From an uncultured Pseudomonadales bacterium (lineage in GTDB: Bacteria > Patescibacteriota > Microgenomatia > UBA1400 > PJMF01): DNA of 64,000 bases. Below the pieces are notes generated by a model. The model saw only the letters and a list, made by a program, of their open reading frames with translations. It was not told the origin of the DNA and made no database searches. The stretch is from the NCBI GenBank assembly GCA_964457085.1, contig CAYWDM010000005.1, forward strand, positions 12,065-76,064. The letters are read 5' to 3'. The translations under genes were made by a program, and so were the position numbers. Below, in pieces: positions 1 through 64,000 of the stretch (positions within the stretch are counted from its first letter, which is position 1; every line of letters starts with the position of its first letter).

Positions 1-929
1 AACAAAAGGCCAAAGAGCCTGTGCTGAGTTTCGCCAAGCCCATCAGACAAACCATCACTCAAACACTTGATGCTTCAGGTTTGGTTGATGCCAAAGAAAA
101 AGCTCTACTTCGTTTTGTGGCAGGCGGCAAATTAACCTATCTCGGTGCCAAAGAAGGCGATGTAATTAAAAAATATCAAACCATTGCCCGCATCGACGCC
201 CGTGATCTTCAAAAAAGACTTGAGCGCAGTCTTAACACCTATTCACAGCAACGAAATAGTTGGGATCAGACCTTAGATGACACCAAAGATCGTGCCATCG
301 CCACTAAAGAAAATCGCACTGTAAACACTAACCAGTTAACCTTAAATAACACCGTCATCGATGTAGAATTGCAAGATATCGCCATTTCTAACGCAGCAAT
401 GACCTCACCAATCGCAGGTATTTTGGTAAGTGCTCCCACTGCAGTTTCTGGTGTAGTCATTGGTGCCACTGATACTTTTGGGGTTGTTAATCCCAGCACC
501 CTAGTTTTTCAGGCTGAAGTTGATGAGGCAGATATCGCCAAAGTCTCAGTTGGCCAAAAAGCGGCACTGTACCTTGATGCATACCCAGATCGTAAAATTG
601 AAACCTACGTCAGTTACATTGGATACCGTGCCATTAACACCAGTAGTGGCACCGCATTCCTAGTTGAACTACCGATCACCGCTGAAAATGCCATTGATAC
701 CTACCGACTCGGTATGAATGGTGATGTCAAAATTGAACTAGCCACTAAAGCAAATGTGTTAACTGTGCCACTCTCAGCCACCAAAGAACGTAGCTCAAAA
801 ATGTATGCTGATGTTAAGTCAGGCGACAATCAAGCCACTGAGCGAGAAATTGAAGCTGGCCTACAAACCGAAGATGTGGTGGAAGTCATCTCTGGTCTAA
901 GTGAGACAGATGAAGTTGTCCAACCATAA
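1..929 (+). CDS. HlyD-family periplasmic adaptor (membrane-fusion protein, MacA/YknX-like) of an ABC efflux system; 5'-truncated by window edge
   Basis: Reading frame is open from nt 3 with no upstream stop, so the N-terminus lies outside the window; beta-sandwich/lipoyl-like adaptor segments; followed directly by MacB-type ATPase and FtsX-type permease genes. Confidence 0.6.
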   Translation, partial: QKAKEPVLSFAKPIRQTITQTLDASGLVDAKEKALLRFVAGGKLTYLGAKEGDVIKKYQTIARIDARDLQKRLERSLNTYSQQRNSWDQTLDDTKDRAIATKENRTVNTNQLTLNNTVIDVELQDIAISNAAMTSPIAGILVSAPTAVSGVVIGATDTFGVVNPSTLVFQAEVDEADIAKVSVGQKAALYLDAYPDRKIETYVSYIGYRAINTSSGTAFLVELPITAENAIDTYRLGMNGDVKIELATKANVLTVPLSATKERSSKMYADVKSGDNQATEREIEAGLQTEDVVEVISGLSETDEVVQP

Positions 930-941
930 GTAAGTTAATTC

Positions 942-1700
942 ATGGCAAAAAAAACCAAGACCTCACCAGCTGCACCAAAAGCAATTGAGACTCCAGTAGT
1001 TCTTGAACTCAGACGTGTTTCAAAAGTCTATAAAATCGGTGATCAAACTATTCGTGCCCTAAATCAGCTCTCACTTTCCATTCATGAGGGTGAATTTGTA
1101 GCAGTCATGGGACCATCCGGATCTGGGAAATCCACTTTTCTACAAATTGCCAGCATGCTCGCAACTCCCAGTAGTGGAGAGATTTTTATCAAAGATCGCA
1201 ACGTCACTGCCTACAATGATGTGGAAAGTGCTCACCTGCGAAATAGCGAAATCGGTTTTGTATTTCAACAATTTAATTTACTGTCAAAAACTCCAGCAAT
1301 TGAACAAGTGGCACTACCACTAATTTACACGCCTGGCGTCACTGAACACGAGCGCATGCGACGCTCAAAAGAAATGCTGGAAAGATTTGGACTAGGAGAT
1401 CGGCTTCACAATACACCAGGAGAACTATCAGGTGGTCAACAACAACGTGTGGCCATTGCTCGGGCGTTGATTAATAACCCAGCCATCATTTTTGCCGATG
1501 AGCCAACCGGAAATCTTGATTCAAAAAGTGGCAAAGACGTAGAACAAATTTTAATGGAGTTAAACGAGGAGGGTCGCACCATCATCATGGTAACTCATAG
1601 CCAAGAGGCTGCAGAAATCGCCAAGCGCGAAGTCTTCATTAAAGATGGTGAGATTTTCTCTGACAAACCAATTACAAAACGTCGTGCCTACAAAAAATAA
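942..1700 (+). CDS. ABC transporter ATP-binding protein (MacB/LolD/YknY type)
   Basis: Walker A GPSGSGKST, ABC signature LSGGQQQRVAIARAL, Walker B IIFADEPT, H-loop VTHS. Confidence 0.9.
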   Translation: MAKKTKTSPAAPKAIETPVVLELRRVSKVYKIGDQTIRALNQLSLSIHEGEFVAVMGPSGSGKSTFLQIASMLATPSSGEIFIKDRNVTAYNDVESAHLRNSEIGFVFQQFNLLSKTPAIEQVALPLIYTPGVTEHERMRRSKEMLERFGLGDRLHNTPGELSGGQQQRVAIARALINNPAIIFADEPTGNLDSKSGKDVEQILMELNEEGRTIIMVTHSQEAAEIAKREVFIKDGEIFSDKPITKRRAYKK

Positions 1701-1702
1701 AC

Positions 1703-2929
1703 ATGGTTATTAAAAACACAGTCCTAGTCGCACTCAAAGCCATTTACGTAAACAAAGGTCGTGCATTATTGACAATGCTTGGCGTGATAATTGGTGTCGC
1801 ATCCGTAGTCTTATTAACTGCTATCGGCAATGGCTTGCAGTCATATATTTCTGATCAATTTGAAAGTCTTGGTTCCAATAACGTGATTATTGCACCAGGC
1901 ACAGTTTTCAAGAAAAATGCAGACGGTAGCAGAACTTTTGGCAGTCGAGATTCACAGGCCAGTAGTATTTCAAATAACAAACTCAAAATGTCGGATGTTT
2001 CCGACATTCGTAAGTTGCGAGAATATGTATCCTATGTTTCCTATGCCAACTCTGAGGCAGACAAGGCACATTTTCAATCAAAAGAAAAAGATGTCACCAT
2101 CATCGGCACTACTGAAGAATATATTAAAATTTACAATACTAAATTTACCGCAGGACGATTTTTTGATAAAGCTGAGAGTCAAGGTGGCGAGCGGGTGATT
2201 GTTCTTGGTGCAAAAGTAGCCACTGAGTTATTTGACAAATCAGATCCAATAGGCAAACGCATTAAAATCGGCACACAGCTATACACAGTTGTGGGTGCTG
2301 TTGAGTCAAGGGGTGGCAGTTTTGGTGGTCCCTCATTTGATGACTATGTGTATATGCCATATAAAACTCTTTCGCAGATTTACGACACAGAAAAAGTGCT
2401 GCAGATCTTTGCCAAAACTAAGGATAAGGAAAGTATTCCTGGGGCAATTAAAGCGATTGAAAAACAATTGGGCAAGCGACTCAATGAAGATGAATTCAGT
2501 GTCTTTGATCAAACTGAAATCCTCAAAACCATTAACGGCATTTTAAGCATGTTAACACTTGGACTTGGTGGTATTGCCGCAATTTCATTGCTGGTCGGTG
2601 GCATCGGCATCATGAACATCATGCTGGTATCTGTGACCGAAAGAACTCGTGAAATTGGCCTACGCAAAGCCCTCGGAGCCACACCAAACCAAATTCTCTG
2701 GCAGTTTTTAATCGAAGCAGCCTTATTATCAGTACTTGGTGGATTAATTGGACTAGCAATCGCCTATTTGGGAGCACTGGCAATTCAATCAGTCTTCCCT
2801 GCCAAAGTAACTATGGATGCAGTGATGCTATCTTTTGGCGTTTCCACAGCTGTGGGATTGGTGTTTGGTGCAGCACCCGCAAATCGAGCAGCTAGACTCT
2901 CACCTATTGAAGCACTACGATATGAGTAG
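1703..2929 (+). CDS. ABC transporter permease, FtsX/MacB family
   Basis: N-terminal TM helix, large extracytoplasmic domain, C-terminal three-TM FtsX-like module containing RTREIGLRKALGA; starts 3 nt after the ATPase gene stop. Confidence 0.8.
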   Translation: MVIKNTVLVALKAIYVNKGRALLTMLGVIIGVASVVLLTAIGNGLQSYISDQFESLGSNNVIIAPGTVFKKNADGSRTFGSRDSQASSISNNKLKMSDVSDIRKLREYVSYVSYANSEADKAHFQSKEKDVTIIGTTEEYIKIYNTKFTAGRFFDKAESQGGERVIVLGAKVATELFDKSDPIGKRIKIGTQLYTVVGAVESRGGSFGGPSFDDYVYMPYKTLSQIYDTEKVLQIFAKTKDKESIPGAIKAIEKQLGKRLNEDEFSVFDQTEILKTINGILSMLTLGLGGIAAISLLVGGIGIMNIMLVSVTERTREIGLRKALGATPNQILWQFLIEAALLSVLGGLIGLAIAYLGALAIQSVFPAKVTMDAVMLSFGVSTAVGLVFGAAPANRAARLSPIEALRYE

Positions 2930-3454
2930 ATGCAGATTTTTAAATTTCTCTTAGTGTTGGTGGTGTTTTTAACAGTTGCTTGGCTCAGCATCAACACCCT
3001 GACTGCCCAAAAAATCATTCCCCTAAATCCCGTAGCTATAGTTGGATTACCCACCACCACCTGGAGTGATGCAGGAAGCACGTTGCAATCAGGTTTTCAA
3101 AATTTTAATACTTCACAATCAATTACTTCAAATGGTTGGCTTAACTCGACTTGGCAAAGTGTCCAAAAAGAGTTGGGTGCCCTAGGCACTCAAACAACAG
3201 AGGTAGCTAAACATGCTCAAAATGTCACCGGTGGCAAAGAATTAATTGGTGTTGCCAATCCAACCAACCCACCTGCACCCCAACTCGAAACAACTTCGAC
3301 ATCAGAATCAGCTAAACCAGCGTCACAAACATCAAATCAAATCACCCCTACTCCAGAACCGTTCTACACCAAGGCTTTGGACTACAGCAAATATGTCTAT
3401 TGTCAGGAAGTTGTCAGAGATTACGAGCTACAACATCCGGAGGTTAAAAAATGA
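2930..3454 (+). CDS. secreted hypothetical protein (signal peptide; Thr/Ser/Pro-rich)
   Basis: Hydrophobic N-terminus LLVLVVFLTVAWLSINTLTAQ; low-complexity TS-rich middle; 4-nt overlap with the downstream NOX-like gene. Confidence 0.4.
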   Translation: MQIFKFLLVLVVFLTVAWLSINTLTAQKIIPLNPVAIVGLPTTTWSDAGSTLQSGFQNFNTSQSITSNGWLNSTWQSVQKELGALGTQTTEVAKHAQNVTGGKELIGVANPTNPPAPQLETTSTSESAKPASQTSNQITPTPEPFYTKALDYSKYVYCQEVVRDYELQHPEVKK

Positions 3455-4761
3455 ACGTATCGTTGATTAAATCACTGACTCGTCCAGGATTTTTTACCAA
3501 TATCGGTTGGCTCGCCATTCTCTGTAGTTCTGCCGTCACTGTCTGTCTCTTTTGGTTGGCGAAGCAACAATACCCCGCCTTCACCAACTGGGTGCTTGGC
3601 ACACAGTTTACAGGAACCATCGGTCTATTTTGGTTGTGTTGGGCATATGTGCTCTCAATGAGGCATAGTTGGTTGGAAAAGTGGTTTAACGGCATCGACA
3701 GAGCCTATAAAGCCCATCACTTTATTGCCGTCACTGCATTTTTTACTTTACTCATACATCCTTTATTGATGGTGTTCCAAGACTTGCCAGCAAATAGTTT
3801 TGCACTCTACCTATTACCTGGAACATATTTTCCTTTCAACCTAGGCATCGTTGCACTATACGTGATGCTATTTTTAGTGGTGCTGACCATAGTCATTGAC
3901 TTGCCGTACTGGATCTGGAAGCAAACACATGAGTGGATGGGAGTGGTGCTACTACTTGGAGGGGCACATGGAATACTCGTTGCCTCTGATTTATCAAAAT
4001 ACTTGCCATTACAACTGTGGATGGTAATCTGGGTGCTGATAGCCACAGCAGCCATTATTTACAAAAGATTTTTATACTACTGGCTAACACCACCTTGTAA
4101 TTATCAGGTTGAGAAACTACAAAAAGAGAATGGTACGCTCATCATCACCCTAAAACCGCAGCTGCATAGTCATGCAATCCAATTACGACCTGGGCAATTT
4201 GGATTTCTCTCAATTCCAAACGTTGGCAGAGATCACGACGAGCATCCTTTTTCTCTCATGGAACAATCGGCACAAACAATAAGTTTTGGCATTAAGATCT
4301 ATGGTACTTTTACTGAAACACTGACAACACTTAAACCAGGTGCAGCAGTAACCCTTCGAGGTCCATTTGGACAATTTGGCGAGCATCTCCTACAAGCAAA
4401 ACAACAAGTCTGGATTGCTGGTGGCATTGGCGTCACACCATTCATTTCACTTTTAAGTGAAATCCAGCCCAATCAATCAGTCACTCTAATCTATGCCAAC
4501 CGCGGGCCTGCTCCAGCACTCTTTACAGCAAAAATAAAACAGTTTTTTGCAAAAAATAAAAAGTGCATGTATGTTGAACATGACACAGCAACACATGGTC
4601 GTTTAACCGCAGATAAAATCACCGAATATGCCGAATTAACTGCAAAAACAAGGGTGTGGCTTTGTGGTCCACCACCGATGATGATGGAGCTTGAAAAACA
4701 GCTTCCAATCCACGGAATTAAGAAAAAATATATTTATTTTGAAGATTTTTCGCTGAAATAA
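3451..4761 (+). CDS. NOX / ferric-reductase family transmembrane flavocytochrome (bis-heme TM domain + FAD + NAD(P)H domains)
   Basis: Two His pairs in TM helices (HHFIAVTAFFTLLIH and HEWMGVVLLLGGAH) with the roughly 13-residue spacing typical of bis-heme ligation; FAD motif HPFS; NAD(P)H motifs GPFG, GGIGVTPF, CGPPPM. Confidence 0.75.
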   Translation: MNVSLIKSLTRPGFFTNIGWLAILCSSAVTVCLFWLAKQQYPAFTNWVLGTQFTGTIGLFWLCWAYVLSMRHSWLEKWFNGIDRAYKAHHFIAVTAFFTLLIHPLLMVFQDLPANSFALYLLPGTYFPFNLGIVALYVMLFLVVLTIVIDLPYWIWKQTHEWMGVVLLLGGAHGILVASDLSKYLPLQLWMVIWVLIATAAIIYKRFLYYWLTPPCNYQVEKLQKENGTLIITLKPQLHSHAIQLRPGQFGFLSIPNVGRDHDEHPFSLMEQSAQTISFGIKIYGTFTETLTTLKPGAAVTLRGPFGQFGEHLLQAKQQVWIAGGIGVTPFISLLSEIQPNQSVTLIYANRGPAPALFTAKIKQFFAKNKKCMYVEHDTATHGRLTADKITEYAELTAKTRVWLCGPPPMMMELEKQLPIHGIKKKYIYFEDFSLK

Positions 4762-4781
4762 ATTACCAAATTAAATCAAAC

Positions 4782-5591
4782 TTACTTCGCACATACTCTG
4801 GTACCCACCCATTCCTTATCAGCCAAAGCTTTGTAGACATTATCTTTCTGCAATCCAGAAAGGATATACGACTCAACCCCATTCTTCAATAAATCTACAG
4901 ATTCTTGGACCTTCAATAACATGCCACCAGTAACATCGAATCCTTTAGTGCGACCAATTGCACTTTGGTATCCTGGCCAGTTTTCTGGAGTAATTCGTGG
5001 AATCACATTGCCATCAACATCAAGAACGCCGGGCACTTCAGTGATGTGAACAATTTTTTTAACCATGTAATCATGTGCCTTAAATTCTCTGGCAAAAAAT
5101 GCCAACACTTCTTCGGTTGACCAAATAGTACAGCCTTGTCCCAAATCTAAGAGCACATCACCGCCAGTAATTGGCACCATTCCTTTTGCTAAATAGCCTT
5201 CAAGCATATCTAAGAAAAACTTGGCTGGTTTGCGCTTATCTGTGATTAAAATATTACTTGGGGCCAGAGTCACTGCGGGCATTTCCTGACGGATACACTC
5301 ATAGACAACGTGACGATTTAGCTGTGCAGCACTATCTTGAACAATTGCCATACCCAATCGGCTCTCATCGTTCACAAATCCATCCATGGTGTGATATTGC
5401 GTGGCTGGCATGTGTGCAAAACTGCCCTGACCGTGGCCAATCACCAGTAATTCTTCTGGTTTTTCAGCTCGAGCTCGAGCAATTTGCTTGATCAAATCGA
5501 TCAATACTCCTTTGCGCAGAGACATCGGCACGTCTTTGTTGGTAATGATCGAACCACCTAGCTTAATTAAGTTAACAATTTTTTTTGACAT
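4782..5591 (-). CDS. isopentenyl phosphate kinase-like (amino-acid-kinase fold)
   Basis: N-terminus KLGGSIITNKD matches the IPK/amino-acid-kinase glycine-rich nucleotide loop; about 270 aa, too short for Asp/Glu kinases. Confidence 0.55.
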   Translation of the reverse strand: MSKKIVNLIKLGGSIITNKDVPMSLRKGVLIDLIKQIARARAEKPEELLVIGHGQGSFAHMPATQYHTMDGFVNDESRLGMAIVQDSAAQLNRHVVYECIRQEMPAVTLAPSNILITDKRKPAKFFLDMLEGYLAKGMVPITGGDVLLDLGQGCTIWSTEEVLAFFAREFKAHDYMVKKIVHITEVPGVLDVDGNVIPRITPENWPGYQSAIGRTKGFDVTGGMLLKVQESVDLLKNGVESYILSGLQKDNVYKALADKEWVGTRVCAK

Positions 5592-5630
5592 ACAGATTTA
5601 TTGCTCCGTAAAAGATTAGTATACAAAAAC

Positions 5631-6260
5631 TCATACATTTTGGCTCAAGATGTTTTGGGCCTGTAGTGCTGTTGGTAGTAATATCTTTTGGCCCAACAGG
5701 CTTTGAGCTGCAATCAAAGAGGTTGGCCTAATATTTTGCCAATCATTATTGAGAAAATCCTGCAATTTTTCGAGTGGAATTTCCAGCAACTCTTCGCCCT
5801 GTGGTAGTCTCCCACTCAAGTCATTCATTTGCTGCCAAGTGAACTCCACAAGTGGCAATGCAAAAACATAAAATAAAACATGCCCATCATCCCTGCGAAT
5901 TTGCTCAACTTTTCCAACCATCTCTGGTTTCCCACGCAACTGGTCAGGATGCAAAATAATGTCAGGCTTCTGCAAACTGCGGGTTTCTTCTGTAAATTCT
6001 CGACCGAAAGCATTTGGAACAAAAACTTCAGGTAGTTCACCGTCTTCCAGCTCAACCTTGCCACTCCACAATGCCCTCATTCCTTGAGCAATAGTAGTCA
6101 TTTCTACATCGTATGTAACACCAGTCATCGCATTTTCGACAACTCGTTCACGCTTGCCAAAATCTTCCTCATTCACAGGCCCCATCACAAAATTACCATT
6201 GAAAAAGGTAATTCCAACAACACCCGTACCTTGTTTAATTTCACTCATATCACACTCCAC
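5631..6260 (-). CDS. hypothetical protein
   Basis: Intact 209-aa ORF; last gene of a same-strand run downstream of the VirD4-like ATPase; no recognisable motif. Confidence 0.35.
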   Translation of the reverse strand: MECDMSEIKQGTGVVGITFFNGNFVMGPVNEEDFGKRERVVENAMTGVTYDVEMTTIAQGMRALWSGKVELEDGELPEVFVPNAFGREFTEETRSLQKPDIILHPDQLRGKPEMVGKVEQIRRDDGHVLFYVFALPLVEFTWQQMNDLSGRLPQGEELLEIPLEKLQDFLNNDWQNIRPTSLIAAQSLLGQKILLPTALQAQNILSQNV

Positions 6261-6633
6261 ATAGTTTCATGGCTAATGCCTCAACTAGTCGATCCTGATT
6301 ACCGATTGTTGCTGTAGCAAACCATTCATCGATTCCGACGTCCTCATCACCGAGCTCAGCTTTGGTGAGTGCGTACAACACCTCACTCATTAAAGTTATA
6401 AATTGTTCACCCAACGCCCCAACAAACTTTCCAGAGTCATAGTTCAGCCCACATTCTGGACAGACTGGCCTATCTTGGGTGTATATAGCCCCACACATGC
6501 CACAACTAAAACCCAGTTCAAATCTAAGTCGCTCAGCCCGCAGCCTCCAGTTTCTGGGTATTTCCATGACACTGTATGTGTCGAAAGTCACAACAAAAAA
6601 CACGCAACTGAAGTGTGTTGCGAAAATCACCAC
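6250..6633 (-). CDS. hypothetical protein with zinc-ribbon
   Basis: CGMCG...CPEC four-Cys ribbon; overlaps downstream gene by 11 nt. Confidence 0.35.
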   Translation of the reverse strand: MVIFATHFSCVFFVVTFDTYSVMEIPRNWRLRAERLRFELGFSCGMCGAIYTQDRPVCPECGLNYDSGKFVGALGEQFITLMSEVLYALTKAELGDEDVGIDEWFATATIGNQDRLVEALAMKLCGV

Positions 6634-6636
6634 CGA

Positions 6637-7395
6637 TTAAGCATCATTTAAAAATCGAGTGAAATCAATCAGGTTCATTTTGGTAGCTTTGAGTAGTTTG
6701 TATATCAATACTGCAGATTCGCGCGGACGACTGAGCAACTGATCTTTTTTGGTTCGAATTGTATTTAGTGCTCTTACGCAATCTCCATGACTTGGTTCTT
6801 TTGGTGCCATCCACATCGCAATCTGATCAAAAGCATCAACTGATTCTGTTGCTGCTGGAGCAACGCGCCATTCAACTCCAATCATGTTTTTTCCATCGGC
6901 AATTTGCCTGATATAACCAAATGCAATTCCCAAAGTAGTTTTTGAAACATCAATACCTCTTTTTACGCCTTCGCGGAAGTGATCTAGCTCATGCTCGATT
7001 GTTTCTAACCACTCTTTCTTATCAACTGGTATTAGAGGATATCCGTCTGCTCGAGCACTCTCGACCTCCTCTTCTACGATTTGGAACCAGCGTTCAGCAT
7101 GAGTTTTATCAAAATTTACAATATTAGCTTGAGATTGAAAAACTGTGTTAAATCCTAGGTATCTCTTATCAGCCTCAGTGAGATGTGGCAAGTCGTCTAG
7201 CCATATAGTAGATGGTTTTTGAATCTGGATTCTCACAGCAGCTCTCAGCTTGGCCTCTCCTTCAGGTGACATGATTTCAGTCCCGCTTAATACATGATTC
7301 AGGCCATCTTCAGCAACGGGAGTCTGCAACTCCTGGCTGCGATCTAGTTTGTGTGGAAGCGATTCATCTTTTGGAGCAACTTGATTTTCTTGCAT
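6637..7395 (-). CDS. hypothetical protein
   Basis: Intact 252-aa ORF immediately after the coupling-ATPase gene; no recognisable motif. Confidence 0.35.
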   Translation of the reverse strand: MQENQVAPKDESLPHKLDRSQELQTPVAEDGLNHVLSGTEIMSPEGEAKLRAAVRIQIQKPSTIWLDDLPHLTEADKRYLGFNTVFQSQANIVNFDKTHAERWFQIVEEEVESARADGYPLIPVDKKEWLETIEHELDHFREGVKRGIDVSKTTLGIAFGYIRQIADGKNMIGVEWRVAPAATESVDAFDQIAMWMAPKEPSHGDCVRALNTIRTKKDQLLSRPRESAVLIYKLLKATKMNLIDFTRFLNDA

Positions 7396-7441
7396 TATGC
7401 AGACTCGTTGTGAATCTAGGTTTTATTTAAAAAAATGGTTG

Positions 7442-9838
7442 TTAGAGCCGAGCTCTAACAGAAATTTCCTGTTCCACCATATCACGGTCTTTGCCATATT
7501 TGAGTCTTGAGAGCTGTTTGACCATCTCTGCTAATTTAGGATTCATTCGAGCCTTAACCATATCCATGTCTTTGGCCAATGACATTGAGAATGAGGGCAC
7601 AGGCTCGTTATTGACGATGGTTTTGATATAGACATGGAATTTCTCAATATTAGCCAAATCATTTTCATTAAATGTTGGGGCAAATTCATGCTGCAAGAAG
7701 TTGGCGTCAGTGACACCGACACGGAATGAGACCATGGTACCCACGTTACCAAAGACAGCGTTCTTCACTTCTTCATCAATCTGACCAATAAACTGGTTAG
7801 CCACAATCAAATTGAGCTTGTACTTACGCGCCTCAGACAAAATCACTGCAAAATCTTCGGTTGCATAGTTCTGGAACTCGTCGACATACAGATAAAAATC
7901 TGTGCGCTGATCCATCGGAATATCTTGACGACTCATAGCAGCAGTCAAAACTTTGGGCACCAAAATCAGACCCAAAAACTTGGCGTCTTCCTCACCCAAG
8001 ATACCCTTACTCAAGTTACACAAAATAATTTTCTTCTCATCCATTGCTCTGCGGAAATTAAATGCACTAGCAGGCTGGCCAATAATATTACGCATGGTCT
8101 TATTGGTCACAAATCGACCAAATTTAGAGACGATGTAATCAAGCACCTCTGACTTGTGAAAATCACTAGTCTGTGCGATTTGATCAGTCCAATATCGTTT
8201 TACCATGGGATCTTTAATCAATGGCAACAACTCTTCAACAAATTTTTGATCAGTGAGACAGCGCACCATCTCGATAAATGTGCTTCCCTTGCGACACATA
8301 ATCGTTAACATAGCATTACGAATAGCATGTTCAAACCGAGGTCCAATGATACCAGTGCGATGTGGATCATAGAGCTTGTACATCAATCCAATAATTGAAC
8401 CAGCTACAAAATGCATCTGCTCTTCAGTATCTGCCTCCATCATGTTCAGGCCCATTGGTCGAGTTAGATCTGATGGGTTGAAATAAATGACATCCTCAAC
8501 ACGCTCTGGTGGCAGCAGTTGCAAAATATCTTCCACAAACTCACCATGTGGATCTATGGCACAAACACCTTTGCCATTTTCGATATCCTGTAAAATCATT
8601 TCTTTGAGAAACTCAGACTTGCCGGTACCTGTCTTGCCGACAATGTACATGTGCCGTTGACGGTCTTTTTCAGAAATATAGACATCTCGTGATTCACCAC
8701 GGTACTGTGACTTTCCCAAGTACAAACCGCTGTTTGGAATCAAGGCTGGAGCTGGAGCATTTTTAGCAATCAACCATTGAATATGATGTGTCTCAACTGT
8801 TTTGTTGGGAAAATGGATGATCGTAGCCAACTCTTCAGTATTGAGCACTGAAGTACCCCAAGACCAAATTGGCATATATCGATAAATAAAATCGATCATG
8901 AAGAAGTGACCGAAAACAAATTTGTTACGTTGAAAGTTATTATGTGGTGAGCTAAATTGAGCAAAAGCACCCACAATGTTATTGAGATGGGAGTCAGCGT
9001 TATATTCATTTGGAGATGAAACCACTACACGAAGTGCAACTTTGAAGCCAGGCTTATCAATCTTAGTATTGATTGCCTCCATTTCTTTCGGATCATGACT
9101 ATAGGTAGCCTTGTTTGGATCAGCTTCACGTTTCTTTTCTTTTTGCATGAAGCTACGGCCTGATTCCTGCCATGAGCGACTCAGTGGTTGAATAGTTAAC
9201 TGGACGATTGCACCTTCACCTTCACCCATTTTTGAAAGTGCGGAAGTAATCAGCGATAGACCATCAGTTGGCAAATCTTTGAAGGTTTTAATTGGTAAAA
9301 ATTTACCTTTTTCTAGTGACAGTTCAGCAAAGGCTACTCGACCTTTTTCATTGAAAATATTAACCTCATCCACTTCTCTAATTTCAGCTGTTGGATAAGC
9401 ACCATTTATTTGTTTTTCTACCAAGTCGCGAATTTTGCGAGGACAGCTGACATAAAAAGCAATTTGCTCGCGCAGTGCCACAATCTCGAAGCTAATTACT
9501 TCCTCTGGCTTCAAAAAGTCAAACCAACCGACATGTTTAATTGAATACAATCCAGCAAACATTTGCTCAGCTGCATCAATCTTAATCTCGTTTTCTTTGG
9601 GTAAACGAACCATCAAAGTCATGAAGTCGAGTGCATCTCGCTCACGATGACGGTGTTTATAAACAACAAACAAAATATATCCGAGGCCCGCCAAAACCAA
9701 AGCTAATGCTAGCCCCCATCCAAACCACAATAGGTACTCATTGGCTTTTGTAATAAAGTCAGTTGAGTCGAACGCACCTCCATTCATACTTCCATTGTAG
9801 AGAAAAAAAACACTTTGGGGTAGTGGTTTGAAAACCAC
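7442..9838 (-). CDS. VirD4/TraD/TraG-like type IV coupling protein (FtsK/HerA-superfamily ATPase)
   Basis: N-terminal TM helix; Walker A VGKTGTGKS; Walker B YVDEFQNY; C-terminal ARKYKLNLIVANQ...G resembles the TraG/TraD C-terminal module; exact start uncertain. Confidence 0.6.
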   Translation of the reverse strand: MVFKPLPQSVFFLYNGSMNGGAFDSTDFITKANEYLLWFGWGLALALVLAGLGYILFVVYKHRHRERDALDFMTLMVRLPKENEIKIDAAEQMFAGLYSIKHVGWFDFLKPEEVISFEIVALREQIAFYVSCPRKIRDLVEKQINGAYPTAEIREVDEVNIFNEKGRVAFAELSLEKGKFLPIKTFKDLPTDGLSLITSALSKMGEGEGAIVQLTIQPLSRSWQESGRSFMQKEKKREADPNKATYSHDPKEMEAINTKIDKPGFKVALRVVVSSPNEYNADSHLNNIVGAFAQFSSPHNNFQRNKFVFGHFFMIDFIYRYMPIWSWGTSVLNTEELATIIHFPNKTVETHHIQWLIAKNAPAPALIPNSGLYLGKSQYRGESRDVYISEKDRQRHMYIVGKTGTGKSEFLKEMILQDIENGKGVCAIDPHGEFVEDILQLLPPERVEDVIYFNPSDLTRPMGLNMMEADTEEQMHFVAGSIIGLMYKLYDPHRTGIIGPRFEHAIRNAMLTIMCRKGSTFIEMVRCLTDQKFVEELLPLIKDPMVKRYWTDQIAQTSDFHKSEVLDYIVSKFGRFVTNKTMRNIIGQPASAFNFRRAMDEKKIILCNLSKGILGEEDAKFLGLILVPKVLTAAMSRQDIPMDQRTDFYLYVDEFQNYATEDFAVILSEARKYKLNLIVANQFIGQIDEEVKNAVFGNVGTMVSFRVGVTDANFLQHEFAPTFNENDLANIEKFHVYIKTIVNNEPVPSFSMSLAKDMDMVKARMNPKLAEMVKQLSRLKYGKDRDMVEQEISVRARL

Positions 9839-9857
9839 TGTGAAACTGCCAAAAAAA

Positions 9858-10565
9858 CTAACTATCGAGTTTTCGATATATTACCTTACCTACAAACATT
9901 TTCATGATCTTATGACTCCATTCAACCAACCATCTGACACTAAACTTAGGACTCTTCTTGGCTCCAGCTTCCTCAATCGCTGGAGTAATGGGCACCACTA
10001 CCACGGCTTGCTTGGGCAATGGATGATTCTGAGGTAAGTTTTTAATCGCATCAACAATCACTATTTCTTTGGGAAGTTGATCAGCTTGCTGTTCGACTTT
10101 GTTGAGATATCCCTCAACTTCAGGTGGCAACTCTGGATTTTTCTCAATCTCAACCGCTTGAATTCCCGTACCAGACTCAGCTTGTGAGGAATTGTCTGGA
10201 GTTTTTGAACCTAATGATTCTTTAGCGGTAGTTGTTGGAGTCGCTGGATTGAGGGTATTGGTGGCGTTAAGAATTGCCTGAGGCATCACCTGTGCCAACT
10301 CACCAGTCTCTTTAACTGCCTGCTGCATCGCTTCTTCAGCAGCTTTTCGTGCCTCGTCACTTTTTGCTGAAGCCTCATTAATGGCCTGCTCCAACAACGC
10401 CAAAGCGTCTGTCTCTGGAAGTGGAGTGGGTGTTACTGGAGAGGTGCTGTTGACTGCAGTAGAGACACCACCAGCAAGGACAGTGTTTTGGTCATCAGTT
10501 TTCTGATCATCTTGTTGCTGTATTGGGGTAGCTGGCTGTGTTGGTAAAAGTGAATTATCATTCAT
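9858..10565 (-). CDS. hypothetical low-complexity (Thr/Pro/Ala/Glu-rich) protein
   Basis: Intact ORF with biased composition; lies between the Lgt-like and VirD4-like genes. Confidence 0.3.
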   Translation of the reverse strand: MNDNSLLPTQPATPIQQQDDQKTDDQNTVLAGGVSTAVNSTSPVTPTPLPETDALALLEQAINEASAKSDEARKAAEEAMQQAVKETGELAQVMPQAILNATNTLNPATPTTTAKESLGSKTPDNSSQAESGTGIQAVEIEKNPELPPEVEGYLNKVEQQADQLPKEIVIVDAIKNLPQNHPLPKQAVVVVPITPAIEEAGAKKSPKFSVRWLVEWSHKIMKMFVGKVIYRKLDS

Positions 10566-10639
10566 ATGAGCAGTCGTTTCATGATACAGGGAATTGCTGC
10601 TAGAGTGAAGTCAGCAGTACAACGGGCGAATTTAAACAG

Positions 10640-11941
10640 TTACTCCATCAGCAACACATCCCCAATCTGAAAATGCAATTCTTGAGCTTTTCCAGCCGGC
10701 ACTTCCAAAACCATATTAACTTGCGTTTTTGGCAAATACTGTTTAAGTTGAGCTAGGCTTGTTCCTTTTGAAGGAGCTGCAACTTGAGTAGAAATATCCA
10801 TTACCTTCCCATCCAACAACCAGATAAGATCCAAATCAAAGTGCATGTCTTTCATCCAAAAAACCCAATGATTTTTACTTGGAAAGACAAATAACATGCC
10901 ATCAGCTCCAATTTCCTCTCGATTGCTCAAGCCCAATGTCCTGCTCGCATTTGTATTAACTACTTCAAAAATATGTCTCTTTTCTTGATGTAAAACAGTT
11001 ATTTTTTGACGATCAGTCAAGCTTAGTCCAACACTACTAGTTACAACTCCCCGAGCACTCTGCTGGGATTCAACAGCTTGCCCACCCAACTGTCTATTTA
11101 ATTTTTTGCCAACGATTAGACTCAAACCAAATAGCGTCACCACTACAGCTAAAAAAAGTAATAAGCTCTGTTTTTTCTTAACTTCTGTACCCCACCACCG
11201 AAAAAGAAAGCTCGCTGAAAAACCGATCACCGAAATTAAAAAAAGTTGATTAAAACCCAAACCATAAAAAAACTCTGGTCGATCTAATCTTAAAAAGTCC
11301 AACCCAAGTCGAATTGTGCCATACAGCAACACATACCATCCAAAAAACCTACCTTGTCCCATTTTTTTAGGTTGTTGCCAGTAGATTCGCCATAAAATTC
11401 CCGCCAATAACAATAGTGCAATGATTTCATACATAAAAAGAGGCTGGTAATATGCAACAGTTTCAAATCCTGGCAATCGATGTGACGGGTCAATGTATAA
11501 TTTCCAGGGTAAATTGGTCGGCAAACCATATAACTCTTGATTAACATAATTTGCTAAACGCCCAATTGCTTGTCCAATAGGGAGGCATAGTGCAACTGCA
11601 TCAAGCAACCACCACCGCTCCTTAGATGACTTAACTGATATCCAAATTCCAGCCAACAACCCAATCACAGCTCCCAAGATACTTAATCCACCATTCCATA
11701 CTGCAAAAATCTGCCACGGTTGACTTACATATAACGACCAATCCGTCATCAGGTGCCACATTCTTGCAGCTACCAACATGCAGATTAAAATCTGTGTAAT
11801 TTGCCATGAACTTAGAGGGACTTTCTCTTCAGAATGAGATTTTGCAGCGATGTATTCGAGTAGCCAGAGCACGCTCACAACTGCCACCCCAACTATAAAA
11901 CCATACCAGTGGAACATCTCTAGTTTCCAAATAACCACCAA
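10640..11941 (-). CDS. lgt: prolipoprotein diacylglyceryl transferase (Lgt)-like membrane domain fused to a C-terminal DUF192-like domain
   Basis: IFAVWNGGLSILGAVIGLLAG matches the Lgt W-GGLS-GG-G signature within a multi-TM N-terminal half; C-terminal FPSKNHWVFWMKDMHFDLDLIW resembles DUF192. Confidence 0.5.
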   Translation of the reverse strand: MVVIWKLEMFHWYGFIVGVAVVSVLWLLEYIAAKSHSEEKVPLSSWQITQILICMLVAARMWHLMTDWSLYVSQPWQIFAVWNGGLSILGAVIGLLAGIWISVKSSKERWWLLDAVALCLPIGQAIGRLANYVNQELYGLPTNLPWKLYIDPSHRLPGFETVAYYQPLFMYEIIALLLLAGILWRIYWQQPKKMGQGRFFGWYVLLYGTIRLGLDFLRLDRPEFFYGLGFNQLFLISVIGFSASFLFRWWGTEVKKKQSLLLFLAVVVTLFGLSLIVGKKLNRQLGGQAVESQQSARGVVTSSVGLSLTDRQKITVLHQEKRHIFEVVNTNASRTLGLSNREEIGADGMLFVFPSKNHWVFWMKDMHFDLDLIWLLDGKVMDISTQVAAPSKGTSLAQLKQYLPKTQVNMVLEVPAGKAQELHFQIGDVLLME

Positions 11942-12423
11942 ATGTATAAAACTAACATATACGCGGTGGCAATAATCATTATTCTCAGTAATTGTGCGTA
12001 AGATACAGTTCCCAGTTTTGATTTTTCAAGCAAACCCGTAAATCTTTCAAGGAAAAGTGTAGGTGTTCCCACCAATCTCCAGCCCTCAAACAAAACCCCA
12101 ATACCAATACCAAAAATCACCCCATAGCCAATAAATTGATCTGTAGAAGTTAAAATATATATTGCCAAACCTGCATACACCAATAAGAAAAGTGGCGATC
12201 TTGTCACCAAGTTAGTGTCATTTTCATCCAGTCGATACTGTACTAACAAATATTTTTCATCAACCTTTAACAGTAACAAGCCAATTATCCCACCCAGTAG
12301 TAGCCAAAAAATTGACAACCAATTGGAAATTACTAATCCTGACAATCCTGCAACAACTGCCAAAATCATCACTGGCAATGCCATTTTTTTAAGCTCACTG
12401 TACGGTAAAAAATCAAATTGCAT
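11920..12423 (-). CDS. integral membrane protein, unknown function
   Basis: Four to five hydrophobic helices; 22-nt overlap with the downstream Lgt-like gene. Confidence 0.4.
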   Translation of the reverse strand: MQFDFLPYSELKKMALPVMILAVVAGLSGLVISNWLSIFWLLLGGIIGLLLLKVDEKYLLVQYRLDENDTNLVTRSPLFLLVYAGLAIYILTSTDQFIGYGVIFGIGIGVLFEGWRLVGTPTLFLERFTGLLEKSKLGTVSYAQLLRIMIIATAYMLVLYIWWLFGN

Positions 12424-12428
12424 GCTAT

Positions 12429-13742
12429 TTACTGCCTGAGTTGTTCTGCGTCAAACACTGGGGTCGGCGAATTTATACTTGGAACTCCAGTTGGCTTGGT
12501 ACTAACTTGAGCTGAAGGCGTTGCTTGATCGATTTCAGCAACAGGCTTGGTTAAAGAGATGATTGTATTAAATGCTGCATCAATTTTTTGATGGAACTCT
12601 TGATTGTCGGTATATTTAATGACTAATTGGTTAATAATCACCTCAATTTCCGAAAGATTAAGAGATTCGTCAACAACCAGCATTTGATTCCCCGCCATCA
12701 CTGCCTCAGCCATTAAATCTGCAACTGGCTTATTTTCCTCGGCTGCCAGTAAAGGACCAAAGCCATCTGCAATTAGTAGCGATTTTGAGTATTTTTTAGG
12801 AAAATCTGCGAGACAACTAGCACTGAGGCTGCATGGTTTCTCGTCAAATTGTCCAGCGATTTTTGCTGCTGTTGTAATTACTCCAATGTTTGGGAATTCA
12901 ATGAGTAAATCCTTGAAGGGTTGCACATCTGCCAACTCAACTTGAAGTAATTGATCACCTGATTTTGGATTACTACTTGCCGAACCCGTACCAGGAAAAT
13001 GAGCTAGTACAGGCAAAATTCCATTTCTACCAAAACTAGATATAAAGGCTCTCGCCAGCTCCATAGATTTAGAGTAATTTGCACATCCAAGGTTTTTAAC
13101 CCAAGAGTCAGGGGTAGGCTGATCAATAACTGGTCCAACAATGATATTAATGCCCATTTCACGCCACAATTTGGCCACATCATTCCACTGAGTGGCCGCA
13201 GTATCAGTCGAAAGATTACAATTAGCTGACAACGTAGAAGGCTGAGGTAGTGAACGTGTCGCCGGCACAAATCTAGTCTGACTTGCTTGATTCACTGCGA
13301 TTAAAATCGGTCTATTCATCAGTCCACTAGCAGTAGCAATTTGAGCCACAGCTAATTGGGCTGAGATGCTGGCTGACTGTTTTCCAACAAGTATTACTGC
13401 CCCAGGCTTGTTTTTTTGCAACCACTCAAGAGTTGCTGGCGAATACAACGTGCTAATTCTAGTAGAGCCAGGAGTAACTGGTTGCTTTTCATCGATGTTT
13501 TGCAGTGCAACCGGAACAACTAGCAACCGCGCAACTTTTTCTCTGGCTGTAAAATCAGCAAAATTATTATTCTCTATTGGTTTTTCCTGTTGGACTGTTT
13601 CTGTCTTTGCGACATCTTGTTTAAAGAATGGACGCTTAAAACGATTGTAGCCCAACAAACCCGCAAAAATTAACAAAATAGCAATAAAAATGTAGGTAGG
13701 AAGTTGTTTCATTTTCCGAGTTTTATTTGTTGTACTTTCCAC
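12429..13742 (-). CDS. membrane-anchored glycoside hydrolase family 3 N-terminal-domain (NagZ-like) protein, possibly non-canonical
   Basis: N-terminal TM anchor; LAHFPGTGSA aligns with the GH3 KHFPGHG motif; the later GFGP segment lacks the canonical SD nucleophile dyad. Confidence 0.45.
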   Translation of the reverse strand: MESTTNKTRKMKQLPTYIFIAILLIFAGLLGYNRFKRPFFKQDVAKTETVQQEKPIENNNFADFTAREKVARLLVVPVALQNIDEKQPVTPGSTRISTLYSPATLEWLQKNKPGAVILVGKQSASISAQLAVAQIATASGLMNRPILIAVNQASQTRFVPATRSLPQPSTLSANCNLSTDTAATQWNDVAKLWREMGINIIVGPVIDQPTPDSWVKNLGCANYSKSMELARAFISSFGRNGILPVLAHFPGTGSASSNPKSGDQLLQVELADVQPFKDLLIEFPNIGVITTAAKIAGQFDEKPCSLSASCLADFPKKYSKSLLIADGFGPLLAAEENKPVADLMAEAVMAGNQMLVVDESLNLSEIEVIINQLVIKYTDNQEFHQKIDAAFNTIISLTKPVAEIDQATPSAQVSTKPTGVPSINSPTPVFDAEQLRQ

Positions 13743-14026
13743 ATAAATAATTTTGCCTTATTCTTTGCGTTGGCATCTGTCACAAAAGCCAGAGCTCTTT
13801 CTAAAATGCCTCGATCAATTGTTTTTGACATTCTCATGTATAAGCTTTTGTGCTCTAGATCACCAAGTGCCACTGCCAATCGATATCCAAAATCTTGGAA
13901 TTCCTGACTTACATATTTATTAACTTCAATCGTAGTATAGCGGGCAAAAAGTCCCTGAGTCGATTGAAATCCAAGTGTATTTTGAACACTTGTCGGTGAC
14001 TTTTTTACTTTGGCGTCATTCTTCAT
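13709..14026 (-). CDS. hypothetical small protein
   Basis: 105-aa ORF overlapping both neighbours; could be spurious. Confidence 0.25.
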   Translation of the reverse strand: MKNDAKVKKSPTSVQNTLGFQSTQGLFARYTTIEVNKYVSQEFQDFGYRLAVALGDLEHKSLYMRMSKTIDRGILERALAFVTDANAKNKAKLFMWKVQQIKLGK

Positions 14027-15248
14027 AGATATGATCTTTATGATCTCTCACCAACAAGCTTAACATAGTGCCAATTCCTCCTAAAGCAAATAGTAATTGC
14101 CAAGATTTATTACTGATTAAAAACAGTCCAGCAAATAATAACCAAAACAAGATTGCCACCACACTGATGATTACTTCTCGATATACGAAAAACGACAGTG
14201 CCTGACTTCCCTTACTGCGGCGCATAAACAGCGTGTCGAAAAATAGCCAGTGGAAATTAGATGTCAAACGTTCAATCATGTCTAAAATTGCAATGCTCCA
14301 GAAATTAAAAATCATTGTTCGAGCCAGCCATAATAGTGACAGCAAACCCCCACTCACCATAAATGGTTTGCGGGTGCGATGCCTGTCAAGAAATGATCCA
14401 GTAAAATAGGTAATAATCATTGCTAAGAACAAGGACAGTCCATACAAAAAGCCAACTCTATCAACAGTTCCCAAGATAAAAAAAACATATAATGGCCACA
14501 CTACTAACGTGGCATCATTAATGTATCTACCTGCATATGAAACAGCGAGCTTTCTATACCCAGGTTCCTGCATCCACGAAAAAAACTCCTTCCAACTGAC
14601 GACATCATTTATCTTAGTTGGCTTCATTAGAGCACTGCAAACCATGCCAAATAGCACTGTAATCAACCCAAATAGAAATAACATCTGATATCCAAAAGTC
14701 ACCACTACTGCACCACCAATAATTGGTGCCACCATTGAAGAAAGATTGACTATAAAACTGATCGAGCCCATGTGGCTTCCCATGTGACTTTTAAGTGATT
14801 TCTGTGAGTTCAGAGTGTGGTAACTATTCCAAAAAAACACCTGTATTGTCTCAAAAATTGCAGCCAACACCAACAAAAGCGGCATCTTTTCTACAGAATA
14901 CAAACACATAAAATACACTACATATCCGGCTTGACTCACCAGAAACGACCTTTGGGGACCAATCTTAGTGATTATGCTGCCAATTGGAATCAAAAAAATT
15001 AAAGAAAGTGCTCGATTGAACAAGTAATAAAAAGCAATTACCAACATCCCTTGTTGAAATGAGTTTATCAACGGTGAAAAACTAGGTAAAGACTCACCAA
15101 ATTTAAATAAAAATAATGGCAAAAAGAGCAACACCATCTTGCTAGAAAGCTCTCGTGACATGCGTAAACCATTTAGTAACCAGGTTTCTCTATCTTGGTG
15201 AGGCTGCCAATTCACAAAATTAAGCCGATGATGATACACAGATGGCAT
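14016..15248 (-). CDS. polytopic membrane transporter (MFS-like)
   Basis: Ten to twelve predicted TM helices in two halves; 410 aa. Confidence 0.45.
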   Translation of the reverse strand: MPSVYHHRLNFVNWQPHQDRETWLLNGLRMSRELSSKMVLLFLPLFLFKFGESLPSFSPLINSFQQGMLVIAFYYLFNRALSLIFLIPIGSIITKIGPQRSFLVSQAGYVVYFMCLYSVEKMPLLLVLAAIFETIQVFFWNSYHTLNSQKSLKSHMGSHMGSISFIVNLSSMVAPIIGGAVVVTFGYQMLFLFGLITVLFGMVCSALMKPTKINDVVSWKEFFSWMQEPGYRKLAVSYAGRYINDATLVVWPLYVFFILGTVDRVGFLYGLSLFLAMIITYFTGSFLDRHRTRKPFMVSGGLLSLLWLARTMIFNFWSIAILDMIERLTSNFHWLFFDTLFMRRSKGSQALSFFVYREVIISVVAILFWLLFAGLFLISNKSWQLLFALGGIGTMLSLLVRDHKDHIYEE

Positions 15249-15250
15249 GT

Positions 15251-15811
15251 TTATTTTTGAGCACTCTCAAGCAGTTTTTTACTGAGACCAATCAAGCTAT
15301 CCATAAAAAGCAGTCTTTGATCAAGCATAAAATCTTCCAAAACATAGTCTCTTCCTCGCTGTCGTTCTCCCTGTCCTCTCCCATCGACGCCCAGTCTCAA
15401 ATGCCAAAAATCATTGCTTCCTAAATGTTCATACATGGATTTGAGTCCATTGTGCACTTTCGGACCCTTCCCGAGTTGCAGTTTATTGCTACCAACAACT
15501 AGATCCAAATCATCATGAGCTACATACAGTGAATGCAGTAACTCTTTTTTTTGATCCGGTGACAGTGAGCCAAATTTCAAATAGTAGTCAAGCACTCCTC
15601 TGACTGCCAAACCTGATTGATTCATGAACAGCTGTGGCTGAATGAGCATCCACTCTGAATTTTTACTAATCAAGGAATTAGTTTTTTTCATCATCACCCA
15701 ACCAGGCATACGAAGCTGTTCTCTTATCAATTCTGCAAACATAAACCCAGCGTTATGGCGAGTGTTTTGATACTGGGTGCCAGGATTTCCTAGTCCAATT
15801 AAAAATTTCAT
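15251..15811 (-). CDS. pth: peptidyl-tRNA hydrolase
   Basis: MKFLIGLGNPGTQYQNTRHNAGF is the canonical Pth N-terminus; the track ORF extends upstream from a TTG, and the ATG at 15809-15811 is the likely true start. Confidence 0.85.
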   Translation of the reverse strand: MKFLIGLGNPGTQYQNTRHNAGFMFAELIREQLRMPGWVMMKKTNSLISKNSEWMLIQPQLFMNQSGLAVRGVLDYYLKFGSLSPDQKKELLHSLYVAHDDLDLVVGSNKLQLGKGPKVHNGLKSMYEHLGSNDFWHLRLGVDGRGQGERQRGRDYVLEDFMLDQRLLFMDSLIGLSKKLLESAQK

Positions 15812-15950
15812 AGAAAAACAAAGAAATGTACTACTCATGATGCCGGTTTTAGGAGTTCGAAACAAGTACTACCCAGCTTCTGAGTCAGCTGCAAATTACA
15901 ATAAAACTGCCTCGTTTGCCAATCAAAGGGTATAATTCACCCATTGTCGT

Positions 15951-16811
15951 ATGCCAAAAATAAAATCTCCATTTTTTTCAATCGTAATTCCAACTCTCAA
16001 TGAGGAAAAGTATTTACCAAAACTGCTTACAGATCTCAGCAAACAGTCATATCAGGATTTTGAGGTCATTCATATTGATGGGAATAGCGAAGATGGAACC
16101 GTTGCTAAAGCAGCACATTTTCACAGCAAAATCGACATTTCCACAACCTCTGTCACCACACGTAATGTGAGTTTCCAACGCAATACTGGAGCCAAAAAAG
16201 CTAAGGGAGAATGGATTTTATTTTTTGATGCCGACAACAGACTCCCAACGTATTTTCTAGATGGTATCCGCTATCAAATCGCCAAAACTCCAACCACTGA
16301 CATCTTCACGACATGGATTCAGGTTGAAGGCCGTGGTCGACTTTTTCGCGCTATCGAACAATTGGTAAATGTCACCACAGTGCTCTACGACCAACTCGAT
16401 CGCTCATTTGCTCCTGGAGCCATGATTGGCATCCGTCGCAAACTTCGCACAAAAAATGAGTTTGATCAAAAACAAAAAATTCTTGAAGATTATTATTTTG
16501 TTAAAACAGCTGTCGATAGAGGCTTAACCTTTAGCATCTTCAAAGAACCAAGGTATGTGCTGTCGCTGCGTCGCTATCGAAAAGAAGCTTTAAAAACAAT
16601 TGCTGCTGGAGCCATTATTCAGCTAAAATTTTTGGGTGGCAAAAGCTTTACCACCACTGATCATGGCTATGTTATGGAGGGCGGAGCATATTATGACCAA
16701 GCAAACACCGCCACTTTATTTTCAACACTCAGTGCATTTATTCAAAAAGCATCACAGAAGCAGCTGGCTGATGCCAAACGCATTTTTGCTAGTTTAACCC
16801 GTGATCTCTAA
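15951..16811 (+). CDS. family 2 glycosyltransferase
   Basis: FSIVIPTLNEEKYL then D-x-D context (IDGNSEDGT, FFDADN) typical of GT-A fold GT2 enzymes. Confidence 0.7.
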   Translation: MPKIKSPFFSIVIPTLNEEKYLPKLLTDLSKQSYQDFEVIHIDGNSEDGTVAKAAHFHSKIDISTTSVTTRNVSFQRNTGAKKAKGEWILFFDADNRLPTYFLDGIRYQIAKTPTTDIFTTWIQVEGRGRLFRAIEQLVNVTTVLYDQLDRSFAPGAMIGIRRKLRTKNEFDQKQKILEDYYFVKTAVDRGLTFSIFKEPRYVLSLRRYRKEALKTIAAGAIIQLKFLGGKSFTTTDHGYVMEGGAYYDQANTATLFSTLSAFIQKASQKQLADAKRIFASLTRDL

Positions 16812-16819
16812 GTAAGAAA

Positions 16820-18661
16820 TTATTTTGCGATCTCTATAGTCTGCAGCTCCGCTACGCTAGTAGCTTGCTGCCAATTTTTGTCACTCCGAACTCGCACCAA
16901 TCTAGGAAAGCGCAGTGACCATCCTGATTGATGAATCGTAGACTTAGTTATTTCATCTGCGGCAATCTCCAATACAATCACAGGTTCAACCCAGACATCT
17001 GGTTCTAGGTTCTTATCAACCCAATAGTTTGCTGGCTTTGATTCAATTTTTGCCTGATCAGCCAAATTTTTAATGGTTGGTAGTTCTACATCAGTCAAAC
17101 CAGTGCCTAGTTTTGCCACAGACTTAACCAACAACTCGCCATCAACCTCCTCAATAACACCCAGTAAAAATGCTCCCACTCCAAATCCAGTTCTCTTACC
17201 TCTACCCCGGTAGTAACCCATCACCACACAGTCAACAGTGTCGTTTAACTTCCCGCTTGAACCTTCATGTTCTTTAATCTTGACCCAACGCCAGCCTTTT
17301 CTGCCGCTACGATATTCAGAACTAGTGAGTTTAATTACTGCTCCTTCTAGACCAGCAGCCAATTGAGCACTGTGATATTCATGAACTTCGTCAGCATTAG
17401 TAGTTTTTATAAACTTGGTCTGTTCAATCACTTCGCTATTAGTGCAAATTTTTTGCAACTCCGTCTTTCTAAAGCTGAGTGGCTCACTGATTAGCTCCCG
17501 ACCATCAAGATACATCAAATCAAAAACAAAAAATCTAATCGGAACAGTTACTGCAGTCTCTGCAACATCATGTTTACGCTTGCGAGTAATGGTGGTTTGA
17601 AATGAAGTAATTTTCTTGGTAATCGGATCGATGCCGACGGCTTCACAATCAAGGATGCAAGACTGACAAGTAAGTTGCTGTACAACTTTTTCAAGTTCTG
17701 GAAACATATTACTCACATCTTCAAGATTCCGAGTAAATGCTTTGTAAACAGGACGACGTCCTGTAGGTTCACCACTCAAATCAGTTTCAAAAATACCCTG
17801 TTTATCAATGTGAATTTGAATGCGTAAGCCATCATATTTTGGCTCAACATATACTTCTGGCATTTTGGCAATAATTTCAGCAGCAGTATTTAACCGCTGA
17901 CAAAGTGCATTTACCAATGGCACACCAACTTCGACTGTATAGGAACTGGCAGAAAAATCTTGATTCAAATAACTTGCAGCTAATTTGCCGATATCTGCTT
18001 TCTGCTGGTAAGCCAATTCCAATAATTCACCATCACGTTTATCTTGCCATTTCGACCATGAAAGTGAATCCATCAAAGTCATAGTTGAAAATCCTAGTCT
18101 TAATTTACCAATGATGATTCTGGAAACAAATTTTGCTGATATTGGATCCAGCTGCTTAAAAAGTCCCACCAATAACTCCAGCTTCTTTTCTTGCGATCCA
18201 TTACCCCCAACACGAGCAATTTCAACTAATCTCCGATATACCTCCTCTATTTGTAATTCAGACTGAACATCTGTTTTTGCCACAGCAAGTAAAAACTTCG
18301 CCGCTACTTCCTCTGCCACCAAACCCACATCACCCAATGCTTTGTATCTGCCATGCAATGCCAGTGACTCTTCATCGCCAGCTACGGCCAAAATATCTGA
18401 CTCAAACAACCCCACAGCTTGTGGTACTGGAACAACAGAATCATGCAATCTAGAAAGTGCTCGTAGTACCATCTTTGTTGATAGTTGGAACTCAAGCGAC
18501 ATATAACTGGGCAGTAAAATTCCCTGCAACAAATAGGCACTGATGTGGGCCTCACTATAAGTCAGCTGTCTCCACAGCTCCGCCAGTTGAGCAGTCATTT
18601 CCAGTCTTGAGCTGGTCTTTTCTAAAACATTGAGATAACGACTAAATTTTGCAAAAGTCAT
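16820..18661 (-). CDS. ATP-dependent DNA ligase
   Basis: Adenylation motif I EPKYDGLR (KxDG); size and downstream OB-domain region consistent with archaeal/eukaryal-type ATP ligases. Confidence 0.85.
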   Translation of the reverse strand: MTFAKFSRYLNVLEKTSSRLEMTAQLAELWRQLTYSEAHISAYLLQGILLPSYMSLEFQLSTKMVLRALSRLHDSVVPVPQAVGLFESDILAVAGDEESLALHGRYKALGDVGLVAEEVAAKFLLAVAKTDVQSELQIEEVYRRLVEIARVGGNGSQEKKLELLVGLFKQLDPISAKFVSRIIIGKLRLGFSTMTLMDSLSWSKWQDKRDGELLELAYQQKADIGKLAASYLNQDFSASSYTVEVGVPLVNALCQRLNTAAEIIAKMPEVYVEPKYDGLRIQIHIDKQGIFETDLSGEPTGRRPVYKAFTRNLEDVSNMFPELEKVVQQLTCQSCILDCEAVGIDPITKKITSFQTTITRKRKHDVAETAVTVPIRFFVFDLMYLDGRELISEPLSFRKTELQKICTNSEVIEQTKFIKTTNADEVHEYHSAQLAAGLEGAVIKLTSSEYRSGRKGWRWVKIKEHEGSSGKLNDTVDCVVMGYYRGRGKRTGFGVGAFLLGVIEEVDGELLVKSVAKLGTGLTDVELPTIKNLADQAKIESKPANYWVDKNLEPDVWVEPVIVLEIAADEITKSTIHQSGWSLRFPRLVRVRSDKNWQQATSVAELQTIEIAK

Positions 18662-18698
18662 AGCACAATTATGACAGGATCAAGTCAGAAAAACCAAA

Positions 18699-19787
18699 CT
18701 AATCCTCAAGCACGTACCGCACTCCCTTGGTTACACCTTGCTTGCGAACCACCCCTTTTTTGATCAAATCTTTCATGTCACGCAAAATCGTATCTGTTGA
18801 CACATTTGGCAACAACATTTGAGCATCCTCTGAAGTGATCTCGCCCTGATTTTGAAGTGTTTCTAGTAAAATTATTTGTCTCTCAGATAAGGCAACTTGT
18901 TTACCCAACTCACGTTTTAACCTCAAGTCTTTTGAGAGTCTCATTACCTGCAGCTTAATCTTATCAATTTCAACTGCCAGACCATAACAAAAATATTCTA
19001 ACCAATATGTTAAGTCTGTTTGCTCATGTTGCTGCACCGAAAGTAATGCGTTGTAGTATTGCTCAACGTCGGCATCAAAATATTGTTCTATTGAAAAAAA
19101 CTTCTTAAAATCATATCCAGATTGATAGAGCACTAGGCTTGCTAGAGCACGGGCTGTTCGCCCATTTCCCTCAATAAAAGGATGAATGTATACCAGCTGG
19201 TAATGAGTAATTGCGGCTCTAAAAATAGGATGAATCTGCGTTGTCTTGTCATCAACCAACCAAGTAAAAAATTCATCAACAAGATACGGAACCTCGACTG
19301 AAACAGGGGGACGAAATACCACGCTTCCTCCCTGAGCACCCCTAACAATTACTTGTTTGCGACGAAATTGACCAACACTATCAGTCTCAATTAGTCCCTG
19401 CATGGTTAACGAATGCAGTGTCTGCAGCGTCTCAACCCCAAATACCTGACGATTATCCAAAGCTTCTACTTGATCTATCCATGCGATCACGTTGCGATAA
19501 TTGATCACCTCTTGGATGTCACGTTCACGAGCAATAATATTTGCCTGTTTTGCTGTTGTTAATCCATCTGCTGTTTGAGATTGAATTACCTGACGAGTTT
19601 GTTCTTGAGTTAGATCATTTCCCTCGATTTTAGTGCCAAAATGTACTGTTCTGGTCAGTGCTTCATCACGAAATTTAGCTTCCCAGGATGGCACCAAAGG
19701 TGAGTGATCGATTAATGCCTTGGCAGCTTCAATACTCGATACATAAGTCAACAAATTACTGGTAATGGTAAATTTTGGCGTGTACAT
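18699..19787 (-). CDS. Fic/Doc family protein with C-terminal winged-helix domain
   Basis: Fic motif HPFIEGNGRTARAL; N-terminal TKIEGN resembles the Fic_N inhibitory-helix region; C-terminal basic wHTH-like tail. Confidence 0.8.
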   Translation of the reverse strand: MYTPKFTITSNLLTYVSSIEAAKALIDHSPLVPSWEAKFRDEALTRTVHFGTKIEGNDLTQEQTRQVIQSQTADGLTTAKQANIIARERDIQEVINYRNVIAWIDQVEALDNRQVFGVETLQTLHSLTMQGLIETDSVGQFRRKQVIVRGAQGGSVVFRPPVSVEVPYLVDEFFTWLVDDKTTQIHPIFRAAITHYQLVYIHPFIEGNGRTARALASLVLYQSGYDFKKFFSIEQYFDADVEQYYNALLSVQQHEQTDLTYWLEYFCYGLAVEIDKIKLQVMRLSKDLRLKRELGKQVALSERQIILLETLQNQGEITSEDAQMLLPNVSTDTILRDMKDLIKKGVVRKQGVTKGVRYVLED

Positions 19788-19911
19788 GTGTTCGTGATTT
19801 CTTAGTGTGATTGTACGTCAATTATCGCAAAAAATGCAGGGATATTTAAAGGCAAGCAACGACACAAAAATAGGTTGAATTATCTGTGCTTATCTCTGGA
19901 CTGCTCAACTC

Positions 19912-19919
19912 TGTATAAT
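19912..19919 (+). promoter_or_regulatory. extended -10-like element TGTATAAT upstream of the 19930 gene
   Basis: TGTATAAT lies 10 nt upstream of the ATG; no convincing -35. Confidence 0.3.
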
Positions 19920-19929
19920 AGCTCTCACT

Positions 19930-20274
19930 ATGTCTAAAGTTGAAACACCATCCTCAGTATACGAACTGCCACTCTCCATCATTAAAAACATGATTGGCTT
20001 ATCATCAAGTGGTTTTGGGGTGGTGGTTGCATTGGCATGGAATGAAGTTATTAAGCGTGCGGTAACTGACTTTATTGATCCCTACATGGGCAAAAATAGT
20101 GGCCTTATTTCACTGTTTATTTATGCACTTGTCATGACCACTCTAGCGGTAATCGCAACCATGCAACTGTCTTCCATGCAAAAAAATCTTGAGTTACTCG
20201 CAGAGAAGTTTAGAAATAATCAAAAACGGGCAACAGTTACCAAACTACCTAACAAGAAAACAGCAACAAAATAA
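19930..20274 (+). CDS. small two-TM membrane protein (possibly MscL-like)
   Basis: Two hydrophobic helices; N-terminal helix GFGVVVALAWNEVIKRAVTDFIDP loosely resembles the MscL TM1 region; low confidence. Confidence 0.3.
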   Translation: MSKVETPSSVYELPLSIIKNMIGLSSSGFGVVVALAWNEVIKRAVTDFIDPYMGKNSGLISLFIYALVMTTLAVIATMQLSSMQKNLELLAEKFRNNQKRATVTKLPNKKTATK

Positions 20275-20323
20275 ACTACATATTTTCTGCTAAACTCTAG
20301 TGGAAATCTCTTAAATCAACATC

Positions 20324-21196
20324 ATGGATCTTACTATTTCGCCATTCACTATCAGCGACTGGAATAAAAAAATACAGTTGCCGCAGCCAGAATCGCATAA
20401 AGGGCAAAACGGCAAATTGCTAATCGTCGGCGGCTCAGAATTATTTCATGCAGCCAGCAAATGGAGTCTCGATGTAGCCTCCAAATTTGTGGACATGGTT
20501 TTTTATGCATCTACACCCAGCAATAACGCACTGGTAAAAGAAGCAAAAACTGAGTTTTGGAATGGAATTGTTATCGAACGAGATGAGATTCACCATTATG
20601 GTGCAGAGGCTGACTGCATCTTGGTTGGACCTGGCATGGAGCGGTCAGCTGAAACAGTTACCACCACCAAGCAACTGATTGCAGAATTTTCAACAAAAAA
20701 ATGGGTAATCGACGCTGGTGCTCTCCAAATGATTGCCCCAAGTGAAATTCCCACAACTGCCATCATCACCCCACATCCTCAAGAACTACAGCGACTACTC
20801 TCAACCATTTCGCCAGCTAAGCTTACTGTTGCTCCACCCCACAGTACCGACGAATTCTTACAAATCTGGCAACAAATATATTCGACAAGCGGACTCACCC
20901 CTCCAGCTGCAACAATTATTAAAGGCCACCGCGATCTAGTCATTTCTGGTGGCAAAGCCTATGAGATTTCTGGTGGCAACCCCGGCATGACAAAAGGTGG
21001 TACAGGAGATGTACTCGCAGGGCTTGTGGCAGCGCTGTACTGCACCAATACAGCGGAAGTTTCTGCCGTCATTGGCAGTTATTGTAATAAACTTGCCGGA
21101 GATACCTTACATACTTCAGTCGGACCATTTTTCAATACCAGCGATCTGGTTAACGCCATCCCCAGGGCAGTATGGGCTGTAGCACAACCAGCTTAA
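20324..21196 (+). CDS. nnrD: ADP-dependent NAD(P)H-hydrate dehydratase (YjeF C-terminal / Nnr family)
   Basis: GKLLIVGGSELFHAA near the N-terminus and KGGTGDVLAG C-terminal motif. Confidence 0.8.
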   Translation: MDLTISPFTISDWNKKIQLPQPESHKGQNGKLLIVGGSELFHAASKWSLDVASKFVDMVFYASTPSNNALVKEAKTEFWNGIVIERDEIHHYGAEADCILVGPGMERSAETVTTTKQLIAEFSTKKWVIDAGALQMIAPSEIPTTAIITPHPQELQRLLSTISPAKLTVAPPHSTDEFLQIWQQIYSTSGLTPPAATIIKGHRDLVISGGKAYEISGGNPGMTKGGTGDVLAGLVAALYCTNTAEVSAVIGSYCNKLAGDTLHTSVGPFFNTSDLVNAIPRAVWAVAQPA

Positions 21197-22296
21197 GACT
21201 CAGATTCAAGTTGAATTTGTTCTAACTGTATAACTGAAGCATTTGGTAGCTGTAACTGCAATTCTTCAAGTGAATCACGATCTGCGGTGGTAAGAATCGT
21301 CTGGTAGGTTTTGAGTAAATCCAGAACAATCATCCGACTTTCGCTATCAAGCTCCGACAAAATATCATCAAGCATTAAAATCGGTTGGGTGGCCAACTTA
21401 TGACGAACATATTCCAACTCACCCAACTTCAACCAAAGCACTGCCAATCGTTGTTGTCCTCTTGATCCATAGCTAGCAATATTGAGCCACTCTTCTAACC
21501 CGAGTTGCAGTCTCGAACCGGGAAACTGCACACAGAAATCATCCTTATGTGGACCAATCAAGCTGTGCCCAACGATTATTTCTTTTTCCAAATGATCAGC
21601 AAGTCGTTGCTCCGAAATTATTGAGGGTAGGTACTGCACTCGCAGGGTAAATTGGAATCCAATGGTCTGCAAAAAATTCAATAACTCCTGTCTCTTACGC
21701 TGTACATATTCCCCATGTTGCACCAAACTAAGATTCCAAAATGTCAAGCTTGAACGAGATTGCTTACGATCAGCAATCTGCTGCAGTACTCGATTGCGAC
21801 TTCTGAGTGTTTTTTCATAGCTGGTAAGAGCACGATCGTACTGCCAATCAATTGCTGATAGTGAACTATCCAAAAAAGTTCTTCGACGACTTGGCGAGCC
21901 CTCAATTAATCTCATGTCTTCAGGTCTAAACACCACAGTAGCTAATTTGCCAATAAAATCTTGTTTGCGACGGCGAATACCATTCACTGAATACAGTCTC
22001 GATTGGGTTTTCTTTCCCTGTACCAATCCTCTGGTAATCAGCATCTCCAAACTAATTTCTTCTCCATCATTTGCTGTAATTTCTCCATGAATTCTCGAGA
22101 GTTCCTGACCCAAGCGTATGGTTTCATCAATTCTGCCAGCTCTAAAACTGCTAGCACTACTCAGCAAACTCAACGCTTCAATAATCGATGTCTTGCCCAC
22201 ACCATTTAGCCCATGTATTAGAGTGGTATGTCCAAAATTTCCCTGCCAGTTGGGAACATTTCGAAAATTGTTAATTGCGAGCGATTTAAGTAACAT
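21193..22296 (-). CDS. recF: DNA replication and repair protein RecF
   Basis: N-terminal LKSLAINNFRN plus Walker A GLNGVGKTS; SMC-like signature region near the C-terminus; 4-nt convergent overlap with nnrD. Confidence 0.85.
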   Translation of the reverse strand: MLLKSLAINNFRNVPNWQGNFGHTTLIHGLNGVGKTSIIEALSLLSSASSFRAGRIDETIRLGQELSRIHGEITANDGEEISLEMLITRGLVQGKKTQSRLYSVNGIRRRKQDFIGKLATVVFRPEDMRLIEGSPSRRRTFLDSSLSAIDWQYDRALTSYEKTLRSRNRVLQQIADRKQSRSSLTFWNLSLVQHGEYVQRKRQELLNFLQTIGFQFTLRVQYLPSIISEQRLADHLEKEIIVGHSLIGPHKDDFCVQFPGSRLQLGLEEWLNIASYGSRGQQRLAVLWLKLGELEYVRHKLATQPILMLDDILSELDSESRMIVLDLLKTYQTILTTADRDSLEELQLQLPNASVIQLEQIQLESES

Positions 22297-22639
22297 GCTT
22301 TTTTTGATTAGCTGCTACTGCAAAACGAATCCACAAATATAAAAGTAAAATTTGCCAATACAAGCAAAAAAACAATAACCAATCAGAAAAAAGTGGCAGC
22401 AAACCACACATCCCAAAACCACTTTCTTGACAAGAAAACACCAATCTTACCATTGGAACCAGAATCAATTTCCAAAAAAAGTAAATCGATCCAACTGTCA
22501 GTGTCGGCAACCAAAGCATCCACGCAAAAACCCGTTCTCTAACCAACGATTGTGCCGTTTGGTAAGGATGCAGTAATAAGCCCTGTGTAATTTGAGCTAT
22601 CGAGTATGCGAGTGACTTTATTACAAACAGAAAATTCAT
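22286..22639 (-). CDS. membrane protein, unknown
   Basis: Three to four TM helices; follows the sigma factor and small ORF on the same strand. Confidence 0.35.
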   Translation of the reverse strand: MNFLFVIKSLAYSIAQITQGLLLHPYQTAQSLVRERVFAWMLWLPTLTVGSIYFFWKLILVPMVRLVFSCQESGFGMCGLLPLFSDWLLFFCLYWQILLLYLWIRFAVAANQKKHVT

Positions 22640-22640
22640 A

Positions 22641-22832
22641 TCATTTTATAAATTGCACAGCTATAGCAGATACCAACGAACCCACACTAATTATTTGCCA
22701 AGGAAAACTTCCCACTAATTGTGCCAGCACATCTAGTTGTTTTGGCAACAAACGTTGCTGCTGCAATTTTGATTGATATATCGCTTCAGTTTCTAGCAAT
22801 TTTAAAAAGTCTTCTTTTGATTTAACACTCAT
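22641..22832 (-). CDS. small protein, possible anti-sigma factor partner
   Basis: 63 aa with C-terminal hydrophobic helix; overlaps the sigma gene stop by 11 nt, which is typical sigma/anti-sigma coupling. Confidence 0.3.
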   Translation of the reverse strand: MSVKSKEDFLKLLETEAIYQSKLQQQRLLPKQLDVLAQLVGSFPWQIISVGSLVSAIAVQFIK

Positions 22833-23394
22833 GAACTAATTCTCTATCAACTACCACATACAGTCGTCTAAACTCTATTCTGGCTCTGAATAAATCAGAC
22901 TCAACCGCCTTCACACTTCTTCCCAACTCCGCTGCGATTTCCTTCACGCCCCGTCCATCAGCGTACTTAAGCAACAATAATTCTTGGTGTGAATCAACCA
23001 TTTGATGCAGCACTTTTAACACTTTATGCGAGACTTCATGTGAATCAGCCACCGGCTCTCCAAGCAATAAATCGGATAGAGGCAAGACTCTGATGGCCCG
23101 TTTTGCGTATATTTTTCGATAATAATCAGCAATTTCATGACTCAAGATGCTGATCATCCAAGTAGAAAGGCTGGATTTTTCCCGAAATAAATTAAGGCTT
23201 TTAAGTGCATTAATGAATGTCTCTTGTACTAGCTCTTCAGCAATAGTGATGTCGGAAGTTTTTTTTAATGCAAAGCGCAGTAGCAGTTGATGGTATTTTT
23301 GATACCAGAGTTTTACAGCCCTACTGTCACCCTGGCGTAGCTGCGAAAGTAATAGCTTTTCTTGACTCAATATCTCAGCCATGGTTTTTTTCAT
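22822..23394 (-). CDS. sigma-70 family (ECF-like) RNA polymerase sigma factor
   Basis: Region-2 like segment (LVQETFINALKSLNLF) and region-4 HTH (VKEIAAELGRSVKAVESDLFRAR); likely start at MKKTMAEIL (23394) rather than the track start at 23460. Confidence 0.7.
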   Translation of the reverse strand: MKKTMAEILSQEKLLLSQLRQGDSRAVKLWYQKYHQLLLRFALKKTSDITIAEELVQETFINALKSLNLFREKSSLSTWMISILSHEIADYYRKIYAKRAIRVLPLSDLLLGEPVADSHEVSHKVLKVLHQMVDSHQELLLLKYADGRGVKEIAAELGRSVKAVESDLFRARIEFRRLYVVVDRELVHEC

Positions 23395-23402
23395 ATCTCC
23401 TC

Positions 23403-23411
23403 TTGTATAAT
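23403..23411 (+). promoter_or_regulatory. putative extended -10 (TTGTATAAT) upstream of the first pilin-like gene
   Basis: TATAAT at 23406-23411 preceded by TG; lies inside the 5' end of the divergent sigma gene; no clear -35. Confidence 0.3.
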
Positions 23412-23416
23412 AGCAT

Positions 23417-23785
23417 TTGAATATGCTTTCCCCACTACTAAGCCCCAAACATATTGGCAAATTGCTTGCAGCTTCATCTGGTGATCCAAATATTAATTTG
23501 TCAGACTACCTTATTTTAAAAAGTGGAAAAAAAGTCAGTGAAGTGTACTCGACGCCAGCTGATATGATCAATCTGGTTGTCTCAAATACTTTTGTAATCG
23601 CAGGATTTTTGTTGTTTATTTTTATTATCGCAGCAGGTTTTAAAATTATCTCCAGCGACAGCAAAGGCATCCAAGAGGGACAGACTATCATCACTGGGGT
23701 TCTAACTGGATTTATAATTATGTTTGCGGCTTTTTGGATTATTCAAATTCTTGAGTTAATTACCGGCGTGAATATTATTTTTTAG
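23417..23785 (+). CDS. T4SS pilin-like small membrane protein, paralog 1 (TrbC/VirB2-like)
   Basis: Two-helix hairpin with the family motif region ...ISSDSKGIQEGQTIITGVLTGFIIM...; track start is TTG at 23417, first ATG at 23423. Confidence 0.55.
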   Translation: MNMLSPLLSPKHIGKLLAASSGDPNINLSDYLILKSGKKVSEVYSTPADMINLVVSNTFVIAGFLLFIFIIAAGFKIISSDSKGIQEGQTIITGVLTGFIIMFAAFWIIQILELITGVNIIF

Positions 23786-23797
23786 AGCAGTATAATC

Positions 23798-24259
23798 ATG
23801 AGCAAGATGAGAACCTTATTTTTAAATGCAACCAAAAAACTAAGCAGACTTCTTTTATTTGTCTTTGGACTTTCGTTTGCTTTTCTCGGTTTCCCATCAT
23901 TGGTGTCGGCACAAGCGGACATCTTTGGAAAAATTAGTGCCCCAGCAGGCGTTGACAAATATAATGCCAAAGCTGGTGTTGGTGGCATTGGCCTCATTTT
24001 ATTTGTTTCTAACCTCATCAGACTCACTACAGTGGTCGCAGGCATCTGGGTCTTTATCAACTTTATTATGGCTGGCTGGATCTACATCACCTCATCTGGT
24101 GACGCCAGTGCACACGCCAAAGTGAGTAGTAAAATGACCATGAGTATCATGGGACTGATGATCATCGTTGGTGCATACACAATCGCCGCACTACTTGGGC
24201 TCATCATATTTGGCGATGCAAGCTATATACTGAATCCAAAGTTGAAAGGTATCCAGTAA
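23798..24259 (+). CDS. T4SS pilin-like protein, paralog 2
   Basis: Signal peptide ending VSA-QA; C-terminal WIYITSSGDASAHAKVSSKMTMSIMGLMII hairpin motif. Confidence 0.6.
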   Translation: MSKMRTLFLNATKKLSRLLLFVFGLSFAFLGFPSLVSAQADIFGKISAPAGVDKYNAKAGVGGIGLILFVSNLIRLTTVVAGIWVFINFIMAGWIYITSSGDASAHAKVSSKMTMSIMGLMIIVGAYTIAALLGLIIFGDASYILNPKLKGIQ

Positions 24260-24654
24260 TGCCAGTATTGGTCTCCACACTCATTGCACAGATGAAAGAC
24301 ATTAATCTTGGGACTGTTGATCCTGCAACAGACGCTTTTAGTAAAGGTTCTGCACAAGCAAATGGCGACAAAGCTATTAGTAATCTTGAGCTTTTTATTA
24401 GCAATACAATCGGTTTCATGACTACCCTAGCAGGATTATTTTTTATAATTTATTTTTTCATGGGTGCCTTTCACTGGATTACTAGTGGTGGTGATAAAAG
24501 TAAAACAGAAAAAGCTCGAGAACAAATCACTCAAGGTGTGCTTGGCTTAGTTATTATCATTGCTGCATATGCAATTATTGGTTTAGTGGGAAGTGTCATT
24601 GGTCTAGACCTGCTCACTCCTGGAGAACAAATCAAAAAATTAATTCCAAAATAA
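24259..24654 (+). CDS. T4SS pilin-like protein, paralog 3
   Basis: HWITSGGDKSKTEKAREQITQGVLGLVIII motif; no obvious cleavable signal peptide. Confidence 0.6.
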   Translation: MPVLVSTLIAQMKDINLGTVDPATDAFSKGSAQANGDKAISNLELFISNTIGFMTTLAGLFFIIYFFMGAFHWITSGGDKSKTEKAREQITQGVLGLVIIIAAYAIIGLVGSVIGLDLLTPGEQIKKLIPK

Positions 24655-25091
24655 TGCATACTATGCGTAATTTTTCCTCAACACTTTTTACAGTTACTTC
24701 ACTACTTATTAGCTCTGCTTTTTCTCCAATTCTCGTACAGGCGCAAGGCATCAAAAATCCAGTCATCGGCAAACTGGGTGACAGTGTCACAAAAGCTGAA
24801 TCTGGAGAGTTATTCACTAGTTATTTTGTCAGCCTTTGGCGAGTAATCATGAGTGTTGGTGCAATTATGGTCATGGTGTATTTTATTTGGGGTTCATTTG
24901 AATGGATTACTAGTGCAGGAGACAAAGGCAAACTTGAATCCGCAAGACAACGCATTACTTCTGCAATTATTGGTTTAATAATCCTCGTTAGCTCACTCAC
25001 GATTATTGGCTTTGTTGGCAAACTGTTCTTTGGAACTGATTTTGATATCTTACAATTAACATTTCCCACACCAGCTGGTGTAACTCCATAA
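24654..25091 (+). CDS. T4SS pilin-like protein, paralog 4
   Basis: Signal peptide ending VQA-QG; EWITSAGDKGKLESARQRITSAIIGLIIL motif. Confidence 0.6.
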   Translation: MHTMRNFSSTLFTVTSLLISSAFSPILVQAQGIKNPVIGKLGDSVTKAESGELFTSYFVSLWRVIMSVGAIMVMVYFIWGSFEWITSAGDKGKLESARQRITSAIIGLIILVSSLTIIGFVGKLFFGTDFDILQLTFPTPAGVTP

Positions 25092-25094
25092 CCT

Positions 25095-25445
25095 ATGTCA
25101 CGACTTGCCCTCAAACTCGATTTTGCTAAAGAAGCTGGTACCCAACAACTCCCAGGCTATAAAAACGTTTCATCTGCTGATGCTGGATTTGGGGCATGGC
25201 TTGGCAGCATTCTGAGTGCGGTTATGTCTGTTGCCGCAATCCTGGTTTTCCTATATCTGATCTGGGGTGGCATTGAATGGATCACTAGTGGTGGCGATAA
25301 GGGCAAAACTGAAGCTGCTCGCAACAAGATCACATCAGCCATTATTGGCATCATTGTTCTGGGTGCTTCAACTGCAATTATTACTGTGGTGCAAAGTTTC
25401 CTGGGAGTCTGTTTCTTAAAATTCGCTGGTGCGAGTTGTATTTAA
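25095..25445 (+). CDS. T4SS pilin-like protein, paralog 5
   Basis: IWGGIEWITSGGDKGKTEAARNKITSAIIGIIVL motif; about 106 nt nearly identical to paralog 6. Confidence 0.6.
   Translation: MSRLALKLDFAKEAGTQQLPGYKNVSSADAGFGAWLGSILSAVMSVAAILVFLYLIWGGIEWITSGGDKGKTEAARNKITSAIIGIIVLGASTAIITVVQSFLGVCFLKFAGASCI
25243..25348 (+). repeat. 106-nt segment about 92 percent identical to 25708..25813 (paralog 5/6 gene-conversion tract)
   Basis: Direct alignment ggttttcctatatctgatctggggtggcattgaatggat... with about 8 mismatches over 106 nt. Confidence 0.8.
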
Positions 25446-25520
25446 TTTTCGCTAGTTTGCTTCGCCAAGAAAGTATTGATATAATAATCTAGTATCACGG
25501 AAATTATTATAAGGATAATC

Positions 25521-25925
25521 ATGAAAAAACTACAACAACTTGCTCTTTCCGCTGGCACAGCCGTCACTTCGCTTGCCATCACCGCTTCAAGCGTATTGGC
25601 TGCAGGCATCAAAGACACCAACATCGAACCCGGCAAGGGTTTTGCAACCAGTTTTGGTGGCTTAGTTAACGGTCTTGTTAGTTTTGTTATGGTCATCGCC
25701 GCAGTAATGGTTTTCCTATATCTGATCTGGGGTGGCATTGAATGGATTACTAGTGGTGGCGATAAAGGTAAAACTGAAGCTGCTCGAAACAAAATCACTT
25801 CAGCCGTTATTGGTTTGATCGTGGTTGCTGCTTCATATGCAATCATGACTTTGGCTCTAAACTTTTTGGGCTTCTCAAACCTCAACGAGGTCTTCCAGAA
25901 CACCAAGACTATCGATGGCAAATAA
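25521..25925 (+). CDS. T4SS pilin-like protein, paralog 6
   Basis: Signal peptide ending VLA-AG; IWGGIEWITSGGDKGKTEAARNKITSAVIGLIVV motif identical to paralog 5 over the core. Confidence 0.6.
   Translation: MKKLQQLALSAGTAVTSLAITASSVLAAGIKDTNIEPGKGFATSFGGLVNGLVSFVMVIAAVMVFLYLIWGGIEWITSGGDKGKTEAARNKITSAVIGLIVVAASYAIMTLALNFLGFSNLNEVFQNTKTIDGK
25708..25813 (+). repeat. second copy of the 106-nt near-identical tract (see 25243..25348)
   Basis: See partner repeat. Confidence 0.8.
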
Positions 25926-25949
25926 GCCAGAGATTTATAAAGCAATTAG

Positions 25950-25976
25950 AAAAGACCCCGAAAGGGGTCTTTTTGG
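25950..25976 (+). terminator. rho-independent terminator after pilin paralog 6
   Basis: AAAAGACCCC-gaaa-GGGGTCTTTTT: 7-bp GC-rich stem, 4-nt loop, T5 run. Confidence 0.8.
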
Positions 25977-26044
25977 TTGTTGAGTTTTACTACAACCACA
26001 TAGACACAAAGTGCAATATGCTGAGATATAATCAATTCACAACA

Positions 26045-26476
26045 ATGAAAAATCGTAAATCAAATCCTCTATATTCCAAACTAATCACTGTTAGTTACTT
26101 GGCTCTTTTTTCTCTTGCATTTCCCCAAGTAGCAAGAGCTCAGACTACCGCTTGGAGCGGAGTTTGTGTGTACGCAGATGATCCTGAAGTTGCCACGATT
26201 CAAGGATTGCAGTGTCTACTGGCAAATGTCTTGTCTGTGGCGCTGACCATTATTGGAATTGCCGGTTTTGTGATGTTGATTTTTGGTTCTATGAAATATC
26301 TACTCTCCGGTGGCAATGCTCAACACGTCGAGAAAGCTAAAAACACCATGACCTATGCAGTTGTTGGTTTAATTGTGGGACTAAGCTCTTTTATTATTCT
26401 AAATTTAGTTGCAAGCTTCACTGGCGTCAGCAGCATTCTGCAATTTACAATTCCAGATTCCTCAACAATGTGGTAA
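26045..26476 (+). CDS. T4SS pilin-like protein, paralog 7 (divergent)
   Basis: Signal peptide ending ARA-QT; YLLSGGNAQHVEKAKNTMTYAVVGLIVGL motif. The track ORF start (TTG 25973) runs through the upstream terminator, so ATG 26045 is preferred. Confidence 0.55.
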   Translation: MKNRKSNPLYSKLITVSYLALFSLAFPQVARAQTTAWSGVCVYADDPEVATIQGLQCLLANVLSVALTIIGIAGFVMLIFGSMKYLLSGGNAQHVEKAKNTMTYAVVGLIVGLSSFIILNLVASFTGVSSILQFTIPDSSTMW

Positions 26477-26500
26477 TTTTTGGAATCTATTCCAAAAAAA
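26476..26500. terminator. possible bidirectional terminator between convergent pilin paralog 7 and uppS
   Basis: TTTTGGAATctATTCCAAAAAAA palindrome flanked by T-run and A-run; AT-rich stem, so weak. Confidence 0.3.
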
Positions 26501-27214
26501 TCAGCTACCGTACCGTCGCTGTCGTTGTTGGTATTCTTCGATGGCTGTATTCAGCTCTGCAACTCCAAAATCTGGCATTAGTACTTTAGTGAAGTACAGC
26601 TCTGCATAAACGCTTTGCCATGCCAAAAAACCTGACAGTCGCTGCTCACCGCCTGGTCTGATAATTAAATCTGGATCGGGCACTGGGTGACTATCAAGCA
26701 AACCAGAAAGAATTGCTTCATCAAGCTTAGTGGTGGTTTTGCCTGCGGTTAATTGCTCTGTATGCCAGCTATTCGTTGCCCTCAAAATTTCATCTCTACC
26801 TCCATAGTTCAGAGCAAATATCACAGTCAACTTGTTATTTTCTTTTGTGGTTTGTTTCCACTTCTCAATATTTTTTTGGATATCCTCTGGAAATTTAGTG
26901 AGATCGCCAATTGTTTGAATTTTCACACCTTTGTCATGCAACCTACTTGAACTCACACCGAAAGACTCTCTAAACAAACTCATCAATCCGCTCACTTCTT
27001 GAGGATCTCGTCGCCAGTTCTCAGTACTAAATGCCCAAAGAGTAACGTACGAAATGCCCAACTCAATGCAACGATCAACTAATTTTTCAATCACCTCATG
27101 AGCAACTTTCTGATGCCCTTGGATGATTTCAAGTCCATGTAATTTTGCCCAACGGCGATTGCCATCCATGATAATGGCAATGTGTCGAGGCATAGTTGGT
27201 TTTGGTGTAGACAT
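26501..27214 (-). CDS. uppS: undecaprenyl-diphosphate synthase (cis-prenyltransferase)
   Basis: HIAIIMDGNRRWA and downstream cis-IPPS motifs (ALNYGGRDEI). Confidence 0.85.
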   Translation of the reverse strand: MSTPKPTMPRHIAIIMDGNRRWAKLHGLEIIQGHQKVAHEVIEKLVDRCIELGISYVTLWAFSTENWRRDPQEVSGLMSLFRESFGVSSSRLHDKGVKIQTIGDLTKFPEDIQKNIEKWKQTTKENNKLTVIFALNYGGRDEILRATNSWHTEQLTAGKTTTKLDEAILSGLLDSHPVPDPDLIIRPGGEQRLSGFLAWQSVYAELYFTKVLMPDFGVAELNTAIEEYQQRQRRYGS

Positions 27215-27228
27215 ACGTTTGAGTTGAG

Positions 27229-27828
27229 CTATTGAATGAATTTTTCGAGAGCTACTTTTATTTTTGGGTCACTGATCATTAGTCGAAACCAGGGTGCAAA
27301 ATCATGCCAACCGCGTGACTCTGGAGTTTTTACATCATCCAACTCAGCAACGATTGCATCCCAACTCAGCCATTCCACAGCCACTGCCTCGCTTGGGTTA
27401 GGGGTCAAATCATCTTCCATATACCACCCAGCAAAGATGTGATCAAATTCACGTTCGCTGAACTCCTCATTACAAACTGCATGGTATAAAAATGTAGTTA
27501 TTTCTTGAGGTTTTTGAGCAGTCAGATTTAGTTCTTCGCGTAGTCTGCGATGAGCACATTCCTTCGGTGTCTCTCCAGGCGTGACATTACCGCAAATAGT
27601 ATTTGCCCACTGCCAACCCCCGACAATTTTAAGCGGACTACGTTGCTGAATTAGCAATTCCACCTCTTGGGTTTGAGGGTTCTTCCTAAATAAATAAACC
27701 GAGCAAGCCAAATGTAAAATCCCTTCACCGCGATGAGCCTCAATTTTGTCCATCTGTCCAGTTGACTGTCCCTGTTCGTTCACTAAAGTCACCAAATCTG
27801 CCGAGGAAGCATTTGTCATAAACCGCAT
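27229..27828 (-). CDS. idi: isopentenyl-diphosphate delta-isomerase type 1 (Nudix fold)
   Basis: HLACSVYLF...LLIQQRSPLK...WANTICGNV...ECAHRRLREELNL follows the IDI-1 pattern (A-F-S-V-x-L-F / W-T-N-x-C-C-x-H-P / R-R-L-x-E-E-L-G). Confidence 0.6.
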   Translation of the reverse strand: MRFMTNASSADLVTLVNEQGQSTGQMDKIEAHRGEGILHLACSVYLFRKNPQTQEVELLIQQRSPLKIVGGWQWANTICGNVTPGETPKECAHRRLREELNLTAQKPQEITTFLYHAVCNEEFSEREFDHIFAGWYMEDDLTPNPSEAVAVEWLSWDAIVAELDDVKTPESRGWHDFAPWFRLMISDPKIKVALEKFIQ

Positions 27829-27890
27829 TATAATCAGCAGTGCTTTTTTGAGCTACAGTCACAAAAAAGCCCGCGTGAAAATGAGCTGCT

Positions 27891-30179
27891 GTGCTACAAT
27901 TACCAGATATGGACAAGCAGTACGATCACAAAACTAACGAGCAAACAATCTCAAGTTTATGGGACAAAACAGCAGTTTTTAATCCTGATACCTCCAAAAA
28001 AGCTGATACCAACCACAAGCGTAAATCCTTTTGTATCATCATGCCGCCTCCAAATGCGAATGACCCACTGCATATAGGTCACGCAATGTTTGTTTCGCTT
28101 GAAGATGCTCTGATTCGCTATCACCGTATGCTGGATGAAGACACAGTCTGGATTCCAGGCACCGATCATGCGGGTATCGAAACCCAATATGTATACGAGA
28201 AAAAACTCAAAAAAAGCAACCAGAGTCGCTTCCAATTTGACCGCGAAACCCTCTACAAAAACATTTGGAGTTATGTGCAGGACAACAGCGGCGTCGCCGT
28301 TGATCAAATAAAAAAATTGGGTGCAAGTGTTGATTGGTCACGATACAAATTCACCCTTGATGCTGATATTGTTAAAACAGTATTAGCCACCTTCCAAAAA
28401 TTGGCTGATTCTGGCTTGATTTACCGCGATAATAAGCTCGTTAATTACTGTACCAAATGTGGCACTGCATTTAGCAACCTCGAGATTAAACACCACGAGA
28501 GCACCTCTCCACTCTATTATCTAAAATATGGCCCATTTACACTCGCAACCACTCGACCAGAAACCAAATTTGGTGACACAGCCGTAGCAGTTCACCCCGA
28601 AGATGCCAGGTATCAGGAATACATTGGCAAGGAAATCGAGGTTGAGGGTCTCAATGGACTATTCAAGCTCAAGGCAATCGCTGACACTTTTGTCGATAAA
28701 GAATTTGGGACAGGTGTCGTTAAGATTACTCCATATCACGATTTTAACGATTTTGAATTCTGGAAACGCCACAAGGCAGAAATGCCTGAACCAAAACAAG
28801 TCATTGATTTACATGGAAAATTAACAGCTGTGGCAGGTAAATACGAGGGACTTAAAATTGCGGCTGCTCGTGAGCAAGTTGTGGCTGATCTGCAAGCAAA
28901 AGATTTAATCGTTAAAATTGACAAAAACTATCAAAATTCAGTTGCGATTTGCTACCGCTGTAGTAGTGTTATTGAGCCACTACCACTCCCCCAATTTTAT
29001 GTCAAAGTTAAGCCACTTACTCAAGTTGTGCTTGAAAAAATCGATGCAGGCGAAGTTGAAGTAATTGGTGCCGGACACGATAAAATTCTGCGTCACTGGC
29101 TAAATACGCTCGAGGACTGGAACATTAGTCGCCAAATTGTTTGGGGCATCCGCATGCCAGTCTGGTACAACACAAAACAATATCCCAACAGTACTGTGGT
29201 ATTTTTGGATAAAAATGGTCAAAAAGTTAGCGGCCAAATCAGTGAATTGCTGAACCAAGTAGACCACCGGTATTCGCTTGAAGAGATTTCTGCTGGACTA
29301 CAAAGTCTGCATGCACCAGTAGATGCTAGCTTTACCATATCCACCACTTCACCTGGTCCGACATATATCCAGGAAACTGACACCTTTGACACTTGGTTTT
29401 CCTCAAGTCAGTGGCCGTTTGCCACACTGCAGAACACCAAACTAAATGACTTTAAGCGCTTTTATCCCACCAATGTGATGGAAACTGGCTACGACATTTT
29501 GCCTTTTTGGGTGATGCGAATGCTGATGATGGGACTATTCGTGACTGGCACTGTTCCTTTTAAGCAAGTGTACCTCCATGGCCTGGTAAGAGATCAAAAA
29601 GGTCAAAAAATGAGTAAGAGCAAAGGCAATGTAGTCAATCCACTTGAAATCACCGAAAAATATGGTGCTGATGCCCTCAGAATGGCACTAGTCATTAGAT
29701 CGTCTGCAGGTTTAGACAAGTCTGTTGGCGAGGGAGATTTTAAAGCAATGCGAAATCTTTCAAACAAAGTCTGGAATGCCGCGAGATTTGTATTGATGCA
29801 GCAAGATAATACTGCCTTTTCTGCAGCTGAATTGCCAGCGGACAAACAGTTTCTGAGTAAAATATCAGATCAAGAAGTCATCGACAAACTCTCTGATCTG
29901 CGATCCCAAGTTAGTCGAAATCTTGACCAACTACAAATTGGCTTGGCCGCGGAAACAACCTACAATGAGTTTTGGCATTGGTACTGTGATCAAATAATTG
30001 AAGCTGGAAAATACGGATACATCAATAAAAAAACCGTTTTGTATGGACTACAATCATTCTTAAAAATGTTGCATCCATTTATACCTTTCGTTACAGAAGC
30101 AATCTGGCAAGAGTTGTATGCCCTAAAGCTTGTTGCTGAACCAATCTTGGCTGCTAGTTCCTGGCATGAAAATACTTAA
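27891..30179 (+). CDS. valS: valine--tRNA ligase (compact form)
   Basis: PPPNANDPLHIGHA (HIGH region, ValRS-type PPPN), DWNISRQIVWGIRMP (ValRS W-C-I-S-R-Q motif), KMSKSKGN; likely true start MDKQY at 27909. Confidence 0.7.
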   Translation: MLQLPDMDKQYDHKTNEQTISSLWDKTAVFNPDTSKKADTNHKRKSFCIIMPPPNANDPLHIGHAMFVSLEDALIRYHRMLDEDTVWIPGTDHAGIETQYVYEKKLKKSNQSRFQFDRETLYKNIWSYVQDNSGVAVDQIKKLGASVDWSRYKFTLDADIVKTVLATFQKLADSGLIYRDNKLVNYCTKCGTAFSNLEIKHHESTSPLYYLKYGPFTLATTRPETKFGDTAVAVHPEDARYQEYIGKEIEVEGLNGLFKLKAIADTFVDKEFGTGVVKITPYHDFNDFEFWKRHKAEMPEPKQVIDLHGKLTAVAGKYEGLKIAAAREQVVADLQAKDLIVKIDKNYQNSVAICYRCSSVIEPLPLPQFYVKVKPLTQVVLEKIDAGEVEVIGAGHDKILRHWLNTLEDWNISRQIVWGIRMPVWYNTKQYPNSTVVFLDKNGQKVSGQISELLNQVDHRYSLEEISAGLQSLHAPVDASFTISTTSPGPTYIQETDTFDTWFSSSQWPFATLQNTKLNDFKRFYPTNVMETGYDILPFWVMRMLMMGLFVTGTVPFKQVYLHGLVRDQKGQKMSKSKGNVVNPLEITEKYGADALRMALVIRSSAGLDKSVGEGDFKAMRNLSNKVWNAARFVLMQQDNTAFSAAELPADKQFLSKISDQEVIDKLSDLRSQVSRNLDQLQIGLAAETTYNEFWHWYCDQIIEAGKYGYINKKTVLYGLQSFLKMLHPFIPFVTEAIWQELYALKLVAEPILAASSWHENT

Positions 30180-30618
30180 CATTCTCTGGTTTTACAGTCG
30201 ACTCTGCATCGTTAATCTTAGCTTCATTTTTTGGTACGTCTTTCACCTATATTTCAGCACTCGCATTTTTCTGATCTCGCTCTGTGCAGTTAGTTTTACA
30301 GTGCTGTTAGTGATTTTTCAGATTTTTACCTGGAAAACACCTTTTTTTACTGTAGTAGAAACTGACCAAAAAAAGAATATTTTACTCAAGAACACCCCTG
30401 AAGAATTTACAGAGAAAATATATACGGCTAACCAAATAAATGAGCGTGAAAAGCATTTATACGCAAACCTCGCCAAACAACCCAACCACAGAGACATACT
30501 CATTAACTTGACTCTGCTCCACTCTATGGATGATAGCTCTGCCGAGCTGACTAATATTAAAAACAGGCTGTTGATTGTTGATCCTAATCATTTCATTGTT
30601 CGTCAGATAGTCAGATAG
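30130..30618 (+). CDS. hypothetical membrane protein (may be spurious)
   Basis: ORF overlapping the valS 3' end by 50 nt; two hydrophobic segments; fills the gap to the terminator. Confidence 0.25.
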   Translation: MLLNQSWLLVPGMKILNILWFYSRLCIVNLSFIFWYVFHLYFSTRIFLISLCAVSFTVLLVIFQIFTWKTPFFTVVETDQKKNILLKNTPEEFTEKIYTANQINEREKHLYANLAKQPNHRDILINLTLLHSMDDSSAELTNIKNRLLIVDPNHFIVRQIVR

Positions 30619-30639
30619 ATTTTTTTATTCAACCAAAAC

Positions 30640-30670
30640 AAAAAAACCGCACTAGTTAGGTGCGGTTTAG
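30640..30670. terminator. bidirectional rho-independent terminator between convergent genes (valS side and rplY)
   Basis: AAAAAAACCGCAC-tagttag-GTGCGGTTT: GC-rich 7-8 bp stem, A-run on one side, T-run on the other. Confidence 0.7.
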
Positions 30671-30688
30671 ACAACAAATTGATTAGAG

Positions 30689-31336
30689 CTAGGTTTTTTC
30701 TGGCTCAGCTACTTCTGGAGTAGCTGCTTCGCCCTCACCCTCAACCACAGTCTCTGGAGTTGTTTCTTCTTCAACCTCAACTTTTTGCTCCTGCACTAAT
30801 ACGATTGGGGTCTCTAGATCTTCTTCAGACAACATTAAGGTAACTTTGTCACCAAATGTAGCGACATCTTTAATCAAAATACTTTGACCAATTTCTGTGA
30901 GTATGCCTAGATCAACGACGATCTTTTCTGGCATTTCGGTTGGTAATGCCTCAAGTGGTAGAGTCTCTTTGAGCGTAACCAACACACCGTTTGTAACGTC
31001 AAACACACCAGTGAACTCAATGGCCACTTCAGCAGTAATCTTCTCTTTGAGTGACACATTTCTAAAAACTACGTGTAAAAATTTACCAGAAAGAGGATCG
31101 ATTTGAACTTCTTGAACCAAAACTGGCAACTGCTGTTTGCCATCGATTTCCAAGTAAACCAAACCACTCTCCCCTACATGATCATACAATTTAACAAAAT
31201 CAGTCGATTTCACAGTCAGCATAATTGACTCTTTACCTGGCAAATAGACATTTGCAGGCATTAAACCCTGACTTCTAATTAGCTTTGGCTTGACGCCACT
31301 CTCTCTATGTGCGGCATTAAACACTACTTTTTGCAT
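30689..31336 (-). CDS. rplY: 50S ribosomal protein L25 / general stress protein Ctc form
   Basis: N-terminal L25 domain (RESGVKPKLIRSQGLMPANVY) plus the C-terminal acidic extension typical of Ctc-type L25. Confidence 0.8.
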   Translation of the reverse strand: MQKVVFNAAHRESGVKPKLIRSQGLMPANVYLPGKESIMLTVKSTDFVKLYDHVGESGLVYLEIDGKQQLPVLVQEVQIDPLSGKFLHVVFRNVSLKEKITAEVAIEFTGVFDVTNGVLVTLKETLPLEALPTEMPEKIVVDLGILTEIGQSILIKDVATFGDKVTLMLSEEDLETPIVLVQEQKVEVEEETTPETVVEGEGEAATPEVAEPEKT

Positions 31337-31567
31337 ATCTACCTTTCAGGTGATTTTCTTGATGCAAGCATTATAGCCTATCAGCCAATAGCTCCAACCG
31401 CCTATCGAGACGTTAATGTAGCGTTCAGGTTCTATATCATTTGAGCTCAAACTAAAAAACGAAAACTCACCAAAAATGGTGTTAAAAAAGATTGACTGAA
31501 GAAGTAAAAATAAATAAGTTTTCGGGTCTCACGTGAAAAACATGCGTAGCATCAATCCAAAATTGCC

Positions 31568-34500
31568 CTACTCCAGAGTTAGACCAACAGCCTCATCGCC
31601 AAATTCAGGAATTTGAAATCTAAGCACGTTCCCATCAATGTCTGCTTTTGGAGCAACAACCCTTGCCTTGAGTTTTTTATCAAGTGTTACTATCACTTCT
31701 TTACTTGCCCTATCGCCCGATTGTCTTTGGTTAAAAAAGAAGTATGAAAAAGGTTTTTCAAAGGCGTGATCAAGCTGATATTCAAGACGTACAACCATGT
31801 TTTTTTGCTTGGCCACATCTACAGATGCTCCAAGAATCCGCTGTCCGTTTTCTGTATAAATTGTAAGGGCTTCTGAACTAATTGGTATCGAATTGAGTGA
31901 AATTGATAGTAACTTTGAAGTGGCAGGAATGTAAAATTTCAGATACGCTCGGTATGTCCCCTGAGGCCAAAGATCTAGCTTGGCGTTATTTATGTATGTG
32001 ACTACACGTTGGTGAATGACATTTTTTTCATTGATTGCGATTTTATCTTCTACTTTTTTCTCAACATATCCGTTAACTTTATTGATGCCTACATTAGCAT
32101 CAACTTGGTAAAGGCTGTCAAGAACACATGTGTTTTCAAGAAACTGACTGGGACATTTGGGTGTAATTAAACTACCATCCCAACCAAGTTCCTTTAGTAA
32201 CTGTGCGTCATCAGTATTAAAGCTGCTAAAAGCTATCTCTTTTCTCTGTAGGCCCCTATAAAAAACTTCAAAAAATTGAGTGGCTTTCTCAGCTTCGAGT
32301 TTCTTGATTTGGTCAAGTATTTTGGTTAATACTAAAGCAGTATATTCAACTTTTTTGCCCGCTTTATTTTCAACTTTCCCCTCTGCATGAAACTCCAATT
32401 TGTCATAGATATTTTTATCTGTAATTTCTTCATTAAATTCATCCAAAGATATGGGCCCAGTTATCTTTAATAGTTCCTGAATTGAGCTGTAGTTGAGAGC
32501 AATTACTCCGTCAACAGATCTTCCTAAAGACTCCTCGACAAACCAGTTGACTTGTTTTGCTGTGGTTGGAAAATCTGGGTTCCAGTTACTATCCCGCAAG
32601 TACCATTTCTGCTCCCCGAGTGTTTTCTTAATTTCATCCGGAGGCTTGACTGCACTAGTCAATTTATTATCAATCTCATAGGTGTTATAGACTTTTGAAT
32701 CAACTAACACTCCTCTATTCCACGTTAATAGCAACACATTTTGCAAAAATCCTCCAGTTGGCCGAAGTTCCAAATCATTTTGAATTAAAACTGCATAGGT
32801 CTTTTTTTCTTTCATGCCAAGAATTTCTGGAGTTGCTTGTAAAAACCTAGCAATTATTGCTGAATTATCAATATTTTTATTAATGTTATCTGTACTCCCA
32901 CTTAATATGTCCTGTTGTGACTGAGTCAGATCAGCAATGTCGATTCTCTCAAAAAAACCAAGCAGAGAGCTCAGTTTTTCATGCGAACTTCCCAATAATT
33001 CAACCATTCCTTGACTGACAGAGTTTATGTCGTATTCTGCCCCACCCTGAATGCCATCCAACCATTGGGCTGAGGTTTTGTTAATTTTCTGATTAATCTC
33101 TACTATTTCACCAATTACTGATGCTAATTCCGCCAATACTTTTCCTCCTTCCACCATCTCTTCTTTGACAATTTTTGAATACTCTGTAACCTGTGTCTCA
33201 AGAAGACTCGTCCAGTTGTTTTGGCCATCAACTAATTGCTGTGAGTTTGCTGCCTCTGCAAGTGATAAAAAGACTGCTTTTCTCGACTGAAAAACCGATA
33301 GCTGATACAAGCCGATTAATAAGGCTGTCACACAACCTGCCCCCACCAAAGCTAGACCTCCAAGGAACATTGCCTTATGTTTCTTGGATTTGAAGATAAT
33401 CTTTTTTGTAGCTTTTACTTTTTGAGTAATGCGTTGTTTTTTTTGGCTAGTCCTGGAAGTTAAAAAGATTTTTTGGAGTTCCTGATCAAGATATACAACT
33501 CCTTTTTCTTTTATTTCAATTGGTTCATCAGCCTTTTTTTGTTCTTTCAGGATTTGGGTTGCAGAGATTGATTCATCCCATGTTTCAATGACAAGATCTT
33601 CTTGCATTTTACCAGGCTCAATATCATCTTTTTCCTGATTCATCAATATATTATTTACATAGTGATGATTCTCAGGGGTAGTTTTAGTGTCGGTTTTTTC
33701 CGATTCTACATCTTCCTTGTAAGTAGATTTACCGGTGTTTTTATGCCATTTAGTGGGCAGGTGGCTAGAATTGATGCGTGATTCACCTTGGCTGTATGTA
33801 GCTAAATCTTTCACGGATAAATTGATTGGGTCTTTTTCAGCTTGAATTAGCTCTGTATTTATTTTTTGAATCTCCTTTAGAAAAGAGGGGAGAGAACGCA
33901 CTTTTGAGTCAAGCATCTCCTCACAGGAGGTCTGAGTTTGACAAGAAATTGACTCCGCGATGAGTGCAAGTGGACTTGATTGAGCAGTTACACTCAATAT
34001 AGAAAGGTTCTCTCGAAAATATTGATAATATGACCGTTTTATTTTGTCCAACCAAAAACTTGCGAGTTTTTTCTTACCATGTATGGTCACGACTTGAGAT
34101 ATATGAGGTTTGAGTAACTGAGCAACAACTGCGAGATACACTGCATCAATTGGTTGTAGATATACTGGACATTCTGGGTCAAATAAAACTCCCTGAGATA
34201 CTCCTAGAAAAGAGTAGAGTAATGGTAATTCCATGTTCTCTGAATAATCAGCTGTGTCGATTCCAATAAAAATCTGAGCTTTATTAAACTGTGTTAGTTT
34301 ATTGACCACATCCTTCTCAAAATTGTTGATTTGCTGGAAACCAACTAGGATTGGAGAAGAAAACTCACTTAGATCGAGAGAAGATCGGTGAACAATGGCG
34401 ATAATGGACTCAGACCTTTTACTCAAGATGTTTAGCGATTCTAGCGTCAGAATATGTTGCTGTAACAGTGTATTATTCTGATGGACTATGTCATTTAGCC

Positions 34501-34732
34501 AGCTGCTCTGAGAAGAAAAGCCATGTAAAAAAAGTATTTTATAGATCTGGTGGTTTTTGTAATCCAAATCTTCGAGAGTTATCTCGAGTGCATTTGGTTC
34601 AACTCGGCAAACTGCCAGCCCACTTTCAAGAAAAAACTCTTCCAGCCACACCGCCAGAATGGACTGATCATCGACGATGACCACCACTGGTTCGGAAGAG
34701 ATGGCAGCAATATATGAAGAACCCATGGGCAA
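31568..34732 (-). CDS. large DUF4012-domain protein with single TM segment
   Basis: NDLELRPTGGFLQNV matches the DUF4012 core (E-x-R-x-TGG-F); one internal TM helix (FLGGLALVGAGCVTALLIGLY); 1054 aa. Confidence 0.55.
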   Translation of the reverse strand: MPMGSSYIAAISSEPVVVIVDDQSILAVWLEEFFLESGLAVCRVEPNALEITLEDLDYKNHQIYKILFLHGFSSQSSWLNDIVHQNNTLLQQHILTLESLNILSKRSESIIAIVHRSSLDLSEFSSPILVGFQQINNFEKDVVNKLTQFNKAQIFIGIDTADYSENMELPLLYSFLGVSQGVLFDPECPVYLQPIDAVYLAVVAQLLKPHISQVVTIHGKKKLASFWLDKIKRSYYQYFRENLSILSVTAQSSPLALIAESISCQTQTSCEEMLDSKVRSLPSFLKEIQKINTELIQAEKDPINLSVKDLATYSQGESRINSSHLPTKWHKNTGKSTYKEDVESEKTDTKTTPENHHYVNNILMNQEKDDIEPGKMQEDLVIETWDESISATQILKEQKKADEPIEIKEKGVVYLDQELQKIFLTSRTSQKKQRITQKVKATKKIIFKSKKHKAMFLGGLALVGAGCVTALLIGLYQLSVFQSRKAVFLSLAEAANSQQLVDGQNNWTSLLETQVTEYSKIVKEEMVEGGKVLAELASVIGEIVEINQKINKTSAQWLDGIQGGAEYDINSVSQGMVELLGSSHEKLSSLLGFFERIDIADLTQSQQDILSGSTDNINKNIDNSAIIARFLQATPEILGMKEKKTYAVLIQNDLELRPTGGFLQNVLLLTWNRGVLVDSKVYNTYEIDNKLTSAVKPPDEIKKTLGEQKWYLRDSNWNPDFPTTAKQVNWFVEESLGRSVDGVIALNYSSIQELLKITGPISLDEFNEEITDKNIYDKLEFHAEGKVENKAGKKVEYTALVLTKILDQIKKLEAEKATQFFEVFYRGLQRKEIAFSSFNTDDAQLLKELGWDGSLITPKCPSQFLENTCVLDSLYQVDANVGINKVNGYVEKKVEDKIAINEKNVIHQRVVTYINNAKLDLWPQGTYRAYLKFYIPATSKLLSISLNSIPISSEALTIYTENGQRILGASVDVAKQKNMVVRLEYQLDHAFEKPFSYFFFNQRQSGDRASKEVIVTLDKKLKARVVAPKADIDGNVLRFQIPEFGDEAVGLTLE

Positions 34733-34793
34733 GCTCCGCTCAAATCATTGTAGCAGTCGACGGTGGGGGAGCAACCTTCAGCTCAACTTCCTT

Positions 34794-35204
34794 TTATAAG
34801 CCTCGATCCATGGCGATGTTGGCAAGCTCATCGGCACGAGCATTTTCAGCCCTTGGGATATAATTAAATGAGTATTTGATTTTAACTTCAGCCAATAACA
34901 TCCAACATTTTTGAGCTAATTCTTGGAGTCTAAACTCTTTAATCTTCCAGCGTCGACTTAATTGTTCAACAACAAGTTTTGAATCAAGTCTCCAGCATAC
35001 TTCGATTAGATGTAAATCGGTTTTTTTAAGCCATTTAAGTGATTCAATTACTGCCTGATATTCAGCTTCATTGTTGGTCTTATGTCCCAAAAATGCATTT
35101 ATAGTATGTATTTCTTTATTGTCCTCAGTAAAAACTGCTACCCCGATACCTGCAGGACCAGGATTTCCTCTCGAACCGCCATCAGTGTTTATATACACTT
35201 TCAT
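34794..35204 (-). CDS. rnhA: ribonuclease HI
   Basis: TDGGSRGNPGPAGIG catalytic-Asp region; conserved NNEAEYQAV (E) and C-terminal ADELAN (D). Confidence 0.85.
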   Translation of the reverse strand: MKVYINTDGGSRGNPGPAGIGVAVFTEDNKEIHTINAFLGHKTNNEAEYQAVIESLKWLKKTDLHLIEVCWRLDSKLVVEQLSRRWKIKEFRLQELAQKCWMLLAEVKIKYSFNYIPRAENARADELANIAMDRGL

Positions 35205-35206
35205 GT

Positions 35207-35686
35207 TTATTCCGAATCAGGATATCCTTCATTTTTTATGCGCATCACCAGCACACGACCTCGATCTGTGTCTTCAGAAATAGTTTCCAGATCATTAAAT
35301 CTCATATCCTGACTTACTGCATGATGGATCAAATATCGCTCGTATGAATTTAAATAGCCAAAGCTATAACTTCTCCCTGATTCGAGAACTTTTTCAGCCA
35401 CAGAAAGTGCCTTTTCTTGTAATCGTTGTTCTTTTTGCTGTCGATAGTCTCCGATATCAAACACGATTTTCTGCTGAGCAAATTCTTCTTGGAAAACCAG
35501 GCGAAGAACCAGTTCAATAGCATCAAGTGTTTCACCTCGAGTACCAATAAAAATGCTTTTATATTCTTCTGATAGTTCAAGACTAACTCGAAGTCTTTCG
35601 CCATCCTGAACTGTGGTAACTGAAAAATCTTCTTCTGTTAGGCCACAGTGACTGCACAGTTGTTGAACGTATTGTTCAATTGTCAT
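35207..35686 (-). CDS. jag: Jag/KhpB-like RNA-binding protein (KH + R3H)
   Basis: IGTRGETLDAIE (KH GxxG-like) and C-terminal R3H context (YERYLIHHAVS); sits immediately downstream of yidC as in many bacteria. Confidence 0.7.
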   Translation of the reverse strand: MTIEQYVQQLCSHCGLTEEDFSVTTVQDGERLRVSLELSEEYKSIFIGTRGETLDAIELVLRLVFQEEFAQQKIVFDIGDYRQQKEQRLQEKALSVAEKVLESGRSYSFGYLNSYERYLIHHAVSQDMRFNDLETISEDTDRGRVLVMRIKNEGYPDSE

Positions 35687-35696
35687 ATTAAACTCC

Positions 35697-36458
35697 TTAT
35701 TTTCTAGTCTGCATCCAGAGACTTAATCGCTTGTAGTAAACGGCGAGGCCTCCAAGTCCAGAAACAAAATATTGTTGTACTACACTAAAAACGGTGGTGA
35801 CCACCCAATAAAGAGCTAGTCCTGCTGGAAATTGCACCGCAAAAAAGCCAGTCATTATGGGCATGATGTACATCATCTGTTGTTGCATGGTTGCTGCCAT
35901 CTCAGCAACATCTTCTTCTTTTTTATTTTCTTCTTGAACTTTTATTTTCTTACTCGAATTAGAAACTTTATCAGCCGTTTCTGTAACAGGCATAATCATC
36001 ACTGAAAGTATTAGCTGAGTTAAACCTGCTAATACAGGTAATACATAGCTATGATCTGGCTTAGTGAGATCTAAACCAAAAAAGTTGAAGTTGAGTGCCA
36101 CCCCATTAAAAGTTGGATTATTAAAGAAACTGAGTAGTGCTTGATATAGAACAATTAATACACCAAGTTGTAGCAGTTGAGGCAAACATCCCGCCAAGGG
36201 GTTAATGTTGTATTTTTTATACAACTCTGCTTGAGCTTGTTGTAATCCAGTCTTATCACCTTTGAATTTTAGTTTCAGTTTATCAAGTTCTGGTTTAAGA
36301 TCAGCAATTTGCTTTTGTGCCTTGATGGAGGGGAGAGTAATAGGAATTAAAATGGCTCGAATTATTATGGTGAAGAGCACTAATGCCCAGCCCACGCTTC
36401 CAACCATAGTATGTAATATAAAAAGCAACTGAGAAAATTGTGCGATTAAAAAGGACAT
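35697..36458 (-). CDS. yidC: membrane protein insertase YidC (short monoderm-type)
   Basis: Five-TM core with conserved GCLPQLLQ and GLALYWVVTTVFSVVQQ segments; 253 aa. Confidence 0.85.
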   Translation of the reverse strand: MSFLIAQFSQLLFILHTMVGSVGWALVLFTIIIRAILIPITLPSIKAQKQIADLKPELDKLKLKFKGDKTGLQQAQAELYKKYNINPLAGCLPQLLQLGVLIVLYQALLSFFNNPTFNGVALNFNFFGLDLTKPDHSYVLPVLAGLTQLILSVMIMPVTETADKVSNSSKKIKVQEENKKEEDVAEMAATMQQQMMYIMPIMTGFFAVQFPAGLALYWVVTTVFSVVQQYFVSGLGGLAVYYKRLSLWMQTRK

Positions 36459-36466
36459 ATATTGTT

Positions 36467-36670
36467 TTACCAGCAGCTAATAATACGGAGAATTCCTCGA
36501 CTCAATCCAACAATTGTACCATGTGTTTTTAATTGACTTTCCAGATATCTACTACAAGTTGGACTGTGTTTGCAATAAAAATTATAGCCAAAAACGCTAA
36601 AGAGTATTTGGTGTTTAATCGAAGACCACATTCTGTAGAAACGGATGAGAATAATAGAGAAGTTTTTCAT
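36467..36670 (-). CDS. yidD: membrane protein insertion efficiency factor YidD
   Basis: 67 aa with the C-x-x-x-P-T-C-S-x-Y core (CKHSPTCSRY). Confidence 0.75.
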   Translation of the reverse strand: MKNFSIILIRFYRMWSSIKHQILFSVFGYNFYCKHSPTCSRYLESQLKTHGTIVGLSRGILRIISCW

Positions 36671-36984
36671 TTATTAAAGGGAGAGATTATTTTTTTGAAT
36701 TCCTCCGAAATTTTTGAGGTGGAAACAAGTTTTTTTACGATTATCACTAATTGCAAAGAGTTAGAATTTCTGAAAAAGTCTTCGATCAAGACATATAAAT
36801 GACGCTTGATGGCATTTCTAACAACAGCTTTTTTAGAGACATTTTTACCCACGACAACCATTGCAATTGGTTCTCCGGCACCACATTTCAATACTAAACT
36901 ACTAGAGTGAATTCGAGAAAAAAACGGTAATCGCTGTCTCATCTCTGCAGAAGCGAGATTGAGTTTACGATTCTTTGCTAGCAT
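36667..36984 (-). CDS. rnpA: ribonuclease P protein component
   Basis: Basic about 105-aa protein with the RNR-type motif region (VVRNAIKRHLYV); located in the rpmH-rnpA-yidD-yidC order. Confidence 0.75.
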   Translation of the reverse strand: MLAKNRKLNLASAEMRQRLPFFSRIHSSSLVLKCGAGEPIAMVVVGKNVSKKAVVRNAIKRHLYVLIEDFFRNSNSLQLVIIVKKLVSTSKISEEFKKIISPFNK

Positions 36985-36987
36985 GGG

Positions 36988-37137
36988 TTATGATTTCTTG
37001 CGAACGGCGAGTTGTTTACGACCTTTTGTGCGTCTTCGCTTGATCATTTTGCGACCATTAAAAGACTTCATTCTTTTTAAAAAGCCGTGTACACGCAATC
37101 GTCGTTTCTTTTTAGGATTCCATGTTCGTTTTGTCAT
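36988..37137 (-). CDS. rpmH: 50S ribosomal protein L34
   Basis: Not in the ORF track (49 aa). Manual reverse-strand translation gives [49 protein letters not shown], the canonical L34 sequence. Confidence 0.9.
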
Positions 37138-37181
37138 AGGCGGAGATTATATCAGCAGTTGAGTTTTTTGAGGAGTCCCTC

Positions 37182-38297
37182 CTAAGTTGCCTCATTTGCT
37201 CTAAATGGCATGACTATATATCTATACGATGAAACACCTAAAACTCCAAATTGTGCGGGGCGGAGTGACTCATTTAATGAGAATTGTAGGGTTTCTACCT
37301 TTGTATTTGTAATGAAATCCACCAGATAATTTGTGTTAAAAGAAATAGTGACTGGAACTTCGATCTTTTTATCAACTGGAATTTTTCCAGAGTATTCGCC
37401 ATAAGAAGCAGATTTTGCAAAGATTCCCAATTCTTCCCCACTTAAAGTTAAGTGCACAATATTTGATGAGTCTCTAGAGAAGAGGGTCGATCTTTTTAAT
37501 TGGGTTAACAGCTCCCCAGCGTCTAGCAAAACTTCTGTTTCATAAGTGGCAGGAATTATTTTTTCATATGGTGGATATTCACCTTCGATCAATCTCACAA
37601 AAAGTTGAGTATTTTCGATCGTGATTTTTACTTGTTTTAGTTCTTCTGAAACCGCAAAAGTGATTCTTTCTGCTTTCACTTGATTTGCAATGCGTACTGC
37701 CTCAGCAATGGCTTTCGAAGGAACTAACATTTTCCATGGCTCTTTTTGAGTGAGCGTACTCATTTTCAAAACTGCTAAACGAAAACCATCAGTGGCTGCA
37801 ACTTCAAGTTCTCCAGCATTGAATATAAAACAAAGAGAAGTGAGAACTGGTCTCGTCTGATCTATTGAAACTGCAAATGAAACGTTTCTCTCGATAGCAT
37901 TAATTTCCTCTAGTGTAAAACTAATTTCTCGTCCGATGACTTCTGGAAATTGAGGAAAGTCTTTTCCGCTTTGAATGGGGAGTTTTGTTGTAGAAGATCC
38001 AGATTTGACTAGTAGGTTCGTCTCGTTGAGTTCAAGATTAATGTCTCCAGGTGAGAGTGAAGACACTATCTGTTTGAAAATATCTCCTGGAACTGCAATC
38101 GTGCCATCTCTTTCAATTGCTGCTTCGCAAATACAGGTAACTCCAAAATACAAGTCTGTTGCTGAAAGTATTAACGTATTCTCAGTTGCTGTGATTAAAA
38201 TCGATGACAGTATCGGCAACTGAGGTTTTGTGGGAATCGCTTTTTGAAGATAATTAAGTGCTGTTTTAAGATTTTCTTGTAGTACCCTGATTTTCAT
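37182..38297 (-). CDS. dnaN: DNA polymerase III beta subunit (sliding clamp)
   Basis: MKIRVLQENLKTALNYLQKAIP... typical DnaN N-terminus. The track ORF extends to 38357 through the AT-rich unwinding region, so ATG 38295-38297 is preferred. Confidence 0.85.
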   Translation of the reverse strand: MKIRVLQENLKTALNYLQKAIPTKPQLPILSSILITATENTLILSATDLYFGVTCICEAAIERDGTIAVPGDIFKQIVSSLSPGDINLELNETNLLVKSGSSTTKLPIQSGKDFPQFPEVIGREISFTLEEINAIERNVSFAVSIDQTRPVLTSLCFIFNAGELEVAATDGFRLAVLKMSTLTQKEPWKMLVPSKAIAEAVRIANQVKAERITFAVSEELKQVKITIENTQLFVRLIEGEYPPYEKIIPATYETEVLLDAGELLTQLKRSTLFSRDSSNIVHLTLSGEELGIFAKSASYGEYSGKIPVDKKIEVPVTISFNTNYLVDFITNTKVETLQFSLNESLRPAQFGVLGVSSYRYIVMPFRANEAT

Positions 38298-38549
38298 ATT
38301 TATGTATATATATACTAGTAATAGTAGTAGTAGAGATGGTGGATAGGTGGATAACAACTTTCTTCACCTCTGGTTTTACGGTCATTTTTTAAATGGAAAA
38401 CTGTCATAGTATCGGGCATATCTCTGTGAATTTAAATGGTTAAAAGTACATAACTTTACAGCTGTCTTCGTAAAAGTGTAGCTTTTATTCACACTTCTTA
38501 GAAAATATCTACAACTTTATTCACATAGTTATCTACTTTTGTGGATAAC
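38298..38549. other. candidate chromosomal replication origin (oriC): DnaA-box cluster plus AT-rich unwinding element in the dnaA-dnaN spacer
   Basis: Perfect box TGTGGATAA (reverse complement of TTATCCACA) at 38540-38548; 1-mismatch boxes at 38346-38354, 38485-38493 and 38517-38525; 2-mismatch boxes at 38338-38346 and 38529-38537; AT-rich run ATTTATGTATATATATACTAGTAATAGTAGTAG at 38298-38335. Confidence 0.75.
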
Positions 38550-40172
38550 TTAGCGAGATATCGCGGTCAAAGACATTCTTAATGCTGATACATCCTGCTT
38601 TATTAACTCATCCTCAGTAATCAGACTTTCAACTTTCGAAATAGCATGAATAACGCTAGTGTGATCTCTGTTAGAGAACCATTTTCCAATTTCTTCAAGC
38701 GACATTTTTAGCTCTTCTCTTAAAAAATACATTGCCACATGTCTTGCGGTAACTAGATCTTTAGTTCTTTTTTTACCTTTAATGGCAATTTGCTTGACTC
38801 TGAAATGATTGGCGACCGTTTTAATTACGTCATCTGGACTTACTCGGATTACTGGACGTTTTTTAACCACCTCGAAACGCAATAAGTCTTCAATGAGTTG
38901 TCCAGATATTGTTCTGTGTTTCAATTCAACCTCAGACTTAATTTGATTGATGATTCCCTCTATTTTTCTAGCACTATCTACTTTTGAAGCTATAATTTGT
39001 GCTAGTTCCATAGGAATATTAATATGATTTGCTTGAGCTTTAATGAGTAGAATCGCAGTTCGTAGTTCAAAAGAAGGTTGTTGGATATCTATCATCAGGC
39101 CAGCTTCAAAACGAGATCTTAATCTGTCTTCGAGTAAATTAATCTCATGAGGCGGCCTATCAGAAGTTAAAATAATTTGAGAGGCCTGTTTAGTTAATGT
39201 ATTAAAAGTATGGAAGAACTCTTCCTGAACAGCATTTTTTCCAGCTATGAACTGAATATCATCGATCATTAGAACTTGGGTATTACGATATTTTGCTTTA
39301 AAACTGAGTGCTTTTCTTGATTGAATAGCACTCACAATTTCATTGGTAAATTCTTCACCGGTGCAATAGATAATATTCGCCTCAGGATTCTTTTGTAAAA
39401 TGTTATGTCCAATTGAGTGCATTAGATGAGTTTTGCCAACACCAACACCTCCATAAAGGAAAAGTGGGTTATATGCACCACCTGGCGTGTTGGAGACTGC
39501 CACTGCAGCGGCATGGGCCATCTCGTTACTAGTTGAGACGGCAAAGGCTTTGAAAGTGTAATCAAGCCGAAGACCAATTTTTCTTGCCTTAAACAGAGCT
39601 CGATCTTCATTAGAGATCTGCATAGTGTGCGCAGAGAATAATTCTGAGACAGTTGGGGAGAGGTTCTGATTGTTCGTATTCGTGGGTGAAAAATTAACAA
39701 AACCGGGTTGGTCAGTTTGTTTTAGTCTAAAACCATCTTGGTCATGATTCTCTTCATTTAAACCGCTAGAACTATCTGGAGTCAGTACACCAAGATTTCT
39801 TGAGTTGGTTGGTGGCAGAGCAGTCTTAAAACTATTACTGCTTTGTACTTCTCCAATTTTGAATTCTAAAGTTATAGGGATCTGTAGAAATTTTTCGAGC
39901 GAGCTTTTTATTTGATTAAGTAGGTTCTTTTTAAGATTTGTAGCATGAAACGCTGTCGGACAAGTAATAATGCATGAGGCTGTTTGGTTATTTTCAGAAA
40001 CCTCAATACTGGTTAAAGGATTCGACAATACCCAAGTACTAAAGACAGCTGGAGTAAGTTGAGTCTGAAGATCAGAACAAACTTGCTGCCACACGTTTTT
40101 AACCTGATCTCCAGGCAAGAACTCAGTCGACATACATTTTTTTATGGCAGGAAATTCTTTATAGACAACCAC
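38550..40172 (-). CDS. dnaA: chromosomal replication initiator protein DnaA
   Basis: AAA+ Walker A GGVGVGKTHLMH, Walker B LMIDDIQF, C-terminal DNA-binding domain (TSVIHAISKV); start could be MSTEFL at 40133. Confidence 0.9.
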   Translation of the reverse strand: MVVYKEFPAIKKCMSTEFLPGDQVKNVWQQVCSDLQTQLTPAVFSTWVLSNPLTSIEVSENNQTASCIITCPTAFHATNLKKNLLNQIKSSLEKFLQIPITLEFKIGEVQSSNSFKTALPPTNSRNLGVLTPDSSSGLNEENHDQDGFRLKQTDQPGFVNFSPTNTNNQNLSPTVSELFSAHTMQISNEDRALFKARKIGLRLDYTFKAFAVSTSNEMAHAAAVAVSNTPGGAYNPLFLYGGVGVGKTHLMHSIGHNILQKNPEANIIYCTGEEFTNEIVSAIQSRKALSFKAKYRNTQVLMIDDIQFIAGKNAVQEEFFHTFNTLTKQASQIILTSDRPPHEINLLEDRLRSRFEAGLMIDIQQPSFELRTAILLIKAQANHINIPMELAQIIASKVDSARKIEGIINQIKSEVELKHRTISGQLIEDLLRFEVVKKRPVIRVSPDDVIKTVANHFRVKQIAIKGKKRTKDLVTARHVAMYFLREELKMSLEEIGKWFSNRDHTSVIHAISKVESLITEDELIKQDVSALRMSLTAISR

Positions 40173-40229
40173 TTATACACATAGTTTCCCACACTACACA
40201 AGTGGCGAAACTACTCAAATCAATTCAAG

Positions 40230-42350
40230 TTATTTATTGGTATCTTGAGGACTTGAATACTGGTCAATGGAATAGTATCCATGCAGCTGAGGTTTTGCGT
40301 CAGCACTTTGGTTTTGTGGTGTCTGCTTTGGGGCATTTGCTTGTGCTTTAGCGATAGCTGCTTGTTTTTGTTGCTCCATTATTTGAGAGTTCTGTTTTAG
40401 CGAATCCATAATCTCTTTACTTGGGACTCGACTTTGAGCTAAAATTCCGGCGTCTTCTTGACTATCAATCTTACGCTGTTGCACGCTTGAATATTGAACA
40501 GCTTTGCCACCTGGATTTTCGAGTTCGGCTTTTTTTAATCTCTCTGCCTCTCGTCTGTTAACAATTTCTTCAGGATTGGTGGTAATCACGTCATGTTCCT
40601 CGTCACTGGCAACCACTCGTAGAGCAACATGGTTTGAACCAGCAAAAAAGATACCCTCTCCAACGTCAGAAGCCATTAATAGTTGTTTCTCTCCATCACT
40701 TAAATAAAAAGTTTCGGCCAATACTGGGACTGAAGAAGATGATTGTTTCATTAAAAATTGAATTGAGGCGTTTGAAACAATTGCTTTGCCATAGTCGTTA
40801 TGCAAAAAATCCTCAACATCTTGAGTAATTGTGGTAATTCCAAGGTAATATTTGCGAGCACGTTTAACCATTGAATGAATAAAAGAGGCACTGTCTTGAT
40901 GCTTCATAAAATACCAGGCCTCATCAACGACTAAAATTCGTCGTCTCAAATCTTTACGCACCTTTGTCCAGATGTAATCAAGTATGATATACATGGCGAT
41001 TGGACGGAGTCCTTCTTCCATTTCTTGAACTGAAAAAACAGTGAATTGGTTGGTGATGTTTAAATTAGAAGCTTGATCAAAAATACCTCTAAATGATCCA
41101 GTAATAAACTTCTCCAATCGAGCTGAAAGGTCATTTGCTTCATCATTCTCCATACCAATTAGGGCTTTATATAAATCTTCCATCAACGGTGGTTTATTTG
41201 ACTGGGTGGCCGGGTCAGGAGTAATTCCTTTAGCTTTATAAGCTGCCACAATCGAGCGATCCAAGATGGCTTCTTGTTGAGAGGTCATCTCGCCAAGCAT
41301 CAGCTTTAATAAGCCATGCAGTGAGATAATTTTTTGACCCAGCTCGTTCTCACCCTCCTCATAGAGATTAGCAAGATCAAAGGGATTAATTCTGGTCTTG
41401 GAGTTAAATGTAAAGTTAATGTATTCTCCCTGTACAGCTTTGGACAAATCCTCATACTCATGCTCTGGATCAAGAACAATGACCTCACAATCAAACATCA
41501 GCTGACGAATCACCTCCAACTTAACTGTGTATGATTTTCCTGCACCAGATTTAGCAAAGATCACCATGTTCGCGTTTTCCATCTTAAATCTATCGAAAAT
41601 CACTAGCGAATCATTATGCTCATTAATTCCGTACACAATGCCGGTTTCCATAGTCAACTCGGATGAAGTGAATGGAAAAGTAGTTGCAAGTGAAGTAGTA
41701 TCCATATTACGCGTAATCATCAGCTTATCTCGTCCCATGGGAAGTGTGGTCTTAAAACCCTCGTCCATCTGCAACGTTGCTTTTTTAGAAACGATCAATA
41801 ATGCTCCGAGCGTGGACTGAACATTTTTTGTAACTCTTTCGAGCTCATCAACACTTGGGGCAATGATAGTAACGTACAAGCCGAATTGATAAAAACGCTC
41901 GGCACCTGCAGCCAGTTGCTCTCGGATTGAACGAGCATCATTTAGCTTAATTTCGGTATTAATGTTACTAATTTTTCCAGAACGAACATCTGACTGAATT
42001 TCTGCCTCCATCTCAGTGATCTTGCGTTTGAGGTTCTCTAGAATTTCACTTGAGTCGGTAGGATAGATAAACATGGCAATGTTTGTCTGATACGGGTAGT
42101 TGATCATTGGCGAAAGCCAGTTTGCTGGAACCGATCGGGGATATCCTGCCACAAAAATAGTTCGAGTATATGTTGAGTTGATCTTTTGAAAAGTAAAATC
42201 AACCTCAATTGCCTCTGGAGCGATAATATCTTGTATAGTTACCAACCCTTGAGAGAACTCTTTAAGTTTTTCATACTCTCGTTGCTCTTTGGATAACTCA
42301 GGAGTAATTGGAGCTGGGGTTTTTGGAAAAAAAGGTAAATTGAATGCCAT
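40230..42350 (-). CDS. virB4: VirB4/TrbE/CagE-family type IV secretion ATPase (Gram-positive TcpF/PrgJ-like form)
   Basis: N-terminal YTRTIFVAGYPRSVPANWL (VirB4 N-domain pattern); Walker A FAKSGAGKSYT; Walker B LVVDEAWYF; stop lies 57 nt upstream of the dnaA start. Confidence 0.8.
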   Translation of the reverse strand: MAFNLPFFPKTPAPITPELSKEQREYEKLKEFSQGLVTIQDIIAPEAIEVDFTFQKINSTYTRTIFVAGYPRSVPANWLSPMINYPYQTNIAMFIYPTDSSEILENLKRKITEMEAEIQSDVRSGKISNINTEIKLNDARSIREQLAAGAERFYQFGLYVTIIAPSVDELERVTKNVQSTLGALLIVSKKATLQMDEGFKTTLPMGRDKLMITRNMDTTSLATTFPFTSSELTMETGIVYGINEHNDSLVIFDRFKMENANMVIFAKSGAGKSYTVKLEVIRQLMFDCEVIVLDPEHEYEDLSKAVQGEYINFTFNSKTRINPFDLANLYEEGENELGQKIISLHGLLKLMLGEMTSQQEAILDRSIVAAYKAKGITPDPATQSNKPPLMEDLYKALIGMENDEANDLSARLEKFITGSFRGIFDQASNLNITNQFTVFSVQEMEEGLRPIAMYIILDYIWTKVRKDLRRRILVVDEAWYFMKHQDSASFIHSMVKRARKYYLGITTITQDVEDFLHNDYGKAIVSNASIQFLMKQSSSSVPVLAETFYLSDGEKQLLMASDVGEGIFFAGSNHVALRVVASDEEHDVITTNPEEIVNRREAERLKKAELENPGGKAVQYSSVQQRKIDSQEDAGILAQSRVPSKEIMDSLKQNSQIMEQQKQAAIAKAQANAPKQTPQNQSADAKPQLHGYYSIDQYSSPQDTNK

Positions 42351-42351
42351 G

Positions 42352-43338
42352 TTATTTAATTTCAGCCACTGGTGGCAGAGTGTATTGTTGAGCTTGATCT
42401 GGAATTGGCTGTTCGACTACCGTAGCTGGGGGAGCACTATTCTCAGCAGTCACTTGAGTTTCTGCAATTTCTACATTTGTGAATGGTGACTGATTGGCTA
42501 AAACTGGGCTCTCTTGAACAATTTCTGAATTAATTAGCTCGGTTGTTGGAGATGAAGACCCCACTGAGTCTGCTGACGTCTCGCTTGTTGGCTGCTCGAC
42601 TACTGGGGCTGTAGTTGACTGAGGGTTTGGGTCGGACAAGCTAGTTTTGAATACGCTTGCTCTAACTAAGGGAGTACTATAGTCGTTTGATTCGACTAAT
42701 TGCTGTCCCTCAGCTGTCTCTGGGTTGTAGTTAGTGTAAAAAATCTGGATTATTTCTTGAGTATTCAGCTGTTTTGCAAACAGACCAATGCGGTTAAATT
42801 GTCCCATCAAATGTGCATTTCTGGGCTCAAGTACTCCAGCAGCTTTCTCAAGAATGACGCTTTTCTCGATGGTTGAAATATCGAAAGCATTTTTTTTGCC
42901 AGCACTAGACATGAATGAAGAAGGGGACATAATGCCCATCTCAATGGGACTGGCGGGAATGATTACATAGAATTTTTTATCCAAGACATTTCGCTCTTGA
43001 ATCAGTTTACTAACAAACTCTTGATATCGACCAATTCTTGCTGCTTTATCTTTGCTACTAGCTTTTTCTTGCTGTTTTTTGAGCAAATCAAGATATTTCG
43101 TAGCGTCTTTAGTTTTTGATTGAATATTAATTTGAATTGGATAGTTCAGTGAATTTAGTAATGCAGCATACGCGTAAATAACTGCGTCCTGTTCCTCTTC
43201 AGCCAACAAACTAAAATTCATTGCATATACTGAAAGAATGGTTGAAACAGAGCCATCTTTCATAATCACCATATTATTAGTGATGTCGTAGATGTCTAGA
43301 AATTCTTGAGTGGTGGAGCTGATGACACGGCCTGACAT
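42352..43338 (-). CDS. T4SS-associated hypothetical protein, translationally coupled to virB4
   Basis: Stop TAA is separated by 1 nt from the virB4 ATG; N-terminus (VIMKDGSVSTILSV...FSLLAEEEQDAVIYAYAALLNSL) weakly resembles the VirB4 N-terminal domain; Ser/Thr/Pro-rich C-terminus. Confidence 0.35.
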   Translation of the reverse strand: MSGRVISSTTQEFLDIYDITNNMVIMKDGSVSTILSVYAMNFSLLAEEEQDAVIYAYAALLNSLNYPIQINIQSKTKDATKYLDLLKKQQEKASSKDKAARIGRYQEFVSKLIQERNVLDKKFYVIIPASPIEMGIMSPSSFMSSAGKKNAFDISTIEKSVILEKAAGVLEPRNAHLMGQFNRIGLFAKQLNTQEIIQIFYTNYNPETAEGQQLVESNDYSTPLVRASVFKTSLSDPNPQSTTAPVVEQPTSETSADSVGSSSPTTELINSEIVQESPVLANQSPFTNVEIAETQVTAENSAPPATVVEQPIPDQAQQYTLPPVAEIK

Positions 43339-43396
43339 GTAGTATCTCTATCTTACAAGACAGATGACCAAACAAGCAAGGATTATGCCTGGCTGG

Positions 43397-44698
43397 TTAT
43401 GCTTGACTTACGATCTGGATGGGATCGATGATATTTCCAGCTAAAATGAGTTGTTGATCTTGAAATACATATCCCTCTTTGTCAGTTGTCAGCACATATT
43501 CCCCATTATCAAGCGGAGTAGTTATAAAGAACTGGCCAAGAGGGTTTGTTTTAACAGCTCGTGCAACTTCTCCTTTTGTGTTTTTTATCTCCACAATCGC
43601 ATTGGAAAGTATTTTTCCTGCTGGGGTAAACACCATGCCAACTACTTTATTTGGAACTGTAGGCTTGGAGGGAAAAGGCAGTTGATCACTGTGAGTAGTA
43701 GCAATTGTTGGTTGAATAAAATCAGTTGAGGTTGCTGAGTCATTCACCATAAAAACAGTTTGATCCGAGCTACTCACTAATTGTGGCTGTGGAATGTTTT
43801 GTTGTGAATCATCGGTGGCTGGCGGTGCCTCAATAGCAGGAGTTTTCTCTGGTTCTTCAGCAACACGCTCACTTTTTGTGGAAGTTTCTTCTAAAACGGG
43901 AATTTTAATTTGGTTTGCCACGTCTGCTGGGTTTGAAACAATTGTTTTAGCCATTTGTGGTGGAGGAGTAACTGGCGATCTATCAGTGAAATCTGTTGTA
44001 GTCACAATCTCTACTTCTGAAGTAACCTCTTGTTCTTGGCTAGCAACCTCTAGGGTTGATGTAGATTCCGCTGAAAGTTGGGTGGGAACGATGTCTTCAG
44101 GTTGTAAAGTTGCAGTCGTCGTCGTGATGACCTCATGCAGCTCTCTAACTCTAACCTGTAAATTAGGTTTCTGGATTGATTGAATAGCTGAAATGCTGCC
44201 AACAGTGATTGAACCAAACTCACTCAGAATTGATTGTGACCGCTTATGTTGCTCTTGCTCCCAGGGGTCAATTAATTGAGTCTGATGTACGGAAGTAAAA
44301 TATTCTTGAATTCTTTCACGACGAGCTGGCGATAGATCCACATCTTCTGGTGTTAATATGTTTCCAGTCTCAAGCTTATATAGAAAGGGCTCGGGAATTT
44401 TTACTTGTTTTCTCCAGAAAAATTGGGTGGGTCTATATAAAATATTAAAAAAGGTGCTAAACCAATGACCAAGGGGGCGTTCCTCAATGGGTACAAACGC
44501 AATGGCAACTCCCATACCACCGCTGAGCAAGATAAGTGGCCATTTAACGATTGGGATCAGGTTTGTTTTGTAGATAACTACGGCGATTACCACACCAACT
44601 GCAACCTCAGTAAATTGCTGCAGGGTCATGTTTCCAACGATGTGAAACCGATATCCAGTGACGTCTTGTGGAATGGCGTGCTCTCGCATGACATTCAT
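43397..44698 (-). CDS. PrgI/VirB3-like membrane protein with long low-complexity C-terminal extension
   Basis: N-terminal IPQDVTGYRFHIVGNMTLQQFTEVAVGVVIAVVIY followed by a second TM helix (PrgI-family pattern), then about 300 aa of Thr/Ser/Glu/Pro-rich sequence and a C-terminal beta-rich domain. Confidence 0.5.
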   Translation of the reverse strand: MNVMREHAIPQDVTGYRFHIVGNMTLQQFTEVAVGVVIAVVIYKTNLIPIVKWPLILLSGGMGVAIAFVPIEERPLGHWFSTFFNILYRPTQFFWRKQVKIPEPFLYKLETGNILTPEDVDLSPARRERIQEYFTSVHQTQLIDPWEQEQHKRSQSILSEFGSITVGSISAIQSIQKPNLQVRVRELHEVITTTTATLQPEDIVPTQLSAESTSTLEVASQEQEVTSEVEIVTTTDFTDRSPVTPPPQMAKTIVSNPADVANQIKIPVLEETSTKSERVAEEPEKTPAIEAPPATDDSQQNIPQPQLVSSSDQTVFMVNDSATSTDFIQPTIATTHSDQLPFPSKPTVPNKVVGMVFTPAGKILSNAIVEIKNTKGEVARAVKTNPLGQFFITTPLDNGEYVLTTDKEGYVFQDQQLILAGNIIDPIQIVSQA

Positions 44699-44740
44699 TT
44701 TACACTGCTTCAGAGATGAAAATCGAGCCTATAAATCAGC

Positions 44741-45787
44741 TTACTGCTGTGGTCCAGTAACTACAACAGCCGGGGTGATTATCTCAACCGATACTTCTCC
44801 GCCATTGTTGGTAATGACTGTGCCAGAGAATCGATACACAGGGAATGCGGAACCAGTTTCAATATCAGTCCGATATTCTGATGTCGCCTTGGTTAATTTT
44901 CCAGAAGTGATGGTTGCCAAATCAAGCTGGTTGATAGAGTTTTGGTATGCAGCAATTATTGAACCTTGTCCCGCTAAAATATTGGCAACAGCTTGCTGTG
45001 CAGTAATGGTTGCAACCTGTTTAACGATATTTGTTTCAATTATTTGCTGTTGGATTGTAAGTTTAACTATCTCATTGTCAGCATTTAACATCACTCGAAT
45101 TGGAGCATATTCATCATAATTATTGATTACTGGGAGATTGGCAACCTGAGGAGCAAATGGAATCTCAATAATAGTGGCATTTTTCTCAATGGTTTCATCT
45201 AGATCAGTTTTGTCTTTACGTAGGAATTTTAACTGGCCTTTGACTGGTATGTAGGGGCTTTGGGGGAGTAGGGTTTGAATAAATTGTGTTGCTGTATTCA
45301 CCGCCACTTCTGTTTGAATGGTTTTTCCAACAAATCGTTTGCTCTCTGCCATCGCTGCAGATTCACTAGCTTGTTCCTGAATAGAGAGCTGGTTGTTAAA
45401 AATATACTCATTCCGGTTTTTGTCATGAAATAATGAATAATTATCTCGAACCCAAATGTTCTCTGAGCGAGGGTGTTGGACAAGTTGGTATTGCTCAATC
45501 ATTTGTTGAGCAATTTGGCTAACAATGGTTGGATTCAGTTTAATTCCTGCGATCGGCAGTTTTTCTGGTAGATCAAGCTCAGGTCCGTTATAAGTCAGCT
45601 TTTTAAACTCACTTTTCGTTTGGTTAAAGTTGGTCGACATGAACTCCGATGGGCTGAGGCCTGCATTTCGATTTGGGGTTAGAGAATAAAATATTAAGCT
45701 GAGTCCCGTCGAAAGCAACGCGAAAACTAATAGTCCAATTAGTAATTTTTTATTAGTTATTTGAACAGGCAGGTGGTTCTTTGTCAT
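44741..45787 (-). CDS. bitopic membrane protein (VirB8/TcpC-like position), unknown
   Basis: Single N-terminal TM anchor (LLIGLLVFALLSTGLSLIFYSL) plus about 300-aa extracytoplasmic domain; located between the hydrolase and the PrgI-like gene. Confidence 0.3.
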   Translation of the reverse strand: MTKNHLPVQITNKKLLIGLLVFALLSTGLSLIFYSLTPNRNAGLSPSEFMSTNFNQTKSEFKKLTYNGPELDLPEKLPIAGIKLNPTIVSQIAQQMIEQYQLVQHPRSENIWVRDNYSLFHDKNRNEYIFNNQLSIQEQASESAAMAESKRFVGKTIQTEVAVNTATQFIQTLLPQSPYIPVKGQLKFLRKDKTDLDETIEKNATIIEIPFAPQVANLPVINNYDEYAPIRVMLNADNEIVKLTIQQQIIETNIVKQVATITAQQAVANILAGQGSIIAAYQNSINQLDLATITSGKLTKATSEYRTDIETGSAFPVYRFSGTVITNNGGEVSVEIITPAVVVTGPQQ

Positions 45788-48700
45788 AGCAACTGGTTAC
45801 ATTAGCTTTATACTCGTCTGGAACAGTAATTGGTTTGATACATTCATCTGAAGGCGGCACGATAGAGGCTAACTCTGAAGGTGGGCCAGCTCTAAAAAAC
45901 GCACCATTTCTAGCTATTTCATAATGTAGATGAGAGCCACTTGAGTTTCCGGTATTGCCCATCAATCCAATTACTTCACCAGCATCAACTTCTTTACAAC
46001 CATTCACATACGTTTCTGAAAAGTGACAAAACAAGAACGAGCCTTCAGCAGATTGAAGCGTTAAGTGGTTCCCACAGCCCGAATCGATATTTGCCTTACA
46101 AAGTGTGCCTGGAAATGGTGCATAGACTGGTGTTCCTTGAGGGGCGGCAATATCAAAGGCATCCATTCTCCCATGCGAATAACTGCCAAATGGAGCTTGC
46201 GAGACCACTCCTGTTGTCGGCCAACAGCCAGCTGTCATTGAGCAGTCGCCAATACAAAAACTCTTGCCCGTCATTACGTTGTCATTTCCTTCACTAGTGG
46301 CATTTTTCCAATAGAATATTGCTTCAAAAGTGTTGGTAATCTGTGAATGATTATATGAAGAATCGAATTCCTCTTCATAAGTCAAAGTGAGCGAGCTACC
46401 CGTGCACACTGTATTAGCCGGATTGGTTAAGTCGGTGCTGAGAGGTGGAACAAAATCTTCTAGATGTTTTTCTTTATCTGGTTTGGTGGGAACTGGTCTG
46501 CCGAGCTCCTCATATTTTTTCTTGCTATAGCGAGTTTTAATGATGTCGTTGATTTCGGTGATGGTAATGCAAGTACCGACTCCAGTTGGGGTAATGGTGA
46601 TGGTGTAGGTAACCTTTTGTGTGCCAGAGGTGATTTCAGGGCATTTGTCGTCAAGACAGCCAGTATCGATGGTTTTTGTGAGTGAAGCATAATCGGAGAG
46701 CTTTTCATCTGGGTCACTGGCATTAGTTTGATTTGATGGAAAGTCAGCTAATAGAGCAGCAGTAAAGGCACCATTTGTTATCATCACTGAGGCAACCATA
46801 CCGATGGCTGTGCCTGCAACTGCTTGGGTGGCTGTCGCCACCATGCCTGTACTAATTCCTGTTGCTGCGGTAGCGGTGGTAGTCGTAGCCGCAGCCGTTG
46901 AGGTGGCGGTTGCTGCGTGTGTGGGGCTGACCAGTGAGGGGAGAAAAGAATTGCCAGCTATGCCTGGAGTAGCTGCTGACGACATAGTTGTACTAGCAGT
47001 GCCTCCGAATGTGTTGCTCAGTGAGTTGGAGATAGTGCCTGCATGTTGAGTAAGCCAACCAACTCCAGTACCAACGGCCGCACCAACTCCAGTTCCAATT
47101 ACTGCACCGATTGGACCACCAACGATGAATCCAGTCACTCCACCTATTAATGCACCTGTGGCAGTAAAGGCGGGCATGATCACATTGCCCCAAAGTGCGG
47201 CCATGATCAAGCCACCAGCTGCTAATCCAGCACCGACATATTTGATAGTTTTACCAATTGCATCTTGAACGTCTGCTGGCAAAGCACCGACAGCTGCTCC
47301 AAGTCCCGGCATTCCTAGGGCAGCTCCAGCCAGGGCAGCTGAACCTTTTGCAATTGTTTTATCAAAGGCTTTTTCTAGATTCTTGTTTGCTGTTTTGGCA
47401 ACCGTTTTCCCAGCTTGATTGGCTGCACGCTTGGCAGCTCGTTTTCCAGCACCACCTGCACTACGAGCAATGGCTTTCTTTGCAGCATTGCTGGCGTCAC
47501 CAATCTGGCCAGTTGCTTGTACAGCATCAGCTACTACGCCACTTTTTCCTGCCATACGACGTCGCAGTGAGGCAAGTGGACTTAGGCCTGTGTCAACTGA
47601 ATCAAAAGCGGAGCTATATTCATCAAAAGTCAGATGTCGGCCATTGATGCCATTTTGAGCCATCACTATTTGAGCCTCGCCAACGTCACCCAGACAGAAG
47701 TTGGGTGGGATGTGTCCGCTTTGTAGTAGACGCTGAATCTCATCAGCCTCGTACTGGTTTTGATAGTAGTGCTCGTAAATAGCGATCTGTTCTTGTAACT
47801 TGAGTGACCGCCAAATCTCTTGATTATAGATATCTAACTTCAGCTTTTTGATATAAATGTTCTCGGTTGTTGATGCATTCTTTGGATTTTTGGTGTCATC
47901 ACCAACACCGGTACCGGCAGCAATTACATGGTCGCGGGCATATCCACCGTTGCTACCAGCTGAGGAAATAATGTTTTTAACTGGCTGAACATGTTTTTTA
48001 TCAAATTCTTCTTTGGTTGTTTTTTTTAATTCGTCTCTATCAGCTGGATTAACGCCATACTGGCCATATTCAAGTTTTGCTCCACCCGTAATGTATTCGT
48101 GTCGCCGCAGGTGCCAATAAATGGTAAGCACCCCTTTAAATTCTTTGAATTCGTCTGGGGTTAGTGAGGTATTGAAAATTTGATTAAATTGGTCGGTGCT
48201 GAGAATATCTAGGAATGCTGGCTGTTTGCCGTTAGCAGTGAGTGCATCAATTCGTTCGGTAATTCCATGCACCTGCATGCTTAAATTACCGCTATCAAAA
48301 TATGCAAGCGAATCGCATGCTTCGAGCAGAGCCGATTGCGAGTCACCACCTGCAAACGCTAGATCCGGTCTGACTCCAAAAATGGGATTATTGATGACAT
48401 CATTACTAAACTCAGCCATGTCTGAGTCACTGTTTTTAGCACCCTCAAGTTTTTTGTGTAAAGCTAACAGTGCGGTACGGTCACCTTTACTTTTAAGTTC
48501 TCTATACGCAGACTCAACCGCACTACTGAGTGCGGGGGAGAAACGAGGGTCGCTGTATAGGCCAATTCTAAAATCACTGAGAATTTGTAAACGGAGCCCT
48601 GGGTTGGCATATAAATCTCCCAATCCCTCCATTCCAACTCGCTCAATCACTCTCTTTTCAACATTAAATCTAACTACATCGTGCAACTCTTGTCGTAATA

Positions 48701-49535
48701 TCTCGATTGGAATGCCACTTTTATTCGCGAGGCCAACCAAAAAAGCATTAGTAATACGCTCAGACTCTAAACCAAGAGTGCGAATACTCTCAAAATTTTG
48801 TCTGACACTACGTTCCTGAGGTACTGGTTGAGTTTGTTGTTGATATTGTGTTTGTTCCTGGTCGTTGCTGCCCTCCTCACCACCATGGGCTTCTGTCTCA
48901 ACTGGTTGACTACCTCTGGGAACCTCTGAATCGACTGGGGCAATAAATGCTTCTCCGCGATCATCAGCAAGATCTAGTTGTAGTTCTTTGAGTGCTTCAG
49001 GATCTTCATTAAGTTCTCGTGCTACTTCAATTGCAACCTCGATATATGTCTCAAGTCGCTCTCTGAGTTCTCTATAATGTCCTTGACGATATTCAAGTAA
49101 AAACTCTTCTTGGCCGATGGTGATTAACTCTCTGGTTGCTTGAAACCTGATATGGGTAAAAAGGTCATTTTCAGCGGCAATTAATTTTCCAACTTTTGAA
49201 CCAGCTTCAGAATCAACATTGGCTTTTGAAAGTTGTTCGCCATCAAAGATGAGCTTGGCATGAATTTCATCTATGAGCTTGAAGATGTCTCCAATATAGA
49301 GATATCTTTCACGTTCAGTTTCACTACGATGCTGTCTAATTGCTAACGGCCATTGTTTGGGAGCTGCTTGAGGAAAATCTAAAGTTGGTACAAAAATTTG
49401 CTCTGGAGGTTCGTCTGGAGGCAGTATTTCGCTAACAAAAATTGTGGCATTTAAATCCGACAGGAACCGAACAATTTCTGAGTACGTAGCTCGCTCACCC
49501 AATCGCTTGAGGGTATGTGTCCCCGGTTCAACCAT
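45753..49535 (-). CDS. large membrane-anchored protein with C-terminal M23 (LytM) peptidase domain; PrgK/VirB1-like T4SS cell-wall hydrolase candidate
   Basis: M23 motifs HGRMD (HxxxD) and GLMGNTGNSSGSHLHYE (HxH); central Gly/Ala-rich multi-helix glycine-zipper block; Ala/Thr-rich linker; about 700-aa N-terminal cytoplasmic region. Confidence 0.7.
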   Translation of the reverse strand: MVEPGTHTLKRLGERATYSEIVRFLSDLNATIFVSEILPPDEPPEQIFVPTLDFPQAAPKQWPLAIRQHRSETERERYLYIGDIFKLIDEIHAKLIFDGEQLSKANVDSEAGSKVGKLIAAENDLFTHIRFQATRELITIGQEEFLLEYRQGHYRELRERLETYIEVAIEVARELNEDPEALKELQLDLADDRGEAFIAPVDSEVPRGSQPVETEAHGGEEGSNDQEQTQYQQQTQPVPQERSVRQNFESIRTLGLESERITNAFLVGLANKSGIPIEILRQELHDVVRFNVEKRVIERVGMEGLGDLYANPGLRLQILSDFRIGLYSDPRFSPALSSAVESAYRELKSKGDRTALLALHKKLEGAKNSDSDMAEFSNDVINNPIFGVRPDLAFAGGDSQSALLEACDSLAYFDSGNLSMQVHGITERIDALTANGKQPAFLDILSTDQFNQIFNTSLTPDEFKEFKGVLTIYWHLRRHEYITGGAKLEYGQYGVNPADRDELKKTTKEEFDKKHVQPVKNIISSAGSNGGYARDHVIAAGTGVGDDTKNPKNASTTENIYIKKLKLDIYNQEIWRSLKLQEQIAIYEHYYQNQYEADEIQRLLQSGHIPPNFCLGDVGEAQIVMAQNGINGRHLTFDEYSSAFDSVDTGLSPLASLRRRMAGKSGVVADAVQATGQIGDASNAAKKAIARSAGGAGKRAAKRAANQAGKTVAKTANKNLEKAFDKTIAKGSAALAGAALGMPGLGAAVGALPADVQDAIGKTIKYVGAGLAAGGLIMAALWGNVIMPAFTATGALIGGVTGFIVGGPIGAVIGTGVGAAVGTGVGWLTQHAGTISNSLSNTFGGTASTTMSSAATPGIAGNSFLPSLVSPTHAATATSTAAATTTTATAATGISTGMVATATQAVAGTAIGMVASVMITNGAFTAALLADFPSNQTNASDPDEKLSDYASLTKTIDTGCLDDKCPEITSGTQKVTYTITITPTGVGTCITITEINDIIKTRYSKKKYEELGRPVPTKPDKEKHLEDFVPPLSTDLTNPANTVCTGSSLTLTYEEEFDSSYNHSQITNTFEAIFYWKNATSEGNDNVMTGKSFCIGDCSMTAGCWPTTGVVSQAPFGSYSHGRMDAFDIAAPQGTPVYAPFPGTLCKANIDSGCGNHLTLQSAEGSFLFCHFSETYVNGCKEVDAGEVIGLMGNTGNSSGSHLHYEIARNGAFFRAGPPSELASIVPPSDECIKPITVPDEYKANVTSCYDKEPPACSNN

Positions 49536-49565
49536 ATTTTTTCATTATACCTGGAATCAACCCTC

Positions 49566-51383
49566 TCATACAAATGATGCAATGAAATTGCCTACCGACA
49601 CTGTTTGAGGTTTTGCAACGGGAAGTTCTTTTCGAGATGTACTCTCAGCATTTGCTGTTTTTTTATGTTTTCCAGATGAATCAACATCAGGTATTATTTG
49701 CTCTCCAGAGCTTTCAAGTTCGCATTTTAAACACAACCCACACTCTCCAACCCACATATCGTTTCCTTTACAACCAATACAGGTACTATGCTCCTGCCAT
49801 TTAATTGCTCTACCTTCACCAATTACTGCTGCGATATCTGATCGCGATAACGAGCCACCTCCTTGTAGGGTAAGACTATTAAACAGTTTTGCAGCACCAA
49901 AACCATTAATCGTACCAACTGAAACGCATTCTAGCAGTGAAGTATCAATCGATTTAATTGCCGCAGAAAAATTAAATACGTTGGCTGCTGTGCGAGAAAA
50001 AACCTCCTCGCTTTGATGGGCATGCTGATGATATAAGGCAAGTAGCTCTGGTAGTTGTGATCCACTCAGTTGTTCTTTGCTTAAAATTCCCGCAAGCACA
50101 ATTCTTTTGAGAAATAAACTGAGTTTGGTGACATCTGTTTCTCTGAGAGTTTTCTCATTAAACTCTTTTTGTAGTAACTCGATGACCAGTTTCGCATACC
50201 ATTCAATTGAACTATCCATTGAACTGAGCTGTTGTTTTTTCCACCATTCTTTCAGCCGCATCAAAGGACTTTGTTTGATAGCAATTCGATCAAAAACCAC
50301 TCTAGCCGGCTGTGTTTGCCACTCGTCTAGAGTCATCACTTGACTCATTATGTACTTTTCTGTGGTTTTAATTTCAGTTTCAGATAACTGCCGTTTTTTG
50401 ACAATTTGGCGTATGTTTTCTGGAATACTGCTACCTAATTTCTCCAAAACCTCCAAGTGGTCATGCCAGTGTGCTGCATAAAAACATTGGTCATGTAACA
50501 ACACCAATCGATTAATGCTGGGAATGAAGACTGGTTGTGTGACAACCAGCACACTCATATTTCCCTTGTGAATTTCAGATTGAGGCATTAAATATGCGAT
50601 TTTTTTACCCGCATAACAAGGCAAGTCGTGTGCTGGAAGTTCTAGTTTGCGAGCAGCTTCTACAGAAATGAGATTGTCTGCTGGTTTCCAACCAAATGCC
50701 GTATACACTTCTTGAGCACTGGGCCGCTGTGTGTCGACAGCCTCGACAATTGCATTTATGAGAGCATGGGGTGGCTGACCAGTAGTTAACAAAACACCCA
50801 GTTTTTCTATTAATGCGACAATTTGTTGGTGCTCAAGTTCAAAACGTCTTTTTTCCGCAGTTTCAGTCACACTAGTAATTGCGGTTCGACAAACCTCTTC
50901 AACATCCGGCCTCATTTGGTATATGTCATCATGCAGTTTGATTTCGCCGGTTTGTTTGAGGGAAATCGAGTACCCCAACGAGGTGTAGGGAGAAAACAAG
51001 CTTTCAGACAAGATTGCTCTGAAGTAGTACTGCAGTAATTTTTCTTGAGCACTTCTAGAGTGCAGCGGTACGACCTCACGAAGCAAAAAGTTAATGATCA
51101 TCACCAATCGATCGTTATTGTGGGGAATTTGTTGTACTTCTGCGTTTTTAGTGAGCTCAGGAGCAGATGAGTCTGGCATGGCCTCAGTGGCACCAATTGT
51201 CCCAGCCGGAGTCATCTCATGTCTATTCTTTGTCGGAATCGTGTCTGGTGGGGGAAGGAGAGGTGTTTGATGCGGTTTGGATTCAGCAACTTGAGTTTGT
51301 GCTAGATAGGCAGACAACCAGATGAGTATGGGACTAACTTCACTGTGGGAGGCAATGGCAGTTGCTTGTTGTTCAGCAGACAT
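49566..51383 (-). CDS. hypothetical protein with C-terminal Cys-rich zinc-finger
   Basis: 605 aa; C-terminal CIGCKGNDMWVGECGLCLKCE; internal AAHWHDHLEV stretch (HUH-like, see findings); no TM. Confidence 0.35.
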   Translation of the reverse strand: MSAEQQATAIASHSEVSPILIWLSAYLAQTQVAESKPHQTPLLPPPDTIPTKNRHEMTPAGTIGATEAMPDSSAPELTKNAEVQQIPHNNDRLVMIINFLLREVVPLHSRSAQEKLLQYYFRAILSESLFSPYTSLGYSISLKQTGEIKLHDDIYQMRPDVEEVCRTAITSVTETAEKRRFELEHQQIVALIEKLGVLLTTGQPPHALINAIVEAVDTQRPSAQEVYTAFGWKPADNLISVEAARKLELPAHDLPCYAGKKIAYLMPQSEIHKGNMSVLVVTQPVFIPSINRLVLLHDQCFYAAHWHDHLEVLEKLGSSIPENIRQIVKKRQLSETEIKTTEKYIMSQVMTLDEWQTQPARVVFDRIAIKQSPLMRLKEWWKKQQLSSMDSSIEWYAKLVIELLQKEFNEKTLRETDVTKLSLFLKRIVLAGILSKEQLSGSQLPELLALYHQHAHQSEEVFSRTAANVFNFSAAIKSIDTSLLECVSVGTINGFGAAKLFNSLTLQGGGSLSRSDIAAVIGEGRAIKWQEHSTCIGCKGNDMWVGECGLCLKCELESSGEQIIPDVDSSGKHKKTANAESTSRKELPVAKPQTVSVGNFIASFV

Positions 51384-51696
51384 CTTGCGTCCTGCGTAGT
51401 GAGCAGAAGCGCGTGCTGGCTGTATCCAAAAAAGATGGAGAGTTTGGTATGTCGATGCTCGTCATGATATATAGTCAAACTCGTATCGGACTTTCCTGAA
51501 TCTTTGCTATATTGCCAGATTCAGTTTACCGTTGCGGCACAGTCCCTGAATTACACAGGGTTCCGAGATTGCTCGTTGCAGTATAGTTTGATTTGTTGAC
51601 TGACACAAGCAATGACAGTTACATATTTGAAGAAGTTTGCATGCTGACACTTGGCTTCATTAGCTTCAATTCCCAGAGGTTTAATGATAAAATACC

Positions 51697-54600
51697 GTGA
51701 TGTCTGAAATCAGAGGACCAGATCAGCTTGAAGCCGCGATTCGTTTTTCAGTCAGGAAAATTGAACAAAAATTTGGCGGCATGGGCGCAATCAGCGTTGA
51801 GATTGCTGACGTGGCAGGATTAACTGCCCAAATCGAAGAGATCAAAACTTCAATACGTGAAGCAGTGGCAGTTTTACAGGAGTTAGAAAATCAAAACACA
51901 GATGGTAGTCAGACTGAGTTAATTCTTGATTTAGGACAGCAGCTATATAACTTGCGTTTAAGCACAGTACACTTTTTTCTATCCGCATTAGAAAGTGAAG
52001 TCCAGCTAGGAAGCACCCCCCCTGAATTTGGCGATGCGATTGCCGTTGTTCGCGATCATTTGTTGCTAGATAAGACATTTATGAACTCTGCTGACAGGGC
52101 TCAGTTTGCAGGAAGAGTTCAAGCACTCAATGGAGTATTGAGACCGGAAGCTCCGCAACCTGTAGTACAAGCTAAAGAAAGCAAAGTGCCTGCTGAAGTT
52201 GCCCTGGCAATTGATGATTTTAACTCAGCACTGAACACACTTGATGCAGCCGCAAATGACGCTACTTTTTCACCTCAAACAGCATACTTAGCAGCTCCAA
52301 ATGCTTACGCTTTTTTGGTAAACCAACAGCAAACACTTGATGCGGAAATTGAAGATTGGATGGAAAATTTTGCTAGTAACAGCAATCATGAACTTGAGGA
52401 AACTAGAGCACACAAAAAAGTTGAAGCATTTGCGGCCAGACGGATTGCCCTTAACGAGAAATTACTGAAAAAAGATCCAAAATATATCGCCCTCAGAACC
52501 AGAGCGGACCAATTAATTGTAGATGTAGCTGGCGGAACGATTCACATTGATGGAACTCAGGATGTAAGTGCTTTTATTGGTGAGTTGAATATCTTAGTTA
52601 TCGATGCTCAGACAATTGCAGCAATAAACGCTGACGCAAAGTCGGTGTTGGTTAACCTCACCAAAGACGTCGCATTGCTAATTGATAAGCTGCAGTATGC
52701 TCAGTGGCTACGTGATTTGGAAACAACACATGCTGAGCTCCGAACCCTAGCTGCCAGAATTGGTAGTGTCGTCATTCCATTCATTGGTAATCCAACAGCA
52801 ACCAGAGATGGATTAAGAACTGAGCTGGCTGCCGCTAGAGCAGCAACTCAAGCGGTTGGATATGACCAACAGCGCACCAATCATTTAGACACAACATATT
52901 TTAAACCTGGAGACAACTTATTAGCCAAACTTGATAAAGCAGTTGTGGTGTATGAACAAGAACAGGCGATTGCTGCGTTTGACGCCAATGTTGCTCCACT
53001 CAGGGGAGCAATTGCAGCAGTTCCTCCAAGTCGAGGTGCGTTGAATAAAGTTCAAATTGAGGCCTTGTCTGCAACGTTGGAAACGACACACCATGCCGCA
53101 GAAATCGCTGGCCATCTTTCAAAAAAGCCAGATATGATTCCGCCCATATCATCAGCCATCGACGATATTCTTCGTCAGCTAATTGAGGCACGTTCCAGAC
53201 TCAAAAAATTCTTAGAGGAGGCTATAAAACCCAAAGAGGTCGCTGATCTAACCATTGAAGAACTCGCTAGAGAATTACTCGATTCTGATATTCCAATTGA
53301 AAACCGTGGTGACGCCCTGAAGTTCATGGGTCGTGAGCGGTTGTTGGCCCAAGCATATTACGAGCGAATTGGTTCAGTTGATCATCGCGATCCCACAAAA
53401 CTTGGAATCCTGCAATGGAAAGCAAGAATTGTCATGAATCGATTTGATGACGCAGTTACCTACGAAGAGGCTGCTTCAGGTGACGTGACTTCACTTGAAA
53501 AAAGAGGTGATAAGGCACAGGGTGGTTTGCTGACTTTAGTTATGCCTCGTGAGCAGATCATGGCAGCCACTACTGAGAATCCTAAATATGGGTGGCAGAT
53601 CAAATTTATTTTGCGTCACATAATTGAGACTGCAGCATTGAGATATAAGGGTCCTGGACAAGCAGAAAAACTAGTGCGTCGTAATGCCAAAAAAGTAGTT
53701 GTCCCAGATGGAGTTAATTTGCAAGCCGACGACATGATTATTGGCAAACTGCCCAATGGAGACAGACAGGTGTTAAGAGGAGGACAAGAGGTTGTTTTGG
53801 CAGCGAATGAAGCACCTTTGGCAGTTGCGCCAACTGCAGGTAGATATAAAGACCATGTGGTTCGTCGGGGTATGGAGGGTCGTTCATATGTTGATCTTTC
53901 AGGTCAGGGTGGTAGAAAATATCTCCTCGACGTGATGATTAATGAAGCAATTGCAACATTGCCACCTGGTATGGAAATCGACCCAGATGACTACGACTTT
54001 ATCAAAAACATCTGTCATAACGAATTTGTTGTCTTCGATATGCTTTCTATTTCACTGGCACAGGCTCAACAGCGAACACAAACACGCGCACATAACAATG
54101 AGTTGACTGACATTAATCGAATTGCGTTCCTTAACCCACTTGCTGACTCAGTTCACAGTACTTTCCGATACGACAACCCACATTATTTCGGCAACTGGAT
54201 TCTATTCTTATATCCAGAGTTGCCAGAAAACGGTTTTTTTGGAAAAGGAGGTAAGGCTGAAAAGACGAACGAGTTGAGAGATCTTGAGATACTCTTTCTC
54301 GAAACATTCTTTGACACCTCGCAGCTTACCGGTAAGTTACCACTACCTGGATTCTGTGAAGGTTTGTTCCCGAGTACGTATGACATGATCACCCTCAACC
54401 CTTCAAAGAAGGGTGCAAATGGTAGTGAATCTGTCCAATATGGCAATGACTTTTTTGATAAACAGGGAAATCCTGTTGGTAAACAAGATCAGGCAAGTTT
54501 TGTAAACTACTACACCGCTCAGGCAGGCTGGAAGACGTTTATTGAAAAGGTGTATCAAGAATTGGCCATGGTTAGTTATGACCAGATTGCTGAACAGTCA

Positions 54601-55158
54601 AAGGCTGGAGCTAAGGGTGGTTTCTTCCAGGAAATTATTTCTGTTGACTTGGGTAAAGCAAAAATGTTTGATGGACCTCATATGCATGAGGCTATGCCAC
54701 TACTGCTCACATTTTTGATTTATAGAATATTTAGTTCATATAAAGGCACTTCTCCTGATGCCAGAAAAGATTTGTTTGATAATGTAGTTAAGACTTTGCT
54801 TGAAAGTCGTAATGGTGGTGGATTGCAAGACTATAAGGATGAAATCAACCAAGTGTTACGAAGTATTAGTAAGCCTGGAAGTGGTGCTGGCGACAAATGG
54901 GAAATGGGCGAGTACCTCTTGCCTCAAGGATATGGATATCGATTTAAAGAGCGAGTTAGATATCTTGAAGCAATGTGGGAGGAGGAACATCCAGGTAAGA
55001 CATTCCCAGTTACTCTAAACATCACTCAGAGTAAGATACTTAGTTTCTCACCTTCACCTGAAGCTTTAGAGATTGTTGAGATGCTGAATAAAGAAAAACA
55101 ATTGAAAGCACCATTCAACCGTGGCGGACAAATGATTCAAGTAAAAGAAGAGAAGTAG
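51697..55158 (+). CDS. large (1153 aa) cytoplasmic hypothetical protein with N-terminal coiled-coil
   Basis: Intact ORF with no TM or signal peptide; transcribed divergently from the T4SS-side genes. Confidence 0.4.
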   Translation: MMSEIRGPDQLEAAIRFSVRKIEQKFGGMGAISVEIADVAGLTAQIEEIKTSIREAVAVLQELENQNTDGSQTELILDLGQQLYNLRLSTVHFFLSALESEVQLGSTPPEFGDAIAVVRDHLLLDKTFMNSADRAQFAGRVQALNGVLRPEAPQPVVQAKESKVPAEVALAIDDFNSALNTLDAAANDATFSPQTAYLAAPNAYAFLVNQQQTLDAEIEDWMENFASNSNHELEETRAHKKVEAFAARRIALNEKLLKKDPKYIALRTRADQLIVDVAGGTIHIDGTQDVSAFIGELNILVIDAQTIAAINADAKSVLVNLTKDVALLIDKLQYAQWLRDLETTHAELRTLAARIGSVVIPFIGNPTATRDGLRTELAAARAATQAVGYDQQRTNHLDTTYFKPGDNLLAKLDKAVVVYEQEQAIAAFDANVAPLRGAIAAVPPSRGALNKVQIEALSATLETTHHAAEIAGHLSKKPDMIPPISSAIDDILRQLIEARSRLKKFLEEAIKPKEVADLTIEELARELLDSDIPIENRGDALKFMGRERLLAQAYYERIGSVDHRDPTKLGILQWKARIVMNRFDDAVTYEEAASGDVTSLEKRGDKAQGGLLTLVMPREQIMAATTENPKYGWQIKFILRHIIETAALRYKGPGQAEKLVRRNAKKVVVPDGVNLQADDMIIGKLPNGDRQVLRGGQEVVLAANEAPLAVAPTAGRYKDHVVRRGMEGRSYVDLSGQGGRKYLLDVMINEAIATLPPGMEIDPDDYDFIKNICHNEFVVFDMLSISLAQAQQRTQTRAHNNELTDINRIAFLNPLADSVHSTFRYDNPHYFGNWILFLYPELPENGFFGKGGKAEKTNELRDLEILFLETFFDTSQLTGKLPLPGFCEGLFPSTYDMITLNPSKKGANGSESVQYGNDFFDKQGNPVGKQDQASFVNYYTAQAGWKTFIEKVYQELAMVSYDQIAEQSKAGAKGGFFQEIISVDLGKAKMFDGPHMHEAMPLLLTFLIYRIFSSYKGTSPDARKDLFDNVVKTLLESRNGGGLQDYKDEINQVLRSISKPGSGAGDKWEMGEYLLPQGYGYRFKERVRYLEAMWEEEHPGKTFPVTLNITQSKILSFSPSPEALEIVEMLNKEKQLKAPFNRGGQMIQVKEEK

Positions 55159-55277
55159 AAGTTAGTGGCTACTGGTAACTTTCACAGTTTCTGTTTCAGT
55201 TGTGGATCCAAAAAACCAATCCAATTGAGAATAATTCACAATAATTAAGAACGGTAACGCTTCTTGAATCCTGAATG

Positions 55278-56987
55278 TTAGGCGCCGGTATTCACCTGTG
55301 TTGGTTTGGCTACTTGATGTTTCTCTTTCTTGTCTTCTAAGAAAGCACTAAACATCTTTGCTGGGTCTTCAGCATCAAGTATGCGACCTTCTTTTGTACG
55401 ATCAATAGTTTTACGCATTGATTGACCACGGTCGTAACCAACTTTGCCCCATCTCTTGACACCACCTCGAAGAATTGAGTTGCCATCTCTATCTTGAGAA
55501 TATGGTGACTCACCAGTTTTTGCAGCTCTACCAAGGTCTCTCCAGTTGAATGCTTTGCTGAAGTTCTTTGTTTTGCGTGCGTCGTTGAGATAATTACCAG
55601 CACCATATAGTCCACCTGCAGCTCCGCCAGCCATGCCTCCAAGTACTGGCAATGCAACCTCACCCTGGCCCCAGTTCTTAACCATTGAATTGCCGAGCTG
55701 CTCAAAGACACTACCTTTAACGCCCACAGCTTTTTTCATTTCCACGATCAACTCTGGCATGATCAAAATAATACCGACGCCGACAAGAGTACTAATAGTT
55801 CCTGCTACGCCACGACCAATTAAAAATGGAGGTAAAAATCCACCTGTATCAAGTTGTGTGGCAGCGAACATTCTATAAATAATGATGATTAACAAGGTAG
55901 TTGGGAAGGCCAATAAATTACCGGTGAGGTTTACGATCCACTCTTTAAATGCATTGTGTCCTGGCAATGCACCCATCATTAAAATCAGAGGTGCAAAAGC
56001 AATGCTCAGAACAATAGTGATGTAGGTTTTGAGTAGTTCAAAAAAGAGCTTGAAGACTGCAATCAGTACCGCAACTGCCATGATAACTGCAGCCGTTAGA
56101 CCTGAAAGCCAACCGATAGCATCGCCAATACCATCCATGTTGATTGCGGCTTTAACCACATCATCAACATTGTCCCAAACAGCGGTGGTGGCTTTAACTC
56201 CGGCTCCATTTTGACCAGATAATACACTCCATCCAAGGTCAAAAATACTGTATTGCATGATGTCTTGAGCACTTGAGGCAGAGAACATGCCTACCAGCAG
56301 ATACATTACTAAATACATTAAATCGATCATTAAGCCAGCAATAGCATAGGAAAAGGTAACAAAAATTAGTGAAACCACAATATTTGGAATTGCCTGCTGC
56401 ATGGTAACCGCAGTTTGGCCGATTTTTTGACGGAACATGATCATGAAACCAATGACGAGAAACAAAATCACAAAAATGAGGTAGGCGAGGTTGCGAAATA
56501 ACTTCCAGACTTCGAGCACTGGATCTAGAGCTGCAAAGCCTAAGCCTTGAGCCTGTGCTTGTGGAATGATGTGAGCTGTATTTAATAAATCAGCCACATA
56601 CGTAACTGAGCTAGCTGGTGGAGTGTATAAAGCTACGATACCTTCCGTAAATGAGCCGAGGGCACCGCCTTTGCCATATCGAGCAACCATTCGAGCTCGA
56701 TCTTCTGGAGGTAATGCAGCCAAGCCACTTTTGCTTGGCCCTAACATATGGAGAATTCCTACTGATGCATTGTCAATATATAGTGATCCTGCAAGGTGTC
56801 GAAGATTGGCAAATCCTTTTTCACCTTCGTTCTCGGCGTCTAATTGGGCATCAGAGTTTTTGTTGGCGTCATTTTTGCCAAACCAATCATCCCAAATTGA
56901 AGCATGTGCCGATGTTGGTGCCGCCAAGAATAAAATAGTGGTGAATACTACGATGGTTAAAAAATGGAATAACCTTGTCCGGCGCAT
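55278..56987 (-). CDS. VirB6/TrbL-like polytopic membrane protein
   Basis: Signal peptide, about 130-aa extracytoplasmic domain, then six to seven TM helices and a Gly/Lys/Arg-rich cytoplasmic tail; architecture typical of VirB6/TrbL. Confidence 0.45.
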   Translation of the reverse strand: MRRTRLFHFLTIVVFTTILFLAAPTSAHASIWDDWFGKNDANKNSDAQLDAENEGEKGFANLRHLAGSLYIDNASVGILHMLGPSKSGLAALPPEDRARMVARYGKGGALGSFTEGIVALYTPPASSVTYVADLLNTAHIIPQAQAQGLGFAALDPVLEVWKLFRNLAYLIFVILFLVIGFMIMFRQKIGQTAVTMQQAIPNIVVSLIFVTFSYAIAGLMIDLMYLVMYLLVGMFSASSAQDIMQYSIFDLGWSVLSGQNGAGVKATTAVWDNVDDVVKAAINMDGIGDAIGWLSGLTAAVIMAVAVLIAVFKLFFELLKTYITIVLSIAFAPLILMMGALPGHNAFKEWIVNLTGNLLAFPTTLLIIIIYRMFAATQLDTGGFLPPFLIGRGVAGTISTLVGVGIILIMPELIVEMKKAVGVKGSVFEQLGNSMVKNWGQGEVALPVLGGMAGGAAGGLYGAGNYLNDARKTKNFSKAFNWRDLGRAAKTGESPYSQDRDGNSILRGGVKRWGKVGYDRGQSMRKTIDRTKEGRILDAEDPAKMFSAFLEDKKEKHQVAKPTQVNTGA

Positions 56988-57132
56988 ACATATATTCTAT
57001 CTGATCAATGTCCACACAGCAATCCGATGTTGCTATTAGATTTAAGCTAACCTTGCACTTTGGTGCGGTTTCCAGTACAAATAAATCAAACTAGTACGAA
57101 AGTTGCCTTAGTAGCACTTTTTTAACCACTTT

Positions 57133-57960
57133 ATGACGGAAGAGCTAGAGCGTTTAGCTCAATTATTACAACCTGCTAAAACTGTCCTAATCATAGTGGG
57201 TGAGTCTGCAAATTTTGAACAGTTGGCAACTGCATTGGCCTTGACCCAGACAATACAATCCGCAGGCAAAGAAGTGCAGGTTTGTTGTCCTGTCTTGCCG
57301 ACTCAATTACAGATTGTTCCTGAACATTTAGCCTTGATTTCAAGACTTGAGTTGGTTTCAAACTCACTTGGCAAACAAAATTTGATTATTAGCTTTGATT
57401 ACGTGGAGTCTGCTGTAGACAAAGTGAGCTATGCGATTAGTCAAGACAATAAGAAATTCTTTCTCACTATAAAACCACAGGCTGGTGCTAAACCACTAAA
57501 TGCAGAGTCAATTGGTTTTGAATATGCCGGAACTTCAGCCGATTTGATTTTCTTGTTGGGAGTTCACGACTTATCCAGTTTAAGACAACTGTATTTTGGA
57601 TATGAAGAAATGTACGTCAACACACCTATTATTACTATCAACAATTCAAAACCAGATTTCAGCCATATTCACTTCAATGTTGCGGACGTAAGTTGCTATG
57701 CCGAGATGGCAACCATGATGCTTGGCGGATTACAACTCGATATTGCGGGAGAGTCCGCAACTTTATTGTATGCAGGCATGGCATTGGCCACCAAATCATT
57801 TTCAGCTGCAAAAGTACAAGCCAATTCATTTGAGATTGCAGCTGAGCTGCTTCGACGTGGTGCAAGACGACCAAAAGAGCTGCAGTTAATACAGTCAAAC
57901 AATCAAACTCCGAACAACTCAGGCAAAAAAGACTACAAAAATAATTCGAGACAGAAATAA
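57133..57960 (+). CDS. DHH-like (NrnA-like) protein with degenerate catalytic motifs
   Basis: VLIIVGESANFEQLATALALTQTIQSAGKEV aligns with the NrnA N-terminus, but the DHH-family H-x-x-P-D-G-D motif is replaced (GESANFE). Confidence 0.3.
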   Translation: MTEELERLAQLLQPAKTVLIIVGESANFEQLATALALTQTIQSAGKEVQVCCPVLPTQLQIVPEHLALISRLELVSNSLGKQNLIISFDYVESAVDKVSYAISQDNKKFFLTIKPQAGAKPLNAESIGFEYAGTSADLIFLLGVHDLSSLRQLYFGYEEMYVNTPIITINNSKPDFSHIHFNVADVSCYAEMATMMLGGLQLDIAGESATLLYAGMALATKSFSAAKVQANSFEIAAELLRRGARRPKELQLIQSNNQTPNNSGKKDYKNNSRQK

Positions 57961-57996
57961 ACCCATTCTGGGATTTTCTAGAAATTTCTTCGCAAG

Positions 57997-60702
57997 CTAT
58001 TTAGCTGCTGCACCAGATTCATTGAGTAGAATGGCAGTGGTAATTGAGCCAGGGCGTTCATACTTAGGATATTTTCTGCCTTCAGCGAGTGACTGACAAA
58101 TTGTTGAATTGGAATAGCAATATGAGGCGGCACTAGTCATCAGTTGCTCGATTCGTTCATCTGTCAGCCCGTACGTGGCTTTATAACTTTCAAGCTTGGC
58201 TCTGAGTTGTTCCATTTCAGTTACATTTGGATCAATATTGCAGCTGAATTCAACAAAATCCAAACAATAAATCAAGTCCATATCGCTATGACGTTCATCA
58301 ATCCAACCGAGTGGATGGGGATGATCTTCTGATTGGAATTGGGCTGGGCATTTACCACCTCCACGCCATCTTGTTGGTCGCTGTTGACCACTGAGATCAC
58401 TACTACAATTCATGTTGCCTGGTCCGTTGAAGCCGCCGATGGCAATGGTGAGGTCCTGGTATGAGATGCTGTCTTTATTAAATCCTCCCGGCCAAAATGA
58501 CTTCAAATGTTCCATGGCTGCTTTAGCATCTTCTTTTAGTGCGCCTCGAAGTGCACCGCCATCAAACACAGATTGACTCGGGTCATTTGCACCCTCAGTC
58601 CAGTGAATACCCGCTACTACTTCACAAGGAATTCCAGTTTCTTTTTCTGCATATTCATATGCTTCGATGTCCGATTCAGTGATTCCAGGTTCAATTTCTG
58701 AATCATAAACACCCTTAGCATATTGGGGAATGCCACTACTTGGTGGTAATCCAGTGATTTTCTTAAAGGCTTCGCCTGTACACTTAGGTGTTTCTTCTTC
58801 ACCGTTTGGTTCAATTTGACACCGACCGAGGAATAGATCTTCGGTACGAGTACATTTAATCTGCAAATGCGGCTGGCGAACTGTTTCTTGTAGCTTGCGG
58901 ATCATCCAGCCTAGTCTTGCCCCCAAAATTCTAAATTGTTCTTGACCTTCTGGTGAAATTGATGCTCCAAATCGTTTGGTTGGATATTTACAGACCCAAA
59001 TACCCAGCCTGTTATATTCACACACTGGTGGGGCAGTGTAGTCAGTATATGTATGTTGCGGTGTGCTTGTTTTAAAGAAAGCTATTGATTCTTTAATTGG
59101 ATAATATTCTGGCACTCCTAATTTATTTTCATAATCAACCATGACGTTTTTTGCTTCCATGGCTTCATACGCACCTGGCTGGAATAAGGCTTTCAGAGTA
59201 CTCTCGACATATTTGAGATCTGTTCCAAGTGGTACGACTAGATGTGCAACCACACGCATTGTTTGACCACTCACATTTCGATAGGCTTCAGATTCTTCAA
59301 CCACTACCTCCCAATCAAAGACAAATCTACGATCCGAAGGTATGACATATGGGAAATAGGGGGCAATTGGCAGCCGATTGTCGCCATTAATTAATCCAGG
59401 TGAACCAATGTCACCGGCATTTTCGAGTGGCATATACGACTCGCCGCAGGCATTGCCAATTCCATTGATAATATCTATGACGGCACGTTGTAGAATTTCT
59501 TCTGGACCCGAGCGACAAGGGTAGAGGGCACAGTATTTGAGGATTGGAAACTCATATCTTTTGGCTTTTATTGCAGCCATGTATCCAGTCCTAACTTCTT
59601 TCGAATCTTTGTCGATAACTTTAATTTGTTCTGGATCCCAATGCAGATCGTTGAGGATTTTGGAAGTATCTTTGAACTTTGACATCAGTGCCGACTTGTT
59701 GGTGGCAAAATCTGGAATCTTGAATGCAACCACAATTGGAGCATCAAGAGTGGCATTAATATCCTCTGGTTGTTTGCGGAACCAGAAAACATCATCAAAA
59801 CCTTCGAGGTCTTCATCACGGTTTTGTCTAATTGAGACAACCAAGAAGCCTGTTCTATAGAGCAAGTTTTGGTCAATACTATAGTGATTAAGTGCATCGC
59901 TCCATCCTGCCAGATCTGCCTTATTGGAAAATCCCATTCGTTCTTTATGGATAGCGGGGTCGTATGCTTTAACAAACTCGCCGCAAAAAGCCGCATTGTC
60001 GTTGAATTTCTCGCGAGCACCATTCATTACCTTCATCAAATCTGTCATGTGGATTCCAGGGCTTTCAGGGATTTTGACATTGATGGCGCAATTAGATCTA
60101 CATCCCAGTTTTTCCATCACTGCCCACATCTCATTCATGGTTTTAACTTTGAGATTGCACTGGACTTCAGGGTTTAGTAGCTGATACACAGCACCTCGAC
60201 TATTGGTTTCGTCTGGTGGCAATTCTGGATTTACCACGCCAACCAATCCTTCCAGTGATGAGATTTTATTGGTGATGCTGGTATCTTCGTCACCTCTCAT
60301 CATGGCAATACGAGAGTTGGTCATATCAACTGTATATGGATCTTTATAGCCTCGCAGATACACCGGCCCTTTGTAGTTTTTAGGATCAAGGTATTTTTGG
60401 ACATCTCCAAACACACTCGGAGCCATGTGCCACTGAGGGGCTGCACAGTGGACCTCATATCCTTGATCTTGCACTAGGTTGGCAACCAACACATCCTGCA
60501 GACTATTTGGGTCATCAAGCGTGAGTTCTGGCCTCATGATCAGAGGCAAAAAGTTGTATTTTTCAGCATCACGAGTTGGCCATGGTTCTGTTTCGGCAAA
60601 AGTTGTGGAAGTGGTTGCCACGCACAACAAAAACAACCAAATGCTGATTTTGAAAATAACACTGGTCAGTCGACTAGTGAGGTGCACCCAATTATTATAC
60701 AA
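57997..60702 (-). CDS. large secreted Cys-rich protein (901 aa), unknown function
   Basis: N-terminal signal peptide (ISIWLFLLCVATTSTTFA); many Cys throughout; last gene of the pilin / pilin-fusion operon. Confidence 0.4.
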   Translation of the reverse strand: MYNNWVHLTSRLTSVIFKISIWLFLLCVATTSTTFAETEPWPTRDAEKYNFLPLIMRPELTLDDPNSLQDVLVANLVQDQGYEVHCAAPQWHMAPSVFGDVQKYLDPKNYKGPVYLRGYKDPYTVDMTNSRIAMMRGDEDTSITNKISSLEGLVGVVNPELPPDETNSRGAVYQLLNPEVQCNLKVKTMNEMWAVMEKLGCRSNCAINVKIPESPGIHMTDLMKVMNGAREKFNDNAAFCGEFVKAYDPAIHKERMGFSNKADLAGWSDALNHYSIDQNLLYRTGFLVVSIRQNRDEDLEGFDDVFWFRKQPEDINATLDAPIVVAFKIPDFATNKSALMSKFKDTSKILNDLHWDPEQIKVIDKDSKEVRTGYMAAIKAKRYEFPILKYCALYPCRSGPEEILQRAVIDIINGIGNACGESYMPLENAGDIGSPGLINGDNRLPIAPYFPYVIPSDRRFVFDWEVVVEESEAYRNVSGQTMRVVAHLVVPLGTDLKYVESTLKALFQPGAYEAMEAKNVMVDYENKLGVPEYYPIKESIAFFKTSTPQHTYTDYTAPPVCEYNRLGIWVCKYPTKRFGASISPEGQEQFRILGARLGWMIRKLQETVRQPHLQIKCTRTEDLFLGRCQIEPNGEEETPKCTGEAFKKITGLPPSSGIPQYAKGVYDSEIEPGITESDIEAYEYAEKETGIPCEVVAGIHWTEGANDPSQSVFDGGALRGALKEDAKAAMEHLKSFWPGGFNKDSISYQDLTIAIGGFNGPGNMNCSSDLSGQQRPTRWRGGGKCPAQFQSEDHPHPLGWIDERHSDMDLIYCLDFVEFSCNIDPNVTEMEQLRAKLESYKATYGLTDERIEQLMTSAASYCYSNSTICQSLAEGRKYPKYERPGSITTAILLNESGAAAK

Positions 60703-60759
60703 GAGAAGCAGTGACAGGAGAATTGGCGGTGCGAGAAAAGCTGGACGGGAAAAACTACA

Positions 60760-61110
60760 TTAATACCCTAAGATATCAATTCCAAAGACTTGTTCCACTA
60801 TTTGAGCAATCCAGTACGAAGCGAATAACAATATAAAGCCAACAAGTGCTGCGGTGACACGTTGCTTGCCGGAGTCAACTGATTTTTTTCCTGCCGCACC
60901 AATCATCATTTCGGCTCCACCAGCAACCAACATTACAAAGAGAATCATTCCCGCGATTGGGAATAAGTAGGCAAGTAAGCGATTTATGATGCCCTCTGGA
61001 GTAGAAAGTTCGACTGTAGCAGTCGAATTAGCAAGTTTGAGTGGATTGAGTTCGTCCAATGTTTGTTTGGTAACTTTTTCAAATCCAGAAAGACTAGCGA
61101 GTAGTGACAT
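60760..61110 (-). CDS. T4SS pilin-like protein, paralog 8
   Basis: MIGAAGKKSVDSGKQRVTAALVGFILLFASYWIAQIV matches the pilin family motif; preferred start MSLLASL (61110) abuts the upstream gene stop. Confidence 0.55.
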   Translation of the reverse strand: MSLLASLSGFEKVTKQTLDELNPLKLANSTATVELSTPEGIINRLLAYLFPIAGMILFVMLVAGGAEMMIGAAGKKSVDSGKQRVTAALVGFILLFASYWIAQIVEQVFGIDILGY

Positions 61111-61111
61111 A

Positions 61112-62302
61112 TTAAGTATCTCCAAATCCAGGAATTCTAAAAATGCTGACACCAATAAATTGCAACATAGTTATAGACATAATGATGAATATGAGTCCAA
61201 TGACAGCTGAAGTAATCATTTCTCGACCTTCATCAGTTTTCTTGGCGTCTCCTTGTGAAGTGCTAATGGTAAAGCTGGCTGCCAAGATCATTAATAGTGC
61301 CACGCCACCGGCAACGCCCATACCTACTCGAATCACCACCACGACGATACTCTGAGGATCATTCTCAATACAGCCTACAGCTGTCCAGATACCCAGGGGA
61401 ATTTCTGGTGCGGGTGGTATCCCAGATCCATTTACATTTTGCCCAGCAACACAGCGTGCACATTTACCATATGCCTCTGAATCTTCTGGAATTTGTGCAC
61501 AGATGTCAAAAGTGGTGTCTGATGTGGGGGTAGTTCGAGCTGCGTCGTCACAAGCCTGGATTAAATCAAATTCTTTGGTGCAGAGTATGTCACCACTGCC
61601 AAGAAATTCGCCGTCACTGACTTCGATTGTTAATGTGTCGCCGACTCGAGTTTCTACTGGTGTGAAGGTGATGTCTGGAATCACACCGTTCACAGCATCT
61701 TCGTTATATTGAAACGCATCTTGGCTGTTTTTGACGTGAATTTTTTGGTTGGCTAAGCCACCATTGATGAAAATATTTGAAACGTGGATAGTCAGTTTAC
61801 CACTTTCAAAATCAATGCAGTAGGTATCGCTGAAGCCTCCTTGATCCACAGAAATATTACAGCTATCACTAGATTCAATTTGAAATTGACCAACCTCGCA
61901 CCAATCTCCTGATGCTGTATCTTGAATTTTAATGTCGTATGAGCCAGAAATGTTGGTGCTGGGGGGTGCTGCTGAAAATGTACCAGTGCGTTCTCCAGAT
62001 ACATTTCCAATGAAAATCGGGTTGCCTTGGTTACCTAGTACGTTGTATCGCTGTAGTGCAATTTTATAATTTTTCGTCGTCACGAACCCATCTAGCTTAA
62101 AGGTAAATGAGCCTCCACCCTGGATAGAAGTGGGTGGAGCGGCTCCAAAAAAGTTAATACCCCAATTGTCTTGACAGGATTGGGCTGCTGCTGCAGATGC
62201 CTGCTGAGCAAATAGTGACAAAAATCCAACGCCGCCTAACACAATTGCTAACAGCACGTTGCCAAATTTAGTCATCTGTCTTTTTAAGACTATTGATTGC
62301 AC
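61112..62302 (-). CDS. secreted protein with C-terminal pilin-like module (candidate minor pilin / pilus adhesin)
   Basis: Signal peptide; about 300-aa Cys-containing extracellular domain; C-terminus VGMGVAGGVALLMILAASFTISTSQGDAKKTDEGREMITSAVIGLIFIIMS matches the pilin hairpin motif. Confidence 0.55.
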   Translation of the reverse strand: MQSIVLKRQMTKFGNVLLAIVLGGVGFLSLFAQQASAAAAQSCQDNWGINFFGAAPPTSIQGGGSFTFKLDGFVTTKNYKIALQRYNVLGNQGNPIFIGNVSGERTGTFSAAPPSTNISGSYDIKIQDTASGDWCEVGQFQIESSDSCNISVDQGGFSDTYCIDFESGKLTIHVSNIFINGGLANQKIHVKNSQDAFQYNEDAVNGVIPDITFTPVETRVGDTLTIEVSDGEFLGSGDILCTKEFDLIQACDDAARTTPTSDTTFDICAQIPEDSEAYGKCARCVAGQNVNGSGIPPAPEIPLGIWTAVGCIENDPQSIVVVVIRVGMGVAGGVALLMILAASFTISTSQGDAKKTDEGREMITSAVIGLIFIIMSITMLQFIGVSIFRIPGFGDT

Positions 62303-62356
62303 AGGCGTATTGTACTAAATTTTATCTGATGTGGTAAGAATTCGTTTTTAAACGAA

Positions 62357-62388
62357 ATCGTCCGTCCAGGTTTCCCGGGACGGACGAA
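62357..62388 (-). terminator. probable rho-independent terminator after the 62401..62820 gene
   Basis: CGTCCGTCC-aggtttccc-GGACGGACG 9-bp GC-rich stem just downstream of the minus-strand stop; moderately U-rich tail on the minus strand. Confidence 0.5.
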
Positions 62389-62400
62389 GATTTACAAGTT

Positions 62401-62820
62401 CTACTTGCCAGAAAACAACCGCTTCGCATAGAAGAGGCCTGGCAACCAGAACAAGATGCCCATCAGGTCTACGCTGCTCCAACTAGTGAGCAGATAGAAC
62501 CCAGTGGGGTTTTTGATCGCGGAAAAAACCACCATAGCCGCGAACCACAGCCACCACCAATTGTTCTTCATCAGTCTGGAGTTCAAATACATGATGAACA
62601 CAAAGGGCCAAATAAAGATGATCGCAATGAGTGGATGAGGGCTGGGACCCATGATGCGCTGCGATATCAGACCGATAATCGCAAACACCAATAAGATTCC
62701 ATTCCTGAGGCGGATGTCGAGTCCGTTCCAGAACTTCCAGAAACTCGCTCTCAGCGGATCGGTGGATTTTTTTAAGGAACTAAAAAAGGAACTAACAGCA
62801 GTTTTCACAGTGACCTCCAA
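62401..62820 (-). CDS. small integral membrane protein, unknown
   Basis: Four TM helices; 139 aa. Confidence 0.4.
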   Translation of the reverse strand: MEVTVKTAVSSFFSSLKKSTDPLRASFWKFWNGLDIRLRNGILLVFAIIGLISQRIMGPSPHPLIAIIFIWPFVFIMYLNSRLMKNNWWWLWFAAMVVFSAIKNPTGFYLLTSWSSVDLMGILFWLPGLFYAKRLFSGK

Positions 62821-62982
62821 GTCAAATCAGTGGGTTACGTTTGGAGAGTCCAACTCGCATTGAACTCATGTATTCATACTAGCACAAACCATCTCAATAG
62901 TCAAACATTATAGGCCTCTTAGAAGCCTATAAATCAAGATAAGTGGGGGCATTTTGGACAACTTTCCGCTATACTAGTTAAG

Positions 62983-64000
62983 ATGAGAATGTCTCGTTTT
63001 GTCATCAGGTGGTTGATAGCTTGTTTGGTGCTGGTTGCATTTGGTTTTTGGGGCATACTCACTGACTTTCAGGTTTTTGCTGTTGATCCAGTTGATGATC
63101 TGCAATCACAGATTAATGAGTTGGAAAAACTAAAGAAAATGAGCACCGATGCCACCAAGCCACTGGAGAAAGAGCTGGCGGGTTTGGAGCAGAAAATCAG
63201 AAATGCTCAAAATGGCATCATCGCTGCTAAGACACAAGTTGAGCAAGTAAGTGTTGATATTAAAAAACGAGAAGAAGATTTGGCGATACAGTATGTGATG
63301 TTTTCCAGTCGGATTGCTGCCTCATATCGTCGTTCACGAACCTATTCACCATTTTTGTTGTTTTTAAATACTGGCAGTGCAGCACAACTAACCAAAGATT
63401 TGGCATACCAGACTTCAGTACAAGCTCAAGACAACAAATTAATTCGTGGTATTGGTGAAGAGATTGGTAGTCTGCAAAAAGACAAGCAAAAACTTGAGCA
63501 AGATCAGATTCGTTTAGCTAAATTGCAGTCACAACTAGATGGTCAGGCTCAGTTTTTCCGCAAGGAAATTGAAGGTGCTAAAGCCTACCAAAAGGATCTT
63601 TCAGGTAAGATTGCCGATCTATCAGCCAAACAGCAGTCGATTATTAATGCTCGTTCAGGTACAGCAATTACTTCAGTGGGCGAGGTGCCACTTGCTGATG
63701 ATTTTAACGCTTCTATCGGTTTTAAATCACAAGCACCTGGCAATAGTTTTGCACTGTTTAGTTTTGGTGGCTACACTCATCGTAACGGTATGAGTCAGTA
63801 CGGTGCTAATGCTCGTGCCAAGGATGGCCAGTCTGTTGAAGATATTCTGAAAGCATATTACCCCAATGCGTCGATCAAAAAAGATTTTTCGGCAATGGGT
63901 AGTATTAACGTTCAAGGCACCGGCACAATTTCATTCGAGGATCAATATCTGCAGGGTATCTATGAAATGCCAGCTAGCTGGCATATTAATGCACTCAAGG
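62983..64000 (+). CDS. coiled-coil protein with SpoIID/LytB-like domain; 3'-truncated by window edge
   Basis: Not in the ORF track because there is no stop in the window. Manual frame-1 translation is open from ATG 62983 to nt 64000: signal/TM (WLIACLVLVAFGFWGIL), long coiled coil, then GGYTHRNGMSQYGANARAKDGQSVEDILKAYYPNASI, which matches the SpoIID/LytB G-x-G-H-G-x-GMSQYGA region. Confidence 0.6.
   Translation, partial: MRMSRFVIRWLIACLVLVAFGFWGILTDFQVFAVDPVDDLQSQINELEKLKKMSTDATKPLEKELAGLEQKIRNAQNGIIAAKTQVEQVSVDIKKREEDLAIQYVMFSSRIAASYRRSRTYSPFLLFLNTGSAAQLTKDLAYQTSVQAQDNKLIRGIGEEIGSLQKDKQKLEQDQIRLAKLQSQLDGQAQFFRKEIEGAKAYQKDLSGKIADLSAKQQSIINARSGTAITSVGEVPLADDFNASIGFKSQAPGNSFALFSFGGYTHRNGMSQYGANARAKDGQSVEDILKAYYPNASIKKDFSAMGSINVQGTGTISFEDQYLQGIYEMPASWHINALK

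Follow-up and report, generated by a model that had tools for sequence, protein, structure and literature searches.

A type IV secretion system without recognisable mobility genes beside the probable replication origin of a Patescibacteria-like chromosome

The window, that is, the whole 64-kb stretch of DNA that was analysed, contains about 61 open reading frames (ORFs). Housekeeping genes identified in it include dnaA, dnaN, rnpA, rpmH, yidD, yidC and jag, together with recF and valS (ValRS match, 3e-146). Genes resembling components of type IV secretion systems (T4SS) form four patches with housekeeping genes in between. A preliminary description of this DNA had reported such genes interleaved with dnaA, dnaN, rpmH, valS and recF, and all of these have now been identified.

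7.4-9.8 kb: patch 1, a VirD4-like ATPase
24.3-26.5 kb: patch 2, five tandem VirB2-like pilin genes
36988-37137: rpmH, housekeeping
38346..38548, no strand assigned: probable oriC, four DnaA-box-like 9-mers clustered in the dnaA-dnaN spacer
38550..40172, minus strand: dnaA (Bac_DnaA, 1e-64), on the same strand as virB4
40.2-49.5 kb: patch 3, the core operon, with genes for an M23 hydrolase, g51, a PrgI/VirB3-like protein, TrsD and VirB4
60.8-62.3 kb: patch 4, two further pilin-domain genes

The stop of virB4 is separated from the start of dnaA by 57 bp, and dnaN, rpmH and rnpA follow. When up to one mismatch is allowed, TTATCCACA has 15 matches in the window, four of which fall within 38346..38548. 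The only perfect match in the window lies inside this spacer cluster. The cumulative GC-skew reaches its minimum at about 35-38 kb. Taken together, the cluster of DnaA-box-like sites and the skew minimum point to the dnaA-dnaN spacer as the probable oriC.

The core operon consists of the following genes.

49566..51383, minus strand: first gene of the operon, a lineage-specific 605-aa product with a C-terminal Cys-rich zinc-ribbon-like motif
45753..49535, minus strand: 1260-aa M23 protein (Peptidase_M23, 5e-20)
44741..45787, minus strand: g51, a bitopic membrane protein with one N-terminal transmembrane (TM) helix and repeated extracellular alpha/beta domains
43397..44698, minus strand: PrgI/VirB3-like membrane protein (PF12666) with two TM helices
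42352..43338, minus strand: TrsD-like protein, a detached VirB4 N-terminal domain (NF041427 TrsD, 5e-7)
40230..42350, minus strand: VirB4 ATPase core of the MPF_FATA / CD1110 type (NF045971)

VirB4 scores 376 bits against NF045971, the NCBIfam model of the CD1110 family, and thus passes the cutoff of 325. It also matches Pfam P-loop_TraG (9e-25), and its Walker A (AKSGAGKS) and Walker B (ILVVDEA) motifs are intact. The alignment to NF045971 spans model positions 176-733 of 752, the N-terminal domain being absent. The TrsD-like protein matches the N-terminal portions of two VirB4 models, NF045975 and NF045971, and its homologue in one related locus (L090) is recorded as PF26593 TraC-like. The trsD-like and prgI/virB3-like genes lie directly upstream of virB4. 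Among the loci of the best 80 of 267 VirB4 relatives, the trsD-like gene adjoins virB4 in 74. The PrgI/VirB3-like protein is fused at its C-terminus to a CarboxypepD_reg-like beta-sandwich. The window's protein matches PF12666 at 6e-4; all 61 of the 61 family members match this model (best 2.4e-9), and PF13620 is likewise matched by 61 of 61.

According to its hydropathy profile, the M23 protein has an N-terminal part of about 700 residues, in which no signal peptide is found, a Gly/Ala-rich hydrophobic region at about 734-930 and a C-terminal M23 peptidoglycan endopeptidase. The Gly/Ala-rich segment explains a local rise in GC content at 46-48 kb. The protein also matches NCBIfam peptidoglycan hydrolase models, and its C-terminal domain is kept in 42 of the same best 80 loci. 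It is predicted to be a functional analogue of VirB1.

The neighbouring g51 is likewise found in 42 of these 80 loci, at about 27% identity, and has no sequence relative in Pfam or the PDB, even when a 40-sequence profile is used. The top Foldseek match of its AF2 model (pLDDT 72, pTM 0.64) is YycH (9a5d_B; E 1e-4, TM 0.34), and VirB8, TcpC and PrgL are not matched. By position g51 is a candidate for the slot expected of a VirB8-like protein, although its model resembles YycH and not VirB8. The 605-aa product of the operon's first gene has no family match in Pfam or NCBIfam and has homologues in just 6 of the best 80 loci. In L090 a non-homologous 708-aa ORF occupies its position.

Pilin-domain genes and other membrane or secreted proteins lie outside the core operon.

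24259..26476, plus strand: array of five tandem VirB2-like pilin genes (24259-24654, 24654-25091, 25095-25445, 25521-25925 and 25973-26476), each matching PF18895 T4SS_pilin at 2e-7 to 5e-10
55278..56987, minus strand: g55, a polytopic membrane protein with a signal peptide and about 6-7 TM helices by hydropathy profile
57997..60702, minus strand: Cys-rich protein of about 900 aa, predicted to be secreted, with an N-terminal hydrophobic segment, upstream of the second pilin pair
60760..61110, minus strand: sixth VirB2-like pilin gene (PF18895, 1.4e-7), its start revised to the ATG at 61110
61112..62275, minus strand: 387-aa pilin-domain protein with a signal peptide, an extracellular domain of about 300 aa and a C-terminal pilin-like two-helix domain

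In total, seven ORFs of the window carry a PF18895 pilin domain, five in tandem and two distal. The same 116-aa product is called for the sixth pilin on Logan contigs. The 387-aa protein matches PF18895 at 0.0064 and NF045849 at 1e-3, and its C-terminus aligns with the other pilins. In the alignment, two hydrophobic helices flank a conserved EWITSGGDKGKTE loop. The closest pair is the third and fourth members of the array (67% identical), and the other six pilin-domain ORFs are 19-31% identical to the first. NF045849 is the sole NCBIfam match for five of the seven ORFs and the best for a sixth. A low-probability reading is that the pilins were inherited from an MPF_FATA ancestor resembling a Mycoplasma ICE, rather than co-opted from diderm systems.

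Neither g55 (Pfam, NCBIfam, PDB) nor the Cys-rich protein of about 900 aa (families, PDB) has a match. The ORFs of the window do not match the TrbL, VirB6 or PrgH families, so that no VirB6 homologue is detected by sequence. The topology of g55 makes it a candidate VirB6-like channel subunit.

The first patch lies about 31 kb from the core operon's virB4.

7442..9838, minus strand: VirD4/T4CP-like ATPase with an N-terminal TM helix, a DUF8128 alpha/beta domain and a P-loop ATPase
9858..10565, minus strand: its 235-aa upstream neighbour, mostly low-complexity with a conserved hydrophobic C-terminus

The ATPase has intact Walker A (GKTGTGKS) and Walker B (YVDEF) motifs. In Pfam it matches TrwB_AAD_bind (6e-9), DUF87 and TraG-D_C, and in NCBIfam TraD (1.7e-12) and the VirD4-like CD1115 model (3.6e-10), the NCBIfam scores all being far under the cutoffs. 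It has 6898 homologues, the best 120 of which are 75-92% identical and carry PF26449, PF01935 and PF10412. The 235-aa neighbour has no match in Pfam, NCBIfam or the PDB; ORFs of 240-272 aa stand in its position in three related loci (L081, L082 and L088).

It is possible, though rather unlikely, that the four patches do not make up one machine. In that case the VirD4-like/DUF8128 ATPase would be unrelated to the rest (for instance an FtsK/HerA-like translocase of DNA or protein), as might the distal pilin-domain genes, and the T4SS would comprise only the dnaA-adjacent operon and the pilin array. The conserved neighbourhood of the VirD4-like gene consists of housekeeping genes (lgt, pth, DNA ligase), and the same neighbourhood, with the same spacing of about 31 kb to virB4, recurs in MNZB01000004, where proteins are only 74-79% identical. 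The AF2 model of the ATPase (pLDDT 70) is matched in Foldseek by TrwK/VirB4 at 4e-15 and by TrwB, DotL, Cag-beta and HerA at about 1e-9. The predicted fold thus fits VirB4, T4CP and HerA about equally and does not separate T4CP from VirB4. The t4cp homologue of Southlakia is far from virB4 and reported to be non-essential (PMC12102498), and because of this the VirD4-like protein may be outside the apparatus. Against such a separation, the sequence of the ATPase domain aligns to T4CP models, CD1115 among them, even though DUF87/HerA gives the best Pfam E-value of all. The protein also shows about the same degree of conservation as VirB4 within the lineage, and in genuine systems T4CP genes often lie apart from virB4 (PMC12102498). 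A separate ATPase would leave the main explanation intact for the remainder of the locus.

The preliminary description had recognised no mobility hallmarks in the 64 kb. Systematic HMM searches for known families agree with it: Pfam (E<=0.01, every window ORF of at least 60 aa) finds no relaxase, Rep, integrase, resolvase or transposase, and NCBIfam finds no mobility family among the 20 ORFs without a convincing Pfam match. The window contains no tRNA, tmRNA or other Rfam family and no att-like repeats. Exact direct repeats of at least 16 nt all fall within the array of pilin paralogues, which is the source of the long direct repeats, except for one pair at 16465/17519. This pair is A-rich and of low complexity and flanks no T4SS gene. 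As to a weak HUH-like hint raised earlier, H-U-H tripeptides are about as frequent as chance predicts, with 6 observed vs 3.45 +/- 1.8 in shuffled sequences. On the left side, which is the flank covered, a 100%-identical contig adds 9,059 bp past the end of the window, again with no relaxase, recombinase, transposase or other mobility gene.

Composition gives a similar picture. Over the T4SS genes, tetranucleotide z-scores stay within +/-1.6, and GC3 is 0.25-0.39 compared with 0.26-0.45 in other credible genes. The tetranucleotide and GC3 profiles reveal no compositional island there. A single deviation (z about +2) is seen, at the low-GC zone of oriC, dnaN and dnaA.

Relatives provide further evidence. 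GTDB species genomes contain 267 relatives of VirB4, and the best 80 are 68-83% identical; nearly all of these 80, where labelled, are Patescibacteria/CPR, with a few apparent mislabels. Related loci share the collinear order M23-g51-prgI-trsD-virB4-dnaA-dnaN-yidD-yidC-jag-rnhA-DUF4012-L25. Every informative relative keeps the core operon in line with dnaA-dnaN-rnpA-yidC. In all 76 informative loci dnaA lies directly 3' of virB4, and in all 71 comparisons VirB4 is more conserved than DnaA. The locus is under strong purifying selection. The best plasmid-borne VirB4 homologue is only 36% identical, and the plasmid relatives come from Firmicutes and Actinobacteria. The window's VirB4 thus appears MPF_FATA-related and closest to the VirB4 proteins of other Patescibacteria.

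Could the T4SS genes instead stem from an ICE or plasmid inserted near oriC, either as a remnant or as a copy that is still active? Membership of a conjugative family by VirB4, the presence of a T4CP-like ATPase and a gene spot beside it that varies among relatives speak for such an element, and flank inspection is limited to the left side. Nevertheless, this origin is highly improbable, and membership among ICEs or conjugative plasmids was rejected: no known relaxase, integrase, transposase, tRNA or att repeat occurs in the 64 kb and the 9 kb beside it, the T4SS genes resemble housekeeping genes in composition and GC3, the order relative to dnaA is the same in 76 of 76 related genomes with VirB4 more conserved than DnaA, and plasmid homologues are distant.

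The CPR/Patescibacteria, which rely on host cells, account for much of bacterial diversity. The close relatives of the window's organism are all metagenome-assembled genomes of this group, among them genomes labelled Candidatus Pacebacteria/Paceibacterota, and the organism is classed, by its sequence, as an ultra-small, "Pacebacteria"-like member of the group. It is known from metagenomes only. The window very probably represents a Patescibacteria (CPR) chromosome around its oriC, carrying the phylum's own vertically inherited T4SS. The earlier proposal of a stable chromosomal apparatus in an episymbiotic small-genome bacterium, rather than a conjugative element, is supported because of the collinearity with dnaA, the unbroken virB4-dnaA adjacency, the conservation of VirB4 above DnaA and the distance to plasmid VirB4; the CPR relatives, the lack of an island and the unchanged spacing and gene neighbourhood of the VirD4-like gene in MNZB01000004 fit it as well.

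The T4SS very probably descends from monoderm conjugation machinery with an MPF_FATA / CD1110-type VirB4. Its relaxase and integration module have been lost, or were never present, and arrays of VirB2-like pilins have been gained. For pilus formation, the substrate and the direction of transport, we infer the following model. The PrgI/VirB3-like protein would hold the split VirB4 (TrsD and VirB4) in the membrane. The split VirB4 would supply the energy for building a membrane channel and, from the divergent pilins, a pilus-like filament, and the large M23 protein would locally open the peptidoglycan. The apparatus would then touch a host bacterium and pass proteins or other molecules across the interface, without mobilising DNA. 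The distant VirD4-like ATPase may be a substrate receptor or have a separate role. Both attachment and a conduit to the host are plausible functions.

The preliminary description had suggested attachment or DNA uptake. The first remains plausible, whereas the second is disfavoured because in Southlakia, whose competence requires comEC and type IV pili, deletion of comEC ends competence with viability unaffected, while the T4SS is essential (PMC12857230). More generally, the apparatus might transfer DNA, exporting chromosomal DNA or importing host DNA or nucleotides as in archaeal Ced or H. pylori ComB, either independently of a relaxase or with one of an unrecognised family. The VirD4-like ATPase is of a DNA-translocase type and highly conserved, conserved or large proteins without assignable function lie nearby (g11, g53, g54), and CPR bacteria are unable to synthesise nucleotides (PMC10633639). 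VirB4 and the VirD4-like protein also match the DNA-import models CedB and CedD, but weakly, at 52 bits against a cutoff of 700 and at 28-31 bits against 600, and the locus does not class with the Ced or ComB families. Given also that no known relaxase family was found and that the Southlakia t4cp homologue is non-essential (PMC12102498), DNA transfer has only a slim chance of being correct. An equally long shot is a relaxase-independent conduit importing host macromolecules (DNA, nucleotides, lipids) into the epibiont. The head-to-tail arrangement with dnaA and oriC, conserved among relatives, might then couple expression to replication initiation, and g11, g51 or the C-terminal domain of the g54 family might be a new substrate-processing factor.

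Relaxase-free T4SSs of Patescibacteria have already been described in 2023-2025 (PMC10633639, PMC12102498, PMC12857230), and the window raises no question beyond this literature. By Tn-seq, Wang et al. (2023) found that a saccharibacterium cannot grow epibiotically without a homologous T4SS: in Southlakia, the T4SS genes SEML1_0006-0019 and pilins are essential, and the cluster has no recognisable relaxase or coupling protein (PMC10633639). The Patescibacteria T4SS is the first reported to be essential for its own carrier. Quinonero-Coronel et al. (2025) described relaxase-free T4SSs with pilin arrays of 2-11 genes across Patescibacteria, near dnaA/dnaN/rnpA/rpmH and with TrsD and PrgI; VirB4 forms a monophyletic clade nested in MPF_FATA, and relaxases occur in only 103 of 3,035 genomes (PMC12102498). 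To these the window adds a well-resolved Pacebacteria-like example, with VirB4 more conserved than DnaA and a fixed linkage to the replication origin.

Four known systems can be compared with the locus. The Rickettsiales vir homologue (rvh) T4SS is also chromosomal and relaxase-free, with duplicated components in islands scattered amid housekeeping genes, and serves the host interaction of an obligate symbiont (PMC12102498, PMC2653234). However, it belongs to the diderm MPF_T type, has VirB7-B11 and is not evolutionarily close. Mycoplasma ICEs (Mbov_0397 VirB4, NF045975; Mbov_0395 pilin-like, NF045849) provide the model that ranks second for VirB4 and first for TrsD, all scores being under the family cutoffs. 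Unlike the window, these ICEs have a DDE recombinase gene and can move.

The MPF_FATA conjugative T4SSs of Firmicutes and Actinobacteria (CTn2/CD1110 family, pCF10 Prg/Pcf, pGO1 Trs, pCW3 Tcp) share TrsD, PrgI, a cell-wall hydrolase, a monoderm architecture without VirB7, VirB9 and VirB10, and a VirB4 family whose CD1110 cutoff the window's protein passes. These systems belong to plasmids or ICEs equipped with a relaxase, an oriT and a T4CP, and VirB2-like pilins are missing from them, whereas the window has seven pilin-domain genes, no mobility genes and a VirB4 at most 36% identical to those of plasmids.

The closest likeness is to the Patescibacteria-clade T4SS represented by Southlakia epibionticum SEML1_0006-0019 (PMC10633639; PMC12102498). 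The window differs in its Pacebacteria-like rather than Saccharimonadia class, a pilin array that stands apart from the core operon, 14 kb away, where the known system has it within the operon, a PrgI fused to a beta-sandwich domain, a hydrolase that is a 1260-aa M23 fusion, and the lack of a VirB6 homologue detectable by sequence. Both have an MPF_FATA-derived VirB4 with adjacent TrsD and PrgI/VirB3-like proteins, a peptidoglycan hydrolase in the operon, divergent arrays of VirB2-like pilins, no relaxase and a T4CP-like gene distant from virB4, and both are carried on the chromosome of a CPR host, beside dnaA/dnaN/rnpA/rpmH.

The genes resembling those of a type IV secretion system (T4SS) form four patches in the window. 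Coding density is high, with about 61 genes in 64 kb and most gaps shorter than 100 bp, and roughly half of the genes have ordinary housekeeping functions according to Pfam.

T4SS-like genes of the window (g-numbers denote window ORFs)
7442-9838: VirD4-like ATPase, resembling type IV coupling proteins (T4CP)
24259-26476: five tandem pilin genes (PF18895)
49566-51383, minus-strand operon: g53
45753-49535, minus-strand operon: 1260-aa M23-peptidase protein
44741-45787, minus-strand operon: g51
43397-44698, minus-strand operon: PrgI/VirB3-like protein
42352-43338, minus-strand operon: TrsD-like protein
40230-42350, minus-strand operon: VirB4
55.3-62.3 kb: polytopic membrane protein, secreted protein of 900 aa and another two pilin-domain genes

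Housekeeping and other recognised genes
38550-40172: dnaA (Pfam)
36988-37137, minus strand: rpmH, a 49-aa ORF
By Pfam: dnaN, rnpA, yidD, yidC, jag/KhpB, RNase H
By Pfam: ribosomal protein L25, undecaprenyl-diphosphate synthase, recF
By Pfam: ECF sigma factor, peptidyl-tRNA hydrolase, lgt
By Pfam: ATP-dependent DNA ligase, Fic protein, MacB-type ABC exporter

The preliminary description had recognised no relaxase, integrase or transposase, and this is borne out by the Pfam and NCBIfam scan of the window and of 9,059 bp to its left. No ORF of the 64-kb window matched a relaxase, Rep, tyrosine or serine recombinase or transposase in Pfam (E<=0.01), and the same families were absent from NCBIfam matches (E<=0.1) among the 20 ORFs with no convincing Pfam match; on these two scans a cryptic relaxase was rejected. 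A PDB sequence search with the cytoplasmic proteins g07, g09, g11, g54 and g56 gave nothing relaxase-like. The leftward sequence comes from a Logan contig that is 100% identical to the first 2.6 kb of the window. It encodes a glycosyltransferase-like protein, a NUDIX protein, an Exo_endo_phos nuclease, an HTH regulator and proteins without assignment, with no mobility gene among them. As to the weak HUH-like hint mentioned earlier, H-hydrophobic-H tripeptides number 6, against 3.45 +/- 1.8 in shuffled proteins, which is a chance frequency. One of the six is the active-site HxH of the M23 protein, and the motif of g09 is HExxH, not HUH.

The absence of a tRNA target and of direct repeats was likewise confirmed. 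ARAGORN found no tRNA in the window, which also contains no Rfam family. Exact direct repeats of at least 16 nt all lie within the pilin array, apart from an A-rich low-complexity pair at 16465/17519, and longer imperfect repeats occur at chance level. Nor does composition, judged by tetranucleotide profile and GC3, place an island over the T4SS genes. A deviation of the tetranucleotide profile (z about +2) is confined to the low-GC stretch of 30-42 kb, which carries L25, yidC, dnaN and dnaA as well as the start of virB4. GC3 is 0.25-0.39 in the T4SS genes and 0.26-0.45 in other credible genes, and a rise in GC at 46-48 kb falls on the Gly/Ala-rich segment of the M23 protein.

Relatives of VirB4 are found in 267 species-level genomes, the best 80 of the 267 being 68-83% identical. 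Among GTDB contigs with one genome per species, nearly all of the closest belong to MAGs that carry the label Patescibacteria, Candidatus Pacebacteria/Paceibacterota or Woesebacteria; the few with other labels are apparent mislabels, and NCBI gives the phylum of these MAGs as Minisyncoccota. Families typical of this radiation (CPR) in the window are DUF5654, DUF4012 and PF18895. When all window proteins were compared by tblastn with the loci of the best 80 relatives, a single collinear, same-strand order was observed: M23-g51-prgI-trsD-virB4-dnaA-dnaN-yidD-yidC-jag-rnhA-DUF4012-L25. virB4 is followed by dnaA in all 76 informative loci, the other four of the 80 being contigs that end just past virB4. 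In each of 71 paired comparisons VirB4 is more similar to its relative than DnaA is (median identity 73% versus 56%). YidC (56%) and DnaN (44%) likewise score lower than VirB4, which is the best-conserved protein around the origin in these 80 loci. By comparison, identity does not exceed 36% for the nearest plasmid VirB4 proteins, which are of the CD1110 family and come from Pontibacillus, Streptomyces, Priestia and Enterococcus.

The VirD4-like protein is conserved to a similar degree, with 75-92% identity in the best 120 of 6898 homologues. Its neighbourhood recurs in relatives as DUF5654-Fic-ligase-GT2-pth-MFS-GH3-lgt-DUF192-g11-VirD4-...-AA kinase-MacB-ABC-HlyD, where g11 is the upstream neighbour of the VirD4-like gene. 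In contig MNZB01000004 the VirD4-like gene lies about 31 kb from virB4, as in the window. The distal parts are less constant, and a relative with an 81%-identical VirB4 lacks homologues of both g53 and g54.

At 3451-7395, flanked by the VirD4-like gene and the MacB/ABC exporter, is a variable spot without mobility genes. Its genes g05 (ferric-reductase-like), g08 (a zinc-ribbon ORF) and g09 (252 aa, with the HExxH motif HELDH) are missing at this spot in three relatives. The ATP-dependent DNA ligase (16820-18661, minus strand) adjoins a Fic-domain protein that ends in an HTH (18699-19787, minus strand), a pair also kept in MNZB01000004.

Four DnaA-box-like sites are clustered at 38346-38548, in the 192-bp spacer between dnaA and dnaN, and the cumulative GC-skew minimum lies at about 35-38 kb; from these sequence features we infer a putative oriC at about 38.4 kb. 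If the DnaA-box cluster is the origin, dnaA and the entire 11-kb T4SS operon (40230-51383) would apparently lie on the lagging-strand side, and the rightward fork would meet the transcription of both head-on. The GC skew becomes positive at 42-47 kb, despite the minus-strand orientation of the genes in this part. In a scan aimed at co-transcription of virB4 and dnaA, promoter and terminator consensus matches were at or below chance counts.

Both ATPases keep intact Walker A and B motifs. VirB4 clears the NCBIfam cutoff of the conjugative CD1110 family, aligned only over model positions 176-733; the N-terminal part that it lacks is a separate ORF, TrsD. In Foldseek, the predicted model of the VirD4-like protein matches full-length TrwK/VirB4 at 4e-15 and TrwB, DotL, Cag-beta and HerA at about 1e-9. 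The modelled fold is consistent with this ATPase superfamily without choosing between T4CP and VirB4, and the sequence alignments of the ATPase domain are to T4CP models.

A conserved bitopic membrane protein, g51, occupies the place that a VirB8-like subunit might be expected to take. Its identity as VirB8, TcpC or PrgL found no support from a 40-sequence profile against the PDB, from Pfam on all 40 members, or from Foldseek with a predicted model (pLDDT 72), in which the top structural match was YycH (E 1e-4, TM 0.34). By topology only, g55 (55278-56987, minus strand) is a VirB6 candidate. Divergent from the operon is g54 (51697-55158, plus strand), a cytoplasmic protein of 1153 aa. Its family is rare, with 85 cluster representatives among 1.84 billion, and conservation is limited to the C-terminal ~400 aa; a profile search of the PDB gave coiled-coil noise only, and Pfam no relative. 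The 275-aa g56 (57133-57960, plus strand) has weak PDB matches to DHH, NrnA and RecJ-like phosphoesterases (E 0.14-0.6). From its sequence it looks like a degenerate DHH phosphoesterase that has apparently lost the catalytic DHH residues.

The fourth pilin gene of the array (25521-25925, plus strand) matches PF18895 at 7e-10 and is a DNA repeat of the neighbouring gene, 79% identical. Six of the seven pilin-domain ORFs (24259-26476 and 60760-62275) match NF045849, the "Mbov_0395 family pilin-like conjugal transfer protein" of Mycoplasma ICEs, with E-values of 1e-3 to 2e-7, below the family cutoff. For five ORFs this is the sole NCBIfam match and for the sixth the top one. The Mycoplasma ICE VirB4 model is also matched by TrsD and VirB4. 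This likeness suggests that some MPF_FATA systems may have pilin-like genes of their own, not co-opted from diderm T4SSs.

Just upstream of the pilin array (23417-26476, plus strand), and divergent from it, are the ECF sigma factor and, following it, two small ORFs (22286-23460, minus strand); one of the two ORFs contains TM segments and is a possible anti-sigma factor. The sigma factor may regulate the array. The valS gene was verified by a match to T. thermophilus ValRS at 3e-146. Within 27891-30618, the encoded protein has 762 aa against 862 aa in T. thermophilus, and next comes an overlapping 162-aa ORF with weak coiled-coil matches (30130-30618); the C-terminal coiled-coil domain may have been split off or frameshifted. 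Near the right end, 62303-62982 is poor in ORFs. The sole long one (62401-62820, minus strand) is doubtful as a true gene, its GC3 being an atypical 0.66 versus about 0.35 elsewhere, and no ncRNA matched Rfam at 62.3-63.0 kb even at E<=1. A partial ORF running off the end (62983-64000, plus strand) has an N-terminal hydrophobic segment and then a long coiled coil. Its C-terminal part is SpoIID-like by eye, with no family match, and the protein may have a role in cell-wall remodelling.

An example of such a system is found in Southlakia epibionticum, where Tn-seq showed an apparent T4SS (SEML1_0006-0019) and a pilin series to be essential for epibiotic growth. Recognisable coupling and relaxase proteins are lacking, and protein export or an alternative role was proposed (Wang et al. 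2023, PMC10633639). VirB4 was present in 2,417 of 3,035 surveyed Patescibacteria genomes, as a monophyletic clade nested in MPF_FATA, with T4CP homologues mostly distant from virB4 and relaxases in just 103 of the 3,035. Around virB4, dnaA, dnaN, rnpA and rpmH are enriched, which the authors read as a gene-dosage effect (Quinonero-Coronel et al. 2025, PMC12102498). According to a 2025 review, loss of comEC abolishes competence and leaves viability unaffected; therefore, the essential function is not DNA uptake. In a speculation of the same review, T4SS and pilus form a conduit for signals or host molecules (PMC12857230).

Since these three publications cover such a system, the window locus is, in observation and interpretation alike, an instance of it. 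The stable chromosomal apparatus proposed in the preliminary description is supported by the fixed virB4-dnaA synteny and the lack of mobility genes, while the DNA-uptake function suggested there is less likely in light of the review. Added here are the structural comparison that gave no support for g51 as VirB8, the conservation of VirB4 above DnaA as a quantitative result (71/71), the strict adjacency of virB4 to dnaA within the lineage (76/76), the apparently head-on direction in which the operon faces the inferred origin, and the likeness of the pilins, under that family's cutoffs, to the pilin-like family of Mycoplasma ICEs.

Follow-up and report, generated by a model that had tools for sequence, protein, structure and literature searches.

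[quoted passage not shown] Southlakia epibionticum ML1 and TM7x (the 'Sec-secreted array'), and a recent survey listed 441 arrays, each with 2-11 genes, and found them to be commonest in Microgenomatia and Saccharimonadia (Quinonero-Coronel 2025, PMC12102498). These arrays are made up of divergent same-strand paralogues of Pfam family PF18895 (T4SS_pilin), with a reported average identity of about 25%, and they belong to monoderm (MPF-FATA-like) T4SSs encoded near dnaA. The pilin series of Southlakia is essential (Wang 2023, PMC10633639). The 64,000-nucleotide stretch of DNA analysed here (the window) comes from the same phylum, from a genome of the Pacebacteria/Microgenomates group, and carries a comparable array on the forward strand (23423-26476), together with a monoderm-type T4SS that adjoins dnaA. 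The survey defined an array as 2-11 pilin genes of low mutual identity, in tandem or with one non-pilin gene between, alongside a VirB4 of the Patescibacteria/MPF-FATA clade; the window has seven contiguous genes of low mutual identity and a monoderm VirB4 assigned to the CD1110 type by NCBIfam profile. It differs from the known Patescibacteria systems in that the array lies 14 kb from virB4 and not inside the T4SS cluster; Southlakia has six pilins. Because such arrays were published in 2023-2025, this one illustrates a known feature well and is not a discovery. The initial annotation had considered such multiplicity unusual, which is wrong for the phylum: besides the published arrays, the analysis recovered relatives from 566 species genomes, in arrays mostly of 6-11 genes with a mode of seven.

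The seven ORFs that had been proposed as tandem homologues on one strand are all present (Table 1), with likely changes to two starts. The mechanical call of ORF1 begins at a TTG (23417), and its true start is most likely the downstream ATG, because a conserved -10 box fixes it. ORF7 most likely starts at its ATG as well, the alternative TTG (25973) falling within the terminator hairpin that follows ORF6. ORFs 1-5 are spaced by 12, -1, -1 and 3 nt, the starts of ORF3 and ORF4 each sharing one nucleotide with the preceding stop, and this packing implies that they are co-expressed; types 1-5 probably form one tightly packed, translationally coupled operon. A 167-aa ORF on the reverse strand (25442-25945) was rejected as a shadow of ORF6.

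Table 1. Features of the pilin array and of associated loci in the window.
Feature	Position	Strand	Remarks
Two small membrane-protein genes 3' of sigma gene	22286..22832	-	63 aa, one predicted C-terminal TM; 117 aa, multi-TM
ECF-type sigma factor, divergent	22822..23394	-	190 aa from ATG 23394; Sigma70_r2, r4_2 and ECF matches
TATAAT -10-like box	23406..23411	+	11 nt upstream of ORF1 ATG
Pilin type 1 (ORF1)	23423..23785	+	120 aa from ATG 23423 (most likely start); no canonical signal peptide; loop SSDSKGIQEG; PF18895 16.3 bits, below cut-off
Pilin type 2 (ORF2)	23798..24259	+	153 aa; signal-peptide-like N-terminus ending LVSA/QA; PF18895 10.2 bits, below cut-off
Pilin type 3 (ORF3)	24259..24654	+	131 aa; no canonical signal peptide; PF18895 31.4 bits
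Pilin type 4 (ORF4)	24654..25091	+	145 aa; signal-peptide-like N-terminus ending LVQA/QG; PF18895 35.3 bits
Pilin type 5 (ORF5)	25095..25445	+	116 aa; no canonical signal peptide; PF18895 38.5 bits
Gene-conversion tract in ORF5, ORF6-derived	25245..25340	+	partner 25710-25805; 90/96 nt identical (codon table)
ORF6 own expression signals	25480..25515	+	extended -10 TGATATAAT, TATAAT 25480-25485; Shine-Dalgarno AAGGA 25511-25515
Pilin type 6 (ORF6)	25521..25925	+	134 aa; signal-peptide-like N-terminus ending SVLA/AG; PF18895 39.3 bits
Intrinsic terminator after ORF6	25950..25975	+	GACCCC-GAAA-GGGGTC then T run; dG -25 kcal/mol, z -5.96
Pilin type 7 (ORF7)	26045..26476	+	143 aa from ATG 26045 (most likely start); signal-peptide-like N-terminus ending VARA/QT; PF18895 39.7 bits
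VirB4-like T4SS ATPase, CD1110 family	40230..42350	-	NF045971 376 bits, cut-off 325
TrsD-like	42352-43338	-	match below cut-off
PrgI/VirB3-like	43397-44698	-	match below cut-off
Unknown 348-aa protein	within 42352..49535	-	T4SS gene run
1260-aa protein	45753-49535	-	C-terminal M23 peptidase domain; T4SS gene run
Eighth pilin-family gene	60760..61155	-	131 aa at most; PF18895 31.9 bits; E 1e-19
Ninth pilin-domain gene	61112..62302	-	pilin domain aa 321-390, E 3.5e-14; model pLDDT 80.6

Five of the seven proteins (ORFs 3-7) pass the PF18895 gathering threshold of 26.6 bits, and ORF1 and ORF2 fall below it. When a separate orthologue alignment was built for each type, every pair of types was matched by hhalign with probabilities of 97-100% (E 3e-11 to 5e-42), including ORF1 and ORF2 against the rest of the array (97-99.4%) and ORF1 against the other types (97-98.5%), so that homology among all seven is far above chance. 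Hydropathy indicates two hydrophobic segments in each protein, and the AlphaFold2 model of ORF6 has helices at residues 45-77 and 82-115 with pLDDT >90, supporting the two-helix hairpin that had been predicted. The W-I-T-S-G-G-D-K-G-K motif, which had been described as shared by all, has an exact match in both ORF5 and ORF6 and a close one in ORFs 3 and 4, but is degenerate in ORFs 1, 2 and 7. The inter-helix loop of types 2-7 has a net charge of +1 to +2, and that of type 1 a net charge of -1. Conservation is highest in the loop (39%) and helix 2 (35%) and lowest in the N-terminal (11%) and C-terminal (17%) parts; global alignment of the paralogues to ORF1 gives 18-23% identity.

As judged by hydropathy and A-x-A motifs, four of the N-termini are signal-peptide-like (n-h-c regions ending in A-x-A) and three are not, a division that the initial annotation had recognised and that recurs in the orthologues inspected in two related loci (L004 and L005). 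The three types lacking a recognisable signal peptide leave the translocation of the 30-45-residue N-terminal parts unexplained. The predicted mature N-terminal part of type 7 holds two conserved cysteines. Where relatives carry additional domains, these are terminal: the Ig domains are N-terminal, and type-5 orthologues have a C-terminal Cys-rich domain. The number of hairpins per chain also varies: of the 149 top-ranking representatives of the family, 66 have 2-8 pilin modules and 4-16 predicted TM helices. In the protein P0229, modules of type 5 and type 6 are fused, which is consistent with contact between types 5 and 6 and with both termini lying on one side of the membrane.

Related loci were located with type-6 patterns, so type 6 is present in all of them by construction. 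For each paralogue in the window, the best match in five other loci is the gene at the equivalent position, and orthologues are 37-81% identical compared with 27-51% in local alignments of paralogues, the converted ORF5/ORF6 core (70% over 73 aa) excepted. Of 85 loci, 30 show precisely the order 1-2-3-4-5-6-7; most others keep it with extra copies of type 2 or type 6, or are truncated at a contig end, and nine of the 85 open with an extra type-4/type-1 block. Gene conversion between ORF5 and ORF6 is evident from a direct repeat (D2; 201 nt at 79%) and from the 135-nt core of ORF5, which shares 87% identity with ORF6 and no more than 60-69% with the ORF5 orthologues.

Type 6 has its own expression signals. 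A -10-like box lies upstream of its orthologues in 81 of 83 loci and a Shine-Dalgarno-like site in 80 of 83, and a terminator-like structure follows it in 75 of 85 loci (88%), compared with 0-7% at other positions. It is also the most conserved type (858 homologues; orthologues 60-93% identical). A promoter-like box, a strong ribosome-binding site and a terminator of its own make type 6 the candidate for the major subunit. The layout TGATATAAT-AnCA-N4-ATG also recurs ahead of position 1 in some 60 related loci, and the -10-like box so close to the ATG of ORF1 suggests that the transcript of ORFs 1-5 has no leader or almost none. In 60 of the 67 loci with visible upstream sequence, the array is directly adjoined by a divergent ECF-type sigma factor gene. 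The two small membrane proteins encoded 3' of it, which have equivalents in loci L002-L005 and in a JGI locus, are possibly an anti-sigma module; the 117-aa protein matched no family in Pfam and the 63-aa protein none in NCBIfam. Since both promoter-like boxes, that of ORF1 and that of ORF6, resemble housekeeping-type elements and not ECF-type ones, the link between sigma factor and array is one of adjacency.

The assignment to T4SS-associated pilin-like proteins of the CPR type, proposed from the sequence, is borne out by the PF18895 matches and by a T4SS in the window: genes for VirB4, TrsD-like, PrgI-like and M23 proteins occupy 40230-49535, and two further pilin-domain genes occupy 60760-62302. 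The product of the ninth pilin gene has a signal peptide, two Ig-like beta-sandwich domains, a Cys-rich linker and a C-terminal pilin hairpin; it is a candidate adhesive subunit. The strongly variable element of the system is the N-terminal domain of this Ig-pilin fusion family, not the array.

The reading that we favour, though by little more than an even chance, is that the seven genes encode a conserved set of non-interchangeable pilins for a filament-forming T4SS of the Patescibacteria type, with type 6 as the major subunit. By analogy with VirB2/TraA, the two-helix hairpins, whose short connecting loop is basic in all types but type 1, would insert in the cytoplasmic membrane with both termini out and the basic loop in, and the VirB4-driven machine of this monoderm, MPF-FATA-like system would pull them out of it. 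The subunits would then stack into a surface filament or stalk, the conserved loop lining the interior and the variable N- and C-terminal parts lying outside. The seven types would be parts of the set and not alternative versions of one part, type 6 being abundant and types 1-5 and 7 minor or specialised, and the divergent ECF sigma gene probably ties their expression to an envelope signal. Several observations count against this account: the sequences show no demonstrable homology to TrbC/VirB2; three types lack a recognisable signal peptide; no filament has been seen from any Patescibacteria T4SS, reviews calling it a possibility (PMC12857230); the array is distant from virB4; multi-module chains are awkward for an extractable pilin; and the fold search was non-specific for a helical hairpin. 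That search (Foldseek against the PDB) had a best E of about 2, none at or below 0.001, with many unrelated hairpins among the results and the archaeal conjugation pilus 8dfu, from Aeropyrum, at rank 7 (target TM 0.65; 70 columns with an rmsd of 2.7 A); a PDB sequence search gave no match.

It is unlikely, but deserves serious consideration, that these proteins are instead membrane-resident parts of the T4SS, forming a translocon or anchors that display extracellular domains. Their best curated relative outside Pfam is NF045849, the Mbov_0395 family of Mycoplasma ICEs, which ORFs 3-7 match at 24.5-30.4 bits (E 1.6e-5 to 2.2e-7), under the curated equivalog cut-off of 40 bits; they are thus related to that family but outside the equivalog. 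Two tandem homologues also stand beside a CD1110-type VirB4 and an M23 hydrolase in a Pontibacillus T4SS cluster. The conjugation homologues of Bacillota and Mycoplasma, for which no pilus is known, may be membrane-resident, and Gram-positive T4SSs are described as being without pili (PMC12102498; PMC10633639). The multi-module chains and the lack of an observed filament favour this reading too, but such chains could polymerise if their linkers run on the filament exterior, as the termini do in solved pili. The conserved basic loop, the variable termini and the one type that looks highly expressed fit a polymer with a major subunit, and the fixed set of seven types with adhesin-like fusions recalls sets of major and minor pilins.

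Interchangeable pilins, serving antigenic variation or a broader host range, were suggested for Patescibacteria by the 2025 survey (PMC12102498) and, as antigenic variation, by the initial annotation; we regard them as improbable here. Paralogue identity is indeed low, the variation lies mostly in predicted exposed parts, and the ORF5/ORF6 tract demonstrates recombination between copies. That tract, however, makes the conserved core more uniform and adds no diversity to the exposed parts, and strong variability sits elsewhere, in the Ig-pilin fusion. The fixed order 1-7, together with orthologues that are closer than paralogues, argues against interchangeable antigenic variants, as does the packing of ORFs 1-5, and a general scan for repeats, together with scans for promoters and terminators and for Rfam families, indicated no expression switch. 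Among the three meanings that had been offered for the multiplicity, antigenic variation fits worst, the types being collinear and individually conserved, and the best fit is a set that is heteromeric or specialised in function. That the genes encode unrelated small membrane proteins that merely resemble pilins, such as holins or bacteriocin immunity proteins, is scarcely credible. Two-helix hairpins are very common, as the structural search illustrated, but Pfam and NCBIfam returned no holin or immunity family, the only consistent matches being to T4SS pilin families; homologues lie within T4SS clusters of Saccharibacteria and Pontibacillus, and there are no phage genes around the array within the window. 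These family assignments effectively refute such an origin.

The array was also compared with other known systems. The TrbC/VirB2/TraA pilins of diderm bacteria share with it small size, two hydrophobic helices, a short basic loop, described as conserved in VirB2/TraA, and a genome-encoded VirB4 ATPase; four of the seven proteins here have a putative leader. The conservation pattern matches the arrangement in the solved T-pilus, where the termini point outward and the basic loop lines the lumen (bioRxiv 10.1101/2022.09.25.509369). The proposed match to TrbC/VirB2 extends to architecture but not to significant sequence similarity. Against TrbC (PF04956, cut-off 27.9 bits), ORF3, ORF6 and ORF7 scored 16.5, 17.7 and 15.0 bits and the other ORFs gave no match; with a shallow alignment of six annotated VirB2/TrbC proteins, hhalign gave 2.1% (A2) and 0.6% (A1), and the best single type, type 1, reached 27.6% (E 6.5e-4), hairpin aligned on hairpin. 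Membership of PF04956 is thus not indicated. At about 14 residues (TSGGDKGKTEAARNK), the loop here is longer than the luminal one of VirB2 (residues 89-93), the host is monoderm, VirB5, VirB7, VirB9 and VirB10 are absent, and the filament is a predicted one; solved structures exist for the T-pilus and the F-pilus.

In the published accounts of arrays that were consulted, no mention was found of a fixed seven-type order, a type-6 expression unit, an ECF sigma module or ORF5/ORF6 conversion. The present analysis adds the fixed order 1-7, the type-6 signals, the ECF sigma neighbour, the ORF5 conversion tract and the Bacillota homologues. The last are represented by Pontibacillus sp. ALD_SL1, in which an annotated Mbov_0395 protein is 33.7% identical to ORF6 over 83 aa and shares the loop Y-I-T-S-x-G-D...E-E-A-K; its neighbours are as in the window (the VirB4, a protein in the TrsD position and a giant M23 hydrolase), with two pilin-like copies versus seven. 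Homologues of this kind are rare in plasmids (2 of 72,556 records). Several divergent VirB2 genes also occur in tandem in the host-dependent Bartonella, Anaplasma and Rickettsia (PMC12102498), in likeness to the array, but those paralogues are true PF04956 members of diderm T4SSs and are read as antigenic or host-range variants, whereas those of the window form position-conserved orthologous sets. Type IV pili and type II pseudopili combine an abundant subunit with conserved minor ones, some of them adhesive, encoded in a neighbouring operon; they have a single N-terminal helix with a globular head, a different assembly machine and no homology to the array, so that the analogy with them is organisational.

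Seven open reading frames (ORFs 1-7) lie head to tail on one strand of the window, and in an alignment of their products two hydrophobic stretches flank a conserved turn. This turn reads W-I-T-S-G-G-D-K-G-K-T-E-A-A-R-N-K-I-T in ORFs 5 and 6, is similar in ORFs 3 and 4, and is degenerate in ORFs 1, 2 and 7. ORFs 3-7 score 31-40 bits against PF18895, the CPR-type T4SS_pilin family of Pfam, and pass its 26.6-bit threshold; ORF1 (16.3 bits) and ORF2 (10.2 bits) fall under it. Circular scoring of these two was avoided by building orthologue alignments from 85 related loci separately for each type (type N being the orthologue group of ORF N) and comparing them as seven independent profiles; all pairs of types matched with 97-100% probability (E values of 3e-11 to 5e-42). 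As judged from these profiles, all seven array proteins are one family. Hydropathy supports a two-helix hairpin, and so does the AlphaFold2 model built for ORF6, in which pLDDT averages 76.8 and exceeds 90 in helices 45-77 and 82-115. Thus, the ORF scan, alignment, profiles, hydropathy and model bear out the seven-gene array of two-hydrophobic-helix proteins described in the initial annotation.

The accompanying assignment of these proteins to the T4SS pilins holds at the level of the CPR pilin family and fails for VirB2 membership by sequence. The array proteins are VirB2-like in architecture, a relationship that cannot be shown by sequence: scores against the TrbC/VirB2 family (PF04956) reach only 15-17.7 bits, and hhalign comparison with a VirB2/TrbC alignment gave 2.1% and 0.6% for pooled profiles and at best 27.6% for a single type (type 1, hairpin-on-hairpin), a weak negative because that alignment consists of six annotated alphaproteobacterial genes from PLSDB plasmids. 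A PDB sequence search with the family profile returned nothing relevant (the sole match being a GPCR chimera, E 0.71). Foldseek comparison of the ORF6 model with the PDB returned only non-significant helical hairpins, among which the Aeropyrum conjugation pilus ranked seventh beside unrelated hairpins, so the hairpin fold is not discriminating.

Coordinates of features in the window and in related loci
Feature	Position	Strand	Details
ECF sigma module	22286-23394	-	ECF-type sigma factor, 63-aa single-TM protein, 117-aa multi-TM protein; divergent from array
Pilin array, ORFs 1-7	23417-26476	+	116-167 aa
TATAAT box to ATG, ORF1	23406-23425	+	box ends 10-12 nt before ATG
Most likely start of ORF1	23423	+	ATG, 11 nt past TATAAT box
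TATAAT box to ATG, ORF7	26027-26047	+	box ends 10-12 nt before ATG
Most likely start of ORF7	26045	+	ATG (MKNRKS...VARA/QT)
Shared tract, ORF5 copy	25245-25340	+	90/96 nt identical to ORF6 copy
Shared tract, ORF6 copy	25710-25805	+	
Long ORF, rejected as a gene	25442-25945	-	shadow of ORF6
T4SS cluster	37182-51383	-	directly adjoins dnaA, dnaN, yidC
VirB4, in T4SS cluster			CD1110 family, 376 bits (cut-off 325)
TrsD-like protein, in T4SS cluster			
PrgI/VirB3-like protein, in T4SS cluster			
1260-aa protein, in T4SS cluster			M23 peptidase domain
569-aa multi-TM protein	55278-56987		no family matches; beyond eighth pilin gene
901-aa secreted protein	57997-60702		no family matches; beyond eighth pilin gene
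Eighth, stand-alone pilin-family gene	60760-61155	-	PF18895 31.9 bits; directly downstream of Ig-pilin fusion
Ninth pilin-domain gene, Ig-pilin fusion	61112-62302	-	396 aa (387 aa from second Met)
Type-5 orthologue, locus L004	5357-5956		C-terminal Gly-rich linker and ~60-aa Cys-rich domain
Type-5 orthologue, locus L005	5330-5908		C-terminal Gly-rich linker and ~60-aa Cys-rich domain
Pontibacillus T4SS cluster (L092, Pontibacillus sp. ALD_SL1 plasmid NZ_CP062975.1)	11812-21365		two tandem pilin homologues

A scan of one genome per species gave relatives in 566 genomes; 80 loci were kept and, together with five loci fetched via ORF6 orthologues, make up the set of 85. Each window paralogue finds its best match in the same-position gene of the five fetched loci, and identity between orthologues (37-81%) exceeds that between paralogues (27-51%). 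The exact order of types 1-2-3-4-5-6-7 occurs in 30 of the 85 loci, and the majority of the remainder have the same order with additional copies of type 2 or 6, or are broken by contig ends; nine loci have an extra type-4/type-1 block at the array start. Complete arrays mostly contain 6-11 genes (mode 7), all on the same strand. The copies look like fixed parts of a single apparatus, not spare variants. The wider family is represented by 72,103 sequences (profile search, E <= 0.001, 50% clustering); poly-pilin proteins are found among its representatives (P0225, P0229, P0244 and 63 others), for example one of 552 aa with 6 modules and one of 820 aa with 8 hairpin modules. Names from outside Patescibacteria (TM6, Vitreimonas, Pseudomonadales) appear in the titles of two loci (L058, CP011212.1; L013) and of many 'uncultured Pseudomonadales' loci. 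Spread of the array beyond the phylum was rejected for the 'TM6' title, because that locus is syntenic with loci of Pacebacteria MAGs, with flanking genes 67-89% identical.

The multiplicity of pilin genes, which the initial annotation regarded as unusual, is not unusual for this phylum, where it is already on record. Quinonero-Coronel et al. (2025; PMC12102498) screened 3,035 genomes of Patescibacteria using PF04956 and PF18895 and noted the location of the T4SS near dnaA; a 2025 review (PMC12857230) restates that survey and describes the formation of a pilus as an 'intriguing possibility'. Growth on the host requires both the T4SS and its pilin series in the single Patescibacteria member that is genetically tractable (Wang et al., PMC10633639). 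Since the literature already reports such arrays, the array of the window is an instance of a published phenomenon, a clean and complete example from the Pacebacteria/Microgenomates side of the phylum; its novelty is low, and the comparative details are modest additions for specialists in CPR T4SSs.

Expression signals across the 85 loci, with the remaining array positions as controls, are separate for type 6. Of 83 loci, 81 have a -10-like box (often TGATATAAT) ahead of the type-6 orthologue and 80 have an AAGGAG-like Shine-Dalgarno site there. Behind the type-6 stop codon, 75 of 85 loci (88%) have a terminator-like hairpin and T run, versus 0-7% at all other array positions. The hairpin of the window has a folding energy of -25 kcal/mol (z -5.96). 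A generic promoter and terminator scan of the window missed it and gave fewer promoter-like sites than shuffles; window signals were taken from direct sequence reading and folding instead. ORFs 1-5 are spaced by 12, -1, -1 and 3 nt. With 62-81% identity across the five fetched loci, type 6 also shows the highest conservation of all types, and it looks like the major subunit.

The start of ORF7 was moved to the ATG listed in the table because TTG 25973 falls within the terminator hairpin that follows ORF6. The layout at the start of ORF1 is shared upstream of position 1 in ~60 related loci, where it is conserved as TGATATAAT-AnCA-N4-ATG. The close spacing of box and start codon suggests that the ORF1 and ORF7 mRNAs may be leaderless or near-leaderless; ORF6, in contrast, has a 35-nt leader and a strong Shine-Dalgarno site. 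The TATAAT boxes occupy 23406-23411 for ORF1, 25480-25485 for ORF6 and 26027-26032 for ORF7.

ORFs 1, 3 and 5 and their orthologues (in loci L004 and L005) have no canonical signal peptide; their N-termini are short, conserved and semi-hydrophobic (ML..LLAAQ; ML(T)L(L/I)A(K/Q); ..L(D)FA(K/Q)EA) and are separated from helix 1 by 25-35 polar residues. These N-termini might be leaders of a new kind. The Cys-rich C-terminal domain of type-5 orthologues in the same two more distant genomes is missing from ORF5 of the window, which has a short tail with two Cys instead.

ORFs 5 and 6 of the window share a tract of high nucleotide identity (Table). A 135-nt core of ORF5 is 87% identical to ORF6 versus 60-69% to ORF5 orthologues, types 5 and 6 of other genomes are 62-71% identical, and the amino-acid core of ORF5 is not ORF6-like in L001, the closest fetched relative. 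Thus, ORF5 holds a tract derived from ORF6 by local gene conversion, homogenising the conserved core.

In 60 of the 67 loci with a visible upstream side, the immediate neighbour of the first pilin gene is a divergent gene for an ECF-type sigma factor, whether or not the outer flanks differ. Behind the sigma gene come two genes for small membrane proteins. The module is absent from L001. An ECF-type promoter was sought upstream of ORF1 and none was found, a housekeeping-type extended -10 box being present there instead. Because the promoter-like boxes of both ORF1 and ORF6 look housekeeping-type, a regulatory link between sigma factor and array is suggested by adjacency alone. The sigma factor is unmentioned in the 2025 survey (PMC12102498), and a literature search returned no paper joining Patescibacteria, ECF sigma factors and type IV secretion.

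The window comes from the chromosome of a Patescibacteria (CPR) bacterium. The closest named relatives of the ORF6 protein come from MAGs of Candidatus Pacebacteria, Woesebacteria and Microgenomates. The genes flanking the array are unremarkable and encode RecF, NAD(P)HX dehydratase, UppS, an aminoacyl-tRNA synthetase and a Nudix protein. A monoderm-type T4SS cluster is located ~14 kb downstream of the array, at the replication origin, as reported in many Patescibacteria. No coupling protein or relaxase domain was found by Pfam among its scanned proteins, two of which (605 and 348 aa) had no family matches; tRNA and Rfam scans of the whole window found none. Further downstream, the Ig-pilin fusion protein begins with a signal peptide and two Ig-like beta-sandwich domains, which a Cys-rich linker connects to a T4SS_pilin hairpin at the C-terminus (AF2 pLDDT 80.6), and its model matches two-Ig-domain chains in Foldseek (~2e-7). 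Its 104 homologues (~230-520 aa) are conserved mostly in the C-terminal third, with varying N-terminal domains. The protein is a candidate fusion of adhesin and pilin, and no other element of the system varies as much. This gene, the eighth pilin gene and the 901-aa and 569-aa protein genes may form a second T4SS-related cluster.

Patescibacteria account for a large share of uncultivated bacterial diversity, and the window leaves the picture of their pilins unchanged because such arrays are published. Identity among the seven paralogues is highest in the loop (39%) and helix 2 (35%), with 21% in helix 1, 17% in the C-terminal tail and 11% in the N-terminal part, and the loop has a net charge of +1 to +2 in six of the seven. 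In the solved T-pilus, the VirB2 chain is U-shaped: its two termini lie at the filament exterior, and its basic loop, situated in the lumen, binds phospholipid head groups (bioRxiv 10.1101/2022.09.25.509369). By analogy, the conserved basic loop of the array proteins would line the filament interior and their variable ends would be exposed. The extra domains of relatives attach at the termini (Ig-like domains at the N-terminus of the fusion protein, the Gly-rich linker and Cys-rich domain at the C-terminus of type-5 orthologues), and this match with the T-pilus mapping favours a heteromeric assembly, which we consider probable on balance; in it, type 6 would be the major subunit and the remaining types minor or specialised ones. 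That the paralogues are interchangeable antigenic variants, as the initial annotation had entertained, is quite improbable, being a poor fit with a fixed and conserved heptad. An unrelated identity, as holins or bacteriocin immunity proteins, is excluded for practical purposes, as no such family matched in the profile searches.

The main rival to a heteromeric filament is that the proteins are retained in the membrane, where they would be anchors or parts of the translocon. Three points speak for this rival: no pilus has been seen, pili are lacking in the monoderm relatives, and as many as 66 of the best 149 representatives of the family carry 2-8 pilin modules in one polypeptide. We regard membrane residence as unlikely. 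In P0229, a type-5 module is fused to a type-6 module by a short linker that replaces the type-6 signal peptide, for which reason a read-through artefact is unlikely; the fusion is a hint of contact between types 5 and 6 and of a shared side of the membrane for both termini. A joint reading extends the heteromeric assembly, more tentatively: the seven types, the Ig-pilin fusion and the eighth pilin might form an ordered surface filament on a monoderm T4SS, with type 6 as shaft and the others as base, tip or adaptor, its expression switched by the adjacent ECF sigma module. The pilin would be original to a monoderm T4SS lineage, not borrowed from diderm systems, because homologous pilin-like genes occur in a T4SS cluster of Bacillota and in a Mycoplasma ICE family; if so, a pilus-like structure would be made by some Gram-positive T4SSs as well. 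The question is sharpened by the comparative results (apparently fixed parts, one major-like copy, a variable Ig-domain fusion elsewhere, Bacillota relatives), which are leads that can be tested by groups able to culture Saccharibacteria or to image CPR cells from the environment.

After PF18895, the closest curated family is NCBIfam NF045849 (Mbov_0395, 'pilin-like conjugal transfer proteins' of Mycoplasma ICEs), which ORFs 3-7 match with E values of 1.6e-5 to 2.2e-7, under the family cut-off. A tblastn search of 72,556 plasmids with ORF6 gave one match, in a Pontibacillus megaplasmid, annotated as Mbov_0395 family; a weaker match is present in a Priestia megaterium megaplasmid. The Pontibacillus cluster suggests that the pilin-like gene may belong to a monoderm T4SS lineage, a lead and not a result, since only a single cluster is involved and plasmids rarely carry the family. 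Such Bacillota relatives bear on the origin of the pilin, and the cluster bears on the claim that Gram-positive T4SSs are without pilin genes. Both of its tandem homologues have the array-like Y-I-T-S-x-G-D...E-E-A-K loop (HMM E ~1e-15), and they are followed by genes for a 779-aa protein, a small membrane protein, a 274-aa protein in the TrsD position, a CD1110-type VirB4 and a 1050-aa M23 hydrolase, which is also the gene set of the window.

What the first reader, a model, noticed from the sequence alone, without database searches (positions are those of the whole stretch)
40230..49535. Chromosomal type IV secretion-like operon directly abutting dnaA and oriC
Five co-directional, tightly packed genes (M23 peptidase membrane protein, a bitopic protein, a PrgI/VirB3-like protein, a translationally coupled unknown, VirB4) end 57 nt upstream of the dnaA start codon. 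Monoderm-type T4SS cores (VirB4 + VirB3-like + cell-wall hydrolase + VirB8-like) are normally found on plasmids or ICEs. Here the set sits beside the replication origin among essential genes, which suggests a domesticated, host-encoded apparatus for pilus assembly, attachment or DNA exchange rather than a mobile element. Several components have non-standard architectures (see separate findings).
Basis: partly seen in the sequence, partly recalled or inferred. Interest (0 to 1): 0.8.

Follow-up and report, generated by a model that had tools for sequence, protein, structure and literature searches.

The report
Patescibacteria chromosomal T4SS beside dnaA
This is the chromosomal, non-conjugative type IV secretion system that ultrasmall Patescibacteria (CPR) carry next to their replication-initiator gene dnaA; it is real and strongly conserved, but it was described in print in 2025.

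Summary
Five tightly packed minus-strand genes (40230-49535) encode an M23 peptidase membrane protein, a bitopic protein, a PrgI/VirB3-like protein, a TrsD-like protein and a VirB4 ATPase, and they end just upstream of dnaA. Four details need correcting:
- The "unknown" gene is a TrsD-like detached VirB4 N-terminal domain.
- The operon has at least six genes. More T4SS parts lie upstream: a divergent VirB6-like protein and VirB2-like pilins, out to about 62.3 kb.
- dnaA probably starts at ATG 40133, which makes the spacer 96 nt rather than 57.
- The main DnaA-box and AT-rich cluster, the likely oriC, lies between dnaA and dnaN.

In 80 species-level Patescibacteria genomes the order M23-bitopic-PrgI-TrsD-VirB4-dnaA-dnaN-yidC-jag-rnhA is colinear. 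dnaA follows virB4 in 73 of 73 loci long enough to tell. VirB4 (median 73% identity) is better conserved than DnaA (55%). I found no integrase, relaxase, tRNA or att-like repeat, so this is not an ICE remnant.

The "VirB8-like" label for the bitopic protein is not established. Its confident model resembles YycI/YycH/PepSY-type ectodomains more than VirB8.

The system and its dnaA proximity are published (PMC12102498; essential in a Saccharibacterium, PMC10633639). Its function is still unknown.

The parts
40230..42350 (-). VirB4-type ATPase (706 aa). It lacks the usual N-terminal domain and has a roughly 115-aa Q/A/K/S-rich tail that ends in a conserved YSIDxY.PP-like motif.
   Evidence: NCBIfam CD1110 family, 376 bits against a cut-off of 325, covering model positions 176-733 of 752. 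Pfam P-loop_TraG, AAA_10, DUF87 and a weak CagE_TrbE_VirB hit. PDB 4AG5 at E 1.6e-43. More than 8000 Patescibacteria homologues at roughly 70-88% identity. Tail motif.
42352..43338 (-). TrsD/TraD-like protein, the detached N-terminal domain of VirB4 (residues about 11-132), followed by an S/P/V/T-rich tail. Its stop codon lies 1 nt before the virB4 start.
   Evidence: NCBIfam: VirB4_plasma model positions 104-238 of 894 (E 2.7e-8), TrsD (E 5e-7), and CD1110 positions 17-118 of 752. These are complementary to the span covered by the 706-aa protein. Present upstream of virB4 in 70 of 71 eligible loci, median 59% identity.
43397..44698 (-). PrgI/VirB3-like membrane protein with two TM helices, a T/S/Q/P-rich linker and a C-terminal transthyretin-like beta-sandwich (CarboxypepD_reg).
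   Evidence: PrgI 20.7-24.6 bits in the window protein, and 59 of 59 orthologue N-termini hit PF12666. CarboxypepD_reg scores 34 bits on the isolated C-terminus and is found in 53 of 53 orthologues. TM helices at 24-42 and 48-66. Present in 64 of 64 eligible loci.
44741..45787 (-). Bitopic protein (348 aa) with an N-terminal TM helix and an ectodomain of tandem alpha+beta modules. It is a candidate scaffold or VirB8 analogue, but it is not a demonstrated VirB8 homologue.
45753..49535 (-). 1260-aa membrane protein. It has a large N-terminal region with no signal peptide, an Ala/Gly-rich TM cluster (about residues 770-930), and a C-terminal M23 metallopeptidase at residues 1126-1212 (nt 45900-46160). 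It is the likely cell-wall-opening enzyme, the functional VirB1/PrgK equivalent.
   Evidence: Peptidase_M23 71.8 bits. HxxxD (HGRMD) and HxH (HLH) motifs in the translation. TM prediction. Detected by tblastn in 37 of 54 eligible loci, mostly through the C-terminal part, median 32% identity.
49566..51383 (-). 605-aa protein of unknown function. It is probably the first gene of the operon, 30 nt upstream of the M23 gene, and is preceded by a 313-nt divergent intergenic region (51384-51696).
   Evidence: Coordinates. No family hits. Found upstream of the M23 gene in 6 related loci and absent from L082.
40134..40229 (-). virB4-dnaA spacer. It carries a -35-like CTTG (40199-40202) and two tandem DnaA-box-like sites, TGTGGGAAA (40185-40193) and TGTGTATAA (40173-40181). 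It is probably a DnaA-regulated dnaA promoter, or the upstream half of a bipartite origin.
   Evidence: Sequence and box match. All 74 spacers from relatives carry a DnaA-box-like site: GTGTATAA in 69, TGTGTATA in 64 and TGTGGAAA in 46, with a shared layout CCCTTGC-N4-5-TGTGGAAAAC-N2-TGTGTATAA. Median spacer length is 115 nt.
38550..40133 (-). dnaA. The ORF is open back to GTG 40172, but the probable start is ATG 40133.
   Evidence: Bac_DnaA 218 bits, Bac_DnaA_C and DnaA_N. A 527-aa gene call on the contig that carries the identical VirB4.
38241..38549 (.). Candidate oriC core in the dnaA-dnaN intergenic region: four DnaA boxes (38346-38354, 38485-38493, 38517-38525, and a perfect one at 38540-38548) next to the most AT-rich 80-100 nt of the region (38241-38340).
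   Evidence: DnaA-box density in relatives is 9.1 per kb here, against 3.8 per kb in the virB4-dnaA region and 0.48 per kb background. The cumulative GC-skew trough spans 36-42 kb.
55278..56987 (-). Polytopic membrane protein (569 aa, signal peptide plus about 6 TM helices). It is a divergent VirB6-like channel candidate and lies outside the reported interval.
   Evidence: TM prediction. Of 60 orthologues, 5 weakly hit Pfam TrbL or TrbL_5, and one homologue carries a precomputed PF04610. The AF2 model has pLDDT 74. Six of the top eight Foldseek PDB hits are TrwI/VirB6 chains of the R388 T4SS, at E 0.008-0.45, probability 0.89-1.0 and low TM-score. The neighbourhood is conserved in L082.
60760..61155 (-). 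VirB2-like T4SS pilin (two TM helices).
   Evidence: PF18895 T4SS_pilin, 31.9 bits against a cut-off of 26.6. TM helices at 60-78 and 102-120. A pilin gene occupies the same position in L082.
61112..62302 (-). 396-aa secreted protein whose C-terminus looks like a pilin (two TM helices at 319-337 and 367-385). It may be a pilin with an N-terminal extension.
   Evidence: Weak NCBIfam hit to the Mbov_0395 pilin-like conjugal transfer protein at residues 317-383, E 8.7e-4 and below the cut-off. TM prediction.
7442..9838 (-). Divergent T4CP/VirD4-like ATPase (798 aa), about 30 kb from virB4. Its link to this T4SS is unproven.
   Evidence: Pfam TrwB_AAD_bind 35.7 bits and DUF87. NCBIfam VirD4-like CD1115 at 39 bits and SXT_TraD at 47 bits, both far below their cut-offs.

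Best explanation
This is the lineage-wide, vertically inherited Patescibacteria (CPR/Minisyncoccota) type IV secretion system, in the arrangement typical of Pacebacteria/Woesebacteria-type (Microgenomatia-like) genomes. It derives from the monoderm MPF-FATA conjugation machinery and has been repurposed.

Shown here:
- An operon of at least six genes encodes a split VirB4 motor (a TrsD-like N-domain plus an ATPase with intact Walker motifs), a PrgI/VirB3-like membrane anchor fused to an extracellular beta-sandwich, a bitopic ectodomain protein, and a large membrane protein ending in an intact M23 endopeptidase.
- A divergent VirB6-like polytopic protein and VirB2-like pilins lie 5-20 kb upstream.
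- The whole block is fixed next to dnaA-dnaN across many species.
- The locus has no relaxase, integrase or coupling protein.

Inferred:
- The M23 enzyme opens the peptidoglycan locally.
- PrgI, TrsD and VirB4, together with the VirB6-like protein and the bitopic protein, form the membrane translocon.
- VirB4 powers assembly of a VirB2-type pilus or tube that contacts the host cell.
- The tube moves macromolecules between the epibiont and its host. This could be protein effectors going out, or host nucleic acids and building blocks coming in. It is not conjugative DNA export.

dnaA keeps its own DnaA-box-controlled promoter in the short spacer. The origin-proximal position probably reflects long-frozen synteny, with a possible gene-dosage benefit.
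For: - Component identities.
- Split VirB4: two adjacent ORFs cover complementary parts of full-length VirB4 models.
- Synteny: dnaA directly follows virB4 on the same strand in 73 of 73 loci with enough flank. TrsD is present in 70 of 71 and PrgI in 64 of 64. The extended locus with pilins and the VirB6-like gene is conserved in L082.
- Purifying selection: median identity is 73% for VirB4, against 55% for DnaA, 56% for YidC and 44% for DnaN.
- No mobile-element hallmarks.
- Composition is not anomalous.
- Literature: the Patescibacteria T4SS forms its own VirB4 clade related to MPF-FATA, carries TrsD, PrgI and VirB2 arrays, lacks relaxases and lies near dnaA/dnaN (PMC12102498). The T4SS genes are essential for epibiotic growth of Southlakia epibionticum and lack a coupling protein and relaxase (PMC10633639). 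Tubular structures that may be T4SS pili were seen at a parasite-host interface (bioRxiv 10.64898/2026.06.21.733656).
Against: - The substrate and its direction of transport are unknown. The literature calls the role 'completely unknown' (PMC11665869).
- No organism of this particular lineage has been cultured, so essentiality is extrapolated from Saccharimonadia.
- The VirB6 assignment is weak (low TM-scores, 5 of 60 Pfam hits), and the VirB8 equivalence of the bitopic protein is unproven.
- A T4CP-like ATPase exists elsewhere in the window, so a DNA-handling role cannot be excluded.
- Operon structure and promoters are inferred from spacing only. The consensus promoter and terminator scans were at chance level.
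Confidence: 0.85

Rival explanations
1. The block is a decayed integrative conjugative element or plasmid insertion that happened to land next to dnaA in this genome.
For: VirB4 belongs to the CD1110/MPF-FATA type that is otherwise typical of ICEs and plasmids of monoderms. Several proteins carry low-complexity tails or have no family hits, as decaying genes sometimes do.
Against: The gene order and the dnaA junction are the same in 80 different species-level genomes. VirB4 is more conserved than DnaA. All ORFs are intact, with catalytic motifs present. No integrase, relaxase, tRNA or att-like direct repeat was found. GC content is unremarkable.
Confidence: 0.02
2. It is a nucleic-acid import machine, comparable to ComB of Helicobacter or Ced of Crenarchaeota. 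In this reading it pulls host DNA or RNA into a cell that cannot make nucleotides.
For: VirB4 and the distant T4CP-like ATPase give weak hits to CedB and CedD. The relaxase and oriT machinery needed for export is absent. The literature proposes the T4SS as a candidate nucleotide-acquisition route, because ComEC is dispensable in S. epibionticum (PMC11665869). An RNA-feeding parasite has a monophyletic VirB4 and tube-like structures.
Against: The Ced hits are generic ATPase-domain similarity, far below the cut-offs (52 bits against 700). No nuclease or DNA-binding component was found in the operon. There is no experimental evidence for import in any Patescibacterium.
Confidence: 0.3
3. It is an effector-export or adhesion apparatus. 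The VirB2-like pilus attaches to the host, and the channel delivers proteins that remodel or permeabilise the host envelope.
For: VirB2-like pilin genes lie in the extended locus. Several large secreted or surface proteins of unknown function are interleaved, namely the 901-aa, 396-aa and 1153-aa proteins. Wang et al. suggest protein export because the coupling protein and relaxase are missing (PMC10633639).
Against: No effector or secretion signal has been identified. T4SS effector export normally needs a T4CP, which is not in the locus. Type IV pili already provide adhesion in Saccharibacteria.
Confidence: 0.35
4. It is a functional conjugation system that mobilises the chromosome from the adjacent origin region, in an Hfr-like manner.
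For: The VirB4-type machinery has a conjugative ancestry. A T4CP-like ATPase lies 30 kb away. An ATP-dependent DNA ligase and recF are nearby.
Against: No relaxase was detected in the 64 kb. Relaxases are rare across Patescibacteria genomes that carry this T4SS (PMC12102498). The coupling protein was non-essential in S. epibionticum while the T4SS was essential.
Confidence: 0.05

Closest known systems
Patescibacteria-clade T4SS (Quinonero-Coronel et al. 2025, PMC12102498; S. epibionticum SEML1_0006-0019, Wang et al. 2023, PMC10633639)
   Same: It shares an MPF-FATA-type VirB4, an adjacent TrsD-like gene, PrgI/VirB3, nearby VirB2-like pilins, and an M23-type hydrolase in place of the canonical VirB1. 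It also has no relaxase, no T4CP in the locus, and a chromosomal position beside dnaA/dnaN.
   Different: - Here PrgI is always two genes from virB4 (64 of 64 loci). The paper found VirB3 homologues of Microgenomatia mostly not associated with virB4.
- The paper found VirB6 scarce in Microgenomatia. A very divergent VirB6-like candidate is present here.
- The bitopic YycI/PepSY-like protein, the PrgI-beta-sandwich fusion, the VirB4 C-terminal motif and the conserved DnaA-box pair in the virB4-dnaA spacer are details I did not find in the parts of that paper I read.
Monoderm conjugative T4SS, MPF-FATA class (pGO1/pSK41 TrsD-TrsE, pCF10 Prg, pIP501 Tra, CTn2 CD1110)
   Same: VirB4 scores above the CD1110 equivalog cut-off. 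The TrsD plus VirB4 split matches pGO1. There is a PrgI-type VirB3. A membrane-anchored multidomain peptidoglycan hydrolase with an M23/LytM-type domain is present, as in PrgK (from my own knowledge of PrgK, not tested here). There are no outer-membrane core components.
   Different: There is no relaxase, no adjacent coupling protein, no integrase or replicon, and no PrgB-type adhesin. It has VirB2-like pilins, which Gram-positive systems lack. It is fixed in the chromosome at the origin and vertically inherited.
VirB8/TcpC/PrgL/TraM family of bitopic NTF2-like T4SS scaffold proteins
Bacillus-type bipartite oriC flanking dnaA
   Same: DnaA-box clusters occur both upstream (virB4-dnaA spacer) and downstream (dnaA-dnaN intergenic region) of dnaA. 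An AT-rich stretch adjoins the downstream cluster, and a GC-skew trough spans the region.
   Different: The upstream cluster is only a conserved pair of boxes within about 100 nt, so it may be nothing more than a dnaA autoregulation operator. rpmH-rnpA-yidC-jag lie downstream of dnaN on the same strand rather than diverging upstream of dnaA.

Membership tests
Patescibacteria-clade chromosomal T4SS | VirB4 ATPase of the MPF-FATA type whose nearest relatives are from Patescibacteria | tested here: met
   CD1110 family at 376 bits against a cut-off of 325. All named top hits and 80 genome loci are Patescibacteria, Pacebacteria or Woesebacteria MAGs. No formal phylogeny was run.
Patescibacteria-clade chromosomal T4SS | TrsD-like gene (VirB4 N-terminal homologue) associated with virB4 | tested here: met
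   NCBIfam TrsD at E 5e-7 and VirB4 N-terminal model regions. The gene lies 1 nt upstream of virB4 and is present in 70 of 71 loci.
Patescibacteria-clade chromosomal T4SS | VirB3/PrgI-like membrane protein | tested here: met
   59 of 59 orthologous N-termini hit PF12666, best E 1.9e-10. The window copy scores 24.6 bits, just under the gathering score.
Patescibacteria-clade chromosomal T4SS | VirB6-like polytopic channel protein | tested here: inconclusive
   For the 569-aa protein at 55278-56987, 5 of 60 orthologues hit TrbL or TrbL_5 weakly. The top Foldseek PDB hits are R388 TrwI/VirB6, but E is only 0.008-0.45 and TM-scores are 0.2-0.4. No hit by sequence profile against PDB.
Patescibacteria-clade chromosomal T4SS | VirB2-like pilin gene(s) near virB4 | tested here: met
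   PF18895 at 31.9 bits against a cut-off of 26.6 for 60760-61155. There is a second, weak pilin-like C-terminus in 61112-62302. Both lie about 18-20 kb upstream of virB4, and the arrangement is conserved in L082.
Patescibacteria-clade chromosomal T4SS | No relaxase and no coupling protein in the cluster | tested here: met
   No relaxase or T4CP family hit for any ORF from 40 to 63 kb. A divergent T4CP-like ATPase lies 30 kb away. ORFs under about 200 aa in the 1-30 kb region were not all scanned.
Patescibacteria-clade chromosomal T4SS | Conserved chromosomal location next to dnaA/dnaN | tested here: met
   73 of 73 loci with at least 1 kb of flank have dnaA next on the same strand, with a median spacer of about 115 nt.
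Patescibacteria-clade chromosomal T4SS | Required for epibiotic growth | not testable with these tools
   Shown only for S. epibionticum by Tn-seq (PMC10633639). It is inferred here from the strong sequence conservation.
Conjugative element (ICE/plasmid) with MPF-FATA T4SS | Relaxase plus T4CP encoded with the T4SS | tested here: not met
   None found in the locus or elsewhere among the scanned ORFs of the window.
Conjugative element (ICE/plasmid) with MPF-FATA T4SS | Integrase, att repeats or a tRNA target, and variable presence among relatives | tested here: not met
   No integrase and no tRNA. Only chance-level short imperfect repeats. The position is invariant in 80 genomes.
VirB8 / TcpC / PrgL family (for the 348-aa bitopic protein) | N-terminal TM anchor with an extracytoplasmic domain | tested here: met
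   Single TM helix at residues 15-33. The AF2 model has helix 13-36 followed by a globular ectodomain.
VirB8 / TcpC / PrgL family (for the 348-aa bitopic protein) | NTF2-like VirB8 fold or a sequence-profile match | tested here: inconclusive
M23 (LytM-type) peptidoglycan endopeptidase (for the 1260-aa protein) | M23 domain with HxxxD and HxH zinc-binding motifs | tested here: met
   PF01551 at 71.8 bits. HGRMD and HLH are present in the translation. Enzymatic activity was not tested.

The most novel reading that the evidence does not exclude
The invariant virB4-dnaA junction may be functional rather than frozen synteny. Transcription reading out of the T4SS operon, together with the conserved tandem DnaA boxes that sit 37-57 nt after the virB4 stop codon, could couple expression of the host-contact and uptake apparatus to DnaA activity. 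Replication initiation in these nucleotide-auxotrophic epibionts would then be gated by T4SS-dependent access to host material, or the reverse.
Probability: 0.12. Interest if true: 0.65.

Novelty: already known. Interest (0 to 1): 0.3.

Why it matters
Patescibacteria make up a large share of bacterial diversity. They cannot make nucleotides, lipids or most amino acids, and how they extract these from host cells is an open question. This T4SS is the leading candidate machine. It was essential in the one species tested, and in this lineage it is conserved more tightly than DnaA itself.

The finding does not reveal a new system. The system and its placement near dnaA were published in 2025.

The window does give a clean, complete example of the Pacebacteria/Woesebacteria-type arrangement. 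It also adds testable details:
- a candidate for the VirB6 that the 2025 survey found scarce in Microgenomatia;
- a conserved bitopic protein family with a YycI/PepSY-like fold in the position where VirB8 would be expected;
- a conserved fusion of PrgI to a beta-sandwich domain;
- a conserved C-terminal motif on VirB4;
- a conserved DnaA-box pair in the virB4-dnaA spacer.

Tried and rejected
- ICE or plasmid remnant. Rejected on synteny in 80 genomes and the absence of integrase, relaxase, tRNA and att repeats.
- dnaA starting at GTG 40172 with a 57-nt gap. Rejected as the likely start, because GTG abuts the conserved DnaA box and the contig carrying the identical VirB4 has dnaA called from the ATG.
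- oriC in the virB4-dnaA spacer. Only partly supported. The stronger DnaA-box and AT-rich cluster is between dnaA and dnaN.
- Promoter and terminator consensus scans over 38-52 kb gave counts at or below shuffled expectation, so they say nothing about operon boundaries.
- Rfam found no RNA family in the window and ARAGORN found no tRNA.
- A word-indexed homologue search for the bitopic protein found only 3 proteins. The exhaustive HMM search was needed to find more.
- Sequence-profile searches of the bitopic and VirB6-like families against PDB sequences gave only noise. So did phmmer of the 901-aa protein.
- Foldseek of the bitopic model against PDB gave no meaningful hit.
- No Pfam or NCBIfam hits were found for the 605-, 1153-, 275- and 901-aa proteins. 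Their roles remain open.

Full report
**What is in the sequence**

The interval 40230-49535 holds five long minus-strand ORFs of 1260, 348, 433, 328 and 706 aa. Their junctions are a 35-nt overlap, then gaps of 42 nt, 58 nt and 1 nt. Downstream on the same strand come dnaA, dnaN, rnpA, yidC, jag, rnhA, a DUF4012 protein and ribosomal protein L25.

A sixth co-directional ORF (49566-51383, 605 aa) ends 30 nt before the 1260-aa gene. It is preceded by a 313-nt divergent intergenic region, so the operon probably starts there.

**Identity of the components**

- **VirB4.** The 706-aa protein scores 376 bits against the NCBIfam CD1110 family (cut-off 325). It also matches Pfam P-loop_TraG, AAA_10 and DUF87. 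Its closest solved relative is the VirB4 C-terminal domain 4AG5 at E 1.6e-43. Walker A and B motifs are intact.
- **TrsD-like protein.** The VirB4 protein aligns only to positions 176-733 of the 752-position CD1110 model. The 328-aa "unknown" just upstream aligns to positions 17-118 of the same model, to positions 104-238 of 894 of a second full-length VirB4 model, and to TrsD/TraD. It is therefore the detached N-terminal domain of VirB4, as in the staphylococcal pGO1-type systems.
- **PrgI/VirB3-like protein.** The 433-aa protein matches PrgI only weakly by itself. All 59 orthologous N-termini I extracted hit PF12666, best E 1.9e-10. All 53 orthologous C-termini hit the CarboxypepD_reg beta-sandwich. 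This is a conserved fusion of PrgI, a linker and a beta-sandwich.
- **M23 protein.** The 1260-aa protein ends in an M23 peptidase domain (71.8 bits) with its zinc-binding motifs intact. It has no signal peptide. A large N-terminal part precedes an Ala/Gly-rich transmembrane cluster.

**The bitopic protein**

The 348-aa protein has no family hit. It belongs to a sizeable family of 475 representatives at 50% identity.

An AlphaFold2 model built with 70 sequences is confident, with pLDDT 93. It shows one transmembrane helix followed by tandem alpha+beta modules.

The protein may be a functional analogue with a different fold type.

**More T4SS parts outside the reported interval**

- The gene at 60760-61155 is a T4SS pilin, PF18895 above its cut-off.
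- The gene at 61112-62302 ends in a pilin-like two-helix segment, on a weak NCBIfam hit.
- The 569-aa polytopic protein at 55278-56987 is a divergent VirB6 candidate. Five of 60 orthologues hit TrbL or TrbL_5, and one homologue carries a precomputed PF04610. Six of the top eight Foldseek hits of its model in the whole PDB are TrwI/VirB6 chains of the R388 T4SS, although the scores are weak.
- A related genome (L082) keeps the same extended order: pilin, large secreted protein, reverse-strand gene, VirB6-like, reverse-strand 1152-aa gene, M23, bitopic, PrgI.
- A divergent T4CP-like ATPase lies 30 kb away at 7442-9838.

**Is it a mobile element?**

No. A scan of one genome per species found 80 loci, all in Patescibacteria-type MAGs. 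tblastn of the window's proteins shows the same colinear, same-strand order in every locus as far as its DNA extends: M23, bitopic, PrgI, TrsD, VirB4, dnaA, dnaN, yidC, jag, rnhA, DUF4012 and L25.

| Gene | Present / eligible loci |
|---|---|
| dnaA directly after virB4 | 73 / 73 |
| TrsD-like | 70 / 71 |
| PrgI-like | 64 / 64 |
| Bitopic (fast-evolving) | 40 / 61 by tblastn |
| M23 (fast-evolving) | 37 / 54 by tblastn |

Median identity to the window protein is 73% for VirB4, 55% for DnaA, 56% for YidC and 44% for DnaN. VirB4 is therefore under stronger constraint than the core replication genes beside it.

The window has no integrase, relaxase or tRNA, and no att-like repeats. Its composition is not anomalous.

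**Relation to dnaA and the origin**

The 57-nt gap assumes a GTG start. The ATG at 40133 is more likely, giving a 96-nt spacer. This matches the gene call on a contig that carries the identical VirB4.

The spacer is short across relatives, with a median of 115 nt, and 73 of 75 fall between 40 and 293 nt. Every one of 74 usable spacers contains a DnaA-box-like site. They share the layout CCCTTGC-N4-5-TGTGGAAAAC-N2-TGTGTATAA. In the window this is CTTG at 40199-40202, TGTGGGAAA at 40185-40193 and TGTGTATAA at 40173-40181.

This looks like a DnaA-controlled dnaA promoter inside the spacer. That makes a promoter within the virB4 coding region unnecessary, although read-through from the operon is not excluded. 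No terminator was detected, but the scan has little power.

The densest DnaA-box cluster, with the window's only perfect box, and the most AT-rich segment lie between dnaA and dnaN at 38241-38549. In relatives the box density there is 9.1 per kb, against 3.8 per kb around the virB4-dnaA spacer and 0.48 per kb background. The cumulative GC-skew trough spans about 36-42 kb.

The operon therefore abuts dnaA and sits within about 2 kb of the likely oriC, rather than directly against it.

**What is already known**

Quinonero-Coronel et al. 2025 (PMC12102498) surveyed T4SS across Patescibacteria. They report:
- a distinct VirB4 clade related to MPF-FATA;
- abundant TrsD and PrgI homologues, and VirB2-like pilin arrays;
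- M23-containing hydrolases;
- rarity of relaxases, with T4CP genes usually far from virB4;
- proximity of the cluster to dnaA, dnaN, rnpA and rpmH in Paceibacteria, Microgenomatia and other classes, which they interpret as possible gene-dosage enhancement.

Wang et al. 2023 (PMC10633639) showed by Tn-seq that the T4SS genes SEML1_0006-0019 are essential for epibiotic growth of a Saccharibacterium. They noted the pilins and the missing coupling protein and relaxase. Reviews call the function unknown and mention effector delivery or nucleic-acid uptake as possibilities (PMC11665869; PMC12857230). A 2026 preprint reports tube-like structures at a parasite-host interface that may be T4SS pili.

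**Most likely mechanism**

Shown here: the gene content, the intact catalytic motifs, the topology predictions, the fixed chromosomal position and the strong conservation.

Inferred: the M23 domain cuts peptidoglycan locally. PrgI anchors the TrsD-VirB4 motor at the membrane. The VirB6-like and bitopic proteins complete the translocon. VirB4 drives assembly of a VirB2-type pilus that reaches the host cell. The substrate is not conjugative DNA.

Whether the machine exports effectors or imports host macromolecules cannot be decided from sequence. I give the two options roughly equal weight.

**Increments beyond the literature**

These are modest and need confirmation:
- the VirB6 candidate for this lineage;
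- the bitopic family with a YycI/PepSY-like fold;
- the conserved PrgI-beta-sandwich fusion;
- the conserved C-terminal (Y)[ST]I[DEN]xY.PP motif of VirB4, which follows a variable low-complexity linker;
- the conserved DnaA-box pair in the virB4-dnaA spacer;
- VirB4 being more conserved than DnaA.

Noticed in passing
window 40173-40202 (minus strand); spacers of L002-L081: Between virB4 and dnaA there is a conserved motif, CCCTTGC-N4-5-TGTGGAAAAC-N2-TGTGTATAA, which is a -35-like element plus two tandem DnaA-box-like sites. A DnaA-box-like site is present in all 74 spacers examined. The motif is probably a dnaA autoregulation operator or promoter.
   Followed up: partly
window 40230-40300 (VirB4 C-terminus); A1 and loci L002-L081: VirB4 ends with a variable Q/A/K/S-rich linker followed by a conserved short motif, (Y)[ST]I[DEN]xY.PP. 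In the window it reads GYYSIDQYSSP. A strict pattern matched 48 of 79 orthologues and visibly related variants occur in most others. It may be a docking motif.
   Followed up: partly
window 40230-42350 compared with 38550-40172 and 37182-38357, across L002-L081: VirB4 (median 73% identity) is clearly more conserved across species than DnaA (55%), YidC (56%), RNase H (49%) or DnaN (44%) encoded right beside it.
   Followed up: yes
window 7442-9838 (-): A 798-aa ATPase carries TrwB_AAD_bind and DUF87 domains and gives weak VirD4-like (CD1115) and TraD hits. It is a divergent T4CP-like protein about 30 kb from virB4, flanked by small ORFs with no family hits.
   Followed up: partly
window 43397-44698 (-): The PrgI/VirB3-like protein is fused, through a roughly 200-aa T/S/Q/P-rich linker, to a C-terminal CarboxypepD_reg (transthyretin-like) beta-sandwich. 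The fusion is conserved in 53 of 53 orthologues. This architecture is unusual for a VirB3.
   Followed up: yes
window 36000-51400: If oriC is the dnaA-dnaN intergenic region, then dnaA and the whole T4SS operon lie on the right replichore but are transcribed toward the origin, head-on to the replication fork. Meanwhile rnpA-yidC-jag follow dnaN on the same strand instead of diverging from dnaA as in Bacillus.
   Followed up: no
window 51697-55158 (+), 57133-57960 (+), 57997-60702 (-), 49566-51383 (-): Four sizeable proteins of 1153, 275, 901 and 605 aa are interleaved with the T4SS genes and have no Pfam, NCBIfam or PDB-sequence hits. Homologues of the 1153-aa gene, and a reverse-strand 316-aa gene at the position of the 275-aa gene, keep their places in related genomes (L044-L046, L075, L082). 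They may be lineage-specific T4SS parts or substrates.
   Followed up: partly
window 16820-18661 (-), 18699-19787 (-), 21193-22296 (-): An ATP-dependent (archaeal/eukaryotic-type) DNA ligase, a Fic-domain protein and recF lie in the origin-proximal region to the left of the T4SS-dnaA block.
   Followed up: no
L056 (CP011212.1): A complete 853-kb genome deposited as 'candidate division TM6 bacterium GW2011_GWF2_28_16' carries the same Patescibacteria-type T4SS-dnaA block with VirB4 at 70% identity. Many other loci are labelled 'uncultured Pseudomonadales', 'Limisphaerales' or 'Vitreimonas'. These record names look like taxonomic mislabels.
   Followed up: no
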